DNA of 64,000 bases from Opitutales bacterium (GTDB lineage Bacteria; Verrucomicrobiota; Verrucomicrobiia; Opitutales; PNEW01): positions 585,721 through 649,720 of the forward strand of contig CBDANS010000006.1 of the NCBI GenBank assembly GCA_965197745.1, in the 5' to 3' direction. Below, in pieces: positions 1-64,000 of this stretch. The position numbers and the translations under genes are program-made. How positions within the stretch are numbered: the stretch's first letter is position 1; the number at the start of each line of letters is the position of its first letter. The notes under the pieces were generated by a model. That model saw only the letters and a list, made by a program, of their open reading frames with translations, was not told the DNA's origin and did no database searches.

Positions 1-1
1 C

Positions 2-292
2 GATGCCAGTGAGGAAGCGGTGCCCCACCTCTTGTTGGGAGAAGGGTCCTTCACGGTACCCTCGGGCAACCCCGGTTTGAGGATCACCGGAGGAGACTTG
101 CTGCAGACGAATGGCGCAGCGGTCGTCGTCGCGGAGAGTGGATCGACGACAACGGGATTTGAGACCCTGATAACCCAGAATAACTTTAAGTCCGACAACA
201 CACCTCAACCGACGCAGAGCATTAATGCGACTTTTGTAAACGAAGCCGGGAATGACCTCACGGTGACCATTGAAGAACTGACGATTGAATGA
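2..292 (+). CDS. 3' end of a secreted FG-GAP/Ig-like repeat protein (5' part outside window)
   Basis: The frame is open from nt 2 to the TGA at 290-292. DASEEAVPHLLLGEGSFTVPSGNPGLRITGGDL...TVTIEELTIE aligns colinearly with the C-terminus of the minus-strand gene 54181-57377 (DASGDAVPYLLFSDGSFTIPAGNPGMRITGGDL...TVTVEEITIE). Confidence 0.75.
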   Translation, partial: DASEEAVPHLLLGEGSFTVPSGNPGLRITGGDLLQTNGAAVVVAESGSTTTGFETLITQNNFKSDNTPQPTQSINATFVNEAGNDLTVTIEELTIE

Positions 293-846
293 TGCAATTG
301 CCGAATACTGATTTTCGATTTATTCCCTTTGTCAGGCAAGTAGGTGGAACGCGCTGTCCCTAGCGCGTTGAGGATATCACGATTGAAGAAGCGTGCTAGG
401 GACAGCCCGCTCCACCTTCAGCCATCACTCGTATCGTGATGCTGATGATATCCGATTTTTGATATCTGATATTCGATTTTCGAGGTGTTGGAGTTACTTC
501 AGATATCGAATATCGGATATCGTACTTCGTATATCTGTCAACTTAATGTTCGGGTTGCTTTTGATCCTACACAAGAAAGAGTTGGCCACTACCGAGCGTA
601 GCGAGATCTTACAATCCATGCAGATGTCGGAAGCCTATTGACATTCCCCTGGATTGCCGCGTCGAGCTACTCCTCGCAATGACAATTTTATAAAAACTCA
701 TTCTTGTGCCTTGTGGAAGATCTCGCTGCGCTCTGGTAGTGGCTATTTTTTCTTACTTCGCACATCGTATATCGCATATCGTACTTCGTATATCTGTTTT
801 TTGGTATCCGTTAAGCGCCTTTCCGACGATTAACTGAGCATCTTTT
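293..846. repeat. Repeat-filled spacer 1 (several nested inverted/direct repeats)
   Basis: IR 342-369/391-417 (AGGTGGAACGCGCTGTCCCTAGCGCGTT vs its imperfect complement). GATATC-rich IR 447-468/500-521. IR 586-610/717-742 enclosing a right-arm copy of the long-hairpin element (648-684, ...CTCCTCGCAATGACA). 22-nt direct repeat ATATCGTACTTCGTATATCTGT at 517-538 and 776-797. Heptad-like tract at 752-797. ORF 393..641 is a translation artefact of these repeats. Confidence 0.85.
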
Positions 847-1302
847 TTAATAAAACTCCATTTCTTGAATGGGGAGATAGAGTACTTCTTTAAAACCATT
901 CTTGAAGTCGTTCCAGAAATCATTTCTTAAGACTTCGGGAAAGAGTATCCTGTCAATCAATTCTTTTCTGTCGAACCAACCCGCTTCAACGATGTGCTCA
1001 CGCGCCGTTTCCGATTCCGCCACGTGCGGTGTCCCGGAGCGATAGTCACATAAAACCCAAACCTTTAATAATCTTAGCTCAGGATTATATAATTCTTCCA
1101 CATAGGCCATTTTACCTGGCTCGACATCTATGCTTGTCTCTTCCAGTACTTCCCTTTTCGCGGCATCGAAAACACTTTCAGATCCCTGGACGCCACCACC
1201 CGGAGCCACCAAAAAATCATAGGCTCCCTCTTTCTTGTGACGGACAAGCAAAATCTTCTCTTCATTGACAACGAGAGCTCCGGCGGAAATCCGATGAATC
1301 AT
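847..1302 (-). CDS. NUDIX hydrolase
   Basis: Nudix box GGGVQGSESVFDAAKREVLEETSI (GX5EX7REUXEEXGU). 151 aa. 4-nt start/stop overlap with the upstream VOC gene. Confidence 0.85.
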   Translation of the reverse strand: MIHRISAGALVVNEEKILLVRHKKEGAYDFLVAPGGGVQGSESVFDAAKREVLEETSIDVEPGKMAYVEELYNPELRLLKVWVLCDYRSGTPHVAESETAREHIVEAGWFDRKELIDRILFPEVLRNDFWNDFKNGFKEVLYLPIQEMEFY

Positions 1303-1685
1303 CGATTGCCCGGTTTTCTCTTATGAATGCCAATCTTGTTGCCATCGGGATCCGAGATGACCGCAATATAACAAGACCAGCACTCAGCGGGCCCAAGTTC
1401 TATGCTGACACCGCAGTCTTTAATGTGCTGGATAGCTTCGTCAAAGTCTTCGACTTCAAGAGAGAGTCCAGAACTTGGCTGTTCAGGGGGTTTACCATCT
1501 TCCCATGCCGTGGTTATAGCGAGCGTATTGGGACCAATTTCATATTCGAAAAATCCCCTGTCTGAATTTAATTCTCCATCCATGACTTTGGGTGGCGGAA
1601 GTCGAAGGACTTCTTCATAAAATTTTCGTGCACGCTTCATACTCTCTACGGGATGACCGACAAACGCGAATTCAGTAATTTTCAT
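1299..1685 (-). CDS. VOC (glyoxalase/bleomycin-resistance/dioxygenase) family protein
   Basis: 128 aa. Has the N-terminal FVGHPV..ARKFYEEVL and C-terminal DPDGNKIGI modules typical of single-domain VOC proteins. Confidence 0.75.
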   Translation of the reverse strand: MKITEFAFVGHPVESMKRARKFYEEVLRLPPPKVMDGELNSDRGFFEYEIGPNTLAITTAWEDGKPPEQPSSGLSLEVEDFDEAIQHIKDCGVSIELGPAECWSCYIAVISDPDGNKIGIHKRKPGNR

Positions 1686-2307
1686 GATTTACTCCTGTTC
1701 TCATAGTATAGTTAATAATATATGAGATAGACGAGGACGAAGAATTGATGTCTATCCCTTTACAATATAGCTGTGTATTCATCATTCCCATAAATTTAAT
1801 ACGGCCACGACGACGCGTGGCCCTCCAGGTAATAGGGTGATTATGGGATCATATGTGAATGTGGGGATGCGTAGATGCGTGAATGTGGGAACATGTGGAT
1901 ATGTGAATGAACTTTATGGAGGGACGCGCGTCGTCGCGTCCGCGTTTTATGTTAATTAGATGGAGATTAAGAAGTGTTGCATCACATGCAATAATCTTCG
2001 TCTACGTCTGCCTCCACCTCTTCGTCTTGAATTGAAATCTCAAATATTGTAAATAATTTATGGAGATAGACGAAGAATTGATGCATCTCTCATTACAATT
2101 TATCTGCTTATTCATCATTCCCATAAATTTAATATGGCCACGACGACGCGTGTCCCTCCAGGGAATTATGGATATGTGGGTAAGCGTATAAGAGGAAACG
2201 TGGGGTGAAATAACTGGAGGGACGCACGTCGTTGCGTCCGCGTATAATCCATTATATTCCGAACACCTGGCGGCCATGACGGAGCATGGCCCTCCATTAA
2301 TTTTCAT
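1686..2307. repeat. Repeat-filled spacer 2: two tandem composite units with REPIN-like inverted hairpin doublets
   Basis: ~100-nt direct repeat at 1724-1830 / 2063-2162. Doublet 1: hairpin+CCTCCA at 1803-1827 and TGGAGG+hairpin at 1917-1941, flanking a GTGAATG-type tract. Doublet 2: 2136-2160 and 2215-2239. A further unit lies at 2259-2296. ORF 2002..2307 is spurious. Confidence 0.85.
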
Positions 2308-3201
2308 TTATAATACCACTTTGGGGGTTGAATTTTCAGCTGGTTGATTATCATACCCGGGCCAATCATCGGCAATATATTTAACAACACTGTCCTCTTC
2401 ATTGGTTCCGATGATATGGCTCGCATGAGACTTTAATTCGTCAGAGCCGTTTGCCACGGCAATCGCACGATCGGATAACTTAAACATTTTAAGATCATTA
2501 GCGCTATCTCCGAAAGTAACGAGTTCCTGAATATCTTCCCTCCCGTTTCTCAAGACCTTCTGTATCCCTTTATCCTTGGAAGCCTCCCGATCCTGAAGCG
2601 TCAACCAGTACCATCCCGGGGAATACACATTTTCCAAACAATGCATCTCAACCATTTGATCGAAATCTTCTTCGATCGCGTGCGCCAATTCGAGCATCAC
2701 CTCTCTTTTACCGATTGTCGTGATACAAACCACATCATCGTCAAAAGAGTCGGAAATATTTTCAATTTTTCGCAACCGTGAATCATTATGAGCGACGAGG
2801 CTTTTATAATACCAGTCCATTCCTTCATTGGCAATCTCTGTAAAATAGAGACAATCCTGCTGCCCATTATAGGTTGAAATATAGGGCACGCAACCACGGT
2901 CATCTATAAGTTGGTAGATAGCTTCAACCGTCTCCCGATTGATTTCATTGATAACCTCATGATGACCTGTTTTGAGATCGGAAATGAATGCTCCATTTAA
3001 TTCAATGATCGGCAACTGAATTTCCAAACCTTCGAGTATCGGGCGCATTGAGACGACGCTTCGAGCGCTTGCAACCGTGAATTGCAGCCCATCGGCAATC
3101 ATTCCGTTAAGACAATGCTTGCTATACGAAGAAAGACTGGCGTCATCTCTAAGCAGAGTGCCGTCCAGATCGGAAATATAAATTACTTTATCGCTCATCA
3201 A
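2308..3201 (-). CDS. Cof-type HAD-IIB phosphatase
   Basis: Motif I DLDGTLL and motif IV GDSANDLKMF. 297 aa with a large cap region. Confidence 0.8.
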   Translation of the reverse strand: MMSDKVIYISDLDGTLLRDDASLSSYSKHCLNGMIADGLQFTVASARSVVSMRPILEGLEIQLPIIELNGAFISDLKTGHHEVINEINRETVEAIYQLIDDRGCVPYISTYNGQQDCLYFTEIANEGMDWYYKSLVAHNDSRLRKIENISDSFDDDVVCITTIGKREVMLELAHAIEEDFDQMVEMHCLENVYSPGWYWLTLQDREASKDKGIQKVLRNGREDIQELVTFGDSANDLKMFKLSDRAIAVANGSDELKSHASHIIGTNEEDSVVKYIADDWPGYDNQPAENSTPKVVL

Positions 3202-3236
3202 TAGGTTGGAATGGAGCTCTCCCCCTTAAATCCCCT

Positions 3237-4142
3237 CTACTTTTTTATCTCTAATAAATCATGATCACGCATCCAGTCGGCCCATCGGTGGTGCCAGGTT
3301 GAGACCGGAAGATCCCAGGTTTCCCCGTGATGTATGACATTGGGACGCAGACCGAAACCGTGTTCACCTTTTTCGTAGATGTGCATCTCTGCCGGCACCT
3401 TTGCTTTTTTAAGAGCCAGGTAGAAATTTATACTAGTTTCTGCCCAATCAATTGATTCTTCGTCGGTCAGGATAATAAAAGTGGGCGGGGTGTTAGAAGA
3501 AACTTTATCCACATTATTGGCTCCGTATTGAAGAACCAAATAGTCTGGCCTGGAACTGACTCTATCAATGGGATCCTCGGCGTCACTTATTCCATTATCA
3601 AATTCTGTTGCTGCATCCGCAGCTATCATCGCACCCGCTGAACCACCCATAATTATTATCTTATGAGAATCTATATTCCATTCTTCAGCTCGACTACGCA
3701 CCAACCTAATGGCGCGTTGCGCATCGTGAAGCGGGATGGGATGATCGAAAGGGGGAACAGTACGGTACTTAAGAACAAATCCAGCAACGCCGAGAGTATT
3801 CAACCATTCAGCAATTTCATATCCTCCCTTATCGATGGCGAGATACCTGAACCCTCCACCGGGACAAATTATTACTGAAGTCCCAGTCGCTTTGTTTTTT
3901 GAGGGCAGGTAAATCCTCAAGGTAGGTTCAGTAACATTATAGATGGCGCGATCAACGATACCGGTGGTACGATAGACAACTTCCTCATTGACTGTAAATT
4001 CCTCAGATCCCGGAGCCCCGTCTGGCCAAAGAGGAATTTCCGTGAATTGAGCACCAAAGGCCCGACAGGATAATAACAATAACGCTGTTAGTATTGCGAT
4101 TTTGAACAACCTGAACGTGTTATTAAATTTTATCATGATCAA
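3237..4142 (-). CDS. Secreted alpha/beta-hydrolase (esterase/lipase-like)
   Basis: N-terminal signal peptide (FKIAILTALLLLSCRAFGA), ICPGGGF oxyanion region, GGSAGA nucleophile elbow, C-terminal EKGEHGF. Confidence 0.75.
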   Translation of the reverse strand: MIMIKFNNTFRLFKIAILTALLLLSCRAFGAQFTEIPLWPDGAPGSEEFTVNEEVVYRTTGIVDRAIYNVTEPTLRIYLPSKNKATGTSVIICPGGGFRYLAIDKGGYEIAEWLNTLGVAGFVLKYRTVPPFDHPIPLHDAQRAIRLVRSRAEEWNIDSHKIIIMGGSAGAMIAADAATEFDNGISDAEDPIDRVSSRPDYLVLQYGANNVDKVSSNTPPTFIILTDEESIDWAETSINFYLALKKAKVPAEMHIYEKGEHGFGLRPNVIHHGETWDLPVSTWHHRWADWMRDHDLLEIKK

Positions 4143-4207
4143 TTATAATTACTGGTAAATATTGGATGCTTTATCTCTATCATCGTAGTCTGAAACCACA
4201 TTACGAG

Positions 4208-4675
4208 TCAAATGGGGTCGGACTGACTGATAGCAAACCAATATATCCAAAGAAGGATAACGACCTGCAGCGGGGCGCGTATCAGGAGATAAACGGGCCC
4301 CCAGGCATGACCTCCCATCGGGATATGATTTATCGCGGCGTAGACATTCGCGGGAAAGAATAAAATAAGCATGACTGCAGCAAACCATCCGGTGAATCGC
4401 CTCGTTTTTTTCGCAAGGAAACCCGCGGCAATTGCGAACTCCATGAATCCCGTTAGGTAAACTAGAAGCTCCCGCTCCGGGACCCACGGTGGTAACATGG
4501 CAGCCATCGGCTCGGTCATAATAAAGTGTCCCATACCCGTGAAAACGAACAAAATGGTCAGGCCGAGAGCGGCGGCGCGTTGAAGGTCAAATTCATGATG
4601 CAGCGCAGCTGACAGTAACCGTGCGACGGCATAAGGACCGATCATTAGTATCAGCATCAAAATTGGCGCTGTCAT
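4208..4675 (-). CDS. Small integral membrane protein (DoxX-like, tentative)
   Basis: 155 aa with about four hydrophobic helices. The family assignment is from memory only. The overlapping ORFs 4149..4487 and 4166..4363 are ignored. Confidence 0.5.
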   Translation of the reverse strand: MTAPILMLILMIGPYAVARLLSAALHHEFDLQRAAALGLTILFVFTGMGHFIMTEPMAAMLPPWVPERELLVYLTGFMEFAIAAGFLAKKTRRFTGWFAAVMLILFFPANVYAAINHIPMGGHAWGPVYLLIRAPLQVVILLWIYWFAISQSDPI

Positions 4676-4704
4676 TACAATTATCGGAGTTTTTCAGTCC
4701 CCTG

Positions 4705-5553
4705 CTAAGGTTTTTCACCACGTCTTAACCTCGCCTCGATATCATCTAAGCACGGCATCAGATCAGCAATGCTGTCGACAACATAGTGGGCCCCACGCTG
4801 GTACATGGTGGGGTAAATGCGATCCCGGTGTTTTTGTTTTACCTCGTCGGGGAAGGCGTTCCAATCTTCGAGCGGGACACCCACCTCATTGCCGGAAACA
4901 GCCAACCCAACGGCCCAGCAACCTGCATTGAGACCTTCCTCGATTCCGGTCAAGGTATCGTCGATTTTTACTACCGATTGCACCGGCGAAACGTCGAGTT
5001 CAATGATGTTACGCAATACCATGTGCGGGTAGGGACGTCCACGCTTCACATCGCCGGCTCCGTAGGTGGCGTCGGGGGCATAACCCTGTTTTTCCGCATC
5101 CGCCTGGTTGATGGCGAGCATGCCGGGTAGATATCCGGAAGTAGAACCAATCTTATAGCCACGCTTACGGCATTCTGCGACGACCTCGAGTGTGCCTGGT
5201 ATGAGTTTTGAGTATTGCGACAGGCAAGCTTCCTGCATGGGCACGAAATCTTTAAACATACGGTTCACGTCATCCGCAGTCGGTTCGGCGCCGTGGGTTT
5301 CAACCCAATGCCGGCTAACACTGGGAATTTCGCAGATCAATCCGATATGAACTTTCTTGTGCGCCCCCATGGGAATGCGTGCTTCCTCAAGGGTGATGGG
5401 GACGCCGGCTTTCTCAAACACCTGGCGGAAAACTACAGCCGGCGCCATGCAACCGAAGTCCAGGGTTGTGCCAGCCCAATCGAGGATGATGCCGCGGATC
5501 GGGCCACGGTATGCACGGTCGTATGTAAATTCACGTTCGTTTGTAAATTGCAT
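4705..5553 (-). CDS. phnX: Phosphonoacetaldehyde hydrolase (phosphonatase)
   Basis: DWAGTT nucleophile motif, cap-domain PMGAHKKVHI (Schiff-base Lys), GRPYPHM, KIDDTLTGIEEGLNAG. Colinear with characterised PhnX over its full length. Confidence 0.8.
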   Translation of the reverse strand: MQFTNEREFTYDRAYRGPIRGIILDWAGTTLDFGCMAPAVVFRQVFEKAGVPITLEEARIPMGAHKKVHIGLICEIPSVSRHWVETHGAEPTADDVNRMFKDFVPMQEACLSQYSKLIPGTLEVVAECRKRGYKIGSTSGYLPGMLAINQADAEKQGYAPDATYGAGDVKRGRPYPHMVLRNIIELDVSPVQSVVKIDDTLTGIEEGLNAGCWAVGLAVSGNEVGVPLEDWNAFPDEVKQKHRDRIYPTMYQRGAHYVVDSIADLMPCLDDIEARLRRGEKP

Positions 5554-6103
5554 AAGAAATGAACTTTATCCTGGGGGCTTTAGGGTTTCAGGTAAAGGGT
5601 ATTACTATCAGTTGCTGTGGTACCGGATATTATTGCACGTGGTTCAGCGCGATGTCGGTTATCTCCTTATTGTCATTGCGAGGCCACTAATATTAAATTA
5701 GCGGACGTGATTAGCCTCGTCCCGTTCCCCGGACGCGACGGAGCGCGTCCCTCCATTTTCTTCACCCTTAATATAGACATTGTATCTCAAAAAAAGATCA
5801 CCCTTCTGGAGGGCCACGCGTCGTCGTGGCCGTGGCGATCTAGAGCTATGTCGGCTTCTCCTCGGTACGATTGCTGATTGAATAAGAGAATGGCGGATGT
5901 CGGTTATCTCCATATTGTCATTGCGAGTCCTGCAACCGCAGAACGAAGCAATCCAGGGGATCGCCGGTTACGTGTTGATATTCGCCTGGATTGCTTCGTC
6001 GCAACGCTCCTCGCAATGACATGTGAGAAAGCAGACTTTACCGCATACGCGCATTTCCGTGTATTCGCTTATCCCCTTTTGTCTTCTTCATATTGCAAGC
6101 TGT
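5554..6103. repeat. Repeat-filled spacer 3
   Basis: Direct repeat GCG(A/G)ATGTCGGTTATCTCC(T/A)TATTGTCATTGCGAG at ~5650-5683 and ~5893-5927. Hairpin+CCTCCA at 5731-5755. TGGAGG+hairpin at 5807-5831. Full long-hairpin element at 5916-6021. ORFs 5617..5877, 5698..5913 and 5878..6117 are repeat translations (the ...DCFVATLLAMT type). Confidence 0.85.
5916..6021. repeat. Long-hairpin element copy B (GTCATTGCGAG ... CTCGCAATGAC)
   Basis: Outer arms TGTCATTGCGAG / CTCGCAATGACA. Inner arms ACGAAGCAATCCAGG / CCTGGATTGCTTCGT. Central hairpin at 5953-5989 with loop GCCGGTTACGTGTTGAT. Confidence 0.85.
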
Positions 6104-6187
6104 CTATTGTTGATTAACTCGAGTATAGAAATTGATAAGGTTACTTTCCGGTTCAATTTTGAGAACTTCCCTGTAAAATGCCCTCAA
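6104..6187 (-). pseudogene. Relic of a VOC gene (5' truncation plus in-frame internal deletion), paralogous to 12251..12646
   Basis: The minus strand reads RLRAFYREVLKIEPES|NLINFYTRVNQQ*. The intact paralog has ...RLRAFYREVLKIEPDSG...(~90 aa)...NLINFYTRVDQ*. The DNA of both pieces is about 90% identical to the intact gene. Confidence 0.75.
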
Positions 6188-6191
6188 ACGT

Positions 6192-6920
6192 TCAGGAAAA
6201 TTGGTTCTCAATCAACGCGGGAAGATCCTTGACGCTGGGAATGACGTGTGTGTGCCAATAGCTTCCCCATGCTTCGACCGGTCGAGGACCGCTCAGGACA
6301 CCGACAATTCCGCGACATCCGGCGTTGTATCCTTCCAGCATATCGGCGGGGGTATCGCCGATCTTGAGCACCTCGTGCACGCTCTGTATGTCAAGCTGTG
6401 TCATGGCGTAGTAAATCATGAAGGGGGCAGGTCGGCCGCGGTCGCCGGGAATATGCTCAACATCGACAGAAATATCGACCAATCCGTCTCGGACCCATCC
6501 CAAACCGTCCATGATCGCTTCTGTAATATCCCGGTGAAAACCTGTGTCAGTGGCCACCTTAATGCCGTGCTCGTGACACCACCGGAAGGTGTCTGAAGCT
6601 CCCTCGACCTCGCGGACTTCCTTGCTATAGTGATCGATCATGATCTGCGAATATCGATCGAAGATCTTCGTTGCTTCCTCTTTCGTTTCCGGATCGATGT
6701 TCTTCTCGAAATCTTCGATTGTAATGTCCTGCCCCCTCGCGCGGGCGATGAGAAACTGATAGAGATGAATCTTGTTCGTCCCCATGTGCAGAAGTATTTC
6801 GTCAGGTGTGGTTTTCAAATCGAATTCCACGGCTGCCTTGTAGAGACAGTCCCGGACCCCGGTGTCGTCGTGAACCGTTGTTCCTGAGAGATCAAACATG
6901 ACCATACTTAATTTGCTCAT
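6192..6920 (-). CDS. Phosphonatase-like HAD hydrolase (PhnX-like clade)
   Basis: FDLSGTT, cap MGTNKIHL (Lys retained), GRPAPFM (Arg in place of the usual HAD Lys), KIGDTPADMLEGYNAG. This is the signature set described for the TIGR03351-type PhnX-like family. Confidence 0.7.
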   Translation of the reverse strand: MSKLSMVMFDLSGTTVHDDTGVRDCLYKAAVEFDLKTTPDEILLHMGTNKIHLYQFLIARARGQDITIEDFEKNIDPETKEEATKIFDRYSQIMIDHYSKEVREVEGASDTFRWCHEHGIKVATDTGFHRDITEAIMDGLGWVRDGLVDISVDVEHIPGDRGRPAPFMIYYAMTQLDIQSVHEVLKIGDTPADMLEGYNAGCRGIVGVLSGPRPVEAWGSYWHTHVIPSVKDLPALIENQFS

Positions 6921-6989
6921 TCCTATTGTATTCCTTTCTAATTGGTTAATGGTTCAGACTTTCGCCTTCTATTCCGTGCCACCCGCGTT

Positions 6990-7718
6990 TCAACCCTGGC
7001 AGCTCGCGTGTAATTGAACAATTTCGGAAAGGGTAAGCATGGCGTCCGGTGAATCACCTAATTCCGCCACCACATGGTCAGCCTCTGAAAAATCTTCCTC
7101 TGCGCTATAGGCGCTGGTGGTTACGAGACAAATCATGCCGGCCGCTTTCGCAGCCAACAGGCCGTTTCGAGTATCCTCGACAACGACACAGTCTTGCGCC
7201 GAAACACTGAGTCGCTCCCGGGCGAGATTGTAGATTTCCGGGTCAGGCTTTTTATTTTGGACGATATCGCCGGCCAAAATTTCATCAAATTTCGCTTTTC
7301 TATGCGGGCCGAGTAACTTTTCCAAAATAAGGTTTACCGACCTCTCGTTTGAGGTGGAACAAACAGCCAGCTTAACACCGACCTCAATGGCTTCATCGAT
7401 TATTCGCTCCACCCCGGAGCGTAGCGGCAGTTCTCCTGAATCAATGATGCGCATGAATATATCGGTTTTCAGCGCATGTAATTCCTTTATAAATTTATCG
7501 CGGTCCTCTTCCCTTACTCCGGGCGGCCACCCATCGCCATGGAAGTGATGCCGCATGCGCTCCTTGCCCCCGGATATGGCCAAAAGTCGACCATATAGTT
7601 CAACGCTCCATTGCACATTCAATTCATATTGGGAAAATGCGCGGTTGAAGGACACCCGGTGTCCGTCGCGTTCAGTGTCGACCAACACGCCATCGCAATC
7701 AAAAATTAATGCTTTCAC
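6990..7718 (-). CDS. HAD-IA hydrolase, CbbY-like
   Basis: FDCDGVLVDTERDGHRVSFNRAF, KKPDPEIY, VEDTRNGLLAAKAAG. 4-nt overlap with the aldolase gene. Confidence 0.75.
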   Translation of the reverse strand: MKALIFDCDGVLVDTERDGHRVSFNRAFSQYELNVQWSVELYGRLLAISGGKERMRHHFHGDGWPPGVREEDRDKFIKELHALKTDIFMRIIDSGELPLRSGVERIIDEAIEVGVKLAVCSTSNERSVNLILEKLLGPHRKAKFDEILAGDIVQNKKPDPEIYNLARERLSVSAQDCVVVEDTRNGLLAAKAAGMICLVTTSAYSAEEDFSEADHVVAELGDSPDAMLTLSEIVQLHASCQG

Positions 7719-8590
7719 TTTACTGATGCCAAATCCTGCCCTTTACCAGATCCACCAAACTGCCGGATCTTTTCTCTAACAAGCTGCTTCATACTTGTAT
7801 ACTGGGCTTCCAACACCCGCAGCGGTTCGTAGTCGTCGGGATTGTCACGGTGGTAATCGGCAAACCCATCGATGAAGGCGTGCTTCAGGTTAGTCGAGAT
7901 ATTCACTTTAGCGCAGCCCGACTTTATGCAGCGCTGAATAATCTCGTTGGACAGTCCAGTTCCACCGTGAAGAGCCAGGGGTGTAGCCGTTCGGTGATAA
8001 ATTTCATCGATTAAATCAAAAGCAACATTGGGTGTTCCCTTGTAAAACCCGTGAGCGGTGCCAATAGCCGGAGCGAAAACACCCAGATCGAGTTCCCGGC
8101 AAAAAATTTCCGCTTTGTCTGGATCCGCCAGATGAGCATCCCCATTCCCAACGACAATCTCTTCTTCAACCCCGACGATTTCTCCCAATTCCGCTTCAAC
8201 ACCAACCCCCGCCGGAGTGGCCATCTCCAGAACCTGACGGGAGACAGCAAGATTCTCATCAAAAGGCAGGTGCGAGCCATCGATCATGACGGAAGTCCAC
8301 CCCGTTTCAATGCAACGGCGGATCATATCCAATTCTTTGCCGTGATCCAGATGGAGGACGACAGGGAAAGGTGAATGCTCCGCCAGATCCCGCATCCAAC
8401 CCGCTAATGTTTCATGCCCGTAATATCGCACTGTTTTGGCCGATGCCTGAACGATCACCGGGGCATTCTCTTCTTCCGCCGCGCGCACGATGGCTTTCAT
8501 GGAAGCGTAATCAACCGGGTTGAATGCTCCCACGGCATAACCTGCTTTAGATGCGGCTTTCAATATCGGATTCAAACTTACTAATGACAT
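7715..8590 (-). CDS. Class II ketose-bisphosphate (fructose/tagatose-bisphosphate-type) aldolase
   Basis: AVGAFN, VVLHLDHG, GTAHG, ALHGGTG. I prefer the ATG at 8590 (MSLVSLNP...) over the ORF-track start at 8641, which overlaps the ADH stop. Confidence 0.8.
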   Translation of the reverse strand: MSLVSLNPILKAASKAGYAVGAFNPVDYASMKAIVRAAEEENAPVIVQASAKTVRYYGHETLAGWMRDLAEHSPFPVVLHLDHGKELDMIRRCIETGWTSVMIDGSHLPFDENLAVSRQVLEMATPAGVGVEAELGEIVGVEEEIVVGNGDAHLADPDKAEIFCRELDLGVFAPAIGTAHGFYKGTPNVAFDLIDEIYHRTATPLALHGGTGLSNEIIQRCIKSGCAKVNISTNLKHAFIDGFADYHRDNPDDYEPLRVLEAQYTSMKQLVREKIRQFGGSGKGQDLASVK

Positions 8591-8631
8591 TTCATGCTCT
8601 TCTTTTGATTTTTTTAAATTCGGATTTGTAA

Positions 8632-9741
8632 CTAAGAACAAGGTTCCACGATCGGTCGGATTCCTTCCCTACTTTCCAAAGCACTCATTGCCTCGGTAAC
8701 ACCCTCCGCCGATAAGGGATAACGTGGTCCTGCCATTTCGAAAAAAGGATATCTCTCCTGATTGCGATGGACGAGGTTAATAGCCATCCCGAGATGCCTC
8801 GGTTCGTAATTGTGTCGTCCCACCAGGGTCAAACATTTGGTGATGACATCGTAGGAATGGAGGGTGAAAGTATCATTCGGATAAACCGCGCCCTGGAGAA
8901 GGTAGCGCCCGCCTGTCCGCAGCATATTTATACCTGTTTCCACAACCCTGGCAAAGCCCGTGACCTCGATTAACAGATCGGCGCCTCTCCCATCGGTCAA
9001 TTCCCTAACCGCTTCTACCTGATCATCGCAATCCAGCTTTTCGGCATTCAGGGTGCGATCCACTCCAAAGCGTTTTGCCATCTCCAGGCGTGTATCAAGA
9101 ATATCAACCATGATCACCTGGCTCGCACCTGAAGCTTTGGCAAATGCCGCCGCATATAAACCAAGCATGCCGGCACCCTGAATTACCACGGTATCTCCGT
9201 GATCCACCCCAATCCTGTCCAATCCGCCGGCAACTGTAGCCGCTGCGCACATCAATGGGGAAGCAGTCTCATCCGGCATGCCTTCGGGAAGCTTGAATAT
9301 CCCCGTCCCCGGTTTCAGGTAAACATACTCACCAAATGTCCCGAGGAAATAAGGAGGTACATCACTGACGGAGTGACCGTATTTAAACAGATTCAAGCAT
9401 TTTTGCGGCAGCGCATAATCCTGGCAAAAGATACAATCGCCGCACGACGCCATGATCGTCCAGGAAATCCGATCACCCACGGATAGTTGCTCACCCGCGG
9501 CATCCCTGGCATCCCTGTCACCCATTTTCTCCACGATGCCTACACCTTCATGACCCATCACTGAAGGCACAGGAAAAGGTCGACGCCCTTTCCAACTGTG
9601 CATGTCGGAACCACACACCGTAGCGATTTTCGTTTTTACAAGGATCGCTCCTGGTTCCAAATCATCCGGCAGCGGATATTCCCGATCCTCCAGGGGCTCA
9701 CCCACACCTAGAAAGAATACTGCTTTCCCCCTCTTACTCAT
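8632..9741 (-). CDS. Zinc-dependent alcohol dehydrogenase (MDR family; resembles the phosphonate-catabolism-associated ADH clade)
   Basis: GHEGVGIV, structural-zinc CGDCIFC, Rossmann GAGMLGL. The clade assignment (TIGR03366-like) is inferred from context and memory. Confidence 0.75.
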   Translation of the reverse strand: MSKRGKAVFFLGVGEPLEDREYPLPDDLEPGAILVKTKIATVCGSDMHSWKGRRPFPVPSVMGHEGVGIVEKMGDRDARDAAGEQLSVGDRISWTIMASCGDCIFCQDYALPQKCLNLFKYGHSVSDVPPYFLGTFGEYVYLKPGTGIFKLPEGMPDETASPLMCAAATVAGGLDRIGVDHGDTVVIQGAGMLGLYAAAFAKASGASQVIMVDILDTRLEMAKRFGVDRTLNAEKLDCDDQVEAVRELTDGRGADLLIEVTGFARVVETGINMLRTGGRYLLQGAVYPNDTFTLHSYDVITKCLTLVGRHNYEPRHLGMAINLVHRNQERYPFFEMAGPRYPLSAEGVTEAMSALESREGIRPIVEPCS

Positions 9742-10135
9742 ATCCCATCAATACAATATATTTCTTACCAACTCACTGCACCACTCATTATGCAAGGTAA
9801 CTCCGCCGCCATATTGCCACAAGATTTATTATTATGAATTGGGTCGTAGAACTATAACGATTGAGATATCATAAGGTTGCGATTTGATACACGATGCATG
9901 TTGAAGGGCCACGCTATGCCTGTCATGCCGTAGTCCCGTGGTGGCGGGACGAACGAAGGCAGATCGTGGCCGTTTGTTATTCGGTAATTATCGGAAAATA
10001 CGCGGACGCGATCAGCCGTCGCCCGGTGGACTATGGCCGACAGGCATCGCGCGTCCCTCCATATTTTACATCCCCTCGTGCACGCTTCTACGCATTCACC
10101 CATAATCGCATTCACCCTTTCAACTTTCTTTCTAT

Positions 10136-10273
10136 TGTCATTGCGAGGATCCTGCAACTGCAGGAGACGCGGCAATCCAGGCGAATGCCGGATACGTGTT
10201 GATATTCGCCTGGAATGTAAGATGTCAGGCTACTGCCCTCGGTAGCCACGTCGCAACGCTCCTCGCAATGACA
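10136..10273. repeat. Long-hairpin element copy C
   Basis: TGTCATTGCGAGG...CCTCGCAATGACA. Internal palindrome CCTGCAACTGCAGG. Central hairpin at 10177-10213 (CCAGGCGAAT-GCCGGATACGTGTTGAT-ATTCGCCTGG). GGCTAC..GTAGCC sub-hairpin. Confidence 0.85.
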
Positions 10274-10574
10274 GTTGAGAAAAAAGTCTATTTCTGCTTT
10301 ACCGCTTACACACATTACCGCATATCCACATTCACCCTTACTCCCTTTTACCCATATCTACATTACCTGGAGGGCCATGCTCCGTCATGGCCGTTAGGTG
10401 TTCGGTAAATAACGAAAAATACACGGACGCGATCAGCCGTCGCCTCGAAGATGCGCGAGGACTATGGCCGACAGGCACTGCGCGTCCCTCCATATTTTAC
10501 ATCCCCCCGTGCACGCTTCTACGCGTTCACCCATTCACGCATAATCGCATTCACCCTTTCAACTTTCTTTCTAT

Positions 10575-10716
10575 TGTCATTGCGAGGATCCTGCAACTGC
10601 AGGAGACGCGGCTACCGAGCGCAGCGACATCTTCCATTCCAGGCGAATGCCGGTTACGTGTTGATATTCGCCTGGATTGCTTCGTCTCCCGCAGTTGCGG
10701 GATCCTCGCAATGACA
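10575..10716. repeat. Long-hairpin element copy D
   Basis: Same ends as copy C. CCTGCAACTGCAGG pairs with CCCGCAGTTGCGGG. Central hairpin at 10639-10675 with loop GCCGGTTACGTGTTGAT. Confidence 0.85.
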
Positions 10717-10844
10717 AAGGTAATCAAAACCCAATCCGTAAAAAGGGTTACCCGACGGTTACTTATCACTATCTGGCTGTCTTGGATCGCGCATCCTAAT
10801 ATTATGAAGGGAGCAGACCTTTTTTTAATATTCCCCCTTTGAGC

Positions 10845-10894
10845 TTGACAGACTGCCTGATTAATATAAATTAATGAGTTTATACTCACTGAGT
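10845..10894 (+). promoter_or_regulatory. Putative sigma70-like promoter plus TGAGT/ACTCA operator upstream of the TetR gene
   Basis: TTGACA at 10845-10850. TAAATT / TATAAA candidates at 10865-10872. Overlapping palindromes TGAGT-N4-ACTCA-N1-TGAGT at 10875-10894, 14 nt before the ATG. Confidence 0.35.
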
Positions 10895-10907
10895 TATTAC
10901 TTATCAA

Positions 10908-11501
10908 ATGATTGCGGTTGGAAAAAGAGTCAAACAGAAAGCAGAGACGCGAGAACGAATTCTTAAAGCTGCTTACCATGAATTTTCGAAAAAAGGAATC
11001 CAGGCGACGAAGACTGCCGAGATTGCCCGATCAGCTAAACTTTCGCATGGGGCAATCTTTGTTCATTTCGCCACTCGAGAGGACATTCTAGCCAGTGTAA
11101 TTGATCAATTTGGTATCAGGTTAGGCAGCCAATTGGAGAAACGCCTGAAAAATAAAAGCAGCGTTCGCGAGATACTTAAAGCTCACCTTAATACCATTAA
11201 GGAATTCGAATCGTTTTATACGGAATTAGTCATCCTGGGACCACAATTGCCTAAATACGTACGAGGAACTTTATTTACGGTGCAGAACGGGTTGTTGCAT
11301 TATTTTATGGCAGCCCTGGAAAATGAGATTCCGAGCAAACGTTATCGCCATCTATCCAAAAGTCTAATATTTAATACCTGGATGGGGTTGGTTCATTATT
11401 ATGTAGCGAACAGAGATCTTTTTGCGCCAGGAAGATCGATTATCTCAAAACAGGGTAATCGGATTATAAGACATTTTCTAAACCTGATTGATGTAAAATA
11501 A
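10908..11501 (+). CDS. TetR/AcrR family transcriptional regulator
   Basis: N-terminal HTH RERILKAAYHEFSKKGIQATKTAEIARSAKLSHGAIFVHFATREDIL. 197 aa. Confidence 0.85.
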   Translation: MIAVGKRVKQKAETRERILKAAYHEFSKKGIQATKTAEIARSAKLSHGAIFVHFATREDILASVIDQFGIRLGSQLEKRLKNKSSVREILKAHLNTIKEFESFYTELVILGPQLPKYVRGTLFTVQNGLLHYFMAALENEIPSKRYRHLSKSLIFNTWMGLVHYYVANRDLFAPGRSIISKQGNRIIRHFLNLIDVK

Positions 11502-11519
11502 CAATGGAAGGAGAAAACA

Positions 11520-11771
11520 ATGACGGAAAAGTGTAAAGCATGTGGTTCCTGTGGTATGCCTCTATTAAATAAAGAAGATTTTGGAGGGGCCGATATGAGT
11601 AACGATTACTGTGTACATTGCACCGATGGGGACGGTAAGTTAACGGCTACATTCGAGGGAATAGTATCTTATTATGCTGACGAGTTTCAAAAAGAACAAG
11701 GTCTGGACAAAACTGAGGCACGAAAGATGGCCGCAGAAACCGTTTCTAAATTACCCGCCTGGAGTAATTGA
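11520..11771 (+). CDS. Small zinc-ribbon protein
   Basis: CKACGSCG and CVHC cysteine pairs. AAGGAG RBS 8 nt upstream. 18 nt after the TetR stop. Confidence 0.65.
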   Translation: MTEKCKACGSCGMPLLNKEDFGGADMSNDYCVHCTDGDGKLTATFEGIVSYYADEFQKEQGLDKTEARKMAAETVSKLPAWSN

Positions 11772-12250
11772 TTATTTAATGGGTAGATTTGTAGAGGTTA
11801 AACTAACAAACTGAATTTATTATTTTAATTGGAAAGGGTCAGCCTCTGCATGGAAGATCTTAGTGAGAAAGAAGTCTTTTATGTTAGCTCGAGACCTGCA
11901 ACAGCGGCGCTAAGCTACCGAGTGCAGTAGCCCACCTGTCGTCCATAGCCACGTCGCAACGCTCCTCGCAATGACAAGTGAGAAAAAAGTCTATTTCTGC
12001 TTTACCGCTTACACACATTACCGCATATCCACATTCACCCTTACTCCCTTTTACCCATATCCACTTTACCTGGAGGACCATGCTCCGTCATGGCCGTTAG
12101 GTGTTCGGTAAAGAACGGAAAATACACGGACGCGACGACGCGCGTCCCTCCATTATTTACATTCCCGCATTTCCACTTGTTCGCTTACACCCGTAACCGT
12201 GTTCCAGCTTTACCGCTTACACGCATTTTCGCGTATTCGCTTATCCCCTA
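11772..12250. repeat. Repeat-filled spacer 5
   Basis: Partial long-hairpin element at ~11890-11976. A 188-nt segment at 11948-12135 is ~96% identical to 10245-10432. Hairpin units at 12071-12095 and 12128-12152. ORF 11884..12081 (..CHCEERCDVA..) is spurious. Confidence 0.9.
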
Positions 12251-12646
12251 TTATTGATCAACTCGAGTATAGAAATTAATAAGGTTACCGTCTGGATCAC
12301 GAAACCAGATTGAACGATTTCCCCATTCCTGGGTCGTTGGTGGTTTAACCCACTCGATATTTAATTTCATTAAGCGTTCATATTCTTTATCAACGTCCTC
12401 TACTAGAAATTGCAGGGAAACACACCTGTTGGTGGCTGGTATTGAAGAGCCTTTAACCCTTTCGTCCTGGGCTTTAAAACTATATAAAGCCAGTATCCCT
12501 CCCTCGGTATGAAACTCTACATAGATTGAACCTTCCCCACTATCCGGTTCAATTTTGAGGACTTCCCTGTAAAATGCCCTTAATCGATCAACATCATGGG
12601 TAGTTATACAACTGTGCGTGAATTTCATAAAATCAGTTCGTGTCAC
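12251..12646 (-). CDS. VOC family protein (glyoxalase/bleomycin-resistance-like)
   Basis: 131 aa. ..THDVDRLRAFYREVLKIEP.. and ..FRDPDGNLINFY.. modules. Confidence 0.75.
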   Translation of the reverse strand: MTRTDFMKFTHSCITTHDVDRLRAFYREVLKIEPDSGEGSIYVEFHTEGGILALYSFKAQDERVKGSSIPATNRCVSLQFLVEDVDKEYERLMKLNIEWVKPPTTQEWGNRSIWFRDPDGNLINFYTRVDQ

Positions 12647-15359
12647 CCATTGATCTTATTAACTGTCTTTCTAAAAGATCACTGAAGTTGCTCTCTAAAA
12701 CTCTGAAACTTTCTGGATTAGTTTTGGTCGATTGAGTGTAGTCCCACATCGTCCAAAAGGGTATTCCAATGGTATAGATTCGATCAGGGTCGATCTGGTC
12801 TGATTCGGGACCAAAAAAGAATTTCAGTTTCTGTCTTCTCTTTTGTTCTTTAAAATACTCCTGTTGTTTTGTAATTTCAACGCCGCTCAAGTTGATAACA
12901 CCTAAACGCGAAGTATAAGCATCGGAATAGGCCATTACATCCATGAGACGCGTCTCCCCCGCGGCCCAAGAGGGCAGGAATTCATTATCATTCACCGAAT
13001 CAAGAACATAGTCTGCTCCTGTCCCCATTTGAATAGCTTTTTTCATTGCGATGTCAAAACCTTCCAAAGAACATAAATTGTCCGATAACTTTGGCGATTG
13101 ACGATATCCCGCTTCCCAGCTCCATCGGCTATTGAAATTGCGCCCGGCCACGCGTTGATTTTTATGCGCGTTGAACAGTTGAAAGTCTTCAGCCCCTACG
13201 GCCCACCCTTGATGTCTCAACAGGGGTAGACCCGATCGATAAAAATCTTTCTCATTTGAAGCCAGCCAATAAATAAGCCGTTTCGGATTGAGTGGATTAT
13301 AATAAAGCAGGCCCAGCCCTCGATCCGTAAAGTTCCAGGACACTTCATCGCTTGACGCAATCTTCCCATTGGTCAGGGAAACAGGGAGGTCGTTGGCAAG
13401 ACGGGCGACAATACTATTCTGGACTGCCGTTCCAATGAGTATCAGGTTATAGCGACTGATATCGCCTTCGGTTACATCCGTGTCCGGTTTCCCCGGCAAC
13501 AGGCTATACTGCATTTGCCGGTCATATTGATCGGTCCAATTTGGATTGGGTGTGGCACGCGCCAGTTGAGCAAGATCCCTTATTTTTTCATTAACTTCAT
13601 CCCCTCCATTCGTGCCCCAGACGACCATAAGCGGCTCTCCATGATAAAGCGCTGTAGCGCCTCCCGGGAAATGCAATCGTTCTTTTGGCAGTTTCGGTGA
13701 ATGGGGATCGACGATCCACTTATTGTTCTTCCGATAGATAAACAGCTTATTGGGTAGTGGTGATTGAACCGTGCCTATTTGCTGCCCTTCAATGACAATC
13801 ATCAGCGGTTTGTTTTGATCAATAGGGGAGGAAGCTATGTTGAGGGTAAGAGCTCCAACGTTATCAAAGTTGAGATAAAGGGTGTTATCATTACCGAGAC
13901 TTAATTTGAAAGAAGGATAACTTCTCTTCGGTCCCCACTCGAGGATACTGGCCCACCACGCTCCATGGGATAGACCATCCATTGCCGTAAAATGAATATT
14001 TCTAACTTGTGATGAACGGGTCTGACGTTTAACCCAATGAAGCGAGCGGATACTGGCTTCTGTATTACCCATAACTGCGTGCCCATCACCGTGTGTCTCG
14101 TCCCAGGTAACTTTTGCTCCCAATTGACTTAGCCGTTGCATGGCATTGCGCGAATTGGACATGGGAACCAGGAAATCATCATCGCTATGCAACAGGTATA
14201 AAGGCACGTTTTTCATATTACCAAGGGGAAGATCTTCATTATAACCGGCCCAAATACGCCCCGATGAGAATTTATCGGGGAAACGGGCAATAAGGCTAAA
14301 CGTACCTCCACCTCCCATGCTATTACCACCAAGATGTATCCTGTTTTCATCTATATTCCAGTTTTTGGTTACATAATCTATGGCCTCCAGCACATCCACT
14401 TCAGATAAACCATTAAAACCAGACCGTGGTCCGCGACCCCAAACTGCTATCTGCAGGGCATCTTCATCGAAGATATTCGGATCGCCAATTTTACTGATGA
14501 GGTAAGACTCTCCGGATCCATGTAAATCTATATAAAGGGGCCACGTTTTATTGGCGTCATAATCGGGAGGGATGTAAATCATCATCGGTTGCAGGGTGCC
14601 ATCAATCTCTGATCGATAAGCTATTTCTCCTTTGCCTCGCATCTTCGACAAATCTGCAGTGTTGTAATGCAATCCTTCCGGGACTTGAACAACGCGCTTC
14701 GAGGCGGGTTTTGTCGTGAATAGCTCGACGGCGAAACCCCAGGCGTGCACGGCCTGATCGGATTTTAAGAGTATCGAGTTCAGTCCTTTGTCTAAAGTTA
14801 TTTCAAAACGATCCTCCCATGGCATCAGACCCCGCCGTTCCTGCCAGAGTGAGTGAACAAGTTCGCCGTTTACCCAGACCCTGACGCCATCGTTCGATCC
14901 AATATGGCAGTAAACAGTCTGCTTTTCATCTGATCTAACGCGGCAAAAAGCGTAGCCCACTTTGTAAGTCGATTTTGGATAATAATTGATCATGTTTACC
15001 TGTCCCGTCCAATTCGTATCAATTAATTGAGGGGATACCGTCGTAGTATTTCCTTTATCGACTTTATAGGATACTTGTTTAACCCGTTTCCAGACTGGTT
15101 TAGTTTCTCCTCCCAGATCAGTCAGGTAGTCATGGTGAAATCCTCCCCGGGTTGCTCCATCGGGAGTTTCCGGTTTCTCCATCATCTCATTGGGGAATGG
15201 TCCAAGAATAACCCAGTCTTTTACTGCCGCACCTTCATCGAGCGTATTGATTGGCACACCCATTGCGACCGCAGATCGAGCGTAGAGGCCGGGCAGCAAT
15301 AAAAATATCAGGGTATACCCGATGCCGAGTGTCTTAAGGTGTTTTATAATGTAATTCAT
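12633..15359 (-). CDS. Large secreted multidomain protein with central alpha/beta-hydrolase (S9/esterase-like) domain
   Basis: Signal peptide. N-terminal beta-sandwich-like region. Hydrolase block with DLHGSGES, GGNSMGGGGT nucleophile elbow, LLHSDDD, GDGHAV. The ~450-aa C-terminal region is unassigned. Confidence 0.6.
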   Translation of the reverse strand: MNYIIKHLKTLGIGYTLIFLLLPGLYARSAVAMGVPINTLDEGAAVKDWVILGPFPNEMMEKPETPDGATRGGFHHDYLTDLGGETKPVWKRVKQVSYKVDKGNTTTVSPQLIDTNWTGQVNMINYYPKSTYKVGYAFCRVRSDEKQTVYCHIGSNDGVRVWVNGELVHSLWQERRGLMPWEDRFEITLDKGLNSILLKSDQAVHAWGFAVELFTTKPASKRVVQVPEGLHYNTADLSKMRGKGEIAYRSEIDGTLQPMMIYIPPDYDANKTWPLYIDLHGSGESYLISKIGDPNIFDEDALQIAVWGRGPRSGFNGLSEVDVLEAIDYVTKNWNIDENRIHLGGNSMGGGGTFSLIARFPDKFSSGRIWAGYNEDLPLGNMKNVPLYLLHSDDDFLVPMSNSRNAMQRLSQLGAKVTWDETHGDGHAVMGNTEASIRSLHWVKRQTRSSQVRNIHFTAMDGLSHGAWWASILEWGPKRSYPSFKLSLGNDNTLYLNFDNVGALTLNIASSPIDQNKPLMIVIEGQQIGTVQSPLPNKLFIYRKNNKWIVDPHSPKLPKERLHFPGGATALYHGEPLMVVWGTNGGDEVNEKIRDLAQLARATPNPNWTDQYDRQMQYSLLPGKPDTDVTEGDISRYNLILIGTAVQNSIVARLANDLPVSLTNGKIASSDEVSWNFTDRGLGLLYYNPLNPKRLIYWLASNEKDFYRSGLPLLRHQGWAVGAEDFQLFNAHKNQRVAGRNFNSRWSWEAGYRQSPKLSDNLCSLEGFDIAMKKAIQMGTGADYVLDSVNDNEFLPSWAAGETRLMDVMAYSDAYTSRLGVINLSGVEITKQQEYFKEQKRRQKLKFFFGPESDQIDPDRIYTIGIPFWTMWDYTQSTKTNPESFRVLESNFSDLLERQLIRSMGDTN

Positions 15360-15369
15360 GGGGGGGATT

Positions 15370-15870
15370 TTATTTTTTAATTAACGCAATTTTTTCACTG
15401 TGTTCTGTGATAAACCAGTCATCAAGGAGATCAAGGTATTTGATCTGTAATTCCGACGGAAGGGCGAAATATCCGGAGACAATAGTTTTTCTGCATATAT
15501 TACACCCACAGTTGCATGACCACACTTCACCATCATGGCAATTGATACAATAATCATAGGTGATTTCTTCATCTATGGTTATATCGCATAAAGCAATTAA
15601 CTGACGATATCCTGCTATAGTTTTCACATAAGTATTAGGATCACAGCTGTGATTAATGTGTCTTTCAGGTGATTGCATGAGGATTACTTTACCACCGGCT
15701 AAATAGTCGCAATGGTATACATGCTCTCCACGTTCAGGCTTTAATGGGTTATCGTCATTAACAATCCTGGAGTCATCAATCTGAAGCACGTAATCACCCG
15801 ATTTAAATTCACATAAGGAGAATACGCCCGAACCGTGAATCTTTGAATTCTTTACGCACACATTCGTCAT
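15370..15870 (-). CDS. SET-domain protein (putative lysine methyltransferase)
   Basis: NHSCDPN and EEITYDY motifs, plus the Cys cluster CINCHDGEVWSCNCGCNIC. Start placed at the internal ATG (MTNVCVKNSKIHGSG) to avoid overlap with the kinase gene. Confidence 0.75.
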   Translation of the reverse strand: MTNVCVKNSKIHGSGVFSLCEFKSGDYVLQIDDSRIVNDDNPLKPERGEHVYHCDYLAGGKVILMQSPERHINHSCDPNTYVKTIAGYRQLIALCDITIDEEITYDYCINCHDGEVWSCNCGCNICRKTIVSGYFALPSELQIKYLDLLDDWFITEHSEKIALIKK

Positions 15871-15877
15871 CGATGTC

Positions 15878-16945
15878 CTAATTATGGGAGTCCAAATCAA
15901 ATACTTTTTTGTGCATTAACTCGTTTATTTCTTTTAAACCGGCACTTGTTTTCAATTGATCGACCTGTCTATTAAGCACACGTGAAAATTTACACATATC
16001 TCTCAGCTGATCCAAATTTGACCAAACAAACAAATCAGCCAATATAGACAGCTCTTCATCGGTGAAAGGATAACGCTTGTGATAAGCCACCAGGAAATGC
16101 TTCTGCTGATCAAGGCTTAGTGTCTTAGCACTGTCTGGCTCGGGTGAACTGATAATTCCAAAACAAACATCTATCAGTCGTTCAGCATACCCCGTTTGAT
16201 CAAAATCAATGATTCCGGTTATTTTATCATTTTCCTCCAATACATGGCATAATCGAAAATCACCATGGATAATAGTTTTCTTGAACCCCACCCCGGCTAT
16301 TGCCTCAAGCTGATTCTCAAGATGTTGAAAGGCATTTGCTAACAGGTTGACCTCGTGAGAACTGAACAAATCATCAAAGGCTGATAGATCACTCTGAATT
16401 TTCGGAAGTGCATTGCGTATCTGTTCTGGAATGGTAAATCGTGAGGTATCGCTGCTTATACTCCTGGAATGACTGTCAAGATATTCTTCTCCAAGGCTAT
16501 GATATTCAGCCATCACCCTCGCAAAATTCTCAACTTGACGTTCAGTATTGCCGGTCACTGGCTTACCCGGCATAGCCGTCATGATATAGGTAACATTGTA
16601 AGGGGTATTATCTAAGAGAGAAAAGTATGCCTCGCCATTCTTAGTATTAAGTATCTCAGGTAGTGGCAGACCTTTATCACGAAGAAATGATGCTACACTG
16701 ACAAAAGCCACGGGATCGGAAATTCCATCGGATGTAAACTTAAGATAAAAATTACCCCGTTGAGTATTAATTTTTAAGCACATTCCATAAGCAGTGTGTA
16801 AGGAATCAAAATGATTCACGATTAAGCCATAGGTTTGATCGAGCTGCTCTGTTACACGCTCTTGCAATTCATCGATTGAACTTATTCCATATACTTTGGA
16901 TAGTTCATTATCGACGTTTTTACCATAGGGAGAAATGATATCCAT
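15878..16945 (-). CDS. APH-fold phosphotransferase (homoserine-kinase-II/aminoglycoside-kinase-like)
   Basis: Catalytic loop IIHGDFRLCHVL and metal-binding GIIDFD. 355 aa. Confidence 0.75.
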   Translation of the reverse strand: MDIISPYGKNVDNELSKVYGISSIDELQERVTEQLDQTYGLIVNHFDSLHTAYGMCLKINTQRGNFYLKFTSDGISDPVAFVSVASFLRDKGLPLPEILNTKNGEAYFSLLDNTPYNVTYIMTAMPGKPVTGNTERQVENFARVMAEYHSLGEEYLDSHSRSISSDTSRFTIPEQIRNALPKIQSDLSAFDDLFSSHEVNLLANAFQHLENQLEAIAGVGFKKTIIHGDFRLCHVLEENDKITGIIDFDQTGYAERLIDVCFGIISSPEPDSAKTLSLDQQKHFLVAYHKRYPFTDEELSILADLFVWSNLDQLRDMCKFSRVLNRQVDQLKTSAGLKEINELMHKKVFDLDSHN

Positions 16946-17001
16946 CGGTGTTCAAGCGTAAACTGATCTGTGAATGCATGAAAAAGTTATTATCACTTTT
17001 A

Positions 17002-17484
17002 TTATTTTTCCGGATTCAGTTTTTTAGACATGAGGACACACTCCAGTTCCCTGCCCTCCTGCAACCTGTATCTTTCAGACTTTTCTTGCTGGTACCCCGC
17101 TGCTGCATAGAATGAAACCGCATTGAGTGTGGAGTATAGCTTCAAACAATTTAGCGCTGACTTCCTGGCAATCGCTTCTAATTCAGACAATATCAATGAT
17201 CCCGTTCCTCTGCCAGTGTAAGCGGGATGAACATAGACGGCAGTGATCACTCGTTCCTTTAATATAATGCCGCCAAACCCAATTATTTTACCATCCACTT
17301 CCGCGACAAATAAACGCTCCCCCTGCTCCATGGCGCGAATGTAGTTTTCAGCGCGCTTTTCTCCTGACCATGCCTCTATTTCCTCGTCGGCATACCTGGC
17401 ATTACATAATTCACGTATTGATTTAACGTGGACACCGCAGATTGCCCCCACATCTCCCACTTGGGCTTCCCGTATCGTTATCAC
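17002..17484 (-). CDS. GNAT N-acetyltransferase
   Basis: YTGRGTGSLIL acetyl-CoA loop. 160 aa. Confidence 0.8.
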   Translation of the reverse strand: MITIREAQVGDVGAICGVHVKSIRELCNARYADEEIEAWSGEKRAENYIRAMEQGERLFVAEVDGKIIGFGGIILKERVITAVYVHPAYTGRGTGSLILSELEAIARKSALNCLKLYSTLNAVSFYAAAGYQQEKSERYRLQEGRELECVLMSKKLNPEK

Positions 17485-18221
17485 TTTTTATTCTTCATTA
17501 CCGCTATAAATAGACCTCTTCCTTTCATTAACCCGTTTTTCAAAAACCTGGCCTGAAACCCGGCATCCTCGAGTATTTTCAAAAATCGATCTTTATCAAA
17601 GAGGGCTAAGTCATGTTGATCACGTAAATACTGAACACCTCGTTTCGTAGCGATCAGAAAATGAAAATCTATAATGGCTAGATTTCCTCTCTTTCTACTG
17701 ACATTCATCCTGCTAATCTTACAACCATTGCCACTCTGGGTACCCCCATTGATTTGACCGTTATTGTATGTTTCTGGTGAAAAGAAAGGTTCAATGATGA
17801 CGACACCTCCGGGGACCAGATGTTTGGCCATACAGGAAATGCTTTTCTTAAGATTTGTATACGTCTTTGCGTAGGCAATTGCACTGAAGAGGCAGGTAAT
17901 AACATCAAATTGTTGTTTAAGATCGAAATTGATCATGTCGCCGCGATGAAATTTAACCTTCGGACATTTCTTTCGCGCCTCTTTAAGCATATAATGGTTA
18001 AAGTCTAATCCGACGATCTCATACTGGTTGCTTAAATACTTGATGTGTCCACCAGTACCACAAGCAACATCGAGGAGTTTATTACCCGGTGATTTCTTAT
18101 ATTTTTTAATGAGCTCATGAATATGCTGTGACTCTAAACAATAGTCTTTCCACTGATACCAAACATCATAATACGGAGCCAGCTCAGCCCACATTTTTTC
18201 TGTTTTATGCTTATTGCTCAT
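17481..18221 (-). CDS. Class I SAM methyltransferase, TylM1/DesVI-like
   Basis: YYDVWYQ..., LLDVACGTGGH, RGDMINFDL, CLFSAIAY, PGGVVIIEPF. Colinear with the aminosugar N,N-dimethyltransferase family (LLDVACGTG / DMR.F / FSSIG / VEPW). The substrate is unknown. Confidence 0.65.
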   Translation of the reverse strand: MSNKHKTEKMWAELAPYYDVWYQWKDYCLESQHIHELIKKYKKSPGNKLLDVACGTGGHIKYLSNQYEIVGLDFNHYMLKEARKKCPKVKFHRGDMINFDLKQQFDVITCLFSAIAYAKTYTNLKKSISCMAKHLVPGGVVIIEPFFSPETYNNGQINGGTQSGNGCKISRMNVSRKRGNLAIIDFHFLIATKRGVQYLRDQHDLALFDKDRFLKILEDAGFQARFLKNGLMKGRGLFIAVMKNKK

Positions 18222-18319
18222 TAATCCTATTCATCACAAATTCACTACGGTGTCTGTTCTCTTTTATTCAGGTATCATCTCCGAATTGTTCTTCACGGAT
18301 GGTTGGCGGGTTTTCCATA

Positions 18320-18985
18320 CTACCACTTTATTGGCAGGTCTAATATTTCAGTCACATGACTGACTTTCCAGTCATAAACTGGCTTCTCTTCATCGGGCCA
18401 TGGTTGATTTCCCGATACCCATACCGTTGACATTCCGACATTATGAGCGCCCATGATATCAGCCCGCGGGTTGTCGCCAATAAACAGGCATTCACCTGCG
18501 GTTGCGTCAAGTGACTCTATTATCGAGGTAAATATATCCGGATCGGGCTTATGCTTACCAAAAGCCCCGGATATAAGGTAGCAGTCAACAATATCCGCGA
18601 TTCCAGAATTCAAGAGCTTTGCTTTTTGACTTAACTCAGAACCATTTGTGACCACGCCTAAACGCATCCCCTTAGCGCTGAGTGTGTTCAGCAGCGTTGT
18701 CACCCCTTCAAATAAGACGGGGGATTTCCAGGCATTACGATTAAAATCATGGAGCAGGTCATCGGATAATAGCTCAAGATTCAGTCGGTTTACCAGCTCC
18801 TCATAGAGATCAGGCCTTGGCGTGAGACCGTGAGCGTCTAACTCCACAAATACATCGATGTAACGCGATGGATCAATACTACTGTTATTTAATATTCGGT
18901 GATGTTGATCTTTAGCGATGTATCTTATTGAAGTTTCGCGGTCCAGGAGCGTTTCATCCAAATCAAATAGGGCTGCCTTTATCAT
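18320..18985 (-). CDS. HAD-IA hydrolase
   Basis: DLDETLL, VVTNG, GKHKPDPDIF, GDNPRADIMGA. Confidence 0.8.
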   Translation of the reverse strand: MIKAALFDLDETLLDRETSIRYIAKDQHHRILNNSSIDPSRYIDVFVELDAHGLTPRPDLYEELVNRLNLELLSDDLLHDFNRNAWKSPVLFEGVTTLLNTLSAKGMRLGVVTNGSELSQKAKLLNSGIADIVDCYLISGAFGKHKPDPDIFTSIIESLDATAGECLFIGDNPRADIMGAHNVGMSTVWVSGNQPWPDEEKPVYDWKVSHVTEILDLPIKW

Positions 18986-19001
18986 AGATCGAGATTCCGT
19001 T

Positions 19002-19725
19002 TTATATCATTTCTTTATTTCTTCTATAGGCCCCATCGATAAAAAACGGGACACAATTGCTGACATTTACCTGCCCTGCCAGTTCTATATCTCGACCCTC
19101 ATTTTTAGCCAATTTTTCTTTTCCCGATCCGCAATTGTGCAGCTTTACCGCGAGTGAGGTCCTGCAATTTTCAAATAACGCTTTTGCGCCCTCGGCCTCA
19201 GGTGAAAGCGTGCCTCCAAAATGTGTAATGATCGCACCTGCTCCTGCCAAGTCCTCAAAGCAGGGTCGCAGCGAATCGTCGTCCCATCGCTCTCCGGCGG
19301 GGACCACTCCAATTTTCCAGCCAAGCTTCATCGCTGATTCCGCAACGACCCGACTATTGCGAAAGCATCCCGCAATAACCGGGGTAGAACCTGCCGCGAG
19401 GGTAATCGTAGAACCGTTTGGCGAAGGAAAGAACGAGACGTGTGATATCCGGCAAATTGACGAGCGACTCCGGAGATAATGTGAACCCATTACGATTTTT
19501 CCTGTCGGCGACTTCCGCCTGCATTTGCTCAGCAAAGGCATAAACCCTTTCATCCCTCCAGCGATAGGGGTAGACGACCGCGCCCTTGCTTACCGCGATA
19601 TCAAGACTGGTGGAGAACGAAAAAATATCGACGATCACTAGAACATCGCAATCGGGAGCGAGAACCGTAACCCCCTGTTCCCCCCATTCACAACGTATGT
19701 CGTATTCGGATTGATCAAATAACAT
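19002..19725 (-). pseudogene. ComB-like 2-phosphosulfolactate phosphatase family gene with a frameshift
   Basis: N-terminal part in the frame of ORF 19354..19725 (..VLVIVDIFSFSTS..FTLSPESL..ITRLVL). Continuation in the frame of ORF 19002..19553 (PSPNGSTITLAAG..VVPAGERW..FEDLAGAGAII). The frame switch is at ~19425-19435. Confidence 0.6.
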
Positions 19726-19744
19726 TAGTATAATTCTGAAGAGA

Positions 19745-20422
19745 TTATTGGATGATTTTATTAAATATCACAGGTAGAAACGTATCCCAGTTATGACCAT
19801 CGGGACAATAATCAATTGTATCTAAATTCTTATAGGAAGACAAAGTATCGAGCGCGAGTGCTTTAGCTCCATCCCAAAAATTAAGATAAGACTCGTATCC
19901 ACACAGGCCACTTTTTTGAGCGTAGGGTTCATCTAATATTATTTTCATATTCTTCTCTAACCATATTTCTCCACGTACCTTACCGAGCCAATCAAAATGA
20001 TTTTTAATATTATCAGGCCATAAGTAGACTAATAATACTGAAATGTTCTCAAAAATTCGGTCTATTCGTAAAAGGTGTGATTTTATATTTTCAACAGCCT
20101 CATTAAAGGTGAAATAGGTTGTTGCCATATTATTGTAAAAGTATCCGTCGATTAAATACACTTTTTGATCCGATCTGGTTAAATTCACCAATGCTTCCCA
20201 TCTTTCGATAAAATCAAAAACTGGAGGGATTTCTCTATAATCCGGTGGTTCTAATAAATGATTAACATCATTAGCTAAGAATACTTCACTATCGATTCCC
20301 CGATCAGAGAGCATTTGTTGAAGTGACTTAACCGAAGTGGTCTTCCCGGATCCGTTTATTCCATCAATAATAACAATTCGATAATTCGGGGTCTGCTTCA
20401 TTATAGATTTTTTGGAGAGCAA
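19745..20422 (-). CDS. P-loop nucleoside/nucleotide kinase-like protein
   Basis: Walker A GINGSGKTT. 225 aa. Confidence 0.6.
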   Translation of the reverse strand: MLSKKSIMKQTPNYRIVIIDGINGSGKTTSVKSLQQMLSDRGIDSEVFLANDVNHLLEPPDYREIPPVFDFIERWEALVNLTRSDQKVYLIDGYFYNNMATTYFTFNEAVENIKSHLLRIDRIFENISVLLVYLWPDNIKNHFDWLGKVRGEIWLEKNMKIILDEPYAQKSGLCGYESYLNFWDGAKALALDTLSSYKNLDTIDYCPDGHNWDTFLPVIFNKIIQ

Positions 20423-20521
20423 GAGGTTTTGATAAAATAAAATATGTTACCCGATCCTGTTTGCTTCAAGCTTCAGATATCTGCTTTCCGAAGAGTTAGT
20501 CTGAAAGTGAGCTGGGAGAGC

Positions 20522-21553
20522 TTAGTATGTCAAAAGTGCTTTCACCACTTTGCGCTGACTGATGGCTACTAAGGCGTCGTTGATTTCATCGATGGGAAAG
20601 CGATGGGTAATGAAATCATCTCCAGAGATACTGCCTTTGCGCACCCACTCGGTGAGTGTCTCTTGTGCTTCTTTCTCAAATAACCGCGTGGGCCATTGGT
20701 GTACGAAGATGTTGTAGTTAAAGTCACCTAATGCATTCGGAACCGTAAATTCCTCAGTTCCCGCGTAAAACCCATAAACACACATGGAGCCACCGCGCTT
20801 CAATAGTGGCAACCCCGCAGGGACGAGTTCCGGCACACCTACCGCATCTACAACGGCATCGAGTTGACGTCCTTTGCTTGCAATCTCCGGGGCGTCGCGA
20901 TCATAGACATCATCAGCGCCGAAACTTTTCGCACGTTCGCGCTTCTCGGGATGTCGATCAACCAGTCCGATCCAACCGAGTCCAAATAACCGGCCTAATC
21001 TCACAAAACTTTGTCCCACGGGCCCACCACCGTAGATCAAAACGTCAACACCCGGTTTTAGATGGAAATCACGAAACGCCCCTAACACTTCGCGCCAAGT
21101 GCAAAACAAAACAGCATCTTCGGGGGAAATGTCACTAGCGACAGGAGTCTGAATCTCAAAAACTTCAACCCAGCCGTGATCTTCATCTGCAACACCGTCT
21201 TGCACCATTGCCTCGTGATCATTTGCTAACACATACTCACAAAACCCACCCCATCCGGATTCTATACCATCCACGCCAAGATCAAACACCAGTCCGCTGA
21301 CCGCGCGTTCATCCACTTTGAAATGGCGCACTTTCGCACCGACTTCCTGAACCAGGCCGACGCTCTCATGCCCCAAGGCGAATGGAAACGCTTTCTCCAT
21401 ACCCGGAAAATGACCGCTAACGAGTTCGCCATCAGTTTTGTTGCAAAGGCAAGCAACTTCTGTTTTCACCAATGCCTGGTAGGGACCCGGTTTTGGAATC
21501 GGCGTGTCGACGATCTCAACCTGTTCTGGTGCGGTGACAATAACGGATTTCAC
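20522..21553 (-). CDS. Zinc-type alcohol dehydrogenase (MDR family)
   Basis: GHESVGLV and Rossmann YGGGPVGQ. 343 aa. Confidence 0.8.
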   Translation of the reverse strand: MKSVIVTAPEQVEIVDTPIPKPGPYQALVKTEVACLCNKTDGELVSGHFPGMEKAFPFALGHESVGLVQEVGAKVRHFKVDERAVSGLVFDLGVDGIESGWGGFCEYVLANDHEAMVQDGVADEDHGWVEVFEIQTPVASDISPEDAVLFCTWREVLGAFRDFHLKPGVDVLIYGGGPVGQSFVRLGRLFGLGWIGLVDRHPEKRERAKSFGADDVYDRDAPEIASKGRQLDAVVDAVGVPELVPAGLPLLKRGGSMCVYGFYAGTEEFTVPNALGDFNYNIFVHQWPTRLFEKEAQETLTEWVRKGSISGDDFITHRFPIDEINDALVAISQRKVVKALLTY

Positions 21554-21627
21554 ACCGCTAATTCAGTTATCAATCGATGTATTGACAAGCTTAGATCACC
21601 GAGCGAGCGGCGTGACCCTTTAGCTTC

Positions 21628-22545
21628 TTAGCTTTTTATGGCTGCCGGCGGCTTTTCCCAGTACTGTCGTTTAAAGTGAAAAATCGATCGCAACCTGTCT
21701 ACATCCATATCTGGAAAGTGTGCTTCTATTAAATCATAGGTCTCATCCACTAAATTATAAATTAATGAGTCCGCTTCTTCAGGTTTAATGATGAATACGT
21801 TTCTCATTCTCTCTATGAATCGTTCCGGTTTTATATCAAAGGTCTGGGCCTCATGATAAACCCATTTAAATCCGCAAAAATACCTTCCATTTAAAGCCAG
21901 AAGAATCCTTAATAGCTTTTCTTCAATAGCGGTAAAACTGGAGTATAAACTCAACAGGTTCTCGTTTCTCTTTAGAAACATTTTCCAACACCAGAAGTGA
22001 TCAATCTGTGCATGGCGATTAATCACTGCTCTTGCCAGTTCAGTCGGGTACTCACGAGCTTGTGATATCCACACCTCAATCATCTCGATACCACAGAAGG
22101 GAATGGCATCGACTACTCCTGCAACCAGGTTTTGCTTGAGATCATCAGGATTATATTCTTCCGTTACTTCATTTATGACTCTTTCGATGAATTCTGTTTT
22201 ATGATGGGCCACTTCGACAAGACTGCCAGAGGCCCTGTTCCCCCCGTTGTCGGTGCCCAGATAAAAATCATCGTTCCACAGTTCTTCATCGGCGTTATAG
22301 GAATGGATCCCTACATATTGTTTATCTATAAAATCTAAAGAATGAACAACCTTGCTTCTCTCTTCTTTTAATGGGTCTTCACTCCAGAAGACCCCTAATT
22401 CAATGTCTGAATGACCGTCAGCACATCCACGGGCGGAAGATCCTCCTAAAAATACGGCGTCAACTTTACTATTCTCAGCGTAACGTTTGGCAATTTGCTC
22501 TGCAATCCGTCGACGCCAAAGACTGTCTTCGCTAATATCATTCAT
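21628..22545 (-). CDS. Nucleotidyltransferase-domain protein (ANT/KNTase-like N-terminus)
   Basis: LGGSSARG...HSDIELGVF minimal NTase motif. ~200-aa helical C-terminal extension. Confidence 0.65.
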   Translation of the reverse strand: MNDISEDSLWRRRIAEQIAKRYAENSKVDAVFLGGSSARGCADGHSDIELGVFWSEDPLKEERSKVVHSLDFIDKQYVGIHSYNADEELWNDDFYLGTDNGGNRASGSLVEVAHHKTEFIERVINEVTEEYNPDDLKQNLVAGVVDAIPFCGIEMIEVWISQAREYPTELARAVINRHAQIDHFWCWKMFLKRNENLLSLYSSFTAIEEKLLRILLALNGRYFCGFKWVYHEAQTFDIKPERFIERMRNVFIIKPEEADSLIYNLVDETYDLIEAHFPDMDVDRLRSIFHFKRQYWEKPPAAIKS

Positions 22546-22557
22546 TCTTAGACCATT

Positions 22558-23562
22558 TTATTCTATATTTTCCAGTTTTCGTAGAACCATTACAATTTCA
22601 TTATACAACTGATCCCCATCCAACCTCACTAATTGAGCTAAAGGATATTTATTTGCTAACTCCTTCGCAACACGCCACCCTATATAATAACCACTGTTTG
22701 TTGGGAATTCAGCATTCGGATTATAGAAAAATTTTCCGATGTCTTCTTCCGAAGTTGCATCAAGATTATTACGGACTTCCTTGGCAAGTATTGGTAAGAG
22801 AGGTATGATTTCTTCTTCGAGTGCATGAGCATCTGAAAGAATTTCGCGATCCGATACTTCGGGATTCAAGACCTTACTCACATATGCGGCAAGACCTTCA
22901 GCCCAAACAAGTGTATATAATTCTGGAAATTCATCTTCAAAAAACAATTTCTGTGCTACATCTTTCATCTCTGGGACAAGTTCTAAATGGTATACATGGA
23001 ATAGCTCATGATGTATAAATGGACCAGTAACCGAACTGTATGACCTTGCAATGGCATCCAACCCTAAAAACAGTGCCATTTTCCCGTTTATGGGCCTCGC
23101 CTGTCCCTCAAAAGTGTAGAGTGAAGGCATCAAATATACGGTAGTTCTTCCTTCAAAATCAGGGAAATACTTAAGAAATTGCATCCAGAAAGAGATTAAG
23201 TAATGGGGTGTTAGTTCACTACCGTATCGTCGCATTTCCGGTATTATCGGTTGAATACTTTCAAGATAGTTTTCTATTCGCTCATCACTGATCTCTCCCA
23301 TCATTTTGCTCTGATACAGTTCTCGATTGGGAATTATGAGTATCTCCCGAAAGAGACTAATTTTTGCACCATCGTCTAATCCTTCTGCATTATCCCAAAA
23401 ATTCCAGAAGTCAGGCATCACATCAATGATCTCAAAAGGGTAGGCAGATGTAAGCGCATCAGTCTTAATGGCGTCAGGTTGCGAACCAATAAGAGAGTAT
23501 GGTACCGTTTTGAATGATACGGATATCAAAATCAGACCGAAAAATAGGGTCACTCTTTTCAT
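22558..23562 (-). CDS. Secreted putative zinc metalloprotease (DUF2268-like)
   Basis: Signal peptide MKRVTLFFGLILISVSF and the HExxH motif HELFHVYH. The DUF assignment is from memory. Confidence 0.5.
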   Translation of the reverse strand: MKRVTLFFGLILISVSFKTVPYSLIGSQPDAIKTDALTSAYPFEIIDVMPDFWNFWDNAEGLDDGAKISLFREILIIPNRELYQSKMMGEISDERIENYLESIQPIIPEMRRYGSELTPHYLISFWMQFLKYFPDFEGRTTVYLMPSLYTFEGQARPINGKMALFLGLDAIARSYSSVTGPFIHHELFHVYHLELVPEMKDVAQKLFFEDEFPELYTLVWAEGLAAYVSKVLNPEVSDREILSDAHALEEEIIPLLPILAKEVRNNLDATSEEDIGKFFYNPNAEFPTNSGYYIGWRVAKELANKYPLAQLVRLDGDQLYNEIVMVLRKLENIE

Positions 23563-23589
23563 GACATTAATTGGATGAGGTCCGGTCTG

Positions 23590-24477
23590 TTATTCTTCTA
23601 TACCTGTTACCGGAAGCATGTCTTTCATTCCTCCAAGATGCGTCATAAACCACGATAGATCTTTAGTCCGTATACCACCCAGTACGCATTGAAGTTCAAA
23701 AGTACCCGCCCAAAAGCGTGCGCGGTCTTTTGCTTCTAAAAGTTCCGGATAATATTTATTCATTCTCTGAACGAAATTTTCTCCATAGTAATATAAGATG
23801 CAGGCTAAATCTGCCGCAGGGTCCCCCACTCCTGCTGTCCCGAAATCAATAACCCCGTTAATCTGTTTCTTCACTGAATCATAAAGGATATGATACGCGC
23901 CCATATCGCCGTTAATAAGAGCGGGACGGTATTCCATTGAAATCCTGCCAGTAATAATGGGTTCAAAATGCCTTCTCACCAATTCCTTAGAGTGGCTCAT
24001 CATGTGCGGGAAGAGTTGATCTTGAATATCTTCGTATAGTTTAGACCAGACTTCACGGGTTCTATTGACATCTGAAGGTCCAATTTCATTTTCCGTCCAC
24101 TTTACTTCCGGGATAGTATGTAAATTTTTAAGGAATTGGGCCAATTGCCGGGCTAAGCTGTCCTGTTCACTATCATTGAGAATGACGATATCATTTCGCA
24201 GCAGGGGTTTTCCGGGAATATAGGGGTAGGAGACAAAATCGTCTTCTCTTACATCAAAATCGGGCACCGTGATCTTAACAAAGGGTGCGATCAATTTAAC
24301 AATTTTAATTTCTTGCATGAGTATCTTTGCGTAAGCGCTTTTCTTAGCAAAGCGAAAAACGCGTTCATCGTTTAAGATCAGAACATCATTAATCAACCCA
24401 TCCTTATTCTCACGAATATTGTTGATATCAATGTCAGGAAATCGATCTTTGATTCTCTTTAAATAATGCTCATTCAT
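23590..24477 (-). CDS. APH-fold aminoglycoside/small-molecule phosphotransferase
   Basis: INGDMGAYHILY catalytic region and VIDFGTAGVGDPAADLA. Confidence 0.75.
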   Translation of the reverse strand: MNEHYLKRIKDRFPDIDINNIRENKDGLINDVLILNDERVFRFAKKSAYAKILMQEIKIVKLIAPFVKITVPDFDVREDDFVSYPYIPGKPLLRNDIVILNDSEQDSLARQLAQFLKNLHTIPEVKWTENEIGPSDVNRTREVWSKLYEDIQDQLFPHMMSHSKELVRRHFEPIITGRISMEYRPALINGDMGAYHILYDSVKKQINGVIDFGTAGVGDPAADLACILYYYGENFVQRMNKYYPELLEAKDRARFWAGTFELQCVLGGIRTKDLSWFMTHLGGMKDMLPVTGIEE

Positions 24478-25238
24478 GACTTTAATGCTTCAAAATAAAA
24501 GCGGTGGCTCTGAACATTGAGACTTCTTTTTTCCTGGATCTGCTCATGAATCTTAAATAACCTGTCGCGGTAATTCTCTATGGTGAAATCAGGGAATTGC
24601 CAGGGAATCATCCTTAAGTAATAAACAATTGCGCCAACATCGAGAAACCGTGTTGTTGGAAATGCTTCACCTTTTTCACCTATTTCAAAACCTGCAATTT
24701 CAATTTCCCTTACCGCATTATCTAAATTCCATTTTTCGAAATTTTTGGTAGGATTATCTTGTAAGAGCTCGTTTAACCTGAAGTTGTTTTCTCCACCAAC
24801 TTGTTGCGTTATGAACCGACCCCCACTCTTTAGAATTCGATAAACTTCGTTTGGTGAATACGCTTCATGATGATTTATTACTAATCCAAAGTAATTGTCA
24901 TCAAAAGGTAATGTAAAGTCATCCGTTATCTCAACTACTTGAATACCCAGTGGTTCTAACTTTCTACGAGCAACAGGGACATTGGGTGGGTGCCCTTCTG
25001 TGGCAACCGTATTTTTTGGCAAACCACTTATAGTTGCTAAAAACTCACCCCCACCAGTTCCCATGTCCAACAAAGAAATGTCAGAATTAATTCTATTGGA
25101 AACAATCTCACGATAATTCCAGCTAAGATCTTCTTCTTGGAATCGCCCATCCATAAATGAGAAATCCCATCCCGATATCTCCTGCTTTAAAGCTTCTGAT
25201 ATCAATGATTCGAAAGATAAGTTAAGGGGTGTTGTCAT
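24474..25238 (-). CDS. Class I SAM-dependent methyltransferase
   Basis: Motif I LLDMGTGGGEF. 4-nt overlap with the upstream kinase gene. Confidence 0.8.
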   Translation of the reverse strand: MTTPLNLSFESLISEALKQEISGWDFSFMDGRFQEEDLSWNYREIVSNRINSDISLLDMGTGGGEFLATISGLPKNTVATEGHPPNVPVARRKLEPLGIQVVEITDDFTLPFDDNYFGLVINHHEAYSPNEVYRILKSGGRFITQQVGGENNFRLNELLQDNPTKNFEKWNLDNAVREIEIAGFEIGEKGEAFPTTRFLDVGAIVYYLRMIPWQFPDFTIENYRDRLFKIHEQIQEKRSLNVQSHRFYFEALKS

Positions 25239-25793
25239 TAGGGGAAATTGAATACAATTTCAAATCATGGAGAACGCCGTTCCTCTCGCGAGCTTTTTTC
25301 AATACCCCTTCATAACACATCCCTGACTTTTCAAGCACCCGGGATGATGCATTGTTGTCCATCATACAAGTTCCTTCAATTCGTTTGAGCTTCAAATTAG
25401 TGAATCCATAATCGATCACTTTCCGCGTTGCTTCAGTAGCATACCCTACGCTCCAATATTGCCTGGAGATTCCGAATGCAATCTCAGCTTTCTTTTGAAC
25501 AGGATTAAACGAATGAAAAAAGCAGTATCCAATAACTTTTTCAGATTCGATCAAGACTATCGACCAGGAGACAACATCAGAAAACATTAAAAACGAAATA
25601 AATTTATGGGTGTCATCTATAGATTTATGGGTGTTCCAAAAAGTATATTTGTCAGCTCTGAATCCGATGCGAATTCAAATATATCCTGAGCATCCGCGCT
25701 GTCTATTTTTCTCAATAGTAACCGGGAGGTTTGAAGTGATTGAATTGCTATTGTCGTAAGCTCTGCTCTTTTGACTTTGTTATTTTGCCTCAT
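25222..25793 (-). pseudogene. RimJ/RimL-like GNAT acetyltransferase with a single-base frameshift
   Basis: The ATG at 25793 opens MRQNNKVKRAELTTIAIQSLQTSRLLLRKIDSADAQDIFEFASDSELT, then hits a stop at 25617. A second frame continues KYTFWNTHKSIDDTHKFISFLMFSDVVS...WSVGYATEA... (ORF 25222..25587). One extra A in the A3 run (plus-strand TTT at 25648-25650) would restore a ~190-aa GNAT. Confidence 0.7.
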
Positions 25794-25854
25794 AATTTCC
25801 TAAATATAGAGGGAATCAGAGTAATAAATTGACTTCTAAAGTTAAACGGCGCGA

Positions 25855-26163
25855 CTACTTTGCCTGATCACCGAGAAACTCGCCGTCCAGCCAGCGCCTG
25901 CGCCAGCGCAGGACCTTTGTTTCTTTTCTGATACCCGCTTTTTCATAAGGGTCATCGTAGGCAAATTTTTCTGCTTCCTCTCGTGAATCAGTATCAAGCA
26001 ATGAGATACCGCCAATTACCGTTGTTTTATCATCTGCCAGGAGCGCACCCGCGGCTAATAACTTCCTTCCAGCTTTACTCACATGATCCCTGTGTGCCTC
26101 TCTTAAGCTTTCACGGATCTCACTTTTCCCCTCGTGGTCCAGGGCATAAATTAGAAAAGGCAT
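25855..26163 (-). CDS. YciI-like protein
   Basis: 102 aa, with the MPFLIYALD...AAGALL...DDPY pattern typical of the YciI family. Confidence 0.65.
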   Translation of the reverse strand: MPFLIYALDHEGKSEIRESLREAHRDHVSKAGRKLLAAGALLADDKTTVIGGISLLDTDSREEAEKFAYDDPYEKAGIRKETKVLRWRRRWLDGEFLGDQAK

Positions 26164-26186
26164 TTATTTATATTTGGTAATGATTT

Positions 26187-26657
26187 CTATAATGCGTATG
26201 ACATTTTAAAATTCAAAAACGCTACATCACAAACAGTCACTGTATTGTCATAAATATAAACAAATCCCTGGCGTTCGAAAAACGGTCTGGCGGTAATTGA
26301 TACCTCAGAATATAACTGCTTTATGCATTTATCTCTGGCAACTGATTTTACGTGATTCATCAGCTTAAACATTACTCCCTGGCCGGCAAAGGATGGCAAA
26401 ACATAAGTATGGTCTATATGCCCGTCAGGATCCAGCTCGATATATCCGGCTATTACACCCTTGCTATCAAAAACATAAGGTTGTTTTTCTTCACATCTTT
26501 TTCGCCAGCTATCGAGTTCATAATTGTGAGGTGCCCATGCTTCAAGTTGTCTCGAATCATAGTCTTTTGAAGCGAGTTCGTGGACTGCATCGTGGAAGAT
26601 TACAGCTATCTGCTTATAATCAGCGCCGTGGCACTTGCGAATCGTTCCATTTATCAT
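26187..26657 (-). CDS. GNAT N-acetyltransferase
   Basis: FAGQGVMFKLM acetyl-CoA loop. 156 aa. Confidence 0.75.
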   Translation of the reverse strand: MINGTIRKCHGADYKQIAVIFHDAVHELASKDYDSRQLEAWAPHNYELDSWRKRCEEKQPYVFDSKGVIAGYIELDPDGHIDHTYVLPSFAGQGVMFKLMNHVKSVARDKCIKQLYSEVSITARPFFERQGFVYIYDNTVTVCDVAFLNFKMSYAL

Positions 26658-26693
26658 ATGACCTGATAGTTGAGGACAGACGGTATTGGTGTT

Positions 26694-27089
26694 TTATTTA
26701 AGTCTGATCAAGCCCGCTTCGGTATGGCGGAAACCGCAATGCTGATAAAAATCTCTGTATTCAGATTTATAATCGACATGAATCCATGTCATACCCGCTA
26801 TTTTTGATTCTTCCACCGCGATCCGAACTAACTCGGTGCCAATTCCCTGCCTCCGGAATGTCGGATCTACGCTGGTATCCAAAATGAAGGCATGATCGCC
26901 CCCATCCCAGGCTACATTAACAAAACCTACAAATTTCTCATCGCTGTAGGCTGCAACGTAAGTCAATGAATGCTTGAGCACAGGTTGATAATCCTCAATT
27001 TCATCATCGTGTGTATTCCAAACACGATTCATCAGGGCATTAAGTGATTCATTTTGAAGGGGTGGTTTTACCCGGTACTCAATTTGCAT
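26694..27089 (-). CDS. GNAT N-acetyltransferase
   Basis: FRRQGIGTELV motif. 131 aa. Confidence 0.8.
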   Translation of the reverse strand: MQIEYRVKPPLQNESLNALMNRVWNTHDDEIEDYQPVLKHSLTYVAAYSDEKFVGFVNVAWDGGDHAFILDTSVDPTFRRQGIGTELVRIAVEESKIAGMTWIHVDYKSEYRDFYQHCGFRHTEAGLIRLK

Positions 27090-27090
27090 A

Positions 27091-27873
27091 TTAAGCCTCT
27101 ACTGAGTTGTCTGGTTCGACCTTTGTTGCCTCTATGAGCAGGAATACGGGAAATTGCTTTATAAATTCAGGATCAATTAGGTCGGAATTGGCTTGATGCG
27201 GCGGTTCGTAGAAAGAGGAGACCATCAATCCCGCATTGCTTAAAGCTGTAAAGTAGGCGGTGAGACTTCTATGATAGTGATTGTGTCCGCCAAATGAGTC
27301 AATGCGCCAGACATCCGGGTTCAGGTAACCTCTCAGCTTTTTAAAGTATTCTCCTGTCTTTTCATCCCGGTGACTTTTCTGATTAAAAAAGCAGGGATGA
27401 GGCAGACTGATAATGAATTTTCCCGATTTATTCAATACCGAGGATACCGCAGAGAATAGTAATTCAATTTCCAGTATATCCATGACCACCATGTGAGATA
27501 TAACAATATCAAACTTGCGCCCAAGGTTTGGCAGCCCTTGCGATAAATCATAAACAACAAAGTCAAGGTCAGGATAAAGAGATTTGGCTCTTCCGATCAG
27601 TATATTCGATCCATCAATTCCGATAACGGACGCACTGCGATCGTGCAGTTCTTTGGTCAGCCAACCCTGCCCGCAACCAAGATCTAAAACGCTTAGACCG
27701 TTCGGATCTCCAATCAACTCCCAAAAACGATCCTTGATCTCAGGAAAACAACGATCTCCCCTGGATTCAATAATTTCAGAATAGTGCGATGCGTTCCGAT
27801 TCCAGTCCTGGATATCTTCGTCCGATTTCATCTCATTGAAAATATCGCCCATCGCCTCACTCGCACAACACAA
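27091..27873 (-). CDS. Class I SAM-dependent methyltransferase
   Basis: Motif I VLDLGCGQGWL and FDIVISHMV. Confidence 0.8.
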   Translation of the reverse strand: MCCASEAMGDIFNEMKSDEDIQDWNRNASHYSEIIESRGDRCFPEIKDRFWELIGDPNGLSVLDLGCGQGWLTKELHDRSASVIGIDGSNILIGRAKSLYPDLDFVVYDLSQGLPNLGRKFDIVISHMVVMDILEIELLFSAVSSVLNKSGKFIISLPHPCFFNQKSHRDEKTGEYFKKLRGYLNPDVWRIDSFGGHNHYHRSLTAYFTALSNAGLMVSSFYEPPHQANSDLIDPEFIKQFPVFLLIEATKVEPDNSVEA

Positions 27874-27914
27874 ATTGCGAGGTAGTAGCGTGGTAATATA
27901 TTTATAGTTTTGTC

Positions 27915-28775
27915 TTAAAATATATTATAAGCATTAGCTAAACACTGTGTTCTTAAATCGCTATCTTCAGCAAGTTTCATCAGCCCATAAAAGGCATAAG
28001 GATATTTGAATAAGTGCCCAAGGCCGAGAGAAGAATCATTCATGCGTTGCTCCCAATAGGCTTTCTGCAGCGGGAAAAGTTCAGATGGTAAATGATCAGA
28101 TCTCGGTATGTCTCTTTCAGCAGGTCCCATTCGGATACGCCCTATGAACATTCTGAAGGCTGCTTCATCCATCTTTGAAAAATCTGTGTGTCCCAGTTTC
28201 TGCAAGTCCATTATGTGAGCGCGGCTATAAGTAAGGAGATGTCCAGTCCAGCCCTGTCCATGCCCTTTAAATCTTTCGATCGACTTAAGGAACTCAATAA
28301 GCACAAACTCTGCAGCTTTTGCCGTGATATTTAAATCGGGAATTCCGCTAACATCATCTACTGAAAATTCAGTGACCTGGAAGGATTCGGCAAGCTTGCA
28401 CATACCTTTTACCCGTGATGGTGTAATCGTTTCAGGAAGATCCCGAAATGCTTTCAATGCGAGAGTTGGCAGAATGACGTTGTGACCCACTTGTCGTAGC
28501 TTACCGATTTTTTTACTCATCGTTTCGACTACTTGTTCTAGTAAGCTCGGGTCAGATTTCTCTCTGGGAAATGGCTCACATAGCTCGGTATGAGCCCAGT
28601 GTCTATCAATCATTTTGGCGATAATATCTGATACGCCTTCTTCCACATCGTTCTCCTGGCAAAGGTAATAGGCGGAGATGATTGCACCCCCACGATGACC
28701 ATCTTCAAAGTAATTCATATTGTGGGCGCGACTGAGAGCGTTGAGCCCATGCACTAAATATTGTTCATTAAGCAT
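27915..28775 (-). CDS. Hypothetical protein (286 aa, His-rich helical)
   Basis: Long ORF in the array orientation. I recognise no motif with confidence. Confidence 0.5.
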   Translation of the reverse strand: MLNEQYLVHGLNALSRAHNMNYFEDGHRGGAIISAYYLCQENDVEEGVSDIIAKMIDRHWAHTELCEPFPREKSDPSLLEQVVETMSKKIGKLRQVGHNVILPTLALKAFRDLPETITPSRVKGMCKLAESFQVTEFSVDDVSGIPDLNITAKAAEFVLIEFLKSIERFKGHGQGWTGHLLTYSRAHIMDLQKLGHTDFSKMDEAAFRMFIGRIRMGPAERDIPRSDHLPSELFPLQKAYWEQRMNDSSLGLGHLFKYPYAFYGLMKLAEDSDLRTQCLANAYNIF

Positions 28776-28817
28776 ACGAAAGACCCCGTAATTGTGTGAT
28801 TAATTGGACCTTGTTCA

Positions 28818-29342
28818 TTACGTCCAATCCTCATGGGACAGCTTAAACCGCCTGATGCGTTCGTCTATAAACTTCTGCCCATACCTACCGTCGTTAATTA
28901 TACTATCAATTTCATTGAAGCCATTTTTTTCGAGAACCCGACATGAAGCTGGATTGCCCTCCCAGCAACCACTATAAATTGTTTTAATTGCCAGATTCTC
29001 AAAAGCATAAGCAACGGCACAATGGACAGCCCTAGTCGCAACACCTCTGCCCCAGAAAGGCACACCCACCCAGTAATCTATCTCGATAGATTGTATATCG
29101 AAATCGGGTTCATTTAATCCGATAACGCCGACGAAGTCTCCATTGAGTAAGATCGCTGATGAAAATAGTTTCTTTTGCTCCCTGGCTTCAATTCTCTGCT
29201 TCACAAACAACGCACCGCCATTTTCGGGGTAGGGATTGGGAACGTTACAGGTCTGGGCAAGACGTTCGTCAGAAGCATATTTTTGAATATATTCCGCGTC
29301 GTCCACCTCGATAGGCCTGATCAATACATCTTGAGCATTCAT
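28818..29342 (-). CDS. GNAT N-acetyltransferase (RimJ/RimL-like)
   Basis: LIRPIEVDDAEYIQKYASD and WGRGVATRAV. Start moved to the internal ATG (MNAQDVL...) so that it does not overlap the HIT gene. Confidence 0.75.
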   Translation of the reverse strand: MNAQDVLIRPIEVDDAEYIQKYASDERLAQTCNVPNPYPENGGALFVKQRIEAREQKKLFSSAILLNGDFVGVIGLNEPDFDIQSIEIDYWVGVPFWGRGVATRAVHCAVAYAFENLAIKTIYSGCWEGNPASCRVLEKNGFNEIDSIINDGRYGQKFIDERIRRFKLSHEDWT

Positions 29343-29370
29343 TTTGTATGAGTGTAATACCAAATCGATG

Positions 29371-29847
29371 CTAAAAATGGGTTTGAAGAAAACTTTGAAT
29401 TTGCAGCGCAATCGGTGTTGTCACATCAGAGGGCAAAGGGTTATCGACTTTTTCACCCAGTCCGGAAAACACGCGTGGACCTATTAGTTTTTCAGGCCAG
29501 TCTTTTCCCCTGGCGATTACATGAAAATGAACGTGATGGAATCCCTCCATTTCCGCTAATTGAATTACGTATTCTTTTTCTGTATCTAATAACGTGTGTA
29601 ATGCTTCACAAACTGACTTCAGCAACTTACTCAATTCTGAATATTCAACTTCAGACAATTCGTGAAGCGCTTGGCAATGCCTCTTTAAAACAAGGACTAA
29701 CCATCCCTTAATGGAAGTAGGATCACCGTGTTCAATAATCCAATGTGATGTCTCAAATATTCTCGGCGCATTGCTTAGACTGATCTTACCTTGTAGATTC
29801 TTACAGGATTTGCATTGGTCGTCATACTGGGAATTCATAGTGGTCAT
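29371..29847 (-). CDS. HIT (histidine triad) family protein
   Basis: Histidine triad FHHVHFHVI. Confidence 0.8.
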   Translation of the reverse strand: MTTMNSQYDDQCKSCKNLQGKISLSNAPRIFETSHWIIEHGDPTSIKGWLVLVLKRHCQALHELSEVEYSELSKLLKSVCEALHTLLDTEKEYVIQLAEMEGFHHVHFHVIARGKDWPEKLIGPRVFSGLGEKVDNPLPSDVTTPIALQIQSFLQTHF

Positions 29848-29881
29848 AATTTTATAAATTTATATTTCATGTTCACTGGGA

Positions 29882-30706
29882 CTAATCCAGCTTCCTGTTT
29901 TTATTCATCCAATCTACGGCATAATCGACAATTTTTCTCATTTTGAACATCTTAACCTGAGCGTTTCCGACTACACCCTGAATTAATTCGGGGTTGCCCT
30001 TCTCATAGGCCATACCGATTTCCTCAAAATCATATCCATACCAGTAAATGTCATCGTACCATGTCCACTCAACCCGGTTATTCTTTATTAAGGGGGCTCC
30101 TCGCTTACATTTTTTCTGCTCGGCAAATTTGCACCGATATTCTGACAGGTGAAAGGCTGTATTGTTACTGTAACCCGTCCCTATTAGTAGAACAGTGGCG
30201 TCCAGATCATAGAGACGAGCCAATGGAGACGTTTCTCCGGCACTCATACTCAGGGAGTGATTATCCGTAATGAAGTTGGCATTTTTACCGCGAGCTCCCC
30301 AGGAAACAAAAGGGTGATGCGAACGGATCGTTCCTTTCTGATGCATGAAACAGTCAACAATCATCCCCATTTTACGCGCTGGGGTCATTTCAGGATAGAA
30401 TGGTGGCATATTCTCTCTTATAGTCTGAATCCAATCCGATGGAACGGCCGGACTGGCCCAATCTTCGGGATCTGATAAATCCGCGCTGTGGGTTGGCATA
30501 GCAAGGGTCCCCTCCGGCCCCAGGATATTTTCTAATGCTAATATCACAGAGACAGGTCCCCCTACGACATAGCCCATTGAACTCAGGGAGGAGTGCACGA
30601 TCAATGTCATGGCGGATTTTACGCCAAGTTTTTTAAAGTCTTCTGTCAGCGAAGAAATAGTGTGCGGAACTTCCGTTTGCCCGATTACTTTTATCAACTT
30701 TGTCAT
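29882..30706 (-). CDS. AAC(3)-family aminoglycoside N3-acetyltransferase-like protein
   Basis: LGVKSAMTLIVHSSLSSMGYVVGGPVSVILAL, GTLAMPTHS, RSHHPFVSW, VLLIGTGYSNNTAFHLSE. Colinear with the Antibiotic_NAT family. Substrate untested. Confidence 0.75.
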   Translation of the reverse strand: MTKLIKVIGQTEVPHTISSLTEDFKKLGVKSAMTLIVHSSLSSMGYVVGGPVSVILALENILGPEGTLAMPTHSADLSDPEDWASPAVPSDWIQTIRENMPPFYPEMTPARKMGMIVDCFMHQKGTIRSHHPFVSWGARGKNANFITDNHSLSMSAGETSPLARLYDLDATVLLIGTGYSNNTAFHLSEYRCKFAEQKKCKRGAPLIKNNRVEWTWYDDIYWYGYDFEEIGMAYEKGNPELIQGVVGNAQVKMFKMRKIVDYAVDWMNKNRKLD

Positions 30707-30713
30707 TTTATGA

Positions 30714-31283
30714 TTAGCCAGGGCTTTGGTTATTACTGGTTAATTTAATTATTTCCTCTGTTGTTTCCTCAGGTGTTTTTCCCTTTGTATGGATTGTTAA
30801 TTTAGCTAAATCATAGTTGGAATGGTGTTCCAGAAAATGAAGATTAATATTAAATATCCCATCAGAATCCACTTCTATTCGATCATTTAATGTTTTAAAT
30901 GACTCAGTCAAATTCGGTGAGGGAAGAAGCAAAATGACATTACGAAAATCTGCCAGGACATCTTTTATTCGCTCAAATAATTGATCATTTTCATATACAG
31001 AATGGCCACCACCAAAATCAAAAACGCAACTGTCATTATCATTGAGAATCCTTTCAATCGCATACGCTTCAAAAGGTTTCCAATACCGGTATAGACCATC
31101 AAAGAATCCTAGTTTTTCATTAATCGTTTCAGCTAATTTTCGGTCATAGCCAATTTCGTCATAGTACTTCCATCTTAACTCGTCGACATCACATAGAGTG
31201 ATATTCAGCTTTTTCGCTATCAATTCTCCCACCGTGCTTTTACCTGTCTGGATGGGGCAAATAAGAACTATTTCGTCACGCAT
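30714..31283 (-). CDS. P-loop kinase (shikimate-kinase/AAA-like)
   Basis: Walker A-like CPIQTGKST. 189 aa. Confidence 0.6.
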   Translation of the reverse strand: MRDEIVLICPIQTGKSTVGELIAKKLNITLCDVDELRWKYYDEIGYDRKLAETINEKLGFFDGLYRYWKPFEAYAIERILNDNDSCVFDFGGGHSVYENDQLFERIKDVLADFRNVILLLPSPNLTESFKTLNDRIEVDSDGIFNINLHFLEHHSNYDLAKLTIHTKGKTPEETTEEIIKLTSNNQSPG

Positions 31284-31329
31284 TGATTGAAAGGGGTCAG
31301 CATTTTATAATCGTTCATTGATCATAGTG

Positions 31330-31806
31330 CTAATGCAAGGGCATGACAAAAGCCAGAAACGGCTTCTTGCGTTCCATCGGTTCTACGGCAAATCCCATCG
31401 AGATCTTCAGTTGCTGGTTCTCGGGATGCTCGTTATTGCTGACGGATCGCACCTGGTAACAGCCAAGCTCCCTTGCCCGCTTCAGCGTTCGCTCTTGCAG
31501 CGCCCTGCCGATGCCTTGGCGTCGATGTGTTTCATTAACGCCAAAGGCAATAATTTTGGCCTCCGTCAGTGTGCGCCCATTAAGTTGAACGGGCTCATGG
31601 CCACGGTCATGGGGACCAATCTCCCACACCACGAACATGAGAAAACCCACGACTGTGTCATCTTTTAACGCTGCGAGAAAATAACGTAAAAATTGTTCAA
31701 AGAATGTGTCAAAAGCCCAACCCGTTTGATTCTCTCCAGCGATGGTTTGAACTAAATCGTCCCAACGCGGATGCGCAGGTGTCCATTCTTCAATTGCTAC
31801 ACTCAT
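31330..31806 (-). CDS. GNAT N-acetyltransferase
   Basis: HRRQGIGRALQ motif. Start taken at the internal ATG (MSVAIEEW...). Confidence 0.75.
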   Translation of the reverse strand: MSVAIEEWTPAHPRWDDLVQTIAGENQTGWAFDTFFEQFLRYFLAALKDDTVVGFLMFVVWEIGPHDRGHEPVQLNGRTLTEAKIIAFGVNETHRRQGIGRALQERTLKRARELGCYQVRSVSNNEHPENQQLKISMGFAVEPMERKKPFLAFVMPLH

Positions 31807-31835
31807 ATTGATACCAGCTGTATTATGGATTTGTA

Positions 31836-32387
31836 TTAAACATCTGAAAGACCGGGTTCCCACCCGACATCGGCAGCCCATCGGTCTGCACGATGCATGA
31901 TCTCATGGATTATCGGGTCCTTAGCGTCTACGTAGGTTTGTCTTTCGTAACGATACCTTTCAGCCAGTTCCCTTTTCACCCTTTCATACTTTTCGTGGTC
32001 ACTTGGGTGTAAACGTATATAATCACGGAACAACAGGGCGAACTGCTGGTGCCAGCTGCCCAGCTTCCTCGTATGAATATGCGTTCGTCTCGTTCCGGGT
32101 TTCTCCCTGAAATACCGTTTTGTTTTTTCCCCGTTGTTCTTCTTCCAGACATAACCCAGTGATTCCATCGGTATCAAAAAAGGTTCCACCGGTTCTAGGC
32201 TGCAAACAGAGATCTGGATATCGATAATTGGTTTAGCGGCCAGTCCCGGCACCGAAGTGGAGCCAATATGATCAATGCGATTGGCCACCTCCCCCAGTGC
32301 ATTTCTTAGAGCTTTCCCAATGTCTTTAAATTCTTTAGGCCACTCGGGAGAGTAGTCGGAAATTAAAATGGGTTCTACAGACTTCAT
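31836..32387 (-). CDS. GrpB-family (nucleotidyltransferase-fold) protein
   Basis: IDHIGSTSVPGLAAKPIIDIQISV. Confidence 0.75.
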   Translation of the reverse strand: MKSVEPILISDYSPEWPKEFKDIGKALRNALGEVANRIDHIGSTSVPGLAAKPIIDIQISVCSLEPVEPFLIPMESLGYVWKKNNGEKTKRYFREKPGTRRTHIHTRKLGSWHQQFALLFRDYIRLHPSDHEKYERVKRELAERYRYERQTYVDAKDPIIHEIMHRADRWAADVGWEPGLSDV

Positions 32388-32395
32388 TCACTATT

Positions 32396-32851
32396 CTAAT
32401 AATTACGTATAACCATGCCCACAGAACGCATCATGCCTAAAGATTCGTAGAATGGTTGAACGTCCTTATCGCACATAAGATCAATGGCGGGAATATTTTG
32501 TAATTTATCCAGCATACTCTTCATCAACATTTTCCCAATCCCCCTTCTTCTATATTGGGGCAATACTTCAAGCAATGGAATAAAAGCACTTTGAATATGA
32601 TCGGTGTTCGCTGTTACGTAACCGACAACTTTATTCTTATCGGTATCTATGGCCATGAACACATAGTCACTGTTCTTAAGAATTTCTAAATGGGCTTCAT
32701 TTGAATGTGGTTTAACCCAACCTTCAAAAAAACCTCCCAGCATACCCGGGGTGATGTCCTTTATTGATTCAACATACTTAACCATATCTACAACTGAATT
32801 ATCCCTACACGACTTATTCGGCAAGATAGCATTGAGAAGGGGTACCAACAA
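32396..32851 (-). CDS. GNAT N-acetyltransferase
   Basis: YRRRGIGKMLM motif. The true start may be the internal MVKYVES. Confidence 0.75.
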   Translation of the reverse strand: MLVPLLNAILPNKSCRDNSVVDMVKYVESIKDITPGMLGGFFEGWVKPHSNEAHLEILKNSDYVFMAIDTDKNKVVGYVTANTDHIQSAFIPLLEVLPQYRRRGIGKMLMKSMLDKLQNIPAIDLMCDKDVQPFYESLGMMRSVGMVIRNY

Positions 32852-32854
32852 TCC

Positions 32855-33835
32855 TTAATCAGATATGATAGTATTGCGCACTCCATCTTCCTCTCTGTAT
32901 TCCTGTGCAAAATCTGTATCTGGTGGATTTAGTCTTTCCCATTCGATTGTCTTCTCCAACGCCTCTTCTAAACCGATCTTGTCGAAATAACCCAAATCTT
33001 TTCGAATTTTTTCGGAACTCATATCCATATTCTGAGCAAAATTTATATTACTAACCAGATGTGAAGGTAACTGATCTTTTCCTAGAGTTTTTATCTCACC
33101 ACACCACCCTACAACCGAAGCAATTTTTTCTACCCAGTCTTTTTCTTTTAGAGAAGATGAATCAGCCACATTGTAAATTTGACCTCTCGATTTATCATTA
33201 ATGGCTGCTAAAGCAATGGCCTGTGCTACGTTCCCTACATATCCTCGACAAGTTTTCCACTCAGTTATTCCTTTTTCTAACATTATTACGGGTCTTCCAT
33301 CATCCATTCTTCTCAGGTATGGACTAAGACGGCGCTGGCTATCATGTGGCCCAAAAACCATGGGCATTCTAAGTATAGTTCCTGAAATTGAATGATGCGA
33401 TATTACTATCTCTTCTACTGCATTTTTATTATCACCCTGAAGAGGGTTTAAACGTAAGGGCGATTCTTCAGTCAGGGGTGTATCAATAATATCTGTTAGT
33501 TCAGGAGAAGTCACAATTTCAAATGCCCGATAAATATTTCCACTACTGATGGCTACTACTCTATCTACCAAACCCTCTGCGATTTCCATTAGAGCAGTAG
33601 CATGTGCATCTGAATGAGAAATCATATGAATGATAACCTCAGGGGCATAGGATGCAAAATCGCTTTTGAATTTCATTAATTCTTCGCGCTCACCGATAAT
33701 AATTTTAGCCGCACTACTGCTTAAATTATCATGTTTCCCCCTGTGGAATACACATACTTCATGTCCCTGACTGATTAAGAGCCTGGCAGCGAATGCTCCC
33801 ATGAAGTTAGTTCCCCCTATAAATAAAATCTTCAT
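32855..33835 (-). CDS. NAD-dependent epimerase/dehydratase (extended SDR)
   Basis: MKILFIGGTNFMGAFAA (GxxGxxG). Start placed at that ATG. Confidence 0.75.
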   Translation of the reverse strand: MKILFIGGTNFMGAFAARLLISQGHEVCVFHRGKHDNLSSSAAKIIIGEREELMKFKSDFASYAPEVIIHMISHSDAHATALMEIAEGLVDRVVAISSGNIYRAFEIVTSPELTDIIDTPLTEESPLRLNPLQGDNKNAVEEIVISHHSISGTILRMPMVFGPHDSQRRLSPYLRRMDDGRPVIMLEKGITEWKTCRGYVGNVAQAIALAAINDKSRGQIYNVADSSSLKEKDWVEKIASVVGWCGEIKTLGKDQLPSHLVSNINFAQNMDMSSEKIRKDLGYFDKIGLEEALEKTIEWERLNPPDTDFAQEYREEDGVRNTIISD

Positions 33836-34003
33836 TTCCCTAAGGTGTCCCTTCCCCACTCACTAGCATTACATATTCTGCAGGGAGGTGGAGAAAAAAC
33901 AATTGTCAAAGTGTATTGAACGGAGCAAAATCACTCTGAAGCGACACTGGATGATGACTTTAACGAGTTATAAAGATCAAAGGGAAAATCCCGACTTACA
34001 CCT

Positions 34004-35712
34004 ATGAAAAAATATGCATCAGATAGCCACTCTCGCACCCGTATGGCGGCACTCCGCGGGTGTATCTTAAGTTTAGTCGCGCTCCCTGGCCTGCTCGCGC
34101 CCTCGAGCCTGATCTCATCGGAGGAAACCGGGGAAACAACCAAGGCGGGTGAGTTGGCACCAAGGCTGCAGAATCTGGGAGACTATATCACTATGCCATC
34201 ACCACGGATGACGAGGGCGCCCAGAAGTACTTCGACCAGGGACTAACGCTGACATACGCATTTAACCACCGGGAGGCAGCGCGCTCGTTTAAGGAAGTGG
34301 CACGGCGCGACCCAGACGCCGCCATAGCCTACTGGGGACACGCTCACGTCCTGGGTCCCAACATTAACATGCCCATGAATCCCGATGACGAGTCCCTGGC
34401 CTATGCGCTGGTGCAAAAGGCCATGGCCTTGCGCGATAAGGTCTCTCCCAGGGAAGCCGCTTACATCGAGGCCTTGGCGGAACGCTATTCAGGTAATGCG
34501 GAAGATCGAGCTGCGAGGGACCGAGCCTACGCGGAAGCGATGGGTAAACTGCATAGGGCCTACAGGGAGGATCTCGACGTCGCCACCCTGTATGTCGAGG
34601 CATTGATGGACCTCAGTCCATGGGACTACTGGACGCGAGACGGACAACCTCATGAGGAAACAAAAGATATAATTCGAATTCTTGAGTGGGTGATGGAACA
34701 GAATCCCAGACATCCGGGTGCCAATCACTATTACATCCACGCGGTCGAACTCCCCTATCCGGAGCGAGGGGTTGAAGTGGCTGATCGTTTAGGCACGCTC
34801 GTGCCGGGAGCAGGTCACCTGGTACATATGCCTTCGCATATTTTCCGCAGGGTGGGGCGCTACGAAGACGCCTCCAAGGCCAACCTCGCCGCCATTGAGG
34901 TTGACGAGGATTATATTACACAGTGCCAAGCCCAGGGCATCTATCCACTGGCATATTATCCTCACAATATCCACTTTCTCTGGGACTCCGCGACGATGGA
35001 AGGACGACGAGAAGTGGCCGTGGACGACGCACGCAAACTGGCTTCGCGCGTGACACCGGAAATGCTCCAGGCGGTTCCCATTCTACGGACATTTATCGTT
35101 GTGCCCTTTTACGCCTATGTTCGGTTTGGCCTGTGGGACGAGATCCTGCAAGAACCGAAACCACCCACTGACCAGGGTTTCCGGACAGGTATCTGGCACT
35201 ACGCGCGGGGCATCGCCTTCGTCGCCCGCGGGCGCATAGGAAAAGCCGAAGTCGAGTTGAGGCAATTGGCAAAACTGGCGGAGGATTCGACTCTCGACAC
35301 GGTACCTCTGTTTTCCAATAACAAAGCTGGTCCGGTGCTCCGTATCGCTCGAGAGGCTTTGGCAGGTGAAATTTCCACCCACCGCAGCTCCTACGACAAG
35401 GCCATCGCCCACTTACACCGTGCCGTCCTGCTACAGGATGCCCTGGAGTATATCGAGCCACCTGACTGGTACTATCCAATGCGCCAGTCCCTCGCGACGG
35501 TATTGCTGGAAGCCGGGCGGCCACTGGAAGCCGAGGTCGTCTACTGGCAAGACCTGAAGAAAAATCCGGAGAACGGTTGGTCTCTATATGGATTGATGAA
35601 AGCGCTTCAGGCCCAGGGAAAGACAGACCGGGCGACCGAAATCCAAAAGCGTTTTGAGAAAGCCTGGGCTCTTGCCGATGGTCCGCCCATGACTTTGCAC
35701 GCGCCCCAATAA
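34004..35712 (+). pseudogene. GC-rich TPR-repeat protein gene, frameshifted near its 5' end
   Basis: ORF 34004..34246 supplies a signal-peptide-like N-terminus ending ..LQNLGDY. The frame of ORF 34297..35712 is already open from 34153 and reads HYAITTDDEGAQKYFDQGLTLTYAFNHREAARSFKEVARRDPDAAIAYWG. The frame switch is at ~34187 (GACTATATCACTATG). It lies on the opposite strand and has a different composition from its neighbours. Confidence 0.65.
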
Positions 35713-35722
35713 CCTCCACCAC

Positions 35723-36295
35723 TCACTTGCACAATTTATCCTGCTTTAATTTTTCCAGGATATTATCTCTCAATTCTTCCAGTGATTTACAGCCATCCAG
35801 AATTAGATCACTGTGCTCTATATGCCGAAAGTGATTCAGGTATGGAACCCGGGCTTTATTCAAATAATGAACGAGATCTTTTTTCAAACTAACCATCGTT
35901 TCATTAGCGGGGGTTTCTCTTTCACCCAGGTAATTTCTCAGTATTCTTCTTGCCATCGCGACGTCCAATGGTGTGTCAATGTAGACTGATAGATCAATGC
36001 ATTCTCTCATGCGATGGTGTGCACGTCCAAATGGATAATCTAAAATGATATAACTGAAATCTCCTTTCTCGATCTCTTCTGCAATGGCACTGCTCATTCC
36101 CGGACAATCAAACTCGGAGAGATCAGCTCCCCTCATCGTCCATTCGTAATAGTCGTCCGGGTAAATATTGGTGTCATCAAAATCATCGAAACGGAATAGT
36201 TCGGAGGATTGCAGCGATTCATGCAGGAGTTCAGACAGAGCCGTCTTACCCCCACCTGATACCGAGTTGATTGCGATGACGTAAGGAGATGGCAT
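35723..36295 (-). CDS. P-loop kinase (uridine-kinase-like)
   Basis: Walker A NSVSGGGKTA. 190 aa. Confidence 0.6.
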   Translation of the reverse strand: MPSPYVIAINSVSGGGKTALSELLHESLQSSELFRFDDFDDTNIYPDDYYEWTMRGADLSEFDCPGMSSAIAEEIEKGDFSYIILDYPFGRAHHRMRECIDLSVYIDTPLDVAMARRILRNYLGERETPANETMVSLKKDLVHYLNKARVPYLNHFRHIEHSDLILDGCKSLEELRDNILEKLKQDKLCK

Positions 36296-36300
36296 TGTGA

Positions 36301-36789
36301 TCAGGTCATTTGAATTTCCATATAGTCCTCATCTTCGCCAAGAAGCTGGAATCGCTCTTTCAATACGTCAAATGTCTCATTAATGATAAGAAAATCACCC
36401 CGCAAACGCTGATTCCTTTTTTCGCAGCGCTCCCGAGCACTATCTTCTGAAATGGAAAACGAAAGCAACTTTGGAATTCCGCCACATTCTTTTACTTTCT
36501 TTCGAACCGTATCCCGATAGCTCCGATTCCAGAAACCAAAGTCCAGAACCACATCAATCTGCATAAGAATGAGTTGGTTCCAATAGCCTTCCATGATCCC
36601 CAGGACTGAATCGTAGTACTCTGAAAATTTCTCAGCTGGTGGATTAACACCGAATAATTTAACCATCCATTCGTCCGGTGAAAAACGGACTGCTTTTTTC
36701 TCACGTTCAAGTTTGCATGCATAGGTAGTCTTTCCCGCGCATACGAATCCATAGAGCATGTAAGCGATTGGTTTTTCTTCTTCAGGCAT
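36301..36789 (-). CDS. P-loop ATPase/kinase (AAA_33-like)
   Basis: Walker A GFVCAGKTT. 162 aa. Confidence 0.65.
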   Translation of the reverse strand: MPEEEKPIAYMLYGFVCAGKTTYACKLEREKKAVRFSPDEWMVKLFGVNPPAEKFSEYYDSVLGIMEGYWNQLILMQIDVVLDFGFWNRSYRDTVRKKVKECGGIPKLLSFSISEDSARERCEKRNQRLRGDFLIINETFDVLKERFQLLGEDEDYMEIQMT

Positions 36790-36872
36790 CGTTGCTCATA
36801 ACCTATCCCCTCCCCGTGTATCTGCACAACGAAAATTGAAATATGACGCAGTGGCTGTAGGGTCACAAGATA

Positions 36873-37832
36873 CTACCAGGTATATTCTTCTGAAAGTAAT
36901 CTTCTAGTCCATTCAATCCATCGCGGCTGGTCAGGATGTTTGATCCTGTCCCATTCTCCACCGGCAAAGTGAATGAATAAATAAACGGTCCGCAATCTTA
37001 TGAACCAGGAGAATTCACTTAAGCACTGGTCGTCCAGAGAACATTCCTGGCGGTAGCCATCCATAAACCAGCGCAGAACATCCCGTCGGTTTTCTTTGGG
37101 GATATGTCTCGACGGCCAGAGCGCAAAAGCAAGATCTGCGATGTACCAATGATAGCACAAATCCGCGAAATCGATGGAATGTATCGTTGTGAGGTCGTCT
37201 TCTATGAGAAAATTACGAAACCCGTAGTCACCGTGAATCAAACCATAAGACTCTGTATCTTTTGGGAGCAGACTGATGTGATCGATAACTTTATTCAATT
37301 CATCGACAGCAGCTGGTTCGCTTTTCGGTTCACTCTTTTTTGCATTGTGAATAATTTTATCTTCATCCCAGTGCTCACAATTTTCACCGGATGGCTTAAA
37401 TAGCTTTGACTGTCTGTGAATGCTTCCGAGGGACCTGCCCCAGTTTCGATGGAGATTTTCGTCGAGCTTATCGGTCCTGAAATTAATGTGACGCCCCGGC
37501 ATTCTATTGAACGCTGTCACATAAAAGGTAGTGTCGGTATGCCCGACAGCCTCAAATCGCTTTCCTACAGCTGATCGAATCGGATAAGCGACAGATACCC
37601 CCTTTCCTTTCAAGTACTCGAGGAACTCCAGTTCTCCTTCAATTTTGGATCGGGGTTGTATCTCCCCAGGACTGAAGCGAAGGAACACCGCTTCCTTCCC
37701 CATTTGAGTTTTATAGACCAGGCTTTCACTGTCACCCACATGAGTGGCTTCCTTCCCATGGTTATCCCAACGAGAGAGCGCTATGTCGAGAAGTCCTTCG
37801 CTTTCGATTAATTCAAGGGTCTTATTTCTCAT
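36873..37832 (-). CDS. APH-fold phosphotransferase
   Basis: LIHGDYGFRNFLI catalytic loop and SIDFAD. Confidence 0.75.
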   Translation of the reverse strand: MRNKTLELIESEGLLDIALSRWDNHGKEATHVGDSESLVYKTQMGKEAVFLRFSPGEIQPRSKIEGELEFLEYLKGKGVSVAYPIRSAVGKRFEAVGHTDTTFYVTAFNRMPGRHINFRTDKLDENLHRNWGRSLGSIHRQSKLFKPSGENCEHWDEDKIIHNAKKSEPKSEPAAVDELNKVIDHISLLPKDTESYGLIHGDYGFRNFLIEDDLTTIHSIDFADLCYHWYIADLAFALWPSRHIPKENRRDVLRWFMDGYRQECSLDDQCLSEFSWFIRLRTVYLFIHFAGGEWDRIKHPDQPRWIEWTRRLLSEEYTW

Positions 37833-37898
37833 TATTTCGATTGGGATTCAATCTTAGAGATCTCCGTTTTGAGGTATCTGAAGCAACGAAATACTGCT

Positions 37899-38433
37899 TC
37901 ATAGACTCATTTTAATATCATTAACAAGATCAGTTATTTCAAGGTTGTCTGTAGTATCGATTTGAATTAGTCTTCCTATGCCGAGTGGACCAAGGCATGC
38001 AAGTGAGCGAAAATTTTTGGTTATTTCTTCGTCATCTTTGTCTCCATCGAGGTGACCTGGATGGCGAATTCTCTGAACGAAACGTTTGGCAGCAATTTCA
38101 GGATCACAGGAACAGTATATTTCTATGACTTGATCTGATAGCGACGTGATCCATTTAATTGGAGTCCCAGACTGATCCGGAAAACTGTCATACCGCCAGA
38201 ATGATGTAAGAACTGTACCCTTGGAAGTCGATGCAAGTCGCTGAAGGATCTCGTCACTAGCTCTACTCAGACGCCCTCCACTCTGCATCTCCAATTCCCA
38301 ACGAATCAAACAACGATTCAAGAATATCATCTTTATCAAGTAATGGTAAATTGAGCACAGGTGCCAGCTGACTTGCCAATGTCGTCTTGCCACTGGCAGG
38401 TATTCCCGAGATAACGATAAATGCTTTAGTCAT
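37899..38433 (-). pseudogene. P-loop kinase (AAA_33-like) with a single-base frameshift
   Basis: The ATG at 38433 gives MTKAFIVISGIPASGKTTLASQ...GIGDAEWRASE*. The continuation RLSRASDEILQRLAS... is in the frame of ORF 37899..38393. Removing one G from the GGG run (plus-strand CCC at 38274-38276) restores the frame. Confidence 0.7.
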
Positions 38434-38518
38434 TTCGTAGTACAGTTTGAAGCCAATGGTGAAGGTACAGTCCCGAGGCTATTGTGGAAGTCTGTGAATG
38501 GATCAACCGTCTTGTTCG

Positions 38519-38953
38519 TTATCTCAAATCCTTCTTCAAAAAATGCTTGGTCACTCCGTCTGGAAAACCAGAAACCACTCCCATCGTTTCGTATCCATAT
38601 TTGGAATAAAACGCGGGTGATTGAAAACTGTAAGAATTGGTACAGACACTAAAACATCCTTTATTTATCGCTATGCGTTCAAGCTCAGCGAGCAATTTAG
38701 ATCCCAGGCCTTTACCCTGTTCTTCTCTATCTACCCAGAGGAATTCCAACTCGAGACCTGCACCCCAGAGCCAGCCGACAATACCTGCGATGATGGAGCC
38801 ATCTTCTTTTTTTATCGTCAACACTATGTCCTCACCATCCGCAATTGATGATTGGGAAACGTTCCAGCTTCCGAGGCCGTTTCTTATTTGTGAAATAATA
38901 TTATCAACATTCTCGGTTTCTCTGTGTATGGGGTGATCCATCGTATTGTTCAT
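38519..38953 (-). CDS. GNAT N-acetyltransferase
   Basis: EQGKGLGSKLL motif. 144 aa. Confidence 0.8.
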   Translation of the reverse strand: MNNTMDHPIHRETENVDNIISQIRNGLGSWNVSQSSIADGEDIVLTIKKEDGSIIAGIVGWLWGAGLELEFLWVDREEQGKGLGSKLLAELERIAINKGCFSVCTNSYSFQSPAFYSKYGYETMGVVSGFPDGVTKHFLKKDLR

Positions 38954-39039
38954 TGTTTCATTTCCATAGTGGTTGTTTTTTTAAACTATATCGCCAAACA
39001 ACATCTAATGATAAAACTCTCAATCCTCTTTTTAGTATA

Positions 39040-39723
39040 TTAATTAAAAGCATCGTATACGGGAAGTTCAAAGTCAGATGGAAGCCACAGTGAATGCAAT
39101 CGATCAAGAATTTGTCTTGCAGCTTCACCCAAAGCCTGCATTTCACCACTCTGTTCAGTAGCTTTTAAGTATGATTCAAGCCATGCGACAAGCTGTTGTC
39201 GCAGTGTAGATGGGCCACGCTGATGATCGTTTTCAAGTGCGACTCTCAATCGCACAATAACATGAAAAATATGCCAATGGGAAAATGCTTCCACCATTGA
39301 TCTGTTGAAGATCTCATCGTCGGCAATATTTGGGCAATATTCAGATAACTGATCACGATATGCCTGATCCATGCTTGTTACCACATCACCGGGCACGCCT
39401 TTCATACAACCCCAGGTCATCCGCGCGGGTAATCCTTCCCGAAGACAGTGACGGAAGCCACCGCAATCAAAGTCGAACATCCTGAATTTACCTCCTTTTC
39501 GGATCATGCCACCCAATCCGTTCTGATCTCCTTGAGACAATGCGAGGAAGGTATTTGGGTATTCTTCGATCGTGTGGGTGACACGGGCAATCTCGTCGTC
39601 AATTCCACTTGGTGGATCGAATCCCAATTCACGGCACCTTTCGCGATACTTTACAATGACATTTTCAAGCTCTCCCGATTCGATTTTCTTGCAGCGGGCA
39701 TCGTCCCAGGGGTGAGTATTGAT
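39040..39723 (-). pseudogene. 5'-truncated kinase-like (APH-fold, atypical SQGD loop) gene abutting IS3
   Basis: The frame is open up to the IS3 boundary (..INTHPWDDARCKKIESGELENVIVKYRERCRELGFDPP..). Only the C-lobe is present (LSQGDQNG..., MFDFDCGG). No N-lobe is found on the other side of the IS. Confidence 0.6.
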
Positions 39724-40106
39724 TGGACCCCGTTTTTCGTACCAATTATTAAGTGAGAGAGTTCCCGGGTATTAATGGTTTTAGGATTGATGTATATGAG
39801 AGATCTTGGCGAAGTGAGGGCGTAGCCCGAACGCGGCCAAGATCTGAAAGGAATGTGACAAACTCTTGTGGGCTTTTAAAGCCTAAACGACTGTGGGGAT
39901 GATCATGGTTATAGGTCTGGCGCCATTGTTCGATTACAACTTGTGCTTCAGCCACGCTGAGCAACACTTCACGGTTCAAACACTCATCGCGTAAGCGGTT
40001 GTGAAACGACTCGATGAAACCGTTTTGCCAGGGACTGCCCGGATCGATATATATCGCCTTGATCTTTTTGTCGGACAACGACTGCTGCACTTGATGAGCA
40101 ATGAAT

Positions 40107-40138
40107 GGCTTCGCATGTCGTCGCTTCGCTCCTCGGAA
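40107..40138 (-). repeat. 32-nt insertion in IS3 orfB derived from the long-hairpin-element arm
   Basis: The coding strand reads GGCAGTG[TTCCGAGGAGCGAAGCGACGACATGCGAAGCC]ATTCATT. Removing it (and restoring one A) gives SDNGSEFIAHQ. On the plus strand, GTCGCTTCGCTCCTCGGAA matches the arm GTCGCAACGCTCCTCGCAA. Confidence 0.7.
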
Positions 40139-40266
40139 CACTGCCGTTGTCACTACGGATATAGCTGGGAGCTCCCTCCTTTTCAATGGCCTCGCTAAGC
40201 ACAGAGAGGACATCCGATGAGGGGAGTTCACGAGCGACCCGGATATCCAGACATTCACGCGTATAT

Positions 40267-40309
40267 GTCTTCGCTTCGCTTGAGTGTCGTCGCTTTCAGC
40301 TCCTCGGTA
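40267..40309 (-). repeat. 43-nt insertion in IS3 orfB, same family as 40107-40138
   Basis: The coding strand reads CTGATCGATG[TACCGAGGAGCTGAAAGCGACGACACTCAAGCGAAGCGAAGAC]ATATACG. It shares CCGAGGAGC..AAGCGACGACA..GCGAAGC with the 32-nt insert and carries an in-frame TGA. Confidence 0.7.
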
Positions 40310-40738
40310 CATCGATCAGAGTCATCATCTTTAATGGACCGCCATGGTCTGTGCGATCATGGACAAAGTCCCAGGACCAAAGGTGATTGCGACCGGTTGC
40401 TTTAGTAGGCGACCCCGTAGAGACCCCTTGACGGTGTCTACGCTTTTTAGGTGGCTTTACCTGCAACCCTTCTGAACGTCGTACCGCCTGAACAAACTTC
40501 CTGTTTGTTGTCCAGCCTTCCTTTACGAGCAAGGCACGGATGCGCCGGTAACCGTAGCAGGGATGTTCCCAGGACAGGGTTACAATCCGCTCGGCCAACC
40601 GCTGAGCTTTCTTACTGGCCTGCTTGGGCTGGTAGCTGAAAGTTGACCAACTGAGGCTGAGGTAGGAACAAGCCCTTCGCAACGAGCACAGCCCTCTCTC
40701 AGCCGCATCTTTTACTACTCGCTTCTTCTGCTTGGGGC

Positions 40739-41005
40739 TCACCACTTTTTTGACAGCGTTTCCTCCATTACCTGATTCTTAAGCATTTGATCAGCGAGCA
40801 TCTTCTTCAACTCGGTGTTTTCTTTTTCCAGCTCTTTAAATCGCTTCGCATCGGCTAGTTCCAAATTGCCATACTTTTTACCCCAGCGATAGAAGGTCTG
40901 TTCACTCACGTTGTTGCCTCGGCAGATTTCCTCTACCGTTTTTCCGGTATCGGCTTGCCGCAGTATTGCGATGATCTGTTCTGTTGTGTATCTTTTTCTT
41001 TTCAT
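40739..41005 (-). CDS. IS3 OrfA (HTH transposase subunit)
   Basis: MKRKRYTTEQIIAILRQADTGKTVEEICRGNNVSEQTFYRWGKKYG plus a leucine-zipper-like tail. Confidence 0.85.
   Translation of the reverse strand: MKRKRYTTEQIIAILRQADTGKTVEEICRGNNVSEQTFYRWGKKYGNLELADAKRFKELEKENTELKKMLADQMLKNQVMEETLSKKW
40745..40751 (-). promoter_or_regulatory. Programmed -1 ribosomal frameshift heptamer A AAA AAG at the orfA/orfB overlap
   Basis: The minus strand reads TCA AAA AAG TGG TGA. The -1 frame continues KKVVSPKQKK (orfB). Confidence 0.7.
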
Positions 41006-41134
41006 GAGGTTATCTGTTTATCCCGATAACCTCTCTCTGTTAATGATACCATTTTTGGGGGTCACTCCATCCTAGGCAACGGCCCTAACTATTTTGATTC
41101 GGCCTTATTTAATGTCCATCCGACGTATGGAAAA

Positions 41135-41560
41135 TTGAATGGAGGTTGGAGGCATTTGGCCAAAGGAAATCTTCACCTCGCCAAGGAAAAGTTTATAAAG
41201 TTATCGGCGAAATCACCGAGTAGCGGACTACCGAATGTAGGAATCAGCCTTGCATCGGCCTTAAGCGAAGACTACATGACCGCGGCATACGCGTTACGCC
41301 GGGCGTTCGCTTTGGACCCTGTAGGCGCGAGCGATCTACCATCGCGACCAGATCTAAGGAGGAAGGTCCGTGAGCTAACTAATCATTATCGTGAGATTGT
41401 AAACAATGAAGATAATAAAGACGTCGATGCGATATTCATGTATGCAGCGTTGAGTCATTTATTGAATGATTTCGAGTCGGCGCAAGCCGCAGTTCAAGAT
41501 GCGATAGCTCGCGGAGATAATTCAACAGGTGCTGAAAATTTGAAAAAGCTTTTGGTATAA
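41135..41560 (+). CDS. Hypothetical TPR-like helical protein (possibly a fragment)
   Basis: 141-aa ORF with a TTG start lying between IS3 and IS4, followed by a canonical terminator. Confidence 0.4.
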   Translation: MNGGWRHLAKGNLHLAKEKFIKLSAKSPSSGLPNVGISLASALSEDYMTAAYALRRAFALDPVGASDLPSRPDLRRKVRELTNHYREIVNNEDNKDVDAIFMYAALSHLLNDFESAQAAVQDAIARGDNSTGAENLKKLLV

Positions 41561-41596
41561 CGCAGTATAGGTTATAGTAGTTAGTAAACTCAGATA

Positions 41597-41629
41597 AAAG
41601 AGCTGCCTTTGTAAGAGCAGCTCTTTTTA
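41597..41629 (+). terminator. Rho-independent terminator
   Basis: AAAGAGCTGC-cttTGTAAGA-GCAGCTCTTTTT: 8-10 bp GC-containing stem followed by a T5 run, 37 nt after the stop at 41560. Confidence 0.7.
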
Positions 41630-41701
41630 ATTTAACTACACCGTTAACTCAGAGTTGAAAGGCAACAGCCTTTGAAACATTAAAAATATGAGGCCTGACC
41701 C

Positions 41702-43274
41702 GAATGGCGTTAAGATAAGGGATAGAATGAGTGCAATAGATGCTTGTACAGGGACCGTTGGAGAGCTACCCTAACGAGCATGCAAAAACAAAACTTAACT
41801 CGTTATTTTCCAGGATTTAATCAGGTCCTGTTCGGTCGTGCTCCCCGAACAGCCCTTGCACAGATGGAGGGTAAGCTGGTAGAAATACGGCGGTCAAGTC
41901 TTTCCGAGCTATCGGATATCTTCGGGCAGTGGGTGCCGCAAAAGTATTTACACCGGAAGCCTCGAGGGGCTAACAGCCGGCGGAGATTGTTCAGCCAAAA
42001 CGTGACCTTCTGGGCATTTTTGTTCCAAGTGCTCTCACCACGGACTGCCTGCCGGGAAGTGGTGCGCAAGCTCCAGAGCTATTGCAGCATGAAGGGGCTG
42101 AAGTTGGCTAAAGGAACGGCCTCGGCCTACTGTCAGGCGAGGCAACGGCTGTTGGTGCAAGACCTGCACGGGATCCATGAAGCGATCAGTGAAGAGGTGG
42201 CCGGGAGAGTGACCGACGATCAACGGTGGAAAGGTCACGAGGTAAAAGTGGTCGACGGTACGGGTATCGCCACCGCCGATACGCCGTGCTTGCAGAGGTG
42301 TTACCCACAGCCTTCGCAGCAACGAAGCGGCTGCGGCTTTCCGGTGATGAAGCTGGTGGGCTGTTTTTCTTTAGCCAGTGGGGCGCTTTTACACTGGATG
42401 GAGTCCTCACTAAGGCATCATGACAGTGTGCTGTTGCGGGGCATGATCGGATTTTTTCAAAAGGGTGATGTGGTCCTTGCCGACCGGGGATTTTGCTCTT
42501 ACCTCAATATTGCCCTGCTTAAAGGCCGCGGTGCTGAAGCGGTCATGCGTTTGCATCAGCAACGAAGAAGCGACTTTCGTCAGGGCAGGTCCTTGGGTAG
42601 GTATGACCGGCTGATCATGTGGAAGAAGCCGCAAAATGTCTTCGGCTTCAGTCGCGAGCAGTGGCGGCAAATCCCTGATGAGATCCCCGTACGGCTGGTG
42701 AAGATTTTCATTTTCATCAAAGGTTTCCGCGCCCATAGCGTAGACCTCGTGACTACCTTGAGCGATCCTCACCAATACTCCCACCACGATCTCGGAGAAT
42801 TATACTATCGGCGCTGGGCAGTGGAGCTTTACTTTCGCCACATCAAAACCACCATGGGGATGGAGATCCTGCGCTCTCGCTCGGTCGCTCTCGTGCGCAA
42901 AGAGATTGCGATGTTTGCCATCGCCTACAATCTCTCATCCGCGCTCTTTTGCAGCAAGCTGCCAGTGCCTTCCACCGCGACCTCTCCCGGCTAAGCTTCA
43001 AGGGGGCTGTTGACACCCTCCGCCAATATCAAAGTGCGCTCGCGGCCACCCGGTTTAATCCCAGAGCCCAACGATCTGTCATTGACGAGATGATACACCT
43101 CATTGCCCTCGAATCGGTCCCCCTACGTCCCTTCCGATACGAACCAAGAGTCCTCAAACGTAGACCTATACCTTTCCAACGATTGACTCATCCACGAGCC
43201 ATGATGACCGTCTCTGCTTCACGAAAAAACAAAGGCTTTTATCATCCTAAACCACCCTTATCTTAACGCCATTC
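41702..43274 (+). mobile_element. IS4-family insertion sequence with 11-bp target-site duplication
   Basis: 20-bp terminal IRs: GAATGGCGTTAAGATAAGGG (41702-41721) and its complement (43255-43274). Flanking direct repeat AGGCCTGACCC at 41691-41701 and 43275-43285. Confidence 0.85.
41744..43266 (+). pseudogene. IS4 DDE transposase, frameshifted near the C-terminus
   Basis: VVDGTGIATADT, VLADRGFCSY, YYRRWAVELYFRHIKTTMGME. The frame switches at ~42931-42936 (AATCTCTCATCC) from ..IAYNL to IRALLQQAASAFHRDLSRLSFKGAVDTLRQY... (ORF 42949..43266). Confidence 0.75.
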
Positions 43275-43300
43275 AGGCCTGACCCTTTATGCTCTGTCCT

Positions 43301-44176
43301 TCAAACAGCGGTGAGCACCGTATTTAATTGTTTTGTGAGATAGGGAGACACCTTCCCCACTTGACTCACCGATTTCAGCAAAGGGAACGTACTTCCTCCC
43401 CAGTCTCCGTTACGGTCAAACACTTGTCTCCCCATGACAACCCCTGATTCATCGATAAAGCCTTTAAGCCGCGCAAGCCCTTCCTTAATTACTTTCTCAG
43501 GCAGGGTTTTTCCCCTTCGCTTGGACCACTCAACAAGATAATATAAACCCCGCAATATATCGTACTCGAAAAAGCGCGGAAAGAACGGTTTCAGCCATTC
43601 CTTGTTGATGACCCTTCCCTCATTCCTGGAGCATACCAGACGATGTTCAATCAGGTAGCGCGCGCCTTCCTCCAGGAATTTCGCTTCGGCATCGGTGTAG
43701 GCGCGATTTGTATTGAAGAGAATGGCTTCCATTGGAGGCAGTGTAGATACAATCGAGCTCTTTCGCGAATTCCCGTAGGCTGAAGGGGTACAATTCAACC
43801 CTCCATCCGGAAGCTGGTGTTTTAGAAACCATTCCCGCATCCAGGGAAGCTCACCATCGACATCACAGCCACAGGCCGAAAGCATCATGTAAAAAACCCC
43901 CAATTCACAGTGACAACAGTCCATCTTAGTCTTATCGGCTTTGCTCTTCGGTGCATCATCATCTGTAATCACGAACTTTGGCCAGGCCCCCTCTTTAAGC
44001 ATCGCTAAAGCTTTCTTAGCAACCGGTTCAGGGATTTGCTCGGTTTCCCCCATTTCGTAAAGAGTTACCATGTGCCACCACGGCCCTACCCATTTCCTTC
44101 TACTCCGGTTGTCCGGCAATGAAAACGTATCCGTTGCCGTGAGTAATTCCATTGAATGCTCGATCGTGTTTGTCAT
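43301..44176 (-). CDS. Hypothetical protein (possible alpha/alpha-toroid, prenyltransferase-like repeats)
   Basis: 291-aa ORF. Only weak QLPDGGLN-type motifs are present. Confidence 0.4.
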   Translation of the reverse strand: MTNTIEHSMELLTATDTFSLPDNRSRRKWVGPWWHMVTLYEMGETEQIPEPVAKKALAMLKEGAWPKFVITDDDAPKSKADKTKMDCCHCELGVFYMMLSACGCDVDGELPWMREWFLKHQLPDGGLNCTPSAYGNSRKSSIVSTLPPMEAILFNTNRAYTDAEAKFLEEGARYLIEHRLVCSRNEGRVINKEWLKPFFPRFFEYDILRGLYYLVEWSKRRGKTLPEKVIKEGLARLKGFIDESGVVMGRQVFDRNGDWGGSTFPLLKSVSQVGKVSPYLTKQLNTVLTAV

Positions 44177-44257
44177 TCCTCGAAATTAAAACGGCTTTTG
44201 CGAGCGAGTCAAAAAGTTTTGTACCCCGTGGGGGCAGGAGCGAATTAGTCTATAAAT

Positions 44258-45359
44258 TCACTGTCTTTTTCGACCAATGGATTTCATGAATTCCATGCAC
44301 TCAAAGTTCTGAAAGTCTCTCATCACATTTCTGAACTTTGGTTTCCAATAGGTTTCAGGCGCTCCATAGGATTGGTCCCAGACAGGGACAAAGAGTAGAA
44401 AGCATAGCATTAGTCTGTAGTCATCCATTAAATTATCAAGCGAGTATGCGTCGGTTCTACTCGAATCCAGGAAAGAGTAATATCTTTTGAGCGAGGCAAC
44501 GGTGTCTGGATGGTTAACGGGTGGGAAAAACGAAAGCAGATAACCTAAATCAAATGTGGGAAAGTTCGCCGACACTTCCTGGAAGTCTACGAGCATGGCT
44601 ATAGTGTTATCGAGCCCTCTTGGAAAGAGGAACTGTCCAATATAGCAATCCCCCTGTGAAAGCGTGATATTCTCCTTATCAGATATTCTCTCTGCCAGGT
44701 AATGCTTCCACAGCGGGGGAAGGAGACTCAAAGATTCTTCGAGTATCTCAATATCCGTACTGGAGTAATGGTCTCCAGCCTGGGACTTGAAAATCTGATA
44801 CTCTTTTTTTCTCTTTGTTATGTGTCTCTGGTATGAAGGTTCGCCACTATACTCCCACCGCATGGGAAATGATGCGTACGAAGAGCCAATACTTGAAGAT
44901 TCCCACCAGTAGGACTGAAATTCGGCCAGTGCCTTCAGGATACTGTCCCAGGCTCGCGGTTCGACAGGGTGCCTCCCCCTTGATATTGAGCGCATAGTCT
45001 ACGGCTGCTTGATGTGTATCTGAAACATCCTGGAGCAAGAGCGCGGTAATCCCCGTCTCCTGATCATATTTTGCGAAGTAGCAGGTAGGGACCATTTCCA
45101 GAATAGTGGCAGGTTTACTGACAACGGAGTAAAATTGAAATTCAAATGAACCATCATGCTCTTTGTTTCTCTTAAAAACCAGTTTCTCAGGAGCATGGGT
45201 GTCGCTCTTGTTCCTGTAGTGAACGGTGATAAAATAAACTTCGGAATTAAAAGCATCGTTTCGCACACTATCAACAGAATCAATTGCGCCCATTTGTAGC
45301 GCTTCTTCTATAGCGGAAGCCATATCTGAAGGGTCAAGATCTGCTTGTGTCAGATTCAT
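44258..45359 (-). pseudogene. APH-fold kinase-like gene (atypical SQGD loop) with a homopolymer frameshift
   Basis: N-lobe in ORF 44847..45359 (..LLLQDVSDTHQAAVDYALNIKG). C-lobe in ORF 44258..44995 (RHPVEPRAWDSILKALAEFQ..LSQGDCYIGQFLF..LVDFQEV). The switch is in the G5 run (plus-strand CCCCC at 44975-44979); G4 restores the frame. Confidence 0.7.
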
Positions 45360-45410
45360 TACTTTTCCGGAGGTAAAAGTAAGGCATTATCTCCACTGCC
45401 CTGTTGAACC

Positions 45411-46157
45411 TTATTCGGTGATCTCAATCCAGTTGTATATAATACCACTCCCATATCCCAGTTTCCTTGCTAAATATTCTGAAGCAGCATCCTCAGTATC
45501 CCAGTGAGGCTCAATTCCTTTTCCCAGGTAATATAAAATTATACGAGCACCAAGGGCAGTTCCAATGCCACGATTTTGGAAATCTTGAATTGTGTCTATT
45601 TGAAATTGGATCGCAGTCTTCGAATTTATTGCGGTGGCAACACCTCCTACGAGTCGATTCTGGTGAAGCGCGCAAAAACCAATGCCTTTTTCAAGGAATT
45701 CTCCATAAAATGTAAGGTTTGGTGAAACCTCCTTACCTATTCTTTCTTTTTCATCCTTTTCTATTTTTTTGATTTCTACTCCTTCAGGTAATTCTTCAAT
45801 GACCTTTCTTAAATTTTCCTCATCTAATTTCCGATGATCAAATGTTTTTCTACTGCGAACAATTTAGAGCCCCTTGTAAACAACTTTGACTTTTTTTTCC
45901 CAGGATGAATTGCCCATAAAAATGTCGTCCTTTTGAGCTCCTGAAATGATATCAAGTGCGGCATCAGATTCTGAATTTCCACCCATTATATTAAATGGAC
46001 CAATCTTCAATCGAGCAACAGAAGGGTTTGTGTCGATGTCGACATAAGCTTTTCCCTGGAATCCCTGTAATACGGATTCTACAAACGATTTGTAAGGGAT
46101 GTCTTCAGCAAATAAGTTTCTGAGGTACCCAAGACTCTTTCTATTTATTTCTTTCAT
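45411..46157 (-). pseudogene. Two-domain GNAT acetyltransferase interrupted by an in-frame TAA
   Basis: ORF 45864..46157 ends ..VVYKGL*. The same frame continues IVRSRKTFDHRKLDEENL...QNRGIGTALGARIILYYLGKGIEPHWDTEDAASEYLARKLGY to the stop at 45411-45413, with no start codon of its own. The TAA is at 45864-45866. Confidence 0.7.
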
Positions 46158-46280
46158 TAATCATTGGGGAGGGTTTAAAGTGAGCAATAAAAAATAGAGT
46201 CAAAACTGTTCGGTCGCTGTCTGCGCCCCTTCAGGGCGCGATTTTCATTTTTCTTTTTCCAGGGGTTATCACCCCTGGCT

Positions 46281-46304
46281 AAAAACCTTCACCCCTTTGG
46301 GGTG
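46281..46304 (-). terminator. Likely rho-independent terminator downstream of the AlkD-like gene (first of three tandem GC hairpins)
   Basis: The minus strand reads CACCCC-AAA-GGGGTG followed by AAGGTTTTT. Further hairpins lie at 46259-46278 (CCAGGGG/CCCCTGG) and 46223-46239 (GCGCCC/GGGCGC). Confidence 0.5.
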
Positions 46305-46509
46305 GATATAGCTATTCAAAAAATTCTGATTTTATACCCCCACTTACTGGTTACTGATCACTATACTATTCAATCGACTATCTTCATTTGGCAATCGATA
46401 TCACCTCATCGGTGCTATGATAAAAGAAATGCCCATTCGTAACGCATTTATTGTTTCTCCCCTCCGGGGCCAATCAAATAAATTGCTCACTCCTCAGGCA
46501 TTGAGGTCT

Positions 46510-47187
46510 TTAATAATTTTTCTTACCGGTTATCAGCTTCCTCTTTACTTCGCGTTTTACCCGCGCGGAAGTCACCGATTCGTTGTCAGCGAGGAATTGT
46601 TTAACGGCCTTCCGATCCCACGAAACAAGCATACGTAGGGCCCAGCTGATGGCCTTCTGGACCATTACGCTTTTATCTGAAACTAGTATCTGACAGATCA
46701 TTAAAGTACGAGCGCTGTCCCCGTTCCCACCCCTTGACTTGGTGTTGAGGGGGATGGTTGCGACAACCGCAGCTCTCCTCCACCACTGATCTTTAGATCG
46801 GCTCCAGCATCGAATGTTTCCATCCGACAGCTGACCATTTTGCCAGGCCTGTCCCACCAGGGTGCAGCAGAAAAAATCGACCCACCCCCAGTTATCGATA
46901 CCGGCCCCAAGGGTTTCAATTCGTTTGATAGTCAGCGATTCACGGGCTTCGCGATGACCGGCGATTAACTCGTAGGCGACGTTCCTGCACACTGCGAGCT
47001 TGAGCTTCAACAGCGCCAAGCCAAGCTTACATATAAATTCACCGCTTTCGTCCTTGAGCTTCGACTTATATATTCGCACGACCCTATGACGGTCTTTTGT
47101 GTATAGCCGTGACCTACGGCTGAATTGACGAAGCGTTTCTCGAATCTCTTTCGCGGTTTTATTAATTTTTAAGGAATCGGTGGTCAC
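46510..47187 (-). CDS. DNA alkylation repair (AlkD-like HEAT-repeat) protein
   Basis: ..WWRRAAVVATIPLN.. and ..DKSVMVQKAISWALR.. patterns. 225 aa. Confidence 0.6.
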   Translation of the reverse strand: MTTDSLKINKTAKEIRETLRQFSRRSRLYTKDRHRVVRIYKSKLKDESGEFICKLGLALLKLKLAVCRNVAYELIAGHREARESLTIKRIETLGAGIDNWGWVDFFCCTLVGQAWQNGQLSDGNIRCWSRSKDQWWRRAAVVATIPLNTKSRGGNGDSARTLMICQILVSDKSVMVQKAISWALRMLVSWDRKAVKQFLADNESVTSARVKREVKRKLITGKKNY

Positions 47188-47253
47188 AGAATAATTTATA
47201 AACGGGTCTCATTTTCAAGGTCAATGGTGTCGACTCGCTGTCTAGCGAATCCC

Positions 47254-48054
47254 CTATTTGTGCGTCTCATCAAGGCACGGCTTTCCCCATAAAACTTGCG
47301 TTTTTACCTGGTATCTTAACAAACCATCTTCAACAAAGGGTAGAAGAATTTTCTCCATTTTATGGTCAAATTCTTTTTCTTTGATTTTTCCCATGCCTTC
47401 TACTGAAAGAGACGCTCTCGAGTGTTCCGCATTTATGAATTGGTCCAGGGATTGATTGAAATTGTAAGGTCCCATTGTGCGATTCCCTGTAAGCTTAAAG
47501 CAACCCGAGTTCTCTAAAGCTTTTAGCGCATCAAATGGCACATAATCCTTATATGTTGAATACTCAGCAATCAGGTCATTCCGGAATTTTCCCCATGGGA
47601 CATTGCAGGGGCCATCTCCATCCATAATCACCAGGGAACCCGTTGGATGAAGCGCATCTTTGAATTTTTGAAAAACCAGATTCAAGTCCATCCAATGCAA
47701 ACTGGCTCCGATGACAATCAGGCCATAGGGTGGATTGAGCAGGGCTTCTTCAATTTTAGCGTGGATCCAGCAAATTTTAGGGTTGTCGCCACTTGGCAAT
47801 GTTCTTCCCAGTCGGATCATTTCTTCCGAAAAATCAACGGCATCGATACGATCAGCTTTTCCTGTTAATAGTCGAGCAATTTTACCTGGACCACTTCCCG
47901 CATCGAGTACCGATTTCGCATGCTCAGGGATTTTCTCTATTAAAAAATCCATTATCTCTTGATCGTAAGGGGGTCGAAACCCATACCGTTCCACAACACT
48001 TTTAGATTTGAAGCGAATTGCGTGCTCATGATCTACCGTGTTTACAATAGACAT
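47254..48054 (-). CDS. Class I SAM-dependent methyltransferase
   Basis: Motif I VLDAGSGPGKI and IDAVDFSEEMI. Confidence 0.8.
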   Translation of the reverse strand: MSIVNTVDHEHAIRFKSKSVVERYGFRPPYDQEIMDFLIEKIPEHAKSVLDAGSGPGKIARLLTGKADRIDAVDFSEEMIRLGRTLPSGDNPKICWIHAKIEEALLNPPYGLIVIGASLHWMDLNLVFQKFKDALHPTGSLVIMDGDGPCNVPWGKFRNDLIAEYSTYKDYVPFDALKALENSGCFKLTGNRTMGPYNFNQSLDQFINAEHSRASLSVEGMGKIKEKEFDHKMEKILLPFVEDGLLRYQVKTQVLWGKPCLDETHK

Positions 48055-48169
48055 GAACTGCTAATCTCTCGTATCACTGACCGTTAAAAGCAGATCGTGT
48101 AATAAACGACGCTTTTCAATGTCCAAGCGAATATGAATATCAGGTGCCTTATATTTTTCAGTCATAAGA

Positions 48170-48961
48170 TTATATGGCCGTCGCTTTGAGACTGAAAGTA
48201 CAGGGGTACAATTCAATTTTATCAAATTGGACATCATAAGGGGTATAACCATTATAAAGATACTGCGGGAATTCATGGAGGAACTCTATTCTCATGCCAG
48301 CTTCGCAAAATGCGGTAATAAGCTCTCCCAAAGTCCAGTGCCATTCGTAGGAAGGGGTCGGTATTTTAAAATCCGGATCAGTGTAATCACCCATGTTTTC
48401 GTACTGCCACACCTTCTTGCGGAAATAACTTCCCTGAATAGTACTGGCGCTTGATGATCCCGCTTCATCAAGCATGACGCTTCTGAACGGATGCCCGTCA
48501 TAAATATAGAAAAATCCGTTGTCATTTAATAATTGCCGCGCGGTCTGAGCATACTGCTCAAGGTCCGGAATCCAACAGAGCACCCCGGTAGATGAAAAAA
48601 CAATATCATATTTTTTATTCACTATATTCTTTACATCCACAATATCCGCCTCGATAAACTCCGCCCCAATGCCCATTTGTTCCGCGATCAAGCGTGCGTA
48701 TTTCAATGATTCGGACGAAATATCTATACCGGTCACCTCAGCCCCGAGCAGTGCCCAGGACAGGGTATCGGTTCCGATATGACAGAGCAGATGCACCAGT
48801 GATTTGCCCCTGACATCACCGACCTCTTTTTGTAAAAGGTCATTCAATAATGGTTTACCGGCTATCAAGGTGTCCGTATCATAATTCTTATAATGGATTT
48901 CTGCCAGGCCATCCCATGCCTTTTTATTTGCCTGGGTCATATGCTTCATTGATTGCTCCAC
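48170..48961 (-). CDS. Class I SAM-dependent methyltransferase
   Basis: LVHLLCHIGTDTL.., VTGIDISSESL, YDIVFSSTGVLCW. Confidence 0.7.
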   Translation of the reverse strand: MEQSMKHMTQANKKAWDGLAEIHYKNYDTDTLIAGKPLLNDLLQKEVGDVRGKSLVHLLCHIGTDTLSWALLGAEVTGIDISSESLKYARLIAEQMGIGAEFIEADIVDVKNIVNKKYDIVFSSTGVLCWIPDLEQYAQTARQLLNDNGFFYIYDGHPFRSVMLDEAGSSSASTIQGSYFRKKVWQYENMGDYTDPDFKIPTPSYEWHWTLGELITAFCEAGMRIEFLHEFPQYLYNGYTPYDVQFDKIELYPCTFSLKATAI

Positions 48962-49000
48962 GGGATTGGCCTTTGTGTGAATATTTTCAACCGATCCTGA

Positions 49001-49369
49001 TCAGGCAGGTTTCCTATAGGCCCGACTGGATATTTGAATAGAATTTTTACCGGGACCTTTCGCGTTTGAAAAAATGTACCCTTGCACCTGATGAACAGCT
49101 CCAAATTTAAGTCCGTTTTTTGCGCATTTATCGCGAAATTTCTCCACATCTTTTATATCGAAGACCAGCTTTACACAGGCTTGTCCATCCTTTATTCCTT
49201 TGCCCGCGGGGTGGATCATCAAACTCGCCCCTCCATGAGCAGGCAGTAGTTCCAGCATGCTGGTACCTTCTTCGACCAGGGATTTAAAATCGAAGTGCTT
49301 TACATAAAAAGCCGCCATCTTTTCGACATTTTTGGCATAAATCATAATCTTATTGATGGCTGGCTTCAT
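49001..49369 (-). CDS. VOC family protein
   Basis: 122 aa. IMIYAKNVEKMAAFYVKHFDF is a typical first beta-alpha module. Confidence 0.7.
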   Translation of the reverse strand: MKPAINKIMIYAKNVEKMAAFYVKHFDFKSLVEEGTSMLELLPAHGGASLMIHPAGKGIKDGQACVKLVFDIKDVEKFRDKCAKNGLKFGAVHQVQGYIFSNAKGPGKNSIQISSRAYRKPA

Positions 49370-49812
49370 TTTTTTCCCTTTAGTCGCTTAAATTCTTCAT
49401 TGAGTGTCTTATTCTGGAACGGAGTAAAAGCCAGCTCCAGTTTCATCCCATCCGGATCCTGGAACCATACTCCGTAGTATCCTGGGCTATAGTTCATTTC
49501 GCACGGAGCATCCAGAATTTCGGCGCCCATTTTCTTGAGAATATCGTATAGCCTGTCCACGTCTTCCCGTCTTTCGGCGTTCCAGGCCATGTGGCTGAAC
49601 CCCGGAGATTCCCTATCGTACTTTTTCCCGTGTCCCGCTTTTCTTGTCCGCACCAAAATCAAGTCGCCTATCCCGATCTTTTTTCGGTAGAGAATCGATG
49701 CCTTCATTCGGTGATGCTTTTCGTATCCAAGAAAATTGCATATGGGGTCATAGAATATTTCTGACTCATCCAGATTCCCGACACGAAGCTCAATATGGTT
49801 TATGAGTGTCAT
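49366..49812 (-). CDS. VOC family protein
   Basis: INHIELRVGNLDESEIFY.. and FQDPDGMKLEL. 4-nt overlap with the next VOC gene. Confidence 0.75.
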   Translation of the reverse strand: MTLINHIELRVGNLDESEIFYDPICNFLGYEKHHRMKASILYRKKIGIGDLILVRTRKAGHGKKYDRESPGFSHMAWNAERREDVDRLYDILKKMGAEILDAPCEMNYSPGYYGVWFQDPDGMKLELAFTPFQNKTLNEEFKRLKGKK

Positions 49813-49889
49813 TGATTCTCCGGATTCTAACGATAGCGGTCAGGCACGAGAGCGCTAGACCGAATTGTCCCCGCACTTTTGATTCGATT

Positions 49890-50408
49890 CTATTTATTCA
49901 GCAACTCGGAGATAATGGCATCAACAACCTTCCCCAACTTGCTGAGCATGGCAAACTCCTTATCGACAACCGAGACAAATGACTTTGGCGTCATCGGGCG
50001 GAAGCATTTCACCGGCTCGAGGGCGTAGCGGGTATTGATTTCGTAACCCTTCTCCTCAAGTATATCGCCACACCGGCGAAGGAAAGCCTGACTGAAATCC
50101 TTCTGCCCGAAACCGGCACGTGACTTTCCCGCCTCGATGTGAAAGACGAAGGGAACCTCGCCTTTCTCATGATAGGATTTCGCCATCCAGGATTCGAAAT
50201 GCAGCCCATTTCCTTTCTCGTTAAACCAATTTGACCTGTAGAGTTGAAATCCAGCCCCCTGGGGAGATGTATCATTGGGATACAACCCCGCGTTGATTAA
50301 CCAGGTATTCTGGATAGCCTTGCGTTTTGAAAGTTTCCTTTCAGCTTCCTTGTATCCATCCCCATAGAACCGGTAAATATCCGCGGTCTCTTCCTTAACC
50401 TTTTTCAT
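49890..50408 (-). CDS. Hypothetical protein (172 aa)
   Basis: Clean ORF in the array orientation. No motif recognised. Confidence 0.5.
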   Translation of the reverse strand: MKKVKEETADIYRFYGDGYKEAERKLSKRKAIQNTWLINAGLYPNDTSPQGAGFQLYRSNWFNEKGNGLHFESWMAKSYHEKGEVPFVFHIEAGKSRAGFGQKDFSQAFLRRCGDILEEKGYEINTRYALEPVKCFRPMTPKSFVSVVDKEFAMLSKLGKVVDAIISELLNK

Positions 50409-50573
50409 AGCTTCCTTTCAAAAGAATGGCTGGCAGCGTTTACGCCTCTGCCGATTGGGCATCCTATTCTTGTATGCGGCAGGATCAAGAGAATTTATAA
50501 ACGCGCATGCTGAAACCTGTTGGTGTGAACCTGGCAGCGCCATTCTACTGTAATATGTCAACAAGCTCTCTAT

Positions 50574-51272
50574 TTATCCTTCCCCAAAGATTTCCAGCAA
50601 CTCAGCTAATTCTTTGATTACCGATACTCTCTCGTCAACTTTGTGATCTTCCGCTATTCGATTAACCCAGATTGCCTCAAGTCCAACTTCCATTGCTCCT
50701 TCTATATCACGTTCATAACTGTCTCCTATCATGAGAGCGATCCGGTTACGATGCAGATCATTGAGGATCGCCTCAAAGTAATGTTGATTCGGCTTTTCAA
50801 ACCCGATCTTTCCCGAGGTATACACCGCTTCAAAATAGCTCAAGATTCCTAACTGGTTTAGAATATCTGAAAGCTCCGGTATATGATTGGAAGCTATGAC
50901 ATGAGAATACCCGCATTGCGATAGTTTTTTCAGAATGTCTTCAGCTTATGGTACCAACTGATATCCATGATTAAGTAGTATTTCCTCTCGCAAACCCTTG
51001 GCAAGTTGGTGCGCTACCGCTTCTGAAACGCCATTCGCTATCATCGCGGACGCGATTTTATAATTTAGAAATTCCCAGTAATTCTTACCGTTGAAAAGAT
51101 CGACGTGCGGTACTTCAGGTGTGTGCCAGGGAAAACCGTAGTCCAGTTCCTGCCGAATGCTATCAATGTCGATGTCTGAGTAGCCTGAACGGTTGAGAAG
51201 CGATCGGGTAGCTCTCGACCATAACCACGGAGCGTCTGCCAGGGTTCCATCAAAATCCCATAAGATATGCAT
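50574..51272 (-). pseudogene. HAD-IA hydrolase interrupted by an in-frame TAA
   Basis: Motif I WDFDGTL is in ORF 50946..51272 (ends ..GYQLVP*). The same frame continues AEDILKKLSQCGYSHVIASNH...GKIGFEKPN...GDSYERDIEGA (motifs II-IV). The TAA is at 50946-50948. Confidence 0.75.
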
Positions 51273-51310
51273 TTTTTTTGCGTGGATCGGTTAGGTCTGT
51301 CGTAGCGGGG

Positions 51311-52048
51311 TTAAGCGCAGTCGGGCCGCAGGTCGATGTATCGCTCGCCACGCTCACCGGCCTCGCCCCGCACGAGATAGACCGGGATCTTATGCTGGTC
51401 CACGTCAACCCACGCGGTATCACTGCTGCAGTAGCGAATCGTATATCCCGCTCGCCTTCGATCGCTGCGGTTCGTTTCGCTGGAGTGCAGCAAATAAGAA
51501 TCGTGGATAGACACACTCCCGGCCGTCATCCGGAGGGTGACGGCACCTGCTTCCATCTCAGCGGTTACGATGATCTTTTTGCTCAGCATATCATGTGTCT
51601 CCGACGGTATGGTAGCGTGTTCCCGATACCCCAGGTGCGATCCCGGGATTACCATCATAGCGGAATTTTCGGTGTCGGCATCATCGATGGCTAGCCAGAC
51701 CGAGACAACATCGGTGCCCTGAACACTTGGCCAATAGGGATTGTCCTGGTGCCAGGGAACGGTATCCACGCTGCGCGGCGGTTTAATGAATACACTGGAG
51801 AAAACCAGAACCAGATTAGGACCCAGCACCGATTGTACCGCGTCCAGCAACCGCGGTTGCCGACAGATTTCGAGCCAGCGCTCATCACGTGAATGCGGTT
51901 CATCAAGATAATTGTCATTTCTCAGCATCCCCTTCTCGGTGGCCTCGTTCAGGAGACGCCGATTCGATTCCACTTCCTCCGGACTGAACACGCCCGGATA
52001 CAGGCAATACCCTTCTTTAGCGAAACAATCCGGATCATGATTCAGCAC
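51311..52048 (-). CDS. Phytanoyl-CoA dioxygenase (PhyH) family Fe(II)/2-oxoglutarate oxygenase
   Basis: VPWHQDNPYW, IDDADTENSAMMVIPGSH, HDSYLLHSSETNRSDRRRAGYTIRY. Confidence 0.75.
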   Translation of the reverse strand: MLNHDPDCFAKEGYCLYPGVFSPEEVESNRRLLNEATEKGMLRNDNYLDEPHSRDERWLEICRQPRLLDAVQSVLGPNLVLVFSSVFIKPPRSVDTVPWHQDNPYWPSVQGTDVVSVWLAIDDADTENSAMMVIPGSHLGYREHATIPSETHDMLSKKIIVTAEMEAGAVTLRMTAGSVSIHDSYLLHSSETNRSDRRRAGYTIRYCSSDTAWVDVDQHKIPVYLVRGEAGERGERYIDLRPDCA

Positions 52049-52125
52049 CTACATTTCCTGTCAGCTAGTGGAGTATTGTGGGATCATTGGTTTTCTCGCC
52101 CAGGTGACTTTAATCATTCTGACTT

Positions 52126-54156
52126 CTAAAGATTTTTTTTGAGAAAGTCTTCGATTTTCGCATAAAATTTGAACCGCTTTTTTTCATCGATAAAGCCATG
52201 GCCTTCCCAGTTTTGAAGATATACTTTATGCGGTTTGCCCTCTTTTTTTAATGCCGTGATAAGTCTTTTAGCCTGGAGGGTATCAACGGTATAGTCGGCT
52301 CTGCCATGAATTATTAAAAGGGGTGCCTTAATACGGTCTACAAAATTTATCGGCGAAACTTCGCGAATGGCATCCGTATCTTTTTGAGGATCACCAAACC
52401 AAAGTTTGAGGACATCATAGGCGGACGCTCCAAAGTAGCTTTCTGTCTGCTTTTCTCGCTTTTCTTTATTAAACTGTTCAACCCAATCGTAGACCCCCGC
52501 GAAAGAAATAGCACATTTATAAAGATCGGGGGTAAAAGTAAGCCCACATAAAGTTATATAGCCACCAAAGCTTGCGCCGTAGATAGCAATGCGCTCTGGA
52601 TCTGCGATTTTCACTTTGATAGCCCACCGGACACCATCGGTGATGTCATCTTGTACTTTTTTACCAAATTGACCACGCGCTGCCTCTCTATAGTATGTCC
52701 CGTACCCTGTGGAGCCCCGATAGTTAATTTGCAGAACAGCATAGCCCCGACTTGCCAGAAATTGTACCTCCGAGTTAAATCCCCATACATCGCGGTAAAA
52801 TGGTCCCCCATGAGCCATCACAATCATAGGGAGTGGCCCCTTTTTTTTGCCTGGTGGTAGAGTAACATAGCCATGGATCTTCATTCCATCCCGTGCTTTA
52901 AAAGTGACACTTCGCATCTGGGCCATTTTCAAAGGATCGATCCAGGGTTTTGCTTTAAATATACGCTGAAAGTTACCTGTATTAAGATCGTATATATAAT
53001 AAGATCCTGGATCGCGATCACTGCTCACAAAAATAAGAAAACGGGTTTCCTCCCAATTGACATCTATAATTCAATTAACGGTATCAGGTAGTGCTTGATC
53101 AATACCAAGTTGCAATTGCCTGTAAAAAGGGTCAATCCAGTGCGTCGTTCGCTTTTCCCGGGTATAATGGATGCCAACCAATGCTTTTTTCTTTTTAGAG
53201 AAAAATAAAGATGCGGGTATTTGATAAATAAAAAATTTTCCTGATGTAACATCATATTCTCTGTCACTAAAAATCAGTTCTCCGAGTTGCTGATTTTCAA
53301 GATCGTAGTTATAGAGTGACAAAACATTATGATTGCGGTTTGTCGCAACGTAGAGGGTTTTACCGCCATATTCAAAAGCGACAGGATCCAAATCTGGTGG
53401 TAAGGGTAATTTGTCCCATGGAAGATCTTCATTTTTTCGATAAATATATGTTTCATTACCCTCATTAAATGACCTCTTCTTATAACCAACTCCCATCCTC
53501 AAAAATCCTTCTGGATCGCACATCCATGCATCCACATAACCGGGATTTTCTTCTTTGATAGGATAGTAACCACTGCCTGGAGCCATGGGGCCATGCTGGC
53601 GTGCATCTCTCAAGTAATTCATTTGGTGGACATGTGGTTTATGAAATCTCTCGGAAAAAAACTGAATGAGTATTTTATTAGGTAGGTCGTCTTGCAGGTC
53701 TATAACCGATGCATAGTTTTCAATATCAACCAGGGTTCTTATTGGTTTTCCAATGCGATTAACGGAATACAACCCGTAATAATACTGGCCCCACTTTGTG
53801 ACATTAAAAATTAAATTATCGTTATCAGCCCAATAAAACTGCCGAATATGGAGGCCCATCCCTGTTCTTATACCAATAATCTTTTTCGTATTCAGATTAA
53901 GTGTAAATAACTCATAACTGTCATTTATATAACCAATATATCCGACGTGCTCCCCGTCAGGAGAAAGAGATGCATTTGAGAAAAGTGTTGCTCTAAAAAA
54001 GTTTTCAATCGGCTCGGGTTCTGCTTCGAGGAAAGATATACTGAAAAATACTAAGCCCGAAACGATTACTTTGATCCCAAAAGTTGCGACTTTAATCATT
54101 CTGACTCCCCCAATCTTTTGTTTATACTTAACAAATTCCCAGCGTTTTAGCGGCAC
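52126..54156 (-). pseudogene. S9 prolyl-oligopeptidase-family peptidase interrupted by an in-frame TGA
   Basis: Beta-propeller half in ORF 53071..54156 (ends ..ALPDTVN*). The same frame continues IIDVNWEETRFLIFVSSDRDPGSYYIY into ORF 52126..53028, which holds the catalytic half (GASFGGY Ser, HGRADYTV Asp, WEGHGF His). The TGA is at 53071-53073. Confidence 0.75.
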
Positions 54157-54180
54157 ATAAAAATATACAATATCTAATAC

Positions 54181-57100
54181 TCACTCGATTGTTATCTCTT
54201 CCACCGTAACGGTTAATTCCTCACCATCGGCGTTTACAAATGTGGCGACGATGCTTTGCGTTGGTTGTGCCGTTAGGTCAGACTTAAAATTGTTCTGCGA
54301 AATCAGGGTATCGAATCCAGGTGCTGTCGATCCGCTCGGTGCGATCACGATCGAGGCACCGTTAGACTGAGAAAGATCACCCCCCGTGATGCGCATCCCG
54401 GGATTACCCGCGGGTATGGTAAAGGACCCATCACTAAATAAAAGGTAGGGGACTGCATCGCCACTGGCATCGATGTCACCTACGGTTAACCGCACGGCTA
54501 TCGGGATTCCACTGGCATCAAATCCAATCTTACCTGAACTGCCACTAAATACCGCGTTCGAGAGTTGTACGCCACCCAAGCCTGTAGAGTTGATCACCTC
54601 TACGAGCGTGACATCAGCTTCAGCATCATAGACCTGTCCCTCGGGGAACAATGCCTGGTTCACGGCATTGATCCTTCCCACCGTGAAGATACTGAAGAAG
54701 GTACTCGCGTCGGCTTCTTCGATCAACACGCTCGGTTTGCCTGTAACATACATTACCTCCTGGTTGTAGCGAGGCGGCGGGGCGGGGGGCAGGTAGGTGT
54801 CCGGATCTAATGTAATCGTAAATGTACCGCTGCCCGAAAATTCTACCTGTACAATGTCCTCGTCTTCATCCATGAACGAGACCCGTGTGATCTGCCCTGG
54901 CTTGGCCTGAAGTCGGATGGACTCCCCGGTTAACAAGACCTGGTCGAACACGTTCCCGTTAGGATGCTGGATGTCCTCACCGGCAATATCTCCCGAGCCG
55001 TCAAGCACGAGGGGTAGAGGCGGAGCCGATACGGTAATCACCGCGGTATCACTATTGGTGCTCCCTCCAGCATTGGTTACCTCTACCCAGAAGTTGGTGC
55101 TATGGGTAAGAGCACTGATGGTGAAAGTGTTGCTCGTAGCACCGGCGATGGGACTGGCGGTATTACCGCTGTTGCCGGTATACCATTGGTAGGTGAGATC
55201 ATCGCCAATTGCTGTCACTGATAGGACAACCGCGGTACCGGACTCTACTTCCTGGCTCGCAGGTTGGGATGTGATCGAGGGAGTACTGGGACCTTCCCCG
55301 TTAATAGAATCGGTAGTGAGACTGAAGACATAAGCTGAGCCGGAATCCTCACCGTTGTCATCGTCTAACCACGCTCCGACTACCACGGTGTCACCGCTTA
55401 TATCTACCGACCCAAAAGAGTTAAAACGCGCGCCATCGCTGGCTAATAGCTTAGTTACTTGGCCCCAGTTGTCAGCACCGCCTGTGTTGCGCTCAAAAAT
55501 ATAAGCTGAACCGGAATCAGTTCCGTTGTCATTGTCTCCGGTAGCTCCAACCACCACCGAGTCGCCGCTGATTTCGACCCACCCCCCAAAAATGTCACCC
55601 TCTCCGCCATCGATGGCAAGCAGTTTGGCAACCTGACCCCAGTTGTCAGCACCGCCCGCGTTTCGTTCAAAAATGTAGGCAGAGCCGGAATCAGTTCCAT
55701 TGTCATCGTCCAAATCTGCGCCCACGATCAAAGTATCTCCGCTGATCACAACATGATTGCCAAACACGTCTTCTATTGCGCTGTCATTTGCAGTTAGTTT
55801 TGTAATCTGTCCCCAATTGTTATCACCCCCTAAATCGCGTTCAAATACGTAAGCAGAGCCGGAATCGAGGCCGTTGTCATCGTCATAGAGAGCACCTACT
55901 ACTGCCGTGTTGCCGCTGATCGCTACTTCCCAGCCAAATAAGTCACCTTCTGCGCCATCGCTGGCCAATAGCTTAGCGACTTGGCCCCAATTATCGATCC
56001 CCCCTGGTCGCGTTCAAAAATGTAAGCCGAGCCAGAATCACTGCCTTTGTCATCGTTACTGTCAGCCCCGACTACTAACGTATTCCCGCTGATCGCAGTG
56101 GATTTACCAAACAAGTCACCCGGCGCACCGTCACTGGCAGTTAATTTGGTTAATTCAAGGTCAACTATATTTTCTAATATCTCGATCACCAGGTTGTAGG
56201 AAGTGCGAGTCGCTCCATTAAAACCTAAGATACGGAGGAAGTAGATCTCACTCGTCCCCACAACCAGAGATATGTGCTCGTTGTCAGTATCAGTCCCCGA
56301 AAAAGTTACCTCGTTTAAGTCCCCATCGTAAAGAAGTAGATCTAAGTCACCTTTTTCCTGGCTGAACAAGATGCTTACATTTAGCCTACCCTTTGCGCTT
56401 GTTGTGAGGCGGTAGTAATCTTCCTCACCATGAACATGAATCGACAGATCATTCTCTGTATATTCATTAATTATCCCCAGTTCTGTCGCTGTTTCAAAGC
56501 TGTTATTGGGTTCGAATTGATCACCTGAACCTACTAAGTTTACACCAATATCTCCCAATATTGCCAAATCCAGATCTGATATTTTTTCACGTCTATCAGA
56601 GAAGGCAAATTGAGCCATTAAATCAGAAAGTAGAACTTCACCAGGACGAGGTGATGAATTCCCAACGTGAGAAATAGATCCAAAAGTTAAAGGAACCGGT
56701 CCACCGTAGACCATCATTGCCATAGGCCCCGTAAAAAAGAAATTTGTCCCATCAAAGTTTATTAACTCGTCATATGTCGTTATTATGTTGTGAGCAGGGA
56801 GTTCGCCAGTGGTTTCATTTATAAAAACTGCAATTCCAAATATATGCCCAAACTCATGCAAGATAGTCGAATAAGCATCAAATGAGCCAAACGGAATGCT
56901 ATCCGTGCGTTCAGTAGGATTTGGATCAAACCATAATTCTCCATTGGTTAATGAATTTATACTAATTGTAATAAACCCGTCTGGTCTAGTTTCATTAAGG
57001 TCAATCCCAGTTCTTATTTCAAAGATCGAATTTGGTTCAACATTGATACGCGTGCCATCATTGCGAACAAAAGCGCTATTGGCAGCACCACCTGTTGCTA

Positions 57101-57377
57101 ACAGGTCTGTCTCAAATTTATTGAATGCAACTTCAATTTCAATTGAGGGTTCCCCTTCAACCTCAAAATACTGAACCCAATCATTCGCAGCAGCTAGAGT
57201 ATGGGATTCGATAACTGAATAAAATGCAGAAAATTCTGCTCCCGGATCATTAAAGGAGACCGAGAATGTTACCTGTCCTTTAGCATTTTGAGGAAATGAA
57301 ATTAATAAGAAAGCTAATGAGCAGATAAAAAGAATACCGGCTAAATGGGCTTTTTTATTATTCTGACAACACCCCAT
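54181..57377 (-). pseudogene. ~1060-aa secreted zinc-metalloprotease / PPC / FG-GAP-repeat / Ig-like protein with a homopolymer frameshift
   Basis: ORF 55923..57377 has a signal peptide, HEFGHIFG (HExxH), a PPC-like GDQFEPNNSFETATEL..DYYRL, and the first FG-GAP unit ..SGSAYIFERDQGG. ORF 54181..55968 continues in another frame as IDNWGQVAKLLASDGAEGD..., with 5 more SGSAY(I/V)FER units. The switch is in the G6 run (plus-strand C6 at 55999-56004). Confidence 0.75.
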
Positions 57378-57613
57378 CTTGTCACTCTAGTTATTTCGGT
57401 AATGAAGATAATGGGGATGTGTTAAAATGTTTCCATTCTCTATTATTAGAGAACGCATTAAGATTTATTAATGCACCTTCGAATAAAAAAATAAAGACCC
57501 TAACCATACTAACGACTTATATATATTATTAGTATTGCTAAAATGTTAAATTGCAACCCATACTAGATTAACAAACGTTAAGACATTAAATTTATACTTG
57601 AAACGCACATAAA

Positions 57614-58162
57614 ATGAGCCGCTGGTGGGTTGTCATTGTTGTATTATTTTTTGTTGGCACTGTATTGGGGAAAGAAAATGACCCACTATTCGATTTAAAA
57701 GTGCGCGCTGAAAAAGGAGATGCAGAAGCGCAATATAACCTTGGCGGGTGGTATTTAGAAAGACAGGGAGTAGCTAATTATCCGGAAGCTTTCAAATGGA
57801 TCAATAAAGCAGCTGAACAAGGGCATCCTGGAGCTCAAACTAACCTAGGTTTCATGTACGCCCAGGGTCTCGGAGTAAAACGTGATAATATAGAGGCAAG
57901 CAACTGGTATAGCCAGTCAGCCGAGCAGGGATTACTTAAAGCACAGTACGGACTTGGTTTAATGTATGCTAACGGCCAAGGGGTAAAGCAGGATTACATC
58001 GAAGCTTATAAGTGGCTACGAATCGCAGCAACAGCGGGAGATAATTCAAGTTCAAGGGTTTTAAGTAACCTTAATTCCTCTATGACCACATCGCAAATTA
58101 CCGAAGCTGAACAAAGAGCTGCGACATGGCTGGCTAAACAAAAAAAACAGTCGCTTAAGTAG
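57614..58162 (+). CDS. Secreted Sel1-repeat (SLR) protein
   Basis: Signal peptide, then repeated ..AEAQYNLG..Y..G.GV..., KWINKAAEQGHPGAQTNLGFMYAQGLGV units. Confidence 0.85.
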   Translation: MSRWWVVIVVLFFVGTVLGKENDPLFDLKVRAEKGDAEAQYNLGGWYLERQGVANYPEAFKWINKAAEQGHPGAQTNLGFMYAQGLGVKRDNIEASNWYSQSAEQGLLKAQYGLGLMYANGQGVKQDYIEAYKWLRIAATAGDNSSSRVLSNLNSSMTTSQITEAEQRAATWLAKQKKQSLK

Positions 58163-58192
58163 GAAAACTCCAATTTTTGTATTAATTCAAAT

Positions 58193-58942
58193 GTGAACAC
58201 TATTTTAAGCATGAAACATTGGCTATCGATTATTGTTTTTCTTACTCTGGTCATAGTTGGATGTGGAACAAAGGATGACCCCTTAAGGGAATTAAAAGCA
58301 CAAGCAGAAAAGGGTGATGCCGAAGCCCAATTACTCCTGGGATTGAAATATGAATATGGGGATGGCGTAACCAAGAATTATCCTGAAGCACTTAAGTGGG
58401 TTCGTGCGGCCGCTGAACAAGGATACGTTAAAGCCCAAAACGAACTTGATTTAAAATATTACCTGGGTCGTGGTGTAATGCTGGATTATGAAAAGGCCGT
58501 GATGTGGTATAAAAAGGCAGCCGAACAAGGGTACTCTGAAGCTCAATCCAACCTGGGCGTTATGTATTCCATGGGTGACGGTGTGAAGCAGGATTACGAT
58601 GAAGCGAGTAAATGGTATCGCTGGGCGACCGGTCAAGGACCGGTTGAAGATCAGGACGTACTTGATGAGCGTTATGGTATTGACCAGGGGGTAGTGCGAA
58701 ATGATTCCGGGTATGTCAATCAACCCCGTAATTCGGATGATCAGGATTTTGATGAGTTGCTCGAGTCGGCTGAAAGCGGAAACGCTGTCGCACAATACGA
58801 TGTTGGAGTAAAGTATTTAAAAGGCCAGGATGTAGATCAGGATTTTACCGAGGCTTTTAACTGGTTTAAAAATCGGCTCGGTTTAGAGCGGGCCAACCGC
58901 TGGTCAGACATGGGATTGAGGACGATGTATATCGGAGATTAA
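58193..58942 (+). CDS. Sel1-repeat lipoprotein
   Basis: Lipobox LVIVGC. Sel1 units (KWVRAAAEQGYVKAQ.., WYKKAAEQGYSEAQSNLGVMY). The 3' end loses the repeat pattern, which suggests a frameshift into the next ORF. Confidence 0.75.
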   Translation: MNTILSMKHWLSIIVFLTLVIVGCGTKDDPLRELKAQAEKGDAEAQLLLGLKYEYGDGVTKNYPEALKWVRAAAEQGYVKAQNELDLKYYLGRGVMLDYEKAVMWYKKAAEQGYSEAQSNLGVMYSMGDGVKQDYDEASKWYRWATGQGPVEDQDVLDERYGIDQGVVRNDSGYVNQPRNSDDQDFDELLESAESGNAVAQYDVGVKYLKGQDVDQDFTEAFNWFKNRLGLERANRWSDMGLRTMYIGD

Positions 58943-58980
58943 CCGAAAAAGGATTCGCACCCGCTCAATTCAATCTCGGA

Positions 58981-59571
58981 TTGATGTATGCCAAAGGTCA
59001 GGGGGTGGAACAGGATGATGCCATGGCATTTAAATGGATTCAGAAAGCGGCCGAGCAGGAAATCGCTTTACCCCAGTATAAATATATACTTGGAAACATG
59101 TTTTATAGAGGCCAAGGAGTAAAACAAAATTACGCCAAGGCATTAAAGTGGTATCGCAGGGCAGCAGAGCATAGTGACAAGAGCATATACGACAATGTGT
59201 ATGAAACAGATTTTACGCAAAATGATGCCAAACTGATCAGGAAGGATCGGAATAAAATAACTGTTAATCGAGGAGACGCCAGAGCTCAAAATAAACTGGG
59301 GGTGATGTATTATAAGGGTCAGGGGACCAGCCAGAATTTTAAAAAGGCCGCAAAGTGGTTTCGCGCCGCAGCTGAACAGGGGCACGTTGATGCACAATAT
59401 TTTCTTGGATTAATGTATGATCACGGCCAAGGGGTTGAGAAAGACTTTGATGAAGCACACACGTGGATTCGTAAAGCAGCCAGGCAAGGACATGAAGCCG
59501 CACTGATTTGGACTAACAAGGTAAGTGAACAAAAAGAAGCCCAAACTCAAATGAACATTGAGAACAAGTAA
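58981..59571 (+). CDS. Sel1-repeat protein (frame open upstream to 58870; possibly the 3' part of 58193..)
   Basis: TTG start in the ORF track. Upstream in the same frame it reads KSARF...RRLTEKGFAPAQFNLGLMYAKGQGV. Sel1 units run throughout. Confidence 0.7.
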   Translation: MMYAKGQGVEQDDAMAFKWIQKAAEQEIALPQYKYILGNMFYRGQGVKQNYAKALKWYRRAAEHSDKSIYDNVYETDFTQNDAKLIRKDRNKITVNRGDARAQNKLGVMYYKGQGTSQNFKKAAKWFRAAAEQGHVDAQYFLGLMYDHGQGVEKDFDEAHTWIRKAARQGHEAALIWTNKVSEQKEAQTQMNIENK

Positions 59572-59710
59572 CAAAATATAAGCAAAAAATGGAGCAAAAA
59601 TCTATAGAGTATAGCAGGTGACCCTGCAGTGATTGCACCGCGTCTGTCTCGAGAAGAGGATGAAGGAGCCGGTGTTACAAATAGATAATAGGGGTATGTT
59701 ACGTTTAATC

Positions 59711-60496
59711 CTAATGAACCAAGAATAATTGATTGCGCACCCCCGATTCCAGGTGTTGGGGACTCGAATAATGAAGGACGGGGTGCCTGGCCCCCTCAAT
59801 CGTAACCGGCAATCGCATGGCGTACTCGGCGTAATCCCAACGGTTATAGACGATGTAGGCTTGCCTGAACAGCGCGACCTCAAGGTCATGTTCGATAGAA
59901 AAATCAGGGAGGAGGATGGGCCCGGTATCAATTTGCCAAGTATCGTGTTCGTGCCGCACATTCATCACGGTCACCGGGTACTCGGCCACCACTTCCATTT
60001 CACTATCGCTCTTCAGGGCCGCAAAACGCGTCCTTCCGAGAATAGTCTTATTCCCGACCATGGCGTCATGGACTTCCTCATAGCTTGTCATTTCCACCAC
60101 ATGGTTGAAATGGCGGAGGTAACCCTTCATTTCTGTGATCTTTGATCGTTTACCGTATTGAGATTTTACAGCGTCACCTACAGTAAAGACCATTCGTTCA
60201 AAGCCGGGAGAATCTTCAAAATGCTTGATGTACATAAATTGCCCTTCATTACAAAAAACAGCGTGAAACTCCGCGGTGGGTTTATGTATTAAATTTCTTT
60301 CCACATACATCTGCTCGGCCGCGCAGGGATGAGTTAAAAAAAACTCCCTGAATTTTTCTCCCGGTCCACGAATTTTACAGCTGGCATGCAGCGCGCAGCG
60401 CGGGGTGTGGTCCATGTCGGGTCGCGTCCATTGAACAAATGAATTGACGTAATCGTAATTCAACAGGGTATCATAACTGGTGTCGAATGTACCCAT
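59711..60496 (-). CDS. Hypothetical protein (261 aa)
   Basis: Clean ORF with no recognised motif. Confidence 0.5.
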   Translation of the reverse strand: MGTFDTSYDTLLNYDYVNSFVQWTRPDMDHTPRCALHASCKIRGPGEKFREFFLTHPCAAEQMYVERNLIHKPTAEFHAVFCNEGQFMYIKHFEDSPGFERMVFTVGDAVKSQYGKRSKITEMKGYLRHFNHVVEMTSYEEVHDAMVGNKTILGRTRFAALKSDSEMEVVAEYPVTVMNVRHEHDTWQIDTGPILLPDFSIEHDLEVALFRQAYIVYNRWDYAEYAMRLPVTIEGARHPVLHYSSPQHLESGVRNQLFLVH

Positions 60497-60584
60497 GGTC
60501 TTACTCTCTTTTTTGCCCGGTTCAGGATCAGTTAATAATAGAATTTAGGACGATGACGAAGAGATAGACGAATATTATCATATG

Positions 60585-61394
60585 TCAGCGAGGATAACCC
60601 TGCCACCATACTTCGGTATAGGCGATTTGCAGACCGGACCGTAGCATATTACGAAAACTGGGTGTTCCGAAGTCCGCGGCACCAACGATGTACTGGCATC
60701 CCATTTCCTCCGCCAGTCTTATGCGCCGATTGATCAGCGCGGCATGACAACCCTTACCTCTAAATGACGGTCGGGTTTGAGCGCCGGATAAAAGGGCGAA
60801 CTTATCACTGACATACAGATTTCCCGTCGCTGCCGGTTTCCCCTTCAAGGTCGCGAGATACCAGTGCGTGTCAGGTAAATCGAGATATATCCGCAGGCGA
60901 GGTTGCAAACGTTTCCACCCTTTTTCAGGAACACCCGAACCTTCAAGGGAGGTTTCAACAGCCCGGTCCAGGGTGTTCACACTGACCCGGTAGACTTTTA
61001 CCCCGGGCGTTTTCGTTAAACGCGCGCGCGAGGGACGACCAATGAACTTCGTGTGGTACCCCGCAGGTTGTAATCCATGTTTGAGAAGGTACTGTGAGAC
61101 TTTATCTGAAAAATCCCGGGGGTTTAAGGTGATCCAAAAATAAGCATTATAACGCTTATAGAAGTTATGGATTCGCGGCAGACAATCTATGGATTCCGTT
61201 CTCAGATTGAAGACGTGATTAAAGTGGGCATCTTCGGGATAGAGAGTAGCGGTAACATCACCGAAAGTCTTAACATGAATGTTATAGGGGTTGCCAGGCA
61301 AAGCCTCGCAGGCCGTCAGGTAAGAGACATAATCTTCTGTGTAGATCGTGTCGATGGCCCTAAATAACGTATCATTCAAGACCACGGTGCTCAT
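60585..61394 (-). CDS. Protein with C-terminal GNAT-like acetyltransferase domain
   Basis: FRGKGCHAALINRRIRLAEEMGC acetyl-CoA loop in the last ~90 aa. The N-terminal 170 aa are unassigned. Confidence 0.55.
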   Translation of the reverse strand: MSTVVLNDTLFRAIDTIYTEDYVSYLTACEALPGNPYNIHVKTFGDVTATLYPEDAHFNHVFNLRTESIDCLPRIHNFYKRYNAYFWITLNPRDFSDKVSQYLLKHGLQPAGYHTKFIGRPSRARLTKTPGVKVYRVSVNTLDRAVETSLEGSGVPEKGWKRLQPRLRIYLDLPDTHWYLATLKGKPAATGNLYVSDKFALLSGAQTRPSFRGKGCHAALINRRIRLAEEMGCQYIVGAADFGTPSFRNMLRSGLQIAYTEVWWQGYPR

Positions 61395-61782
61395 AATTCA
61401 TTCATTAATAGGCATACGGTTAATACGGTGCAATATTAATTCATAGAAGGAGCAAAAGAGGTCATGCAGTTTGACTGAGGCAACCCTTTGGCTTGAGGTC
61501 ATCAGTAGCTCCTCGCCTGGAATGAAAGATGTCCATCCGTCGTCCCGCAAGAGCGGGACTATGGACGACAGGCGGACTCTGCCCTCAGTATCTTCGTCAC
61601 CCGCAATTGCGGGTTTCTCGCCATGAACAAGAGAAGGAGGTAACACGGACACGGGCTAACGGCGCTTCCTGATTACCTGATATATCTTGCTCACGATCAG
61701 CCCGTGCTTAAATAAATAAAAAATAGGGTCGTATAATTCTGGATTAATTACTATATTATACCCTTAACCCAAGGATATTATT
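61395..61782. repeat. Repeat-containing spacer 6 (degenerate long-hairpin element plus putative promoter of the PilT-like gene)
   Basis: ~61500-61632 carries ..CTCCTCGCCTGGAATG.., the nested hairpin GTCCAT-ccgtc-GTCCCGC-aaga-GCGGGAC-t-ATGGAC, and CACCCGCAATTGCGGGTTTCTCGCCATGAACA (compare ..CCCGCAGTTGCGGGATCCTCGCAATGACA). IR CACGGGCT/AGCCCGTG at 61647-61706. TATAAT at 61732-61737. ORF 61398..61652 is spurious. Confidence 0.7.
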
Positions 61783-62814
61783 ATGGCTATAAAACAAATT
61801 CCAGCACTTGATCAAATACTACAGGAGGGCGTCGATAATCACGCTCAAAACATTTATCTTATTCCCGATGAACCCGTGACATACCGTGTAAGTGGTAAAA
61901 TCACCCGGTCTGATTCTAAACCCATTACGGCCACGCATATAGAAAGCATTGCCACAGCTGCGGTCGGTGAAGCGGCCATGGCTTCAATAGGAACGAAATC
62001 CAGCGAAGCTCAAACCTTCTGTTCCTTGCCGGGTGATATCGATGGACGGTTGACCGTAGGTCGAGCGGGTGGCGATTACACGGTAACGATAGTGACGCAT
62101 TCCGGATCGCTTCCTTCTCAACAGGACGCGCGAATCCCGGCCGCATTACTCCAGGCAACTGAGAATTCCATGGATGGAATCATCATCATCTCGGGGCCGA
62201 CAGGATCCGCGAAACATACTATTGGAAAATGCCTGCTTGACCACGTCAACGCCACAAAGGGTATACACATTTATACGGTCGAAGAGGAGACTCTTTTCTT
62301 TCGCCTGACTCCCAAAAAATCCATTGTCCAGCAGCGTGAAGTTGGGCTCGATGTTCCGGATATAATTTCCGGCGTCAGAGCAGCTTTGCCTTTAGACGCT
62401 GATATTATATACATTCAATCGGTCAAAACCGCGGATGAAATAGACGTGGCGCTTACCGCTGCTGAAATGGGTTTACTCGTCATAATCGTAATGCACGGGA
62501 CATCAGCCCATGACGTCATTCAGGATTTGAATGATTTTCATGACAGCGAAACCCAAAAGATATTTCGTAAACGGTTCGCGCGCGCCTTACGCGCTATTTC
62601 CAATAATCGCCTCATACCGGAAAAAGCGGCAAATAGGAGGACCCCCGACGATGAACTTCGGCGCTCTATAATTAATGGTGACGATCTGACTAAACGCACC
62701 TCAGCACTCCCGGAGGGCACTCAGAAAATGTCTGACGATATCAATAAATTGCTCGATGAGGGTATTGTTTCCAAAGAAGCTGCCAGCGAAGTATTAAAAA
62801 ATATTAAGGAATAG
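61783..62814 (+). CDS. PilT/PilU-like secretion-ATPase homolog with degenerate catalytic motifs
   Basis: Colinear with PilT. Walker A GPTGSAKHT (vs GPTGSGKST). Asp box VEEETLF (vs IEDPIEF). Walker B DADIIYIQSVKT (vs DPDIILVGEMRD; Glu lost). His box MGLLVIIVMHGT (vs TGHLVFGTLHT). Confidence 0.7.
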   Translation: MAIKQIPALDQILQEGVDNHAQNIYLIPDEPVTYRVSGKITRSDSKPITATHIESIATAAVGEAAMASIGTKSSEAQTFCSLPGDIDGRLTVGRAGGDYTVTIVTHSGSLPSQQDARIPAALLQATENSMDGIIIISGPTGSAKHTIGKCLLDHVNATKGIHIYTVEEETLFFRLTPKKSIVQQREVGLDVPDIISGVRAALPLDADIIYIQSVKTADEIDVALTAAEMGLLVIIVMHGTSAHDVIQDLNDFHDSETQKIFRKRFARALRAISNNRLIPEKAANRRTPDDELRRSIINGDDLTKRTSALPEGTQKMSDDINKLLDEGIVSKEAASEVLKNIKE

Positions 62815-63208
62815 ATGCGGTAACGCGGGGATGCGTTAATGTGTCAATGTGTGTATGTGTAAACGCGGAAATGCTGAGGTGAAATAATGGTGGGATGCGA
62901 CGGAGCGCGTTTCATCTATTCATTACCGAACACCTAGCGGCTATGATCTGCCTTTGTCCCGTACCGCAGTCGCGGAAGGACTACGGCATGACAGGCATCG
63001 CATGGCCCTCCATTATTTTTTATTTATAATATTTCTTTGGTATATAAAATAAAAGATTAAGAAGCGTGCTTGGGACGGCCCGCTCCACCACTTATTTATA
63101 TTTATACTATGGTGAGGTGGAACGCGGTGTCCCTACCGCGTTATCGGTTATTCATTAATATATGTAGAGATGCGTGAATGCGTGAATGTTGTAACGCCAT
63201 TCGTGCGG
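62815..63208. repeat. Repeat-filled spacer 7
   Basis: GTRAAYG-type tract at 62815-62887. Degenerate TGGTGGGATGCGACGGAGCGCG unit. The long-form hairpin unit at 62925-63012 is the reverse complement of 9905-9990. Family-X modules at 63064-63089 and 63115-63142. GCGTGAATGCGTGAATG at ~63168-63190. Confidence 0.85.
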
Positions 63209-63547
63209 CTATTCCTTCAGGGCGAGATGAACCATGAGTTTGATCCGGGGATTAACTCCATCGAGCACACAACGCAATCGCAGCCAGCTTCCAAAATTGT
63301 TTAATTCACAGGCATATAGCGTCTCTTCAGAAACAGCTATGGGCTCAGTCTCACCCTTGTCGCACCAGAAGAGGCCGTCGGGTGAAATCTGAGGAAAAAT
63401 TTTCATCGTCGGCCCCGCCTCCAGGTCGATTACGCGAACGAACCATGTCACCTCACTCGCCCATCCACATTCATACGGTTCCGTATCGAAACTTTCCGTA
63501 TAAGTTTCGTTCTGCTCCAGGGTAGCGGTATGCGAGCGTCTAAGCAT
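63209..63547 (-). CDS. Hypothetical protein (112 aa)
   Basis: Clean ORF with no recognised motif. Confidence 0.45.
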   Translation of the reverse strand: MLRRSHTATLEQNETYTESFDTEPYECGWASEVTWFVRVIDLEAGPTMKIFPQISPDGLFWCDKGETEPIAVSEETLYACELNNFGSWLRLRCVLDGVNPRIKLMVHLALKE

Positions 63548-63610
63548 GGTAATCGGGATAAGGGGTAATTACATGAAGTGAAATTTATTAAAGATCAATG
63601 TGCCGGCGAG

Positions 63611-64000
63611 TTACCAGTCCACCGATACGAGCACTGAATCAAAATAAAGGAAATTGCGCACAGGTAAGTGGGTTCTCACGTCGAAGAAGAAATTGAGGAG
63701 ACGGTCGCATGAGTAATAAGTCTCATCATAAGCGGGGACCGGAATGTCCCTCAGATCCATCACGCGATCATTTATCTGAAGCTCGACGTTCCGTCGTTTT
63801 TCCAGGTCGAACTGCCAGCGGAGGTAATGCCAGTTTATTTTGGTCGGCACTTCATTATTACAGAGCGCGAAATCACCACCCAGGACTTCCTTCCAATCAT
63901 CGGGACTCTGGGCGTGAAGGTCTTTCGGAACAGGAGCGCCATCAATCTGCATTTTCGTGGTAACCTGAACGGATGTCTTGTAGAACCACTTGCGCACATA
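63611..64000 (-). CDS. Hypothetical protein, 3' part (frame open to window edge); possible jelly-roll/LamG-like C-terminus
   Basis: The ORF-track start (GTG at 63997) is probably not the real start, because the frame stays open to nt 64000. It ends ..YFDSVLVSVDW*. Confidence 0.45.
   Translation of the reverse strand, partial: YVRKWFYKTSVQVTTKMQIDGAPVPKDLHAQSPDDWKEVLGGDFALCNNEVPTKINWHYLRWQFDLEKRRNVELQINDRVMDLRDIPVPAYDETYYSCDRLLNFFFDVRTHLPVRNFLYFDSVLVSVDW

Follow-up and report, generated by a model that had tools for sequence, protein, structure and literature searches.

On balance, and with moderate confidence as a joint claim, we favor reading positions 6192–9741 of this Opitutales DNA as a phosphonate-catabolic cassette, acquired horizontally next to a resident phnX gene and combining a predicted pathway for 2-hydroxyethylphosphonate (HEP) with a generic aldolase-CbbY module. 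The route would most likely run from HEP through phosphonoacetaldehyde to acetaldehyde and phosphate (Pi). The results support the original prediction of a phosphonate-catabolic cluster with a PhnX-like hydrolase and a Zn-dependent alcohol dehydrogenase (ADH) in the absence of PhnW. Its description as an uncharacterized phosphonate route does not hold, since clusters with an ADH and phnX and without phnW have already been described for the HEP dehydrogenase PbfG (PMC13576164).

Gene content and layout

Within the window, which is the whole 64-kb stretch of DNA analyzed, an ORF check recovered all five predicted genes on the minus strand at the positions originally proposed. The features are as follows.

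8632–9741, minus strand: Zn-dependent ADH of the PbfG/HpnZ type (PF08240 and PF00107), predicted HEP dehydrogenase
7715–8590, minus strand: class II (Zn) ketose-bisphosphate aldolase (PF01116); ATG start at 8590, with the ORF extending to a TTG at 8641
6990–7718, minus strand: HAD-IA phosphatase, by its PDB match (4UAV) an orthologue of CbbY (xylulose-1,5-bisphosphate 1-phosphatase)
6192–6920, minus strand: PhnX-like HAD hydrolase, predicted C-P hydrolase acting via a Lys Schiff base (NCBIfam scores, alignment to B. cereus PhnX)
5554–6191, no strand: repeat-rich spacer of 638 nt separating the PhnX-like gene from phnX, with dispersed repeat copies
4705–5553, minus strand: PhnX, phosphonoacetaldehyde hydrolase (TIGR01422)
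9742–10907, no strand: upstream non-coding region with two tandem repeat units of ~435 nt and 52-nt inverted arms

The gap between PhnX and the second hydrolase, proposed as about 640 nt, measures 638 nt. It holds a weak terminator-like hairpin at 5814–5800 and copies of a dispersed repeat family that also occurs upstream of the ADH gene, where the ORFs inside 9742–10907 gave no family matches in Pfam. The ADH, aldolase and HAD genes had been described as a translationally coupled trio, which stands for the aldolase and HAD genes, overlapping by GTGA, but not for the ADH gene, whose stop codon is separated by a 41-nt spacer from the aldolase ATG at 8590, a start that homologues and the L116 gene call both support. 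The segment had also been judged GC-richer than its surroundings, and the computed values agree (51.2% for the cassette and 54.2% for phnX, compared with 43–45% for the flanks). A tblastn search of the 64 kb detected no homologues of PhnW, PhnA, PhoD or the organophosphate:Pi antiporter (OPA), and among the larger window ORFs Pfam scans gave neither a class V aminotransferase nor a transporter, in line with the predicted absence of PhnW and of a phosphonate transporter.

A predicted pathway from HEP to acetaldehyde

The ADH scored 306.9 bits on TIGR03366, just under the cutoff of 328.1, with Tdh as the next best family at 150 bits; ADHs of both types that occur beside PhnX-like genes fall at 292–307 bits on TIGR03366. 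The residues C43, S45, R54, H64, H123, C165 and N311 do not vary among 24 ADHs of both types and correspond to the Zn-ligand and HEP-binding set of the characterized PbfG (WP_154797266), with the numbering matched by offset only. In PbfG, Cys45, His66 and Cys166 are the Zn ligands and Ser47, Arg56, His124 and Asn298 the substrate residues (PMC13576164). Piazza et al. (Protein Sci, September 2026) reported that PbfG, encoded in phnX clusters without phnW, oxidizes HEP to phosphonoacetaldehyde, in an assay coupled to canonical Vibrio PhnX and not to a PhnX-like enzyme (PMC13576164). From its family membership and conserved substrate-binding residues, the window ADH is predicted to be a PbfG-type HEP dehydrogenase, which would oxidize HEP with NAD+ to phosphonoacetaldehyde.

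The genomic context is also of the PbfG type, with the ADH gene clustered with a phnX-type gene in the absence of phnW; PbfG genes stand with phnX or with phnY-phnA, frequently lacking phnW or pbfD (PMC13576164). PbfG-type clusters were reported in Verrucomicrobiota, Gemmatimonadota, Planctomycetota and Cytophagales (PMC13576164), which are the taxa of the loci found here, and Chondrinema litorale, named in the same paper (PMC13576164), has a cluster in the order DUF5690, XRE, Zn-ADH and PhnX-like HAD, whose ADH is 37% identical to that of the window. The cassette resembles the published clusters in that a PF00107 Zn-ADH adjoins a PhnX-type hydrolase with neither phnW nor pbfD, and in that it keeps the Zn ligands and HEP-binding residues described for PbfG (PMC13576164). 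It differs from them by the aldolase-CbbY pair, which is absent from the paper's account (PMC13576164), by a hydrolase from a distinct PhnX-like clade that is very tightly conserved and has Ser at Asp+2, by a second, canonical PhnX 638 nt away and by encoding no transporter.

That canonical enzyme (4705–5553) is by sequence a genuine phosphonoacetaldehyde hydrolase, as originally proposed. With 315.3 bits on TIGR01422 it clears the curated equivalog cutoff (220), and the motifs DWAGT, FGC, the PMGAHKKVH cap, GSTSGY and RGRPYP (GRP motif) are intact, which cover DxAGT, the cap Lys with its following His, the Cys22 and Tyr128 equivalents and the motif III Arg. Its close homologues are annotated at source as phosphonoacetaldehyde hydrolase. 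The usual pairing of PhnX with PhnW was not found in the window by tblastn or Pfam. The last step would be the same as in the PhnW-PhnX pathway for 2-aminoethylphosphonate, namely phosphonoacetaldehyde hydrolysis via a Lys Schiff base on a HAD enzyme, whereas the 64 kb hold no transaminase and the aldehyde is predicted to arise from an alcohol instead of an amine.

The hydrolase at 6192–6920 had been called phosphonatase-like for its cap Lys and for an Arg replacing the HAD Lys. Alignment with B. cereus PhnX bears this out, placing K50 on K53, R163 on R160 and D10 on D12, and the cap Schiff-base Lys and the Arg are near-invariant across 118 aligned sequences. All PDB sequence matches are PhnX structures, and the AF2 model (pLDDT 87.7) has PhnX 1RQL as its top Foldseek match. 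The best family was TIGR03351 at 163.4 bits, below the cutoff of 218.9, next to TIGR01422 at 108 bits. The protein shares with the TIGR03351 phosphonatase-like hydrolases the cap Lys, the Arg and the association with a Zn-ADH, but it is only 33–42% identical to the wider family and its motif I is DLSGT and not DxAGT. The Asp+2 position is thus Ser, compared with Ala in PhnX and Asp in ordinary phosphatases. Ala is found there in 92 of 111 wider representatives, and Ser marks a tight PhnX-like clade with 76–90% identity across at least six phyla, which differs from PhnX by the pocket changes A14→S, C22→T and Y128→F and by a shifted register of His56.

A rule that the PhnX-like clade never occurs with PhnW does not hold. 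PhnW adjoins the PhnX-like gene in L011, L014, L022-24 and the Fulvitalea plasmid L112; the stretches fetched for L011, L014 and L112 contain no further PhnX. PhnA and a phn-type LysR are also among the neighbors. A true PhnX adjoins the PhnX-like gene in three contexts (the window, L017 and L022), which speaks for a distinct substrate rather than simple redundancy. Based on the aligned catalytic residues and on the PhnW adjacency in other loci, the clade is predicted to act as a phosphonoacetaldehyde hydrolase. Both the PhnX-like enzyme and PhnX would form a Schiff base between the aldehyde and the cap lysine, and the phosphoryl group would pass to the Asp nucleophile and then be hydrolyzed, giving acetaldehyde and phosphate. 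Such a HEP route would account for a phnX cluster without phnW. Counting against it are the ADH score just under the TIGR03366 cutoff, the differences between the PhnX-like and PhnX pockets, and the existence of loci without the ADH.

The aldolase-CbbY pair

The aldolase (7715–8590) scored 297.8 bits on PF01116 and passes only the TIGR00167 subfamily cutoff; the equivalogs were missed (297 against 423 and 296 against 343), and no equivalog-level assignment as FBA or TBA was reached. Its best PDB match is FBA 7NC7 (E = 2.5e-61), and its Zn and DHAP-phosphate motifs HLDHG, GTAHG and HGGTG are invariant across 95 homologues. The HAD at 6990–7718 matches Arabidopsis CbbYA, a xylulose-1,5-bisphosphate (XuBP) phosphatase, with 57% identity (PDB 4UAV, E = 5.7e-79) and R. 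sphaeroides CbbY (4UAR) with E = 7e-39. The protein has the invariant cap motifs DTE.DGHR..FN and GG.ER and is by sequence a CbbY orthologue. CbbY is considered to act in RuBisCO repair. The pairing of a class II ketose-bisphosphate aldolase with a CbbY phosphatase recalls CbbA/CbbY of Calvin-cycle (cbb) operons, but no RuBisCO, phosphoribulokinase or cbb genes were found in the window ORFs or the annotated related loci, and the pair has either phosphonate genes or DhaKL and a PQQ dehydrogenase as neighbors.

Conserved linkage of the ADH and aldolase genes to PhnX-like genes, on which the original prediction depended, was found in other genomes: among about 20 genome loci, the ADH adjoins the PhnX-like gene in 16, and the aldolase-HAD pair is present in 14. 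This four-gene linkage is in favor of the mechanism first proposed, in which the ADH oxidizes a polyhydroxyalkylphosphonate, the aldolase cleaves the product in retro-aldol fashion to 2-oxoethylphosphonate and the two hydrolases degrade the latter. So is the cleavage to DHAP and an anionic aldehyde by some class II FBA-family members (IolJ, YdjI), a YdjI structure being a distant PDB match of the aldolase. However, the kept DHAP-phosphate motifs mean that the substrate must be a ketose-1-phosphate, and no kinase is encoded; a C1 phosphatase such as CbbY would work against the route; and an alignment comparison found no phosphonate-context-specific substitutions in either the aldolase or the HAD. 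Only three of 80 close metagenomic relatives of the aldolase sit with PhnX-like genes, most being with DhaKL and a PQQ dehydrogenase. We know of no natural polyhydroxy phosphonate of the required kind, and regard this mechanism as very improbable.

The pair is instead a separate two-gene module, independently mobile and mostly found beside dihydroxyacetone kinase and PQQ dehydrogenase, and its chemistry appears to be the same here as in other contexts. It was apparently joined to the PhnX-like gene more than once, in Verrucomicrobiota, Gemmatimonadota and Paracoccaceae, because the Paracoccaceae aldolases are only 60–62% identical to those of clade A whereas the PhnX-like proteins of the two groups are 81–82% identical, and because the clade A aldolases are closer to aldolases from non-phosphonate contexts than to the Paracoccaceae ones. 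The pair would not cleave a phosphonate but would carry out a DHAP-dependent aldol condensation and then remove the C1 phosphate from a D-threo ketose bisphosphate. Its role would most likely be on the carbon side, turning triose phosphate into a ketose monophosphate (F6P or Xu5P) during growth on the C2 product, and it may react directly with a C2 aldehyde.

A direct reaction is central to an alternative with a single pathway through all four enzymes: a C2 phosphonate is the substrate of the ADH and the PhnX-like enzyme, the aldolase condenses an anionic C2 aldehyde (phosphonoacetaldehyde itself, or glycolaldehyde phosphate from 1-hydroxy-phosphonoacetaldehyde) with DHAP to an XuBP-type compound, and CbbY removes the C1 phosphate, bringing the C2 unit into pentose phosphate metabolism. 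FBA-type aldolases give D-threo products, and DHAP with glycolaldehyde phosphate would yield XuBP. The close CbbY orthology with its conserved cap domain, the repeated joining and the PhnX-like pocket unlike that of PhnX are also in favor, as is the order aldolase-CbbY-(OPA)-PhnX-like, which does not vary in clade A, not even in loci that lack the ADH; aldolase-CbbY-OPA-PhnX-like without the ADH occurs in L013, L014, L030 and L109/110. On the other hand, the ADH and PhnX-like genes are commonly found without aldolase-CbbY (L003, L011, L016, L018, L022, L027 and L111), the PhnW adjacency indicates plain phosphonoacetaldehyde as the substrate, context-specific substitutions are lacking in the aldolase and HAD, nothing known to supply glycolaldehyde phosphate is encoded and a literature search gave no support. 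We consider this pathway unlikely. Rather doubtful, too, is the wider proposal that the pair forms an unrecognized non-photosynthetic route wired to C-P chemistry, from an anionic C2 aldehyde and DHAP via an XuBP-type intermediate to pentulose 5-phosphate, with the Ser-clade PhnX-like enzyme acting on another substrate such as 1-hydroxy-phosphonoacetaldehyde and phosphonate carbon entering the pentose phosphate pool.

Co-location could also be purely regulatory, with the aldolase-CbbY pair (with the OPA antiporter) acting on imported triose or sugar phosphates and the PhnX-like enzyme on phosphonates, in parallel and without a metabolic link, within a phosphorus-scavenging operon. The neighbors elsewhere fit such an operon, as they include PhoD, a phosphate-selective porin, NPP-type and Exo_endo_phos phosphodiesterases, GDPD, GlpD and GlpT/UhpC-like antiporters. 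In Paracoccaceae, however, the stretch fetched has the four genes as a compact operon under a phn-type LysR and contains neither an OPA nor a PhoD gene, and the window cassette retains aldolase-CbbY despite the loss of the antiporter; we hold a purely regulatory association to be fairly improbable.

Probable acquisition of the cassette and implications

The window cassette is 82–86% identical at the DNA level to that of the Verrucomicrobia MAG L025, whose 1.36-kb OPA gene is precisely missing from the window copy. This gene lies between CbbY and PhnX-like in the closest relatives and would have been lost here. In the related genome L117, a 92%-identical phnX stands without the cassette. The identity to L025, the clean absence of OPA, the GC difference and the solitary phnX of L117 point to horizontal acquisition of the cassette, probably next to a phnX already in place.

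A sizeable part of the dissolved organic phosphorus in the sea consists of HEP and its esters. A catabolism specific to HEP was not demonstrated until 2026, when cassettes of this kind, with an ADH and a phosphonatase-type hydrolase, were first described, and the recurrent sugar-phosphate aldolase and phosphatase pair is an addition to that description. The cassette widens the picture: it moves between phyla, its hydrolase partner in many of them belongs to a distinct, unusually conserved PhnX-like clade of predicted activity, and it repeatedly carries a class II aldolase and a CbbY orthologue. According to a review, orthologues of CbbY are believed to be missing from organisms that are not photosynthetic (PMC9833046). 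Given that view, a conserved aldolase-CbbY pair in heterotrophs would imply either an unrecognized source of XuBP or a different physiological substrate of CbbY.

Two neighbouring hydrolases of the phosphonatase type

Five genes, all on the minus strand, fill positions 4705-9741 of the window:

8632-9741, minus strand: alcohol dehydrogenase (ADH), best family TIGR03366
ATG start at 8590, minus strand: class II aldolase, ketose-bisphosphate subfamily model
6990-7718, minus strand: HAD enzyme, CbbY orthologue, 57% identity to Arabidopsis CbbYA
6192-6920, minus strand: PhnX-like hydrolase, closest to TIGR03351
4705-5553, minus strand: PhnX, TIGR01422 above cutoff

The end of the aldolase gene and the start of the HAD gene are joined by a GTGA overlap, but 41 nt separate the ADH stop codon from the true aldolase ATG at 8590, so the translational coupling originally described for all three genes holds only for the latter two. 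The GC content of the segment, noted by eye in the original prediction, was computed at 51-54%, against 43-45% in the flanks. No homologue of PhnW, the absence of which had been pointed out, was detected anywhere in the 64-kb window, nor was one of PhnA, an organophosphate transporter or PhoD. Rfam returned no riboswitch or other RNA family match across the window, and a promoter and terminator scan gave counts no higher than the shuffled expectation.

The product of 4705-5553 scored 315 bits on the curated TIGR01422 model (cutoff 220) and keeps every PhnX signature residue, identifying it as the bona fide PhnX it had been taken for. The best family of the PhnX-like protein was TIGR03351 at 163 bits, under the cutoff of 219, with TIGR01422 second, and its sequence matches in the PDB are PhnX structures only. 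The top Foldseek match of its AlphaFold model (pLDDT 87.7) was PhnX (1RQL), with a margin over ordinary HAD phosphatases that is small and adds little to the sequence alignment. When aligned with Bacillus cereus PhnX, the protein retains the nucleophile (D12/D10), the Schiff-base lysine (K53/K50) and R160/R163, which bears out the cap lysine and the arginine originally reported for it, as well as M49, G50, T126 and both Mg-binding Asp residues. It differs by the changes of A14 to Ser, C22 to Thr and Y128 to Phe, and has Leu at the position of B. cereus His56, with a His one residue before. The open reading frame encodes 242 residues, and the public gene call begins at Met8.

A database search yielded 717 relatives of this protein at E ≤ 1e-10, the best 120 of the 717 being 76-94% identical. 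Among species-representative genomes, homologues of 77-89% identity occur in Verrucomicrobiota/Opitutales, Paracoccaceae, Gemmatimonadota, Sedimentisphaerales, Pirellulales and Methylomirabilota. The clade, marked by Ser at Asp+2, is tight: among 1.8 billion cluster representatives searched, just three full-length sequences fell at 47-53% identity, followed by the wider DxAGT family at 33-42%. The PhnX-like gene adjoins a true PhnX gene in the window and in two of the comparison loci (L017 and L022); this arrangement and the altered pocket would allow for a different substrate. Its pairing with PhnW in several loci where PhnX itself is missing from the fetched stretch nevertheless argues for the prediction that the clade hydrolyses phosphonoacetaldehyde.

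The dehydrogenase and a predicted route from 2-hydroxyethylphosphonate

The ADH reached 307 bits on TIGR03366, its top family (cutoff 328). ADHs adjacent to PhnX-like genes are of two types, which share only 30% identity with each other, score 292-307 bits on the same model and have the same active-site residues. PbfG, a PF00107 Zn-ADH encoded in degradative clusters with phnX and often without phnW, occurs in Actinomycetota, Planctomycetota, Cytophagales, Gemmatimonadota and Verrucomicrobiota (PMC13576164, dated 15 September 2026). It converts 2-hydroxyethylphosphonate (HEP) to phosphonoacetaldehyde with a kcat/KM of 88,500 M-1 s-1, in assays run with the canonical Vibrio PhnX; its Zn ligands are Cys45, His66 and Cys166, and Ser47, Arg56, His124 and Asn298 are predicted to bind HEP (PMC13576164). 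Matched by offset from these published residue numbers rather than by alignment to PbfG, the counterparts in the window ADH are C43, H64, C165, S45, R54, H123 and N311, all of which are invariant among 24 aligned ADHs. Chondrinema litorale, named among the organisms with PbfG clusters (PMC13576164), has a cluster of DUF5690, an XRE regulator, a Zn-ADH and a PhnX-like HAD, and its ADH is 37% identical to the window ADH and 40% to the second type, within the reported spread of the PbfG family. A plasmid tblastn search for PbfG found only the Chondrinema homologue; an Arthrobacter plasmid match had no ADH close by.

Based on the residue match to PbfG and the Chondrinema cluster, the best reading of the cassette is a predicted route in which the PbfG-type ADH would oxidise HEP to phosphonoacetaldehyde and the hydrolase step would release acetaldehyde and Pi. 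The uncharacterised phosphonate route of the original prediction therefore stands as a phosphonate route without PhnW, but its ADH-plus-hydrolase core is of a kind already known from the PbfG clusters (PMC13576164).

Linkage to the PhnX-like gene, which the original prediction had made a point to check, is conserved in other genomes: in about 20 genome loci, an ADH adjoins it in 16 and the aldolase and HAD pair is present in 14. These neighbourhoods hold phosphonate- or phosphorus-related genes, including PhnW (L011, L014, L022-24), PhnA, a phn-type LysR regulator, DUF5690, GlpT/UhpC-like antiporters, PhoD, NPP-type and Exo_endo_phos phosphodiesterases and a phosphate-selective porin.

Several loci have further features. 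The nearest PhnX-like homologue (90%) belongs to a locus (L022-L024, 5629-10729) with the order PhnX, saccharopine dehydrogenase-like, PhnW, ADH and PhnX-like, with a DUF5690 protein adjacent. In a Sedimentisphaerales MAG (L011, 7542-15094), a class III aminotransferase gene and two genes of the MtmB family (monomethylamine methyltransferase-like) come after the PhnW, ADH and PhnX-like genes, a set that may serve anaerobic handling of N-methylated aminophosphonates. A Gemmatimonadota locus (L013, 2707-5617) has a ThDP enzyme and a TauE sulfite exporter directly upstream of aldolase, CbbY, antiporter and PhnX-like genes; this combination looks like sulfoacetaldehyde handling, and C2 catabolism of sulfonates and of phosphonates may be encoded side by side at this locus. 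L109/L110 (9001-16385) carry two PhnX-like paralogues, aldolase-CbbY, an MFS transporter, PhoD and a TonB receptor, without an ADH. In Verrucomicrobia/Opitutales operons (L001-L004 and L016, ~10780-11760), a phosphoglycerate-dehydrogenase-like 2-hydroxyacid dehydrogenase, for which phosphonolactate is a possible candidate substrate, always lies 3' of the PhnX-like gene and precedes PhoD and an MFS transporter. PhyH-family dioxygenase genes recur beside phnX in a relative of the window's genome (L117, 9112-10849), in the window (51311-52048), beside the aldolase-CbbY pair (L057, 9114-9878) and in PhnX-like loci L027 and L111.

The aldolase-CbbY pair

The aldolase passes the ketose-bisphosphate subfamily model alone, and the HAD matches Arabidopsis CbbYA (4UAV) at E = 5.7e-79. 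An aldolase-side scan gave 80 metagenome loci, in nearly all of which the HAD is directly 3' of the aldolase; an antiporter or PhnX-like gene is present in just 3 of the 80. Most of these loci (58-67% identity) sit among other carbon-metabolism genes, with DhaK (412 bits, cutoff 406), DhaL, a glucose/quinate/polyol-type PQQ dehydrogenase and, in some cases, malate synthase G; in one, genes for a PDH-like E1/E2 complex, F6P aldolase and sugar isomerases are interspersed with the pair. The two genes form a widespread module in soil and marine metagenomes (L032-L108; window 6990-8590), and no RuBisCO was seen at L032-L108. According to a review, CbbY orthologues are believed to be absent outside photosynthetic organisms (PMC9833046). 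A cbb operon reading, which had led us to expect RuBisCO, phosphoribulokinase and transketolase as conserved neighbours, was rejected; those found are a DEAD-box helicase, PQQ dehydrogenase, DhaK/DhaL and malate synthase.

The cap motifs of the HAD are invariant from the metagenome loci through plant CbbYA, and neither the HAD nor the aldolase has phosphonate-specific substitutions, no position separating phosphonate-context sequences from the rest. From these sequence comparisons, the chemistry of the pair appears to be the same everywhere, namely a DHAP-dependent aldol condensation followed by removal of the C1 phosphate. This uniformity, together with the lack of an encoded kinase, makes the originally proposed retro-aldol cleavage of a polyhydroxyalkylphosphonate unlikely.

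The order aldolase, CbbY, antiporter and PhnX-like is invariant in clade A (window, Verrucomicrobia, Opitutales and Gemmatimonadota), the window's copy being without the antiporter, and in Paracoccaceae the pair, ADH and PhnX-like gene form a compact operon divergent from a phn-type LysR gene. Paracoccaceae aldolases are 60-62% identical to those of clade A, no nearer than to aldolases from non-phosphonate contexts, whereas PhnX-like proteins share 81-82% identity between the groups, which suggests that the pair was recruited to the PhnX-like gene more than once. With this identity pattern and the two conserved arrangements, the association is not accidental. Most likely, the pair has a carbon-side role in which triose phosphate would be pulled into F6P or Xu5P during use of the C2 product. 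Alternatively, DHAP might react directly with phosphonoacetaldehyde or glycolaldehyde phosphate, or the co-location might be purely regulatory, as a "phosphorus toolbox". Literature searches found no link of CbbY, aldolase or glycolaldehyde with PhnX.

Origin and significance of the cassette

At the DNA level, the cassette matches a Guaymas Verrucomicrobia MAG (L025), with 82% identity for ADH-aldolase-HAD and 86.5% for the PhnX-like gene. L025 has a 1.36-kb antiporter gene between the HAD and PhnX-like genes (8604-9966), where the window holds 19 nt (6955-6973). This organophosphate:Pi antiporter gene (GlpT/UhpC/PgtP-like) is precisely missing relative to the cassette's closest relatives, leaving the window's cluster without a transporter of its own. 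The related genome L117 has a 92%-identical phnX beside a PhyH-family gene and lacks the cassette. Copies of a dispersed repeat family flank the cassette on both sides, with more in the first 13 kb, to which this intergenic family is mainly confined (589-686, 1801-2296, 5651-6030, 9964-10720 and 11946-12586). Its core, TTGTCATTGCGAGG, has 9 matches against 0.02 expected, and upstream of the ADH gene the family includes two tandem units of ~435 nt and 52-nt inverted arms.

From 12000 to 64000, nearly every gene lies on one strand in an array of small accessory enzymes. Pfam scans of large ORFs found at least six SAM methyltransferases, four APH-type phosphotransferases, an AAC(3) acetyltransferase and GNAT, along with a nucleotidyltransferase, HADs, esterases and PhyH; a DDE transposase (41744-42994) and several GC-rich islands are also present. 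An integron reading of the array was dropped because its intergenic spacers share no attC-like element.

Taken together, the original observation is confirmed and its interpretation partly supported. What is new here is a distinct PhnX-like clade, the coexistence of a PhnX-like gene with PhnX, and a recurrent aldolase-CbbY pair in non-photosynthetic bacteria.

Follow-up and report, generated by a model that had tools for sequence, protein, structure and literature searches.

The SsnA family comprises GIY-YIG site-specific single-stranded DNA (ssDNA) endonucleases (Chenal et al. 2025, Nat Commun 16:2388; PMC11893778). Its repeat, the NTS, is bound and cut by SsnA solely as ssDNA and not as RNA or double-stranded DNA (dsDNA); binding depends critically on the C after the NTS palindrome and cleavage on the 3 nt that precede it, the loop is not required and can be lengthened, and the gene layout is NTS-ssnA-NTS (PMC11893778). 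Such binding and cutting of the forward strand, as ssDNA only, has been shown solely for the Neisseria and Wolbachia pairs, and in the published survey ssn was missing from 19% of the genomes rich in Ssn-related motifs (SRMs) (PMC11893778). The published SRM pattern, HGTCWYN(0-2)YYVSBRHN(0-5)WNVSBRGN(0-2)RNCYNB, was hand-built from 29 genomes and is operational rather than a definition. The CGTC-REP superfamily, which includes dRS3 of Neisseria and RPE-4/RPE-6 of Rickettsia (Di Nocera et al. 2013, BMC Genomics 14:522; PMC3733652), has TGTC variants, stems that start with AT, CCA tails, heterodimers, and spacers that are structured, and its copies also lie inside genes and in mosaic clusters (PMC3733652).

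Anatomy of the repeats in the window

The window, by which we mean the whole 64-kb stretch of Opitutales DNA that was analyzed, contains the box TGTCATTGCGAG nine times when at most 1 mismatch is allowed, against 0.22 expected, and at least nine boxes occurred in 0 of 100 shuffles. The boxes lie at 673–684 (−), 5671 (+), 5916 (+), 6010 (−), 10136 (+), 10262 (−), 10575 (+), 10705 (−), and 11965 (−), and the TGTC tag is present in all nine. The initial annotation had reported three full copies and further partial copies of a long nested hairpin, and these were located where it had placed them: the full copies are A at 5916–6021 (106 nt), C at 10136–10273 (138 nt), and D at 10575–10716 (142 nt), and the palindromes CCTGCAACTGCAGG and CCCGCAGTTGCGGG were also confirmed. 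The basic unit is ~37–46 nt long and consists of the TGTC tag, the 5-bp stem ATTGC/GCAAT, a GAG…GAA internal loop, an apical mini-hairpin, and then a C; the internal loop is conserved as GAG…G(A/T/C)(A/G), and the sequence of the apical mini-hairpin is arbitrary. In the window, the tail after the stem is CCAGG, with its C directly 3' of the stem, and ATTGC…GCAAT is followed by C in all five intact units. A full copy pairs two inverted units, whose tags point outward and whose apical modules usually differ, across a structured spacer specific to the lineage. The nested hairpin does exist, but as a composite, and the best reading is that a small TGTC-ATTGC…GCAAT-C hairpin repeat is present twice, in inverted orientation.

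The left half of copy A is an intact unit (5916–5957, +) that reads TGTC, ATTGC, GAG-TCCTGCAACCGCAGAAC-GAA, GCAAT, CCAGG and folds as a basal stem plus an apical mini-hairpin; its right half is also intact (5985–6021, −) and carries the module GAGCGTTGCGAC. The spacer between them (5953–5989) reads CCAGG-GGATC-GCCGGTTACGTGTTGAT-ATTCG-CCTGG, and its inner 5-bp stem is broken, as GGATC replaces CGAAT in the 5' arm without a compensating change on the other side. In copy C, an intact left unit with the apical hairpin CCTGCA-AC-TGCAGG (10136–10181, +) is followed by the spacer CCAGGCGAAT-GCCGGATACGTGTTGAT-ATTCGCCTGG (10177–10213) and by a right unit (10209–10273, −) whose inner box is split between GC and AAT by the 28-nt insert TACCGAGGGCAGTAGCCTGACATCTTAC. 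In copy D it is the left unit (10575–10643, +) whose inner box is split, by the 23-nt insert TACCGAGCGCAGCGACATCTTCC; the spacer (10639–10675) is that of copy C with A>T in the loop, and the right unit (10671–10716, −) is intact with the apical hairpin CCCGCA-AC-TGCGGG. A further intact unit (648–684, −) makes up, with 580–647, a fourth dimer-like copy with a different spacer and a degenerate partner. The remaining parts are a solo outer box of a truncated unit (5671–5682, +), which has its 5' flank in common with copy A, a unit with a disrupted inner box (11880–11976, −), and a decayed right half of an element (61495–61635; …CCTGGAATGAAAGATGTC…ACCCGCAATTGCGGGT-TTCTCGCCATGAACA) into which another hairpin insert is nested. 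Of the eight units that reach past the outer box, three carry an insert that splits the inner box, and these may fail to fold in the required manner.

The repeats are limited to 0.3–12.3 kb and 61.4–63.2 kb of the window, and their neighboring genes are variously divergent, convergent, and co-directional. The window forms an accessory-gene island with small genes on the same strand and a cassette-like content (GNAT, APH, glyoxalase, NUDIX, methyltransferases), in which imperfect inverted repeats with a variable center could be taken for integron attC-like sites bounding gene cassettes. However, no repeats lie between the ~40 genes at 13–61 kb, there are no GTTRRRY/RYYYAAC core sites, and no integron integrase was found; we regard the probability of this explanation as close to negligible.

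A tandem segmental duplication of ~430 bp contains copies C and D, the right end of C recurs with 160 nt of its flank at 11936–12135 (a duplicate of 10233–10432 at 95% identity), and the left flank of copy A recurs at 5651–5685. Because they share duplicated flanks, the copies in the window are not independent, and since every one of them shares a flank with another copy, segmental duplication suffices to explain their spread. In a strain variant, 147 nt were lost via a microhomology deletion. We concluded that the elements occupy mosaic intergenic blocks, which also spread via local segmental duplication, and that they behave, as the initial annotation had favored, as non-autonomous repeats rather than simple spacers.

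The unit family outside the window

The anatomy of the unit was derived from 204 units with 138 distinct modules. The modules, 6–27 nt long and placed after the GAG/GAA internal loop, are hairpins of unrelated sequence, 38% of which beat 95% of shuffles with DNA parameters; the many GCGNAGC modules we take to be the d(GCGAAGC)-type DNA mini-hairpin. Among distinct dimers, 42 of 44 were heterodimers with unrelated modules in their two halves, and the spacers ranged from 8 to 62 nt. Units tagged with CGTC or TGTC were present in Methylosinus, Halomonas, Aulosira, Flavobacterium, and many phage contigs, with that of Methylosinus trichosporium OB3b having a CGTC tag and the same CCAGG tail as in the window. 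The lineages with the ATTGC/GCAAT-type unit are Alpha- and Gammaproteobacteria, Cyanobacteria, Bacteroidota, the uncultured lineage of the window, and one phage clade. Conservation across phyla extends to the tag, the basal ATTGC/GCAAT stem, the GAG…GAA motif, and the C that comes after the stem. One unit dimer was found in frame inside a phage portal gene. Separately, we observed that solo units in phage contigs lie directly upstream of an RBS and ATG.

With their TG…CA ends, inverted arms, small size, and several copies, the elements could be MITEs, that is, internally deleted DDE transposons with 12-nt terminal inverted repeats TGTCATTGCGAG read as dsDNA. Yet target-site duplications were found at none of the copies, solo half-units and tag-to-tag dimers were common, the distance between the two conserved boxes varied from 4 to >30 nt, no locus had a transposase between the arms, and the sole insertion sequence (IS) in the window has unrelated ends (GGGTCAGGCCTGAATGGCG…). 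We consider a MITE origin extremely improbable; the decayed MITE of a known IS, which the initial annotation had set against its own proposal, was not supported, given the absence of target-site duplications and the unrelated ends of the IS in the window.

A REPIN, an inverted REP doublet moved on ssDNA by a RAYT (TnpA-REP; an HUH Y1 transposase), has the same layout as the elements, with small tagged imperfect palindromes, spaced inverted doublets, and BIME-like mosaics (PMC3116915, PMC3337134), and the likeness extends to recognition as an ssDNA hairpin, a 5' tetranucleotide, doublets that form a larger hairpin, and mosaic intergenic arrays. The tag, however, is TGTC/CGTC and not GTAG, and REP/RAYT systems are species-specific and vertical whereas the ATTGCGAG-type unit is the same across phyla and phages. 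In addition, the gene flanked by units encodes a GIY-YIG nuclease and not a Y1 transposase, no recurrent Y1 transposase was found in 50 unit-bearing loci as assayed by clustering only, and CGTC repeats are without RAYT association according to Di Nocera et al. (PMC3733652). That the elements are REPINs is therefore, in our judgment, quite improbable.

Folding, spacer loop, and compensatory changes

When folded as ssDNA and compared with shuffles, copies A, C, and D gave z values of −6.9, −7.9, and −11.4, respectively, and the opposite strands folded equally well (z = −6.4 and −10.7). The 17-nt loop GCCGG(A/T)TACGTGTTGAT, which the initial annotation had described as conserved and, with the stem modules, as fitting a protein-recognized nucleic acid, was indeed found in all three full copies, but in no others; it was absent from the JGI metagenomes searched, and the copy at 580–684 contains a complete unit with a different spacer, showing that the loop is not conserved even inside the window. 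The loop is a lineage-specific spacer, common to the copies through local duplication, and its role as the recognized feature was not supported. Similarly, copy D had been regarded as an almost perfect foldback, but its arms are 46 nt long and 85% complementary, with the 23-nt insert on one side only. The T>C and A>G changes in copy D leave each local hairpin perfect; in the long foldback, they introduce a T·G pair and an A·C mismatch. The compensatory changes reported for the palindromes thus maintain the local mini-hairpins, not the 140-nt foldback, and with the prevalence of heterodimers they do not support a single long co-evolving hairpin.

A structured noncoding RNA or RNA-level element, such as a terminator, mRNA stabilizer, or processing site, with the nested hairpin and its loop bound by protein, could account for the strong folding; REP-type repeats are often co-transcribed at 3' ends (PMC3733652), and the placement of the phage solo units right before an RBS and ATG would also suit such a role. 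However, with the covariance models of Rfam 15 neither the window nor 13 loci gave a match at gathering score, and a search of 5600–12400 gave none at E ≤ 1. The equal folding of both strands, the absence of a T-run after any of the units, the location of copies C and D between divergently transcribed genes, the mixed gene contexts elsewhere, and the in-frame copies within the phage portal gene likewise argue against an RNA, as do the lack of co-variation between element halves, the uncompensated break in the central stem of copy A, and the restriction of the spacer loop to the lineage of the window. SsnA, the partner protein of the SRMs, binds ssDNA and does not bind RNA (PMC11893778). The structured RNA put forward in the initial annotation is thus very improbable, although its proposal of a folded nucleic acid with interchangeable hairpin modules was supported, and recognition by a protein is most plausible.

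Association with GIY-YIG genes

In Flavobacterium beibuense (L154), a 98-aa GIY-YIG ORF (PF01541, 1.3e-14) has TGTCATTGCGAG dimers on both sides. Its product was 45% identical (E = 8e-19, 96% coverage) to a 94-aa protein of N. gonorrhoeae, an SsnA homologue whose gene is embedded in CGTCATTCCCGCG…GCGGGAATC (NTS/dRS3) repeats; on the basis of this identity, the Flavobacterium-type protein probably belongs to cd10448. Among 80 metagenome loci chosen solely by similarity to the 98-aa protein, the unit [CT]GTCATTGC was present in 63, with 233 matches against 2.6 expected, and units flanked the GIY-YIG gene on both sides within 400 nt in 32 of the 80. Unit density fell from 5.0–6.7/kb at 0–100 nt from the gene to 0.1–0.3/kb at 600–1200 nt. 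Near ssn-like genes, tagged hairpins numbered 255 versus 24 in shuffles; their basal stem covaries (types include ATTGC, ATTCC, ATTTC, ATCGC, ATTCT, ATCCT, and ATCCC), and the tag and the 3' C are fixed. In a separate count near these genes, CGTC and TGTC tags numbered 145 and 32, respectively. These results demonstrated that the ATTGC/GCAAT-type unit family is tightly linked physically to ssn-like genes across loci.

No GIY-YIG ORF was present in the window, L001, or L172–L177 (~100 kb of genome and strain variants), so that a partner nuclease in the Opitutales genome is one that we infer, and the units could be relics. According to such an explanation, they would be inert remains of a past SRM expansion, their nuclease gone, copied only by segmental duplication of mosaic blocks. 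The shared flanks of all copies in the window, the three insert-split units, the badly decayed copy, the microhomology deletion in the strain variant, and the lack of a nearby ssn gene are consistent with this, as is the proportion of SRM-rich genomes without ssn noted above (PMC11893778). Against it, five units in the window retain every known determinant (GTC tag, stem, and 3' C) together with a mismatch-free 12-nt box, which is unexpected for unconstrained relics, and we therefore consider it unlikely that the units are inert.

Discussion

The units resemble the NTS and other SRMs in being oriented hairpins with a 5' (C/T)GTC tag, a stem that starts with AT, a C right after the stem, and an apical loop that is irrelevant, in having hundreds of dispersed and clustered copies, and in that small GIY-YIG genes have units of this type on either side. 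They differ in that the NTS has an 8-bp stem and a 4-nt loop, whereas the units here have a 5-bp stem, a GAG…GAA internal loop, and a variable apical hairpin, and in that the ATTGCGAG-type unit is abundant in phage genomes too. The published SRM pattern matches the NTS, but it misses the ATTGCGAG-type unit and gave 0 matches in the window. With CGTC-REPs, the units share the CGTC/TGTC tag, AT at stem positions 1–2, the CCA tail (CCAGG in the window), mostly heterodimeric inverted dimers (with spacers that in CGTC-REPs are 20–100 nt and often structured), copies lying in frame within genes, clusters that form mosaics with other repeats, and the absence of an adjacent transposase; the described families, however, have an 8–9-bp stem and a 4–5-nt loop, as compared to a 5-bp stem and a 12–27-nt "loop" in the window, and the ATTGCGAG sequence was not found in the text of PMC3733652. 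Short palindromic modules nested in the loops of other repeats, with hairpin potential kept, are also a property of cyanobacterial small dispersed repeats, whose sequences differ from those of the units. Elhai et al. in 2008 reportedly described such repeats with nested hairpin inserts, and we know of no link between them and a tagged unit or nuclease.

We think it likely that, as DNA repeats, the elements belong to the REP class tagged with CGTC/TGTC, also called SRMs, and are putative targets of an Ssn nuclease; the repeats are best read as a further member of a known bacterial repeat class, not as a new structured RNA. By analogy with the characterized Neisseria SsnA/NTS pair, the forward strand of a unit would fold when the DNA becomes single-stranded, at a replication fork or in incoming transforming, conjugative, or phage DNA, and the folded unit would then be bound by an Ssn-family nuclease, a small protein with a single GIY-YIG domain. 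Binding would read the stem sequence and the 3' C, cleavage would read the GTC tag, and the apical part would go unread by the nuclease, leaving it free to vary and to accept nested inserts. We infer that the genome of the window encodes such a nuclease, that it cuts the units, and that the cutting activity, or SRM-ssn-SRM as a minimal IS, spreads them. A more speculative possibility, and an unlikely one, is that unit-ssn-unit with the ATTGCGAG-type unit is a minimal ssDNA mobile element of a new kind, which propagates itself in the manner of IS200/REP-RAYT but is driven by a GIY-YIG enzyme, crosses phyla, invades phages (including in frame into essential genes), and gathers nested hairpins at an apical cargo site; the 106–142-nt composites in the window would then be non-autonomous and moved in trans.

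Placing these conspicuous, puzzling "nested hairpins" between genes within the Ssn/SRM system, a recent discovery, has consequences for annotation. The repeats give rise to spurious "…LRFARNDK / VIASEAKQS / DCFVATLLAMT" ORFs, and the pseudo-peptide CHCEERCDVA pointed out in the initial annotation was confirmed in the window; such pseudo-ORFs are common in metagenome annotations. Units should be masked and no ORFs called across them. As the published pattern misses a widespread type of unit, with ATTGC/GCAAT, a GAG…GAA loop, and a free apical hairpin, the prevalence of SRMs is probably underestimated. If the link to a nuclease is true here, the units mark sites of ssDNA cutting, and such cutting would bear on the recombination boundaries of this accessory-gene island and on phage-host conflict.

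Anatomy and kinship of the repeats

The 12-mer TGTCATTGCGAG, with at most one mismatch allowed, occurred at 9 sites in the 64-kb window where 0.22 were expected, and none of 100 shuffles reached 9. The three full copies described in the initial annotation (A, 5916–6021; C, 10136–10273; D, 10575–10716) were found where it had placed them, each with the arms, internal palindromes, and 17-nt loop attributed to them. When the full copies were folded as single-stranded DNA with DNA parameters, they lay far above shuffled sequences (z = −6.9, −7.9, and −11.4), and the complementary strands folded equally well (z = −6.4 and −10.7, also with DNA parameters), as expected for DNA palindromes.

Copies A, C, and D are not independent. 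Tandem duplication of a ~430-bp block that contains the beginning of C and its left flank gives D; the right end of C together with 160 nt occurs a second time at 11936–12135 with 95% identity, and the flank to the left of A is found again at 5651–5685. Local segmental duplication is enough to account for the copy pattern within the window. Five units in the window were intact, three had the inner box split between GC and AAT by an insert of 23–28 nt, and one was a bare outer box; the copy at ~61.5 kb was decayed. The inserts belong to a second repeat family, a 23- to 30-nt element of the form TACCGAG(C/G)G(C/T)AG…ATCTT(A/C)C, which splits the three units at the identical position each time (10610–10635, 10217–10244, and ~11925–11950). 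Free copies of this element lay at 587–612 and 718–746, and it also formed an inverted pair surrounding the unit at 648–684; it represents either a secondary repeat that became nested or a variant unit that was propagated.

Scanning IMG/VR for both arms at varied spacings gave 50 contigs, which together with the window held 227 outer boxes; 204 units could be parsed, and 138 different modules were counted inside them. The object that recurred was the half-element, not the 106- to 142-nt foldback. Its layout was TGTC, ATTGC, GAG-[module]-G(A/T/C)(A/G), GCAAT, and C(T/C)C, with CCAGG as the tail in the window. The module was nearly always a small hairpin, and the sequences were unrelated, for example, GCGNAGC, GGCAC-TTG-GTGCC, CACCT-GAAA-GGTG, CCAGTG-CGCA-CACTGG, and TCGCC-ATA-GGCGA, or, in the window, CCTGCA-AC-TGCAGG and CCCGCA-AC-TGCGGG. 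In folding with DNA parameters 38% of modules beat 95% of their shuffles, and an identical stem was found with a loop of either GAA or TTC. The full copies are inverted dimers with their tags facing outward; 42 of 44 distinct dimers paired unlike modules, and the inner-box variants (GAA, GTG, and GCG) showed no matching between halves. Solo units, tag-to-tag dimers, and tandem truncated units of 23–24 nt were also common. The truncated units, each made of an outer box and a linker rich in pyrimidines, formed arrays such as three copies of TGTCATTGCGAGGTGCACCCCTCC, and were seen in the IMG/VR contigs L124, L125, L162, and L163 (e.g., L163 6162–6233) and in L263 at 297–365 and 938–1006. A pyrimidine-rich 5′ flank of the tag was family-wide.

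Changes within the internal palindromes had initially been read as compensatory. Copy D shows T>C and A>G differences between its sides; with these changes the local hairpins stay perfect and the long foldback gains one T·G pair and one A·C mismatch. From copy D and the modules we concluded that compensation holds for the local mini-hairpin and not for the long foldback.

The same annotation had described the 17-nt loop as conserved in all three full copies and, with its interchangeable stems, as fitting a folded nucleic acid recognized by a protein. The spacer CCAGGCGAAT-GCCGGWTACGTGTTGAT-ATTCGCCTGG was found in A, C, and D only, a fourth dimer-like copy at 580–684 had a different spacer, and the inner stem of A carried an uncompensated change from CGAAT to GGATC in its 5′ arm. 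A pattern with 26 specified bases, spanning the loop and the 3′ stem, gave no match in JGI metagenome contigs, from which it follows only that the spacer lacks a wide distribution; a 16-base loop pattern run over genome contigs matched 119 loci, compared with ~280 by chance, as single matches in unrelated taxa, none with an outer box. Spacers in the wider family, 8–62 nt long, were unrelated except for their complementary ends. The loop therefore reflects shared ancestry and is not a recognized feature.

RNA, insertion sequence, and integron readings

A structured RNA, as first proposed, was not borne out by Rfam: at the gathering score the window and 13 related loci were without a match, and a threshold of E ≤ 1 brought up nothing across 5600–12400; a terminator scan found the units without T-tails. 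No target-site duplications were present at the copies. Descent from an insertion sequence was rejected, as the only one in the window, an IS4/IS5-type element at 41671–43305 (DDE_Tnp_1, 416-aa ORF, ~31-bp terminal inverted repeats GGGTCAGGCCTGAATGGCGTTAAGATAAGGG), has unrelated ends. Its ORF looks frame-disrupted near the 3′ end. A literature search for the arm sequence matched only qPCR primers. In a cluster look-up and a search with an aldolase, the nearest named match was a Bacteroidota MAG at 67% identity, and contigs bearing the closest aldolase homologues (51–61% GC, different organisms) were without units.

The hairpin repeats were confined to 0.3–12.3 kb and 61.4–63.2 kb and absent from the gene array at 13–61 kb; therefore, they are not integron attC sites. 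This array (13000–61000) forms a long island in which small accessory genes for small-molecule modification lie mostly on one strand, with many GNAT acetyltransferase genes and with APH, glyoxalase, HAD, methyltransferase, NUDIX, SKI, and Antibiotic_NAT genes; its interior is without hairpin repeats and repeat-rich mosaics lie at both ends. Tandem repeats of 174 nt at 55325–56099 are coding, lie in a large FG-GAP-type protein gene, and are unrelated to the hairpin units.

Mosaics and strain variation

Arrays with an 8-nt period, e.g., CTTTACCG CTTACACA CATTACCG CATATCCA CATTCACC… and, on the other strand, ATGCGTGA ATGTGGGA…, adjoined the hairpin units, and the mosaic order was always the same (1851–1909, 2174–2207, 6036–6080, 10297–10357, 10516–10560, 12000–12067, 12152–12252, 62815–62872, and 63154–63195). 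Two further hairpin families, GGAGG-GCCACG…CGTGGC and GGAGG-GACGCG…CGCGTC, had a 6-nt loop (ACGACG/CGTCGT) or a nested hairpin insert of 40–60 nt in the loop, some followed by T-rich tails; they lay at 1801–1829, 1917–1943, 2136–2161, 2214–2239, 2270–2297, 5728–5752, 5810–5845, 9905–9972, 10000–10061, 10372–10395, 10425–10493, 12074–12100, 12127–12152, and 62892–63010. An inverted-repeat pair, AGGTGGAACGCGCTGTCCCTAGCGCG / CGTGCTAGGGACAGCCCGCTCCACCT, occurred at both window ends (342–417 and 63059–63142), and ATATCG-rich 14-nt tandem repeats (447–535 and 753–797) flanked the unit at 648–684. Mechanical ORFs and database gene calls across the repeats (ORFs 9852–10175, 9894–10202, 10387–10842, and 10551–10979) gave the pseudo-peptides CHCEERCDVA, VIARR…, and HCEARSNL….

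A 3.1-Mb ENA/NCBI metagenome contig was 99.98% identical to the window. The strain-variant contig L001 (99.5% identical) lacked 147 nt, window positions 10100–10246 with the junction at L001 9340, and with them the left part of C. The junction was a 3-nt CAC microhomology inside the mosaic, and we rejected excision polymorphism as the cause, the loss being a microhomology deletion, not precise loss of an element. Short-read (Logan) contigs stopped at 10099 and within copy A, indicating that the repeats break assemblies. Gene content differed between the 3.1-Mb contig and a 71.7-kb strain contig at ~39–41 kb and past ~53.5 kb, with an integrase, IS1595, and a methylase/Mrr gene in one and FG-GAP/Sel1 genes in the other.

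Association of the unit with ssn-like genes

When all loci were scanned with phmmer, one small GIY-YIG ORF came up, in a Flavobacterium beibuense contig, L154 (PF01541 at 1.3e-14), with TGTCATTGCGAG dimers on both sides; apart from this single gene, the proteins recurring in the 50 unit-bearing IMG/VR loci were phage structural ones only. Eighty metagenome loci were then picked solely by similarity to the L154 protein (57–80% identity). The pattern [CT]GTCATTGC was present in 63 of the 80, within at most 1.2 kb, with 233 matches in all compared with 2.6 expected, and in 32 loci units lay on both sides of the gene no more than 400 nt away. Unit density at up to 100 nt from the gene was 5.0 per kb on the upstream side and 6.7 per kb on the downstream side, and it was 0.1–0.3 per kb at 600–1200 nt, a decay with distance that controls for genome-wide abundance.

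Compared with a 94-aa Neisseria gonorrhoeae protein that sits embedded in NTS repeats, the L154 protein showed 45% identity across 96% of its length (E = 8e-19). Other homologues were flanked by units of the same frame with the basal stem compensated, as in Planktothrix (TGTC-ATTCT-GAG…GAA-GAAT-CTC, TGTC-ATCCT…AGGAT-CTC, and tandem truncated units) and Spirosoma (TGTC-ATCCC-GAG-GAAC-GAG-GGAT-C); overall, 255 tagged hairpins lay near homologues, compared with 24 in shuffles. The protein family comprised 15,413 clusters of 50% identity at E ≤ 1e-3, and a PDB sequence search with the nuclease gave only a weak UPF0213 match. Many Ssn-like database proteins have N-terminal extensions of 30–55 aa resembling translated upstream units (e.g., P0017 and P0023).

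Class of the unit and its occurrence in phages

The unit was present in cultured bacteria of several phyla, among them Methylosinus trichosporium OB3b, on a plasmid (CGTCATTGCGAGGAGCGAAGCGACGAAGCAATCCAGG…CTGGATTGCTTCGCGTTGCTCGCAATGACG), Halomonas, and Aulosira, where one end was TGTC and the other CGTC. Its architecture is that of the CGTC-tagged REP superfamily (Di Nocera et al. 2013, PMC3733652), to which Neisseria dRS3 and Rickettsia RPE-4/6 belong; shared features are the CGTC tag with TGTC variants, an AT-start stem, the CCA tail, heterodimers, structured spacers, intragenic copies, mosaic clusters, and the lack of a transposase. Small single-domain GIY-YIG proteins (Ssn, cd10448) have genes flanked by the dRS3-containing NTS repeat (CGTCATTCCCGCGMAVGCGGGAATCYRG) and by Ssn-related motifs (SRM). 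NTS is a target of binding and cutting by SsnA only when it is forward-strand single-stranded DNA, not double-stranded DNA or RNA, and the cut falls a few nucleotides upstream (Chenal et al. 2025, PMC11893778). Binding depends critically on the C after the NTS palindrome, and cleavage on the 3 bases that precede the palindrome; the loop tolerates removal and extension (PMC11893778).

The class is already known, CGTC REPs since 2013 and SRM/Ssn since 2025. Variant features of the window member are the 5-bp stem with a conserved GAG/GAA internal loop and variable apical hairpin, the composite heterodimers with a lineage-specific spacer, and the nested inserts. The published degenerate SRM pattern did not match the ATTGCGAG-type unit, which is therefore a class member that the published search would miss. 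This type was abundant in a phage clade (portal phrog_64, major head phrog_212), and 20 of the 50 unit-bearing IMG/VR contigs (L122–L171) formed one phage group with portal and major head protein. Phage units lay between structural genes, directly before the RBS and ATG, and one phage had an in-frame tag-to-tag dimer inside the portal gene (contig L163, ~4700–4790, compared with 489–1877 of phage contig L128).

Proposed recognition by a single-strand nuclease

The GTC tag, the stem, and the 3′ C of the unit are conserved, exactly the positions that matter for SsnA and NTS, and the apical part is free; the unit is also physically associated with ssn-like genes. From these observations we think it probable that the unit belongs to this class and that recognition by a single-strand DNA nuclease is its operative principle. 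No GIY-YIG ORF was present in ~100 kb of the source genome and strain variants, and the units might be relics whose source genome has no partner nuclease, an explanation that we consider quite unlikely. We favor nuclease recognition, with a cognate enzyme presumably encoded by the source genome. On single-stranded DNA, such a nuclease would bind the forward strand of every unit in its folded form and would nick a few bases 5′ of TGTC. Spread of the units as a single-stranded mobile element driven by GIY-YIG activity seems doubtful to us. More generally, the nuclease activity may underlie either the spread of the units or a biological effect, which in Neisseria is the restriction of integration of repeat-bearing transforming DNA. 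Beyond the finding itself, the escape of the unit from the published SRM pattern and its abundance in phages are of some interest.

Follow-up and report, generated by a model that had tools for sequence, protein, structure and literature searches.

The locus examined here raises the question of what kind of system is formed by a long, one-strand row of genes for stand-alone small-molecule-modifying enzymes. The row lies in a window of 64,000 nucleotides, the whole stretch of DNA that was analysed, which is chromosomal DNA of an uncultured Opitutales bacterium (Verrucomicrobiota) and matches two metagenome contigs, one of them 3.1 Mb long, at 99.7–99.97% identity. The presence of Sel1, TPR, FG-GAP and SET genes, together with a probable Poribacteria genome under the same contig naming style, suggests that the host is probably associated with a marine sponge.

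Extent and layout of the array

The array is a head-to-tail row of about 44 non-IS genes in a single orientation on the minus strand, running over 42 kb from 12251 to ~54150; its only interruptions are IS elements and a single TPR gene on the other strand. A preliminary description had placed it at 12251–51272. That whole span does belong to the array, but the row continues to ~54150 with a PhyH-family dioxygenase (51311–52048; PF05721), a DLH/S9-type alpha/beta hydrolase (52126–53028; Pfam) and a 342-aa secreted protein without a family match (53071–54156), inside which a sister strain departs from the window at 53458. The same-strand run then goes on upstream with one or more genes for FG-GAP/Ig-like repeat proteins, which are not enzymes (54181–57377; PF14312, PF19081; 174-nt tandem repeats). 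At the other end, the last gene encodes a protein of the VOC/glyoxalase-bleomycin-resistance fold (12251–12646; PF00903, 1e-16) found in the window lineage only. Directly 3′ of it lies a cluster of dispersed repeats with a GC hairpin and T-run (11936–12250; families D2, D4, D6 and D13; terminator-like site at 12147–12128).

A mechanical ORF set for 12251–51272 holds 49 ORFs on the minus strand and six on the plus strand, which confirms the one-strand arrangement. Those on the plus strand comprise a DDE transposase within inverted repeats, the 471-aa TPR gene with its small upstream ORF, and further small ORFs that are probably spurious. The earlier statement that every native-looking gene is on the minus strand, with gaps of −17 to +100 nt, holds for the strand bias and for 37 of 45 minus-strand gaps, which are 100 nt or shorter; the full range, however, is −46 to +352 nt (median 36, overlaps in 10 of 45), and the TPR gene is an exception to the strand rule. 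Most of the eight gaps above 100 nt contain pseudogene remnants, and the largest is a hairpin-rich spacer of 352 nt (46158–46509, minus strand), the only internal terminator-like intergenic element of the array (terminator-like site at 46304–46290; folding z-scores −3.5 and −4.4).

The array shows no enrichment of promoter-like or terminator-like sites; it has this one internal hairpin cluster and one terminator-like repeat immediately after its last gene. Because the median gap is short, overlaps are many and internal terminator-like elements are almost absent, read-through probably yields a small number of very long transcripts that cover the array genes, co-transcription being judged here from spacing.

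Gene content and decay

Pfam and NCBIfam annotation with frame reading recovered all family counts previously made by motif: nine GNATs plus an AAC(3), five APH-fold kinases, five P-loop kinases, five class I methyltransferases, a SET protein, three VOC and two HAD proteins, two nucleotidyltransferase-fold proteins (NTase and GrpB), and HIT, YCII, ComB, alcohol dehydrogenase (ADH), epimerase and AlkD-like members. The PhyH and DLH members come in addition. The local enrichment of these families was judged against flanks of ~60 kb and other loci. Members of the same family are only 24–41% identical to each other, which argues that they are not recent duplicates. No annotated array ORF contains a transporter, HTH regulator, integrase or PKS/NRPS-type domain, and hydropathy reveals no multi-pass membrane protein in the array, so that the described absence of interspersed scaffold enzymes, transporters and regulators is borne out.

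The loci used for comparison (L006/L010, L007 and L008) are from Opitutales MAGs carrying the same array; all genes below are on the minus strand unless stated otherwise. The conserved terminal gene encodes a 908-aa secreted alpha/beta-hydrolase (12633–15359; S9/Abhydrolase_2-like by Pfam; signal-peptide-like N-terminus; 67–83% orthologs on long contigs), which the VOC gene does not follow in relatives. Upstream are a SET-domain methyltransferase (15370–15900; PF00856, 2e-12; present in L007 and L008) and the 355-aa APH-fold kinase APH355 (15878–16945; PF01636, 8e-17; 77–78% orthologs in L007 and L008). Two genes specific to the window come next, GNAT160 of 160 aa (17002–17484; PF13673/PF00583; no ortholog in L007, L008 or L010) and a class I SAM methyltransferase (17481–18221; PF13649, 1e-16; no ortholog in relatives). 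They precede a core 221-aa HAD phosphatase (18320–18985; PF13419, 2e-26; 77–79% orthologs; dN/dS 0.22), a frameshifted pseudogene for a ComB-like 2-phosphosulfolactate phosphatase (19002–19725; the C-terminal ORF matches PF04029; both assemblies show two ORFs; L006 and L007 have an intact 236-aa version) and a core 218-aa P-loop kinase (19745–20422; Walker A; NCBIfam PRK06761 1e-20, below cutoff; 77–78% orthologs). The Zn-dependent ADH (20522–21553; ADH_N/ADH_zinc_N) is 91% identical to its counterpart at 2823–3854 of L010, with a dN/dS of 0.10; the window's only two intergenic AAGCTT sites bracket this gene. The core 305-aa NTase (21628–22545) has a GS...DxE motif, a faint Polbeta match and weak PDB profile matches to LinB (0.002) and ANT (0.018). 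Between it and APH296 sits a window-specific insertion, missing at this place in L008 and L010, that encodes a secreted DUF2268/DUF5700-like putative Zn-peptidase (22558–23562; weak Pfam matches; HExxH). APH296, a core APH-fold kinase of 295 aa (23590–24477; 77–79% orthologs), has APH(2'')-IIIa as its closest solved relative (PDB 3tdw, 7e-32; NCBIfam 107 bits vs a cutoff of 625) and also matches capreomycin and macrolide kinases. A 254-aa class I methyltransferase (24474–25238; PF08241; 75–77% orthologs in L007 and L008, none in L010) precedes a 5′-degraded Acetyltransf_3 GNAT pseudogene (25222–25854; Pfam), whose N-terminal remnant is found out of frame within a 267-nt gap and which is intact at 182 aa in relatives.

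The middle of the array begins with a YCII-family protein (25855–26163; PF03795), GNATs of 156 aa (26187–26657; Pfam; 66% ortholog at another position in L010) and 131 aa (26694–27089; Pfam), a class I methyltransferase (27091–27873; Pfam), a 286-aa protein without a match in Pfam, NCBIfam, PADLOC or PDB (27915–28775), an Acetyltransf_3 GNAT (28818–29411; Pfam) and a HIT-family hydrolase (29371–29847; PF01230, weak). The lineage-specific AAC(3)-family N-acetyltransferase (29882–30706; PF02522; NCBIfam AAC_3 163 bits vs a cutoff of 270) is followed by a shikimate-kinase-like P-loop kinase (30714–31283; PF01202; NCBIfam matches below cutoff), a GNAT (31330–31881; Pfam), GrpB (31836–32387; PF04229), another GNAT (32396–32851; Pfam) and an NAD-dependent epimerase/dehydratase (32855–33859; PF01370; 74% ortholog in L010). 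The plus-strand TPR gene with its upstream ORF (34004–35712; weak TPR matches; GC 0.57) lies at a rearrangement breakpoint, PRK in L010 being followed directly by a different GNAT. Beyond it come a PRK/uridine-kinase-like P-loop kinase (35723–36295; NCBIfam PRK08233, 2e-49; 82% ortholog), an AAA_33 P-loop kinase (36301–36789; PF13671; 79% ortholog), the 319-aa APH-fold kinase APH319 (36873–37832; PF01636; 70% ortholog), a frameshifted P-loop kinase pseudogene with its Walker A (GIPASGKT) and C-terminal part in different frames (37899–38430), and a 140-aa GNAT (38519–38953; Pfam). A C-terminal APH-fold remnant (39040–39748; its frame-1 translation shows GD...N and DFD motifs; no Pfam match) is cut by an IS3-family element of three ORFs (39749–41005; HTH_Tnp_1, HTH_21 and rve_3 by Pfam).

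Further upstream lie a plus-strand IS element that encodes a DDE_Tnp_1 transposase between 51-nt terminal inverted repeats (41671–43305; PF01609), a 283–291-aa protein without matches in searches (43301–44176), a frameshifted APH-fold pseudogene in two ORFs (44258–45359; PF01636 on the C-terminal ORF; split alike in both assemblies) and a GNAT_acetyltran-type pseudogene with one in-frame stop (45411–46157; PF12746 N-terminally; frame continuous, with a QNRGIG motif past the stop). Upstream of the hairpin-rich spacer are an AlkD-like protein of the DNA_alkylation repair fold (46510–47187; PF08713), class I methyltransferases of 266 aa (47254–48054; Pfam; 75% orthologs elsewhere) and 259 aa (48170–48961; Pfam), two overlapping VOC/glyoxalase-fold genes (49001–49369 and 49366–49812; PF00903), a 172-aa protein without matches in searches (49890–50408) and a fragmented HAD hydrolase pseudogene (50574–51272; HAD_2 N-terminal match at 50946–51272, C-terminal match at 50574–50843).

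The earlier description of these genes needs qualification: the families are all there, but seven members (ComB, GNAT 25222, P-loop 37899, APH 39040, APH 44258, GNAT 45411 and HAD 50574) are pseudogenes, with identical splits in two independent assemblies. With seven pseudogenes among about 44 genes and three IS elements inside it, the array is partly decaying in this lineage.

Conservation, turnover and supply of genes

In Opitutales MAGs at 67–83% protein identity the same array is found, again with the 908-aa hydrolase at its end. The core common to relatives at ~70–80% protein identity comprises GNAT_3, a methyltransferase, APH296, NTase, the P-loop kinase, ComB, HAD, APH355, SET and the 908-aa hydrolase, together with the APH319/AAA_33/PRK/epimerase/ADH/GNAT blocks. 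In 11 shared genes dN/dS is 0.10–0.24 and per-gene GC is kept between orthologs. The shared core is under purifying selection, and the array, which arose before several related species diverged, is vertically inherited. This speaks against the implied strain-variable pile of cassettes, as does the comparison of two strains at 99.97% DNA identity, whose array content is identical except for IS insertions.

Conservation in relatives is nevertheless not gene for gene. Single genes have been inserted, deleted and reordered, and every genome shows genes, deletions and a block order of its own: the DUF2268-like gene, methyltransferase 237 and GNAT160 are specific to the window; GNAT148 is specific to L007, in the slot matching the window-specific one; GNAT172 and PRT occur in relatives and are missing from the window; L010 has the ADH at another array position and the APH319–AAA_33–PRK and epimerase blocks in another order, and its deletion of APH355 and SET left a 3′ SET remnant. 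Content turns over by gene-sized insertion, ordinary deletion that leaves remnants, IS insertion, pseudogenisation and the transposition of blocks from one place in the array to another.

The array gains new members from other lineages. No AAC(3) ortholog was found in relatives, and its best matches, in other phyla, reach only 58%, the named ones including Anaerolineae, Treponema and Paenibacillus. A low-GC mini-array of like enzymes elsewhere in the genome (L014; APH, methyltransferase, HIT, APH and beta-lactamase; GC 0.38) is flanked by two IS3 elements and interrupts an SBP gene; it contains 79% paralogs of the HIT hydrolase and of the 266-aa methyltransferase. In another MAG, a fragment with APH296 and NTase lies between IS3 copies. 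A sub-array moves as a composite unit with IS3 elements on both sides.

Interpretation and comparison with known systems

We read the array as a vertically inherited but plastic super-operon, a lineage-specific co-directional super-cluster of stand-alone small-molecule-modifying enzymes of resistance or detoxification type, a reading to which we give about even odds. The enzymes are cytoplasmic and belong to superfamilies whose members inactivate antibiotics or other toxic small molecules (N-acetyltransferases, APH and P-loop O-phosphotransferases, nucleotidyltransferases, methyltransferases, VOC proteins, hydrolases and redox enzymes). Read-through would cover the row in a few very long transcripts, and a correctly oriented newcomer gene would need no promoter of its own to be expressed. 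The row could then serve as a broad, constitutive battery for chemical defence or detoxification in a chemically rich habitat. The closest characterised relatives of several of the enzymes are drug-modifying enzymes. Every match to curated resistance models (NCBIfam) falls far under the family cutoff, so the substrates need not be antibiotics. Members at odds with a detoxification battery are SET, the 908-aa secreted hydrolase, the secreted peptidase-like protein, the AlkD-like protein and four proteins without a family. The one-strand property may in part reflect how these genomes are generally organised, as co-directional runs of ~10 kb also adjoin the array in relatives; every array enzyme gene has the same orientation in every genome compared, with only the window's TPR gene and the transposases of IS elements on the other strand.

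The earlier view that this does not read as a biosynthetic or catabolic operon is supported, no recognisable catabolic operon being seen, and its judgement that no described system fits stands after integron-oriented tests, PADLOC, Rfam and the literature. An integron was rejected: attC core pairs (RYYYAAC...GTTRRRY at 42–137 nt) number zero on both strands, IntI or another integrase is absent among the annotated ORFs, and neither a repeat family nor a shared spacer k-mer or motif occurs inside the array, in agreement with the reported lack of attC-like hairpins and integrase. Whereas the attC and integrase machinery is thus lacking, the enzyme palette, as family annotation supports, is like that of integron cassette arrays and resistomes.

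Organization and enzyme content of the array

The array, a row of about 44 enzyme genes, lies on the minus strand of the window. Between positions 12251 and 51272, a mechanical ORF list together with a greedy non-overlapping gene set gives 49 minus-strand and 6 plus-strand ORFs, in agreement with the preliminary description of this stretch as a one-strand array. The plus-strand ORFs include a DDE transposase within 51-nt inverted repeats (41671-43305, from the ORF list, the repeats and Pfam) and a TPR gene of 471 aa preceded by a small ORF (34004-35712, GC 0.57); the remaining ones are small and probably spurious. The high-GC TPR gene itself (34297-35712) is inserted against the direction of the array. 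The run does not stop at 51272 as had been described, since genes on the same strand carry on with a PhyH gene, a DLH-type hydrolase, a 342-aa secreted protein and then FG-GAP/Ig repeat genes up to 57377. The genes are closely packed: the median gap between successive minus-strand ORFs is 36 nt, 37 of 45 gaps are no longer than 100 nt, and 10 of 45 are overlaps. Three-frame reading reveals that most of the larger gaps contain out-of-frame pieces of broken genes. The largest gap in the array (46158-46509) contains a hairpin cluster.

All family calls of the preliminary description were recovered, using precomputed Pfam annotation of the source contigs, our own Pfam and NCBIfam scans, and three-frame reading of doubtful stretches. 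As also described, no transporter, regulator or scaffold enzyme is present according to Pfam annotation of the ORFs, HTH regulators being likewise absent, and hydropathy analysis finds no multi-pass membrane protein among the array proteins. Members of the same family within the array are only 24-41% identical to one another, which rules out an origin by recent tandem duplication. The GC content of individual genes ranges from 0.35 to 0.51. The array as a whole has a GC content of 0.43-0.46 compared to 0.46-0.48 in its flanks, so that an AT-rich foreign island is unsupported for the main array; in relatives, array and flanks are equal in this respect. Rfam and tRNA scans of the window gave no matches, and the window thus has no tRNA-anchored island signature. 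Shine-Dalgarno-like sequences are absent before most array starts (spacers at 12-54 kb) and the leaders are A-rich (ATAAAA, AAAATG), which suggests that initiation in this organism may be Shine-Dalgarno-independent.

APH296, an APH-fold kinase of 295 aa (23590..24477), aligns over its full length with APH(2'')-IIIa (7e-32), followed by APH(2'')-Id and by capreomycin, viomycin and macrolide kinases. Against the NCBIfam models, scores are 107 for APH(2'')-IIIa (cutoff 625), 84 for Cph (cutoff 390) and 34-36 for APH_3p (cutoff 205), and the AAC(3) gene (29882..30706) scores 163 bits on AAC_3 (cutoff 270). No array member reaches the curated NCBIfam cutoff of the AAC(3), APH(2''), APH(3'), Mph or Cph families. 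Since all scores fall well below these cutoffs, the array enzymes are remote superfamily relatives of drug-modifying enzymes. A small profile of the nucleotidyltransferase NTase305 (21628..22545) matches lincosamide and aminoglycoside nucleotidyltransferases weakly, and two P-loop kinases match Bacillus-type "hypothetical kinase" NCBIfam models (PRK08233, PRK06761). Single-sequence AF2 models are of unusable quality, with pLDDT values of 37 for the family-less 286-aa protein (27915..28775) and 40 for the NTase.

Clusters of dispersed repeats surround gene blocks at 1736-2300, 5650-6150, 9900-10720, 11936-12250 and 62814-63200, with none within 12251-57377. They contain a GC hairpin (GGACGCG-N4-CGCGTCC) beside CCTCCAT, 8-nt-periodic runs (GTGAATGC-like) and TTGTCATTGCGAGG. 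The repeat copy at 12147-12128, right after the last array gene, is terminator-like. Two 200-nt direct repeats (10233-10432 and 11936-12135) are 95% identical, and a small plus-strand module between them (10908-11771), comprising a TetR regulator and a Zn-ribbon protein, looks like an insertion. An internally deleted remnant of the VOC gene (12251-12646), 80-87% identical to it, is found at 6104-6216 beside a repeat cluster and suggests that the end of the array may have been duplicated or rearranged in the past. The left flank (847-9741) consists mostly of minus-strand small enzymes with a GC content of 0.50-0.54, cut into blocks by repeat clusters. These are a Cof-type phosphatase, three HAD phosphatases, an alpha/beta hydrolase, a class II FBP aldolase and a Zn-ADH; instead of belonging to the array, they may form a sugar-phosphate module. 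On the other side, just upstream of the array, lie three tandem plus-strand Sel1-repeat genes (57614-59571); Sel1 genes also border the array end in relatives.

Conservation, turnover and mobile pieces

Three loci, all in Opitutales MAGs, emerged when the conserved APH was aligned and used to scan GTDB species representatives. A metagenome scan with the APH296 alignment found nothing, and a second scan with an alignment of the 908-aa hydrolase (12633..15359) found two short contigs only. On long contigs, orthologs of this hydrolase are 67-83% identical, and in four genomes (loci L006/L010, L007 and L008 of related MAGs) it again closes a co-directional array of the same kind. Common to the window and its relatives, at 63-91% identity, are GNAT_3, methyltransferase 254, APH296, NTase305, the kinase P-loop218 (19745..20422), ComB, HAD, the APH-fold kinase APH355 (15878..16945) and SET (15370..15900). 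Further upstream, L010 also has in common with the window APH319, AAA_33 and PRK (35723..37832), an epimerase, ADH (20522..21553) and two GNATs. Eleven ortholog pairs between the window and L010 have dN/dS values of 0.10-0.24 at dS 0.5-1.4, and unusual GC contents of single genes, e.g. 0.35 in the P-loop kinase and 0.51 in ADH, are kept between orthologs. It follows that the array is old, has been passed on vertically and is under selection. A recent transfer of ADH, which is 91% identical, was rejected because its dS is 0.48, the same as for the PRK gene; the high identity thus reflects strong constraint.

Conservation gene for gene in distant relatives would, according to the preliminary description, speak against its account; what the relatives share is a core, and each genome has private genes, losses and a block order of its own. 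Only the window has a DUF2268-like gene, methyltransferase 237 and GNAT160, in whose slot L007 carries a different GNAT. Absent from the window but present in relatives are GNAT172 with a phosphoribosyltransferase, and a 255-aa gene. The P-loop kinase and the 5' part of ComB have disappeared from L008, and APH355 and SET from L010, where only the last codons of SET remain. Block order differs too, with ADH and the epimerase preceding APH319-AAA_33-PRK in L010 and ADH lying between NTase and P-loop kinase in the window. Every array enzyme gene has the same orientation in all genomes compared, and the independent insertions or relocations, of which there are at least eight, all follow it as well. 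The AAC(3) gene has no ortholog in the relatives; its best matches are 58% identical, the named ones including Anaerolineae, Treponema and Paenibacillus. The methyltransferase at 47254 has 75% identical orthologs outside any long array (locus L012) and more distant homologs in named Poribacteria, Chloroflexi and Gemmatimonadota.

Two ENA metagenome contigs, of 71.7 kb and 3.1 Mb, are 99.7-99.97% identical to the window. The array is at about 1.53-1.58 Mb of the chromosome-scale 3.1-Mb contig, and only two differences separate this sister strain from the window, one insertion and one replaced upstream segment. The insertion, at window 39042-39050, comprises an IS1595-family transposase and a 483-aa N6_N4 methyltransferase/Mrr-like gene (L003:4090-7245); it falls in the IS-rich part of the array. 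The replacement segment (L005:1-4596), upstream of window 53458 inside the 342-aa gene, encodes a 382-aa tyrosine recombinase, an HTH_17 excisionase-like protein and a dCache protein. The FG-GAP/Ig-like gene (54181-57377) has 174-nt tandem repeats and is split into 484 + 595 aa in the window versus 640 + 345 aa in the 71.7-kb contig. Seven array genes are pseudogenes: ComB, an Acetyltransf_3 GNAT, a P-loop kinase, two APH-fold kinases (one of them cut by IS3), a GNAT with an in-frame stop, and a HAD. The splits are identical in the gene calls of two independent assemblies (36x and 7x coverage), and are therefore not assembly noise.

The 3.1-Mb genome contains a second, smaller array about 330 kb from the main one (L014:6365-15625). 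This mini-array is a 6.7-kb block with a GC content of 0.38 compared to 0.47-0.49 in its flanks, and here the term AT-rich foreign island does hold. It encodes an APH, a broken methyltransferase, a methyltransferase, a HIT protein, another APH and a class-C-type beta-lactamase-fold protein; the HIT and broken methyltransferase genes are each 79% identical to the window copies. The block lies between two IS3-family elements and interrupts an SBP_bac_5 gene. In another Opitutales MAG (CBDCNV010000001.1), copies of IS3-family elements flank APH296 and a truncated NTase at two sites of the same genome (L009:8488-12948 and L011:8488-10892), forming a composite-transposon-like fragment of the array. 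Together these two cases indicate that IS3-type elements move pieces of such arrays. Three insertions specific to the window have imperfect direct repeats of 8-12 nt at their borders. The ADH unit has a conserved 5' flank of about 50 nt. Between genes, AAGCTT occurs just twice in the window, once on either side of ADH (20423-20521 and 21554-21627; ATCT[A/G]AAGCTTG), and the sequence of the empty site in L010 is TCAAAGCTTA. The leader of ADH, 74 nt long, shows unusually good folding (z -3.5), with pairing that spans the GTG start. The border repeats and the AAGCTT bracketing may hint at a capture process, as a lead rather than as evidence, with n = 3 and AT-rich sequence.

The host is probably associated with marine sponges. 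A contig of the same naming style encodes a methyltransferase 89% identical to a protein named "Candidatus Poribacteria" by NCBI, and the Sel1, TPR, FG-GAP and SET genes present in the window were counted towards the same conclusion. At the one locus checked in another sponge-symbiont phylum, that of a probable Poribacteria methyltransferase homolog, there is no array of this kind.

Function and origin of the array

We favor the reading that the locus is an inherited, plastic array which would be expressed by read-through and act as a detoxification battery. Taken as a whole we consider this package about evenly poised between right and wrong, the function being its weak step. The tight spacing, the overlaps and the scarcity of terminator-like elements (only two, at 46.3 kb and immediately behind the final gene) suggest that the array may be transcribed as a few very long transcripts; spacing and scarce terminator-like sites are compatible with an operon or single transcription unit. 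A correctly oriented newcomer gene would be expressed without a promoter of its own, and such read-through would explain why all surviving insertions share one orientation. The enzyme palette could constitute a broad battery against small toxic molecules. A bolder version, which we regard as distinctly unlikely, sees a recombinase-independent functional analogue of an integron, i.e. an expression rail in a host-associated Opitutales clade that captures promoterless foreign genes for small-molecule-modifying enzymes. Capture would occur in one orientation by short-homology or illegitimate recombination, with IS3-flanked sub-arrays as shuttles, and the captured genes would be read through and then kept, moved or discarded singly.

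The main rival to an inherited detoxification array is a neutral accretion zone or gene graveyard, in which small horizontally acquired genes accumulate and slowly decay, serving no common purpose and owing their shared orientation to strand bias. Such a zone would account for the seven pseudogenes, the three IS elements and the truncated APH, the remnants left by deletions, the spread in GC content among genes, and the co-directional runs that also lie beside the array in relatives. It is nevertheless unlikely: the low dN/dS of the 11 shared genes implies that selection maintains them, the independent insertions and relocations are co-oriented without exception, and random accretion would not be expected to draw on so few enzyme superfamilies while bringing in no regulators, transporters or structural genes. 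The remaining readings are less likely. In one of them, a host-directed or eukaryote-like arsenal, the kinases, acetyltransferases and SET protein act on macromolecules of the host or of neighbors, as effectors of intracellular bacteria do. APH-fold proteins have the protein-kinase fold, and the SET-domain gene within the array, the Sel1, TPR and FG-GAP genes in and beside it, and the probable host-associated lifestyle point the same way. However, hydropathy reveals signal-peptide-like N-termini in only three or four array proteins, the array contains no secretion-system genes, and its best-matching members are closest to characterised small-molecule kinases and acetyltransferases, which makes this arsenal improbable. 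That all genes serve a single biosynthetic or degradative route, as tailoring or catabolic steps, is very doubtful despite the tight packing, the translational coupling and the conservation of sub-blocks, APH319-AAA_33-PRK and P-loop-ComB-HAD among them. Pfam annotation of all ORFs contains no PKS, NRPS, terpene or RiPP core and no scaffold enzyme, transporter or regulator, in support of the earlier view that this is not a biosynthetic operon. Ten acetyltransferases and ten kinases, deeply divergent, would also be redundant for one route, and members are gained, lost and reordered between species while the rest stays.

A degenerate or atypical integron, either a sedentary chromosomal one or a CALIN (an attC cluster without integrase), would fit the small, promoterless-looking genes, their single orientation and the cassette-like functional palette. 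The content and order of co-oriented genes do differ among the window, L007, L008 and L010, an integron-like trait that is insufficient for membership. The sister strain also has its tyrosine recombinase, in divergent orientation, immediately upstream of the array, but this recombinase lies in a strain-specific segment, and in NCBIfam and Pfam scans it (L005:3381-4529) has only sub-threshold Xer-type matches, far below the model cutoffs, and no match to an integron-integrase model. No annotated ORF in the window matches Phage_integrase, and RYYYAAC...GTTRRRY pairs at attC spacing number zero on either strand. No repeat family occurs inside the array, though the flanks are full of dispersed repeats, and the 46 spacers share no k-mer beyond the A-rich leaders. 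Of the 29 spacers that are 40 nt or longer, only 2 fold better than shuffled sequences at z < -3, namely the 46.2-46.5 kb cluster and the ADH leader, and both are devoid of attC features. The absence of attC sites and integrase reported in the preliminary description, and with it the statement that this is not an integron, thus stands, and at the sensitivity of the tests used the integron reading is refuted, retaining hardly any probability. We assign equally little to an anti-phage defence island. Defence systems do include NTase, P-loop and kinase folds, and IS elements and a restriction-modification-like insertion are nearby in the sister strain, but PADLOC on 10 array proteins gave two marginal matches only (E-values > 3e-4) and Pfam detects no nucleases, helicases or sensor domains.

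The inherited array implies that a large, single-orientation, cassette-like array of resistance type can be assembled and kept over speciation time without integron machinery. It is a source of dozens of remote, uncharacterised relatives of AAC, APH, ANT, CPT-like, VOC and methyltransferase resistance enzymes and of several family-less proteins, from a habitat noted for bioactive natural products. The IS3-flanked mini-array illustrates how pieces of this reservoir could turn mobile. Should the function not be detoxification, the locus would still be a clean natural experiment in gene-by-gene turnover within a giant operon-like unit.

Comparison with known systems

Within the collection searched, the literature holds no account of such arrays, consistent with the earlier remark that the locus could not be assigned to a described system. 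It resembles an integron array or a resistance island in its working, yet fails the defining tests of both. As no new mechanism has been demonstrated, we classify it as a variant accessory-gene island and not as something categorically new.

Like sedentary chromosomal integrons and CALINs, the array consists of numerous small, mostly promoterless genes that share an orientation, is enriched for acetyltransferases, kinases, VOC proteins and other drug-modifying folds, and differs in content and reshuffled order between related genomes. In contrast to them it lacks IntI, attI and attC, for which its spacers are too short. Many of its genes overlap, a large core is vertically inherited under purifying selection, and deletions are imprecise, leaving gene remnants. 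Resistance islands and composite transposons, e.g. AbaR- or SGI-type islands, are clusters of resistance genes bounded by IS elements. The mini-array, which splits a host gene between two IS3-family elements, is similar, and the main array also contains IS copies. However, insertion into a host gene with IS boundaries is true only of the mini-array. The IS copies of the main array (39749-41005 and 41671-43305) are internal, recent and damaging to its members, its flanks are repeat clusters, and it extends over about 42 kb and is conserved across species. Its genes are remote homologs of clinical resistance families, not members of them.

The rAID/AID clusters of Bacteroidales are long one-strand arrays of small protective genes from other bacteria, which encode immunity proteins against protein toxins and have a conserved recombinase and repeats. 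The present array encodes enzymes and has no such conserved recombinase or repeats. Environmental intrinsic resistomes, such as the GNAT, APH and P-loop kinase repertoires of Paenibacillus and Bacillus, draw on the same superfamilies, and Bacillus-type models are matched by array kinases. As far as is known, the genes of those resistomes are scattered around the chromosome, whereas here they are concentrated in a single row.
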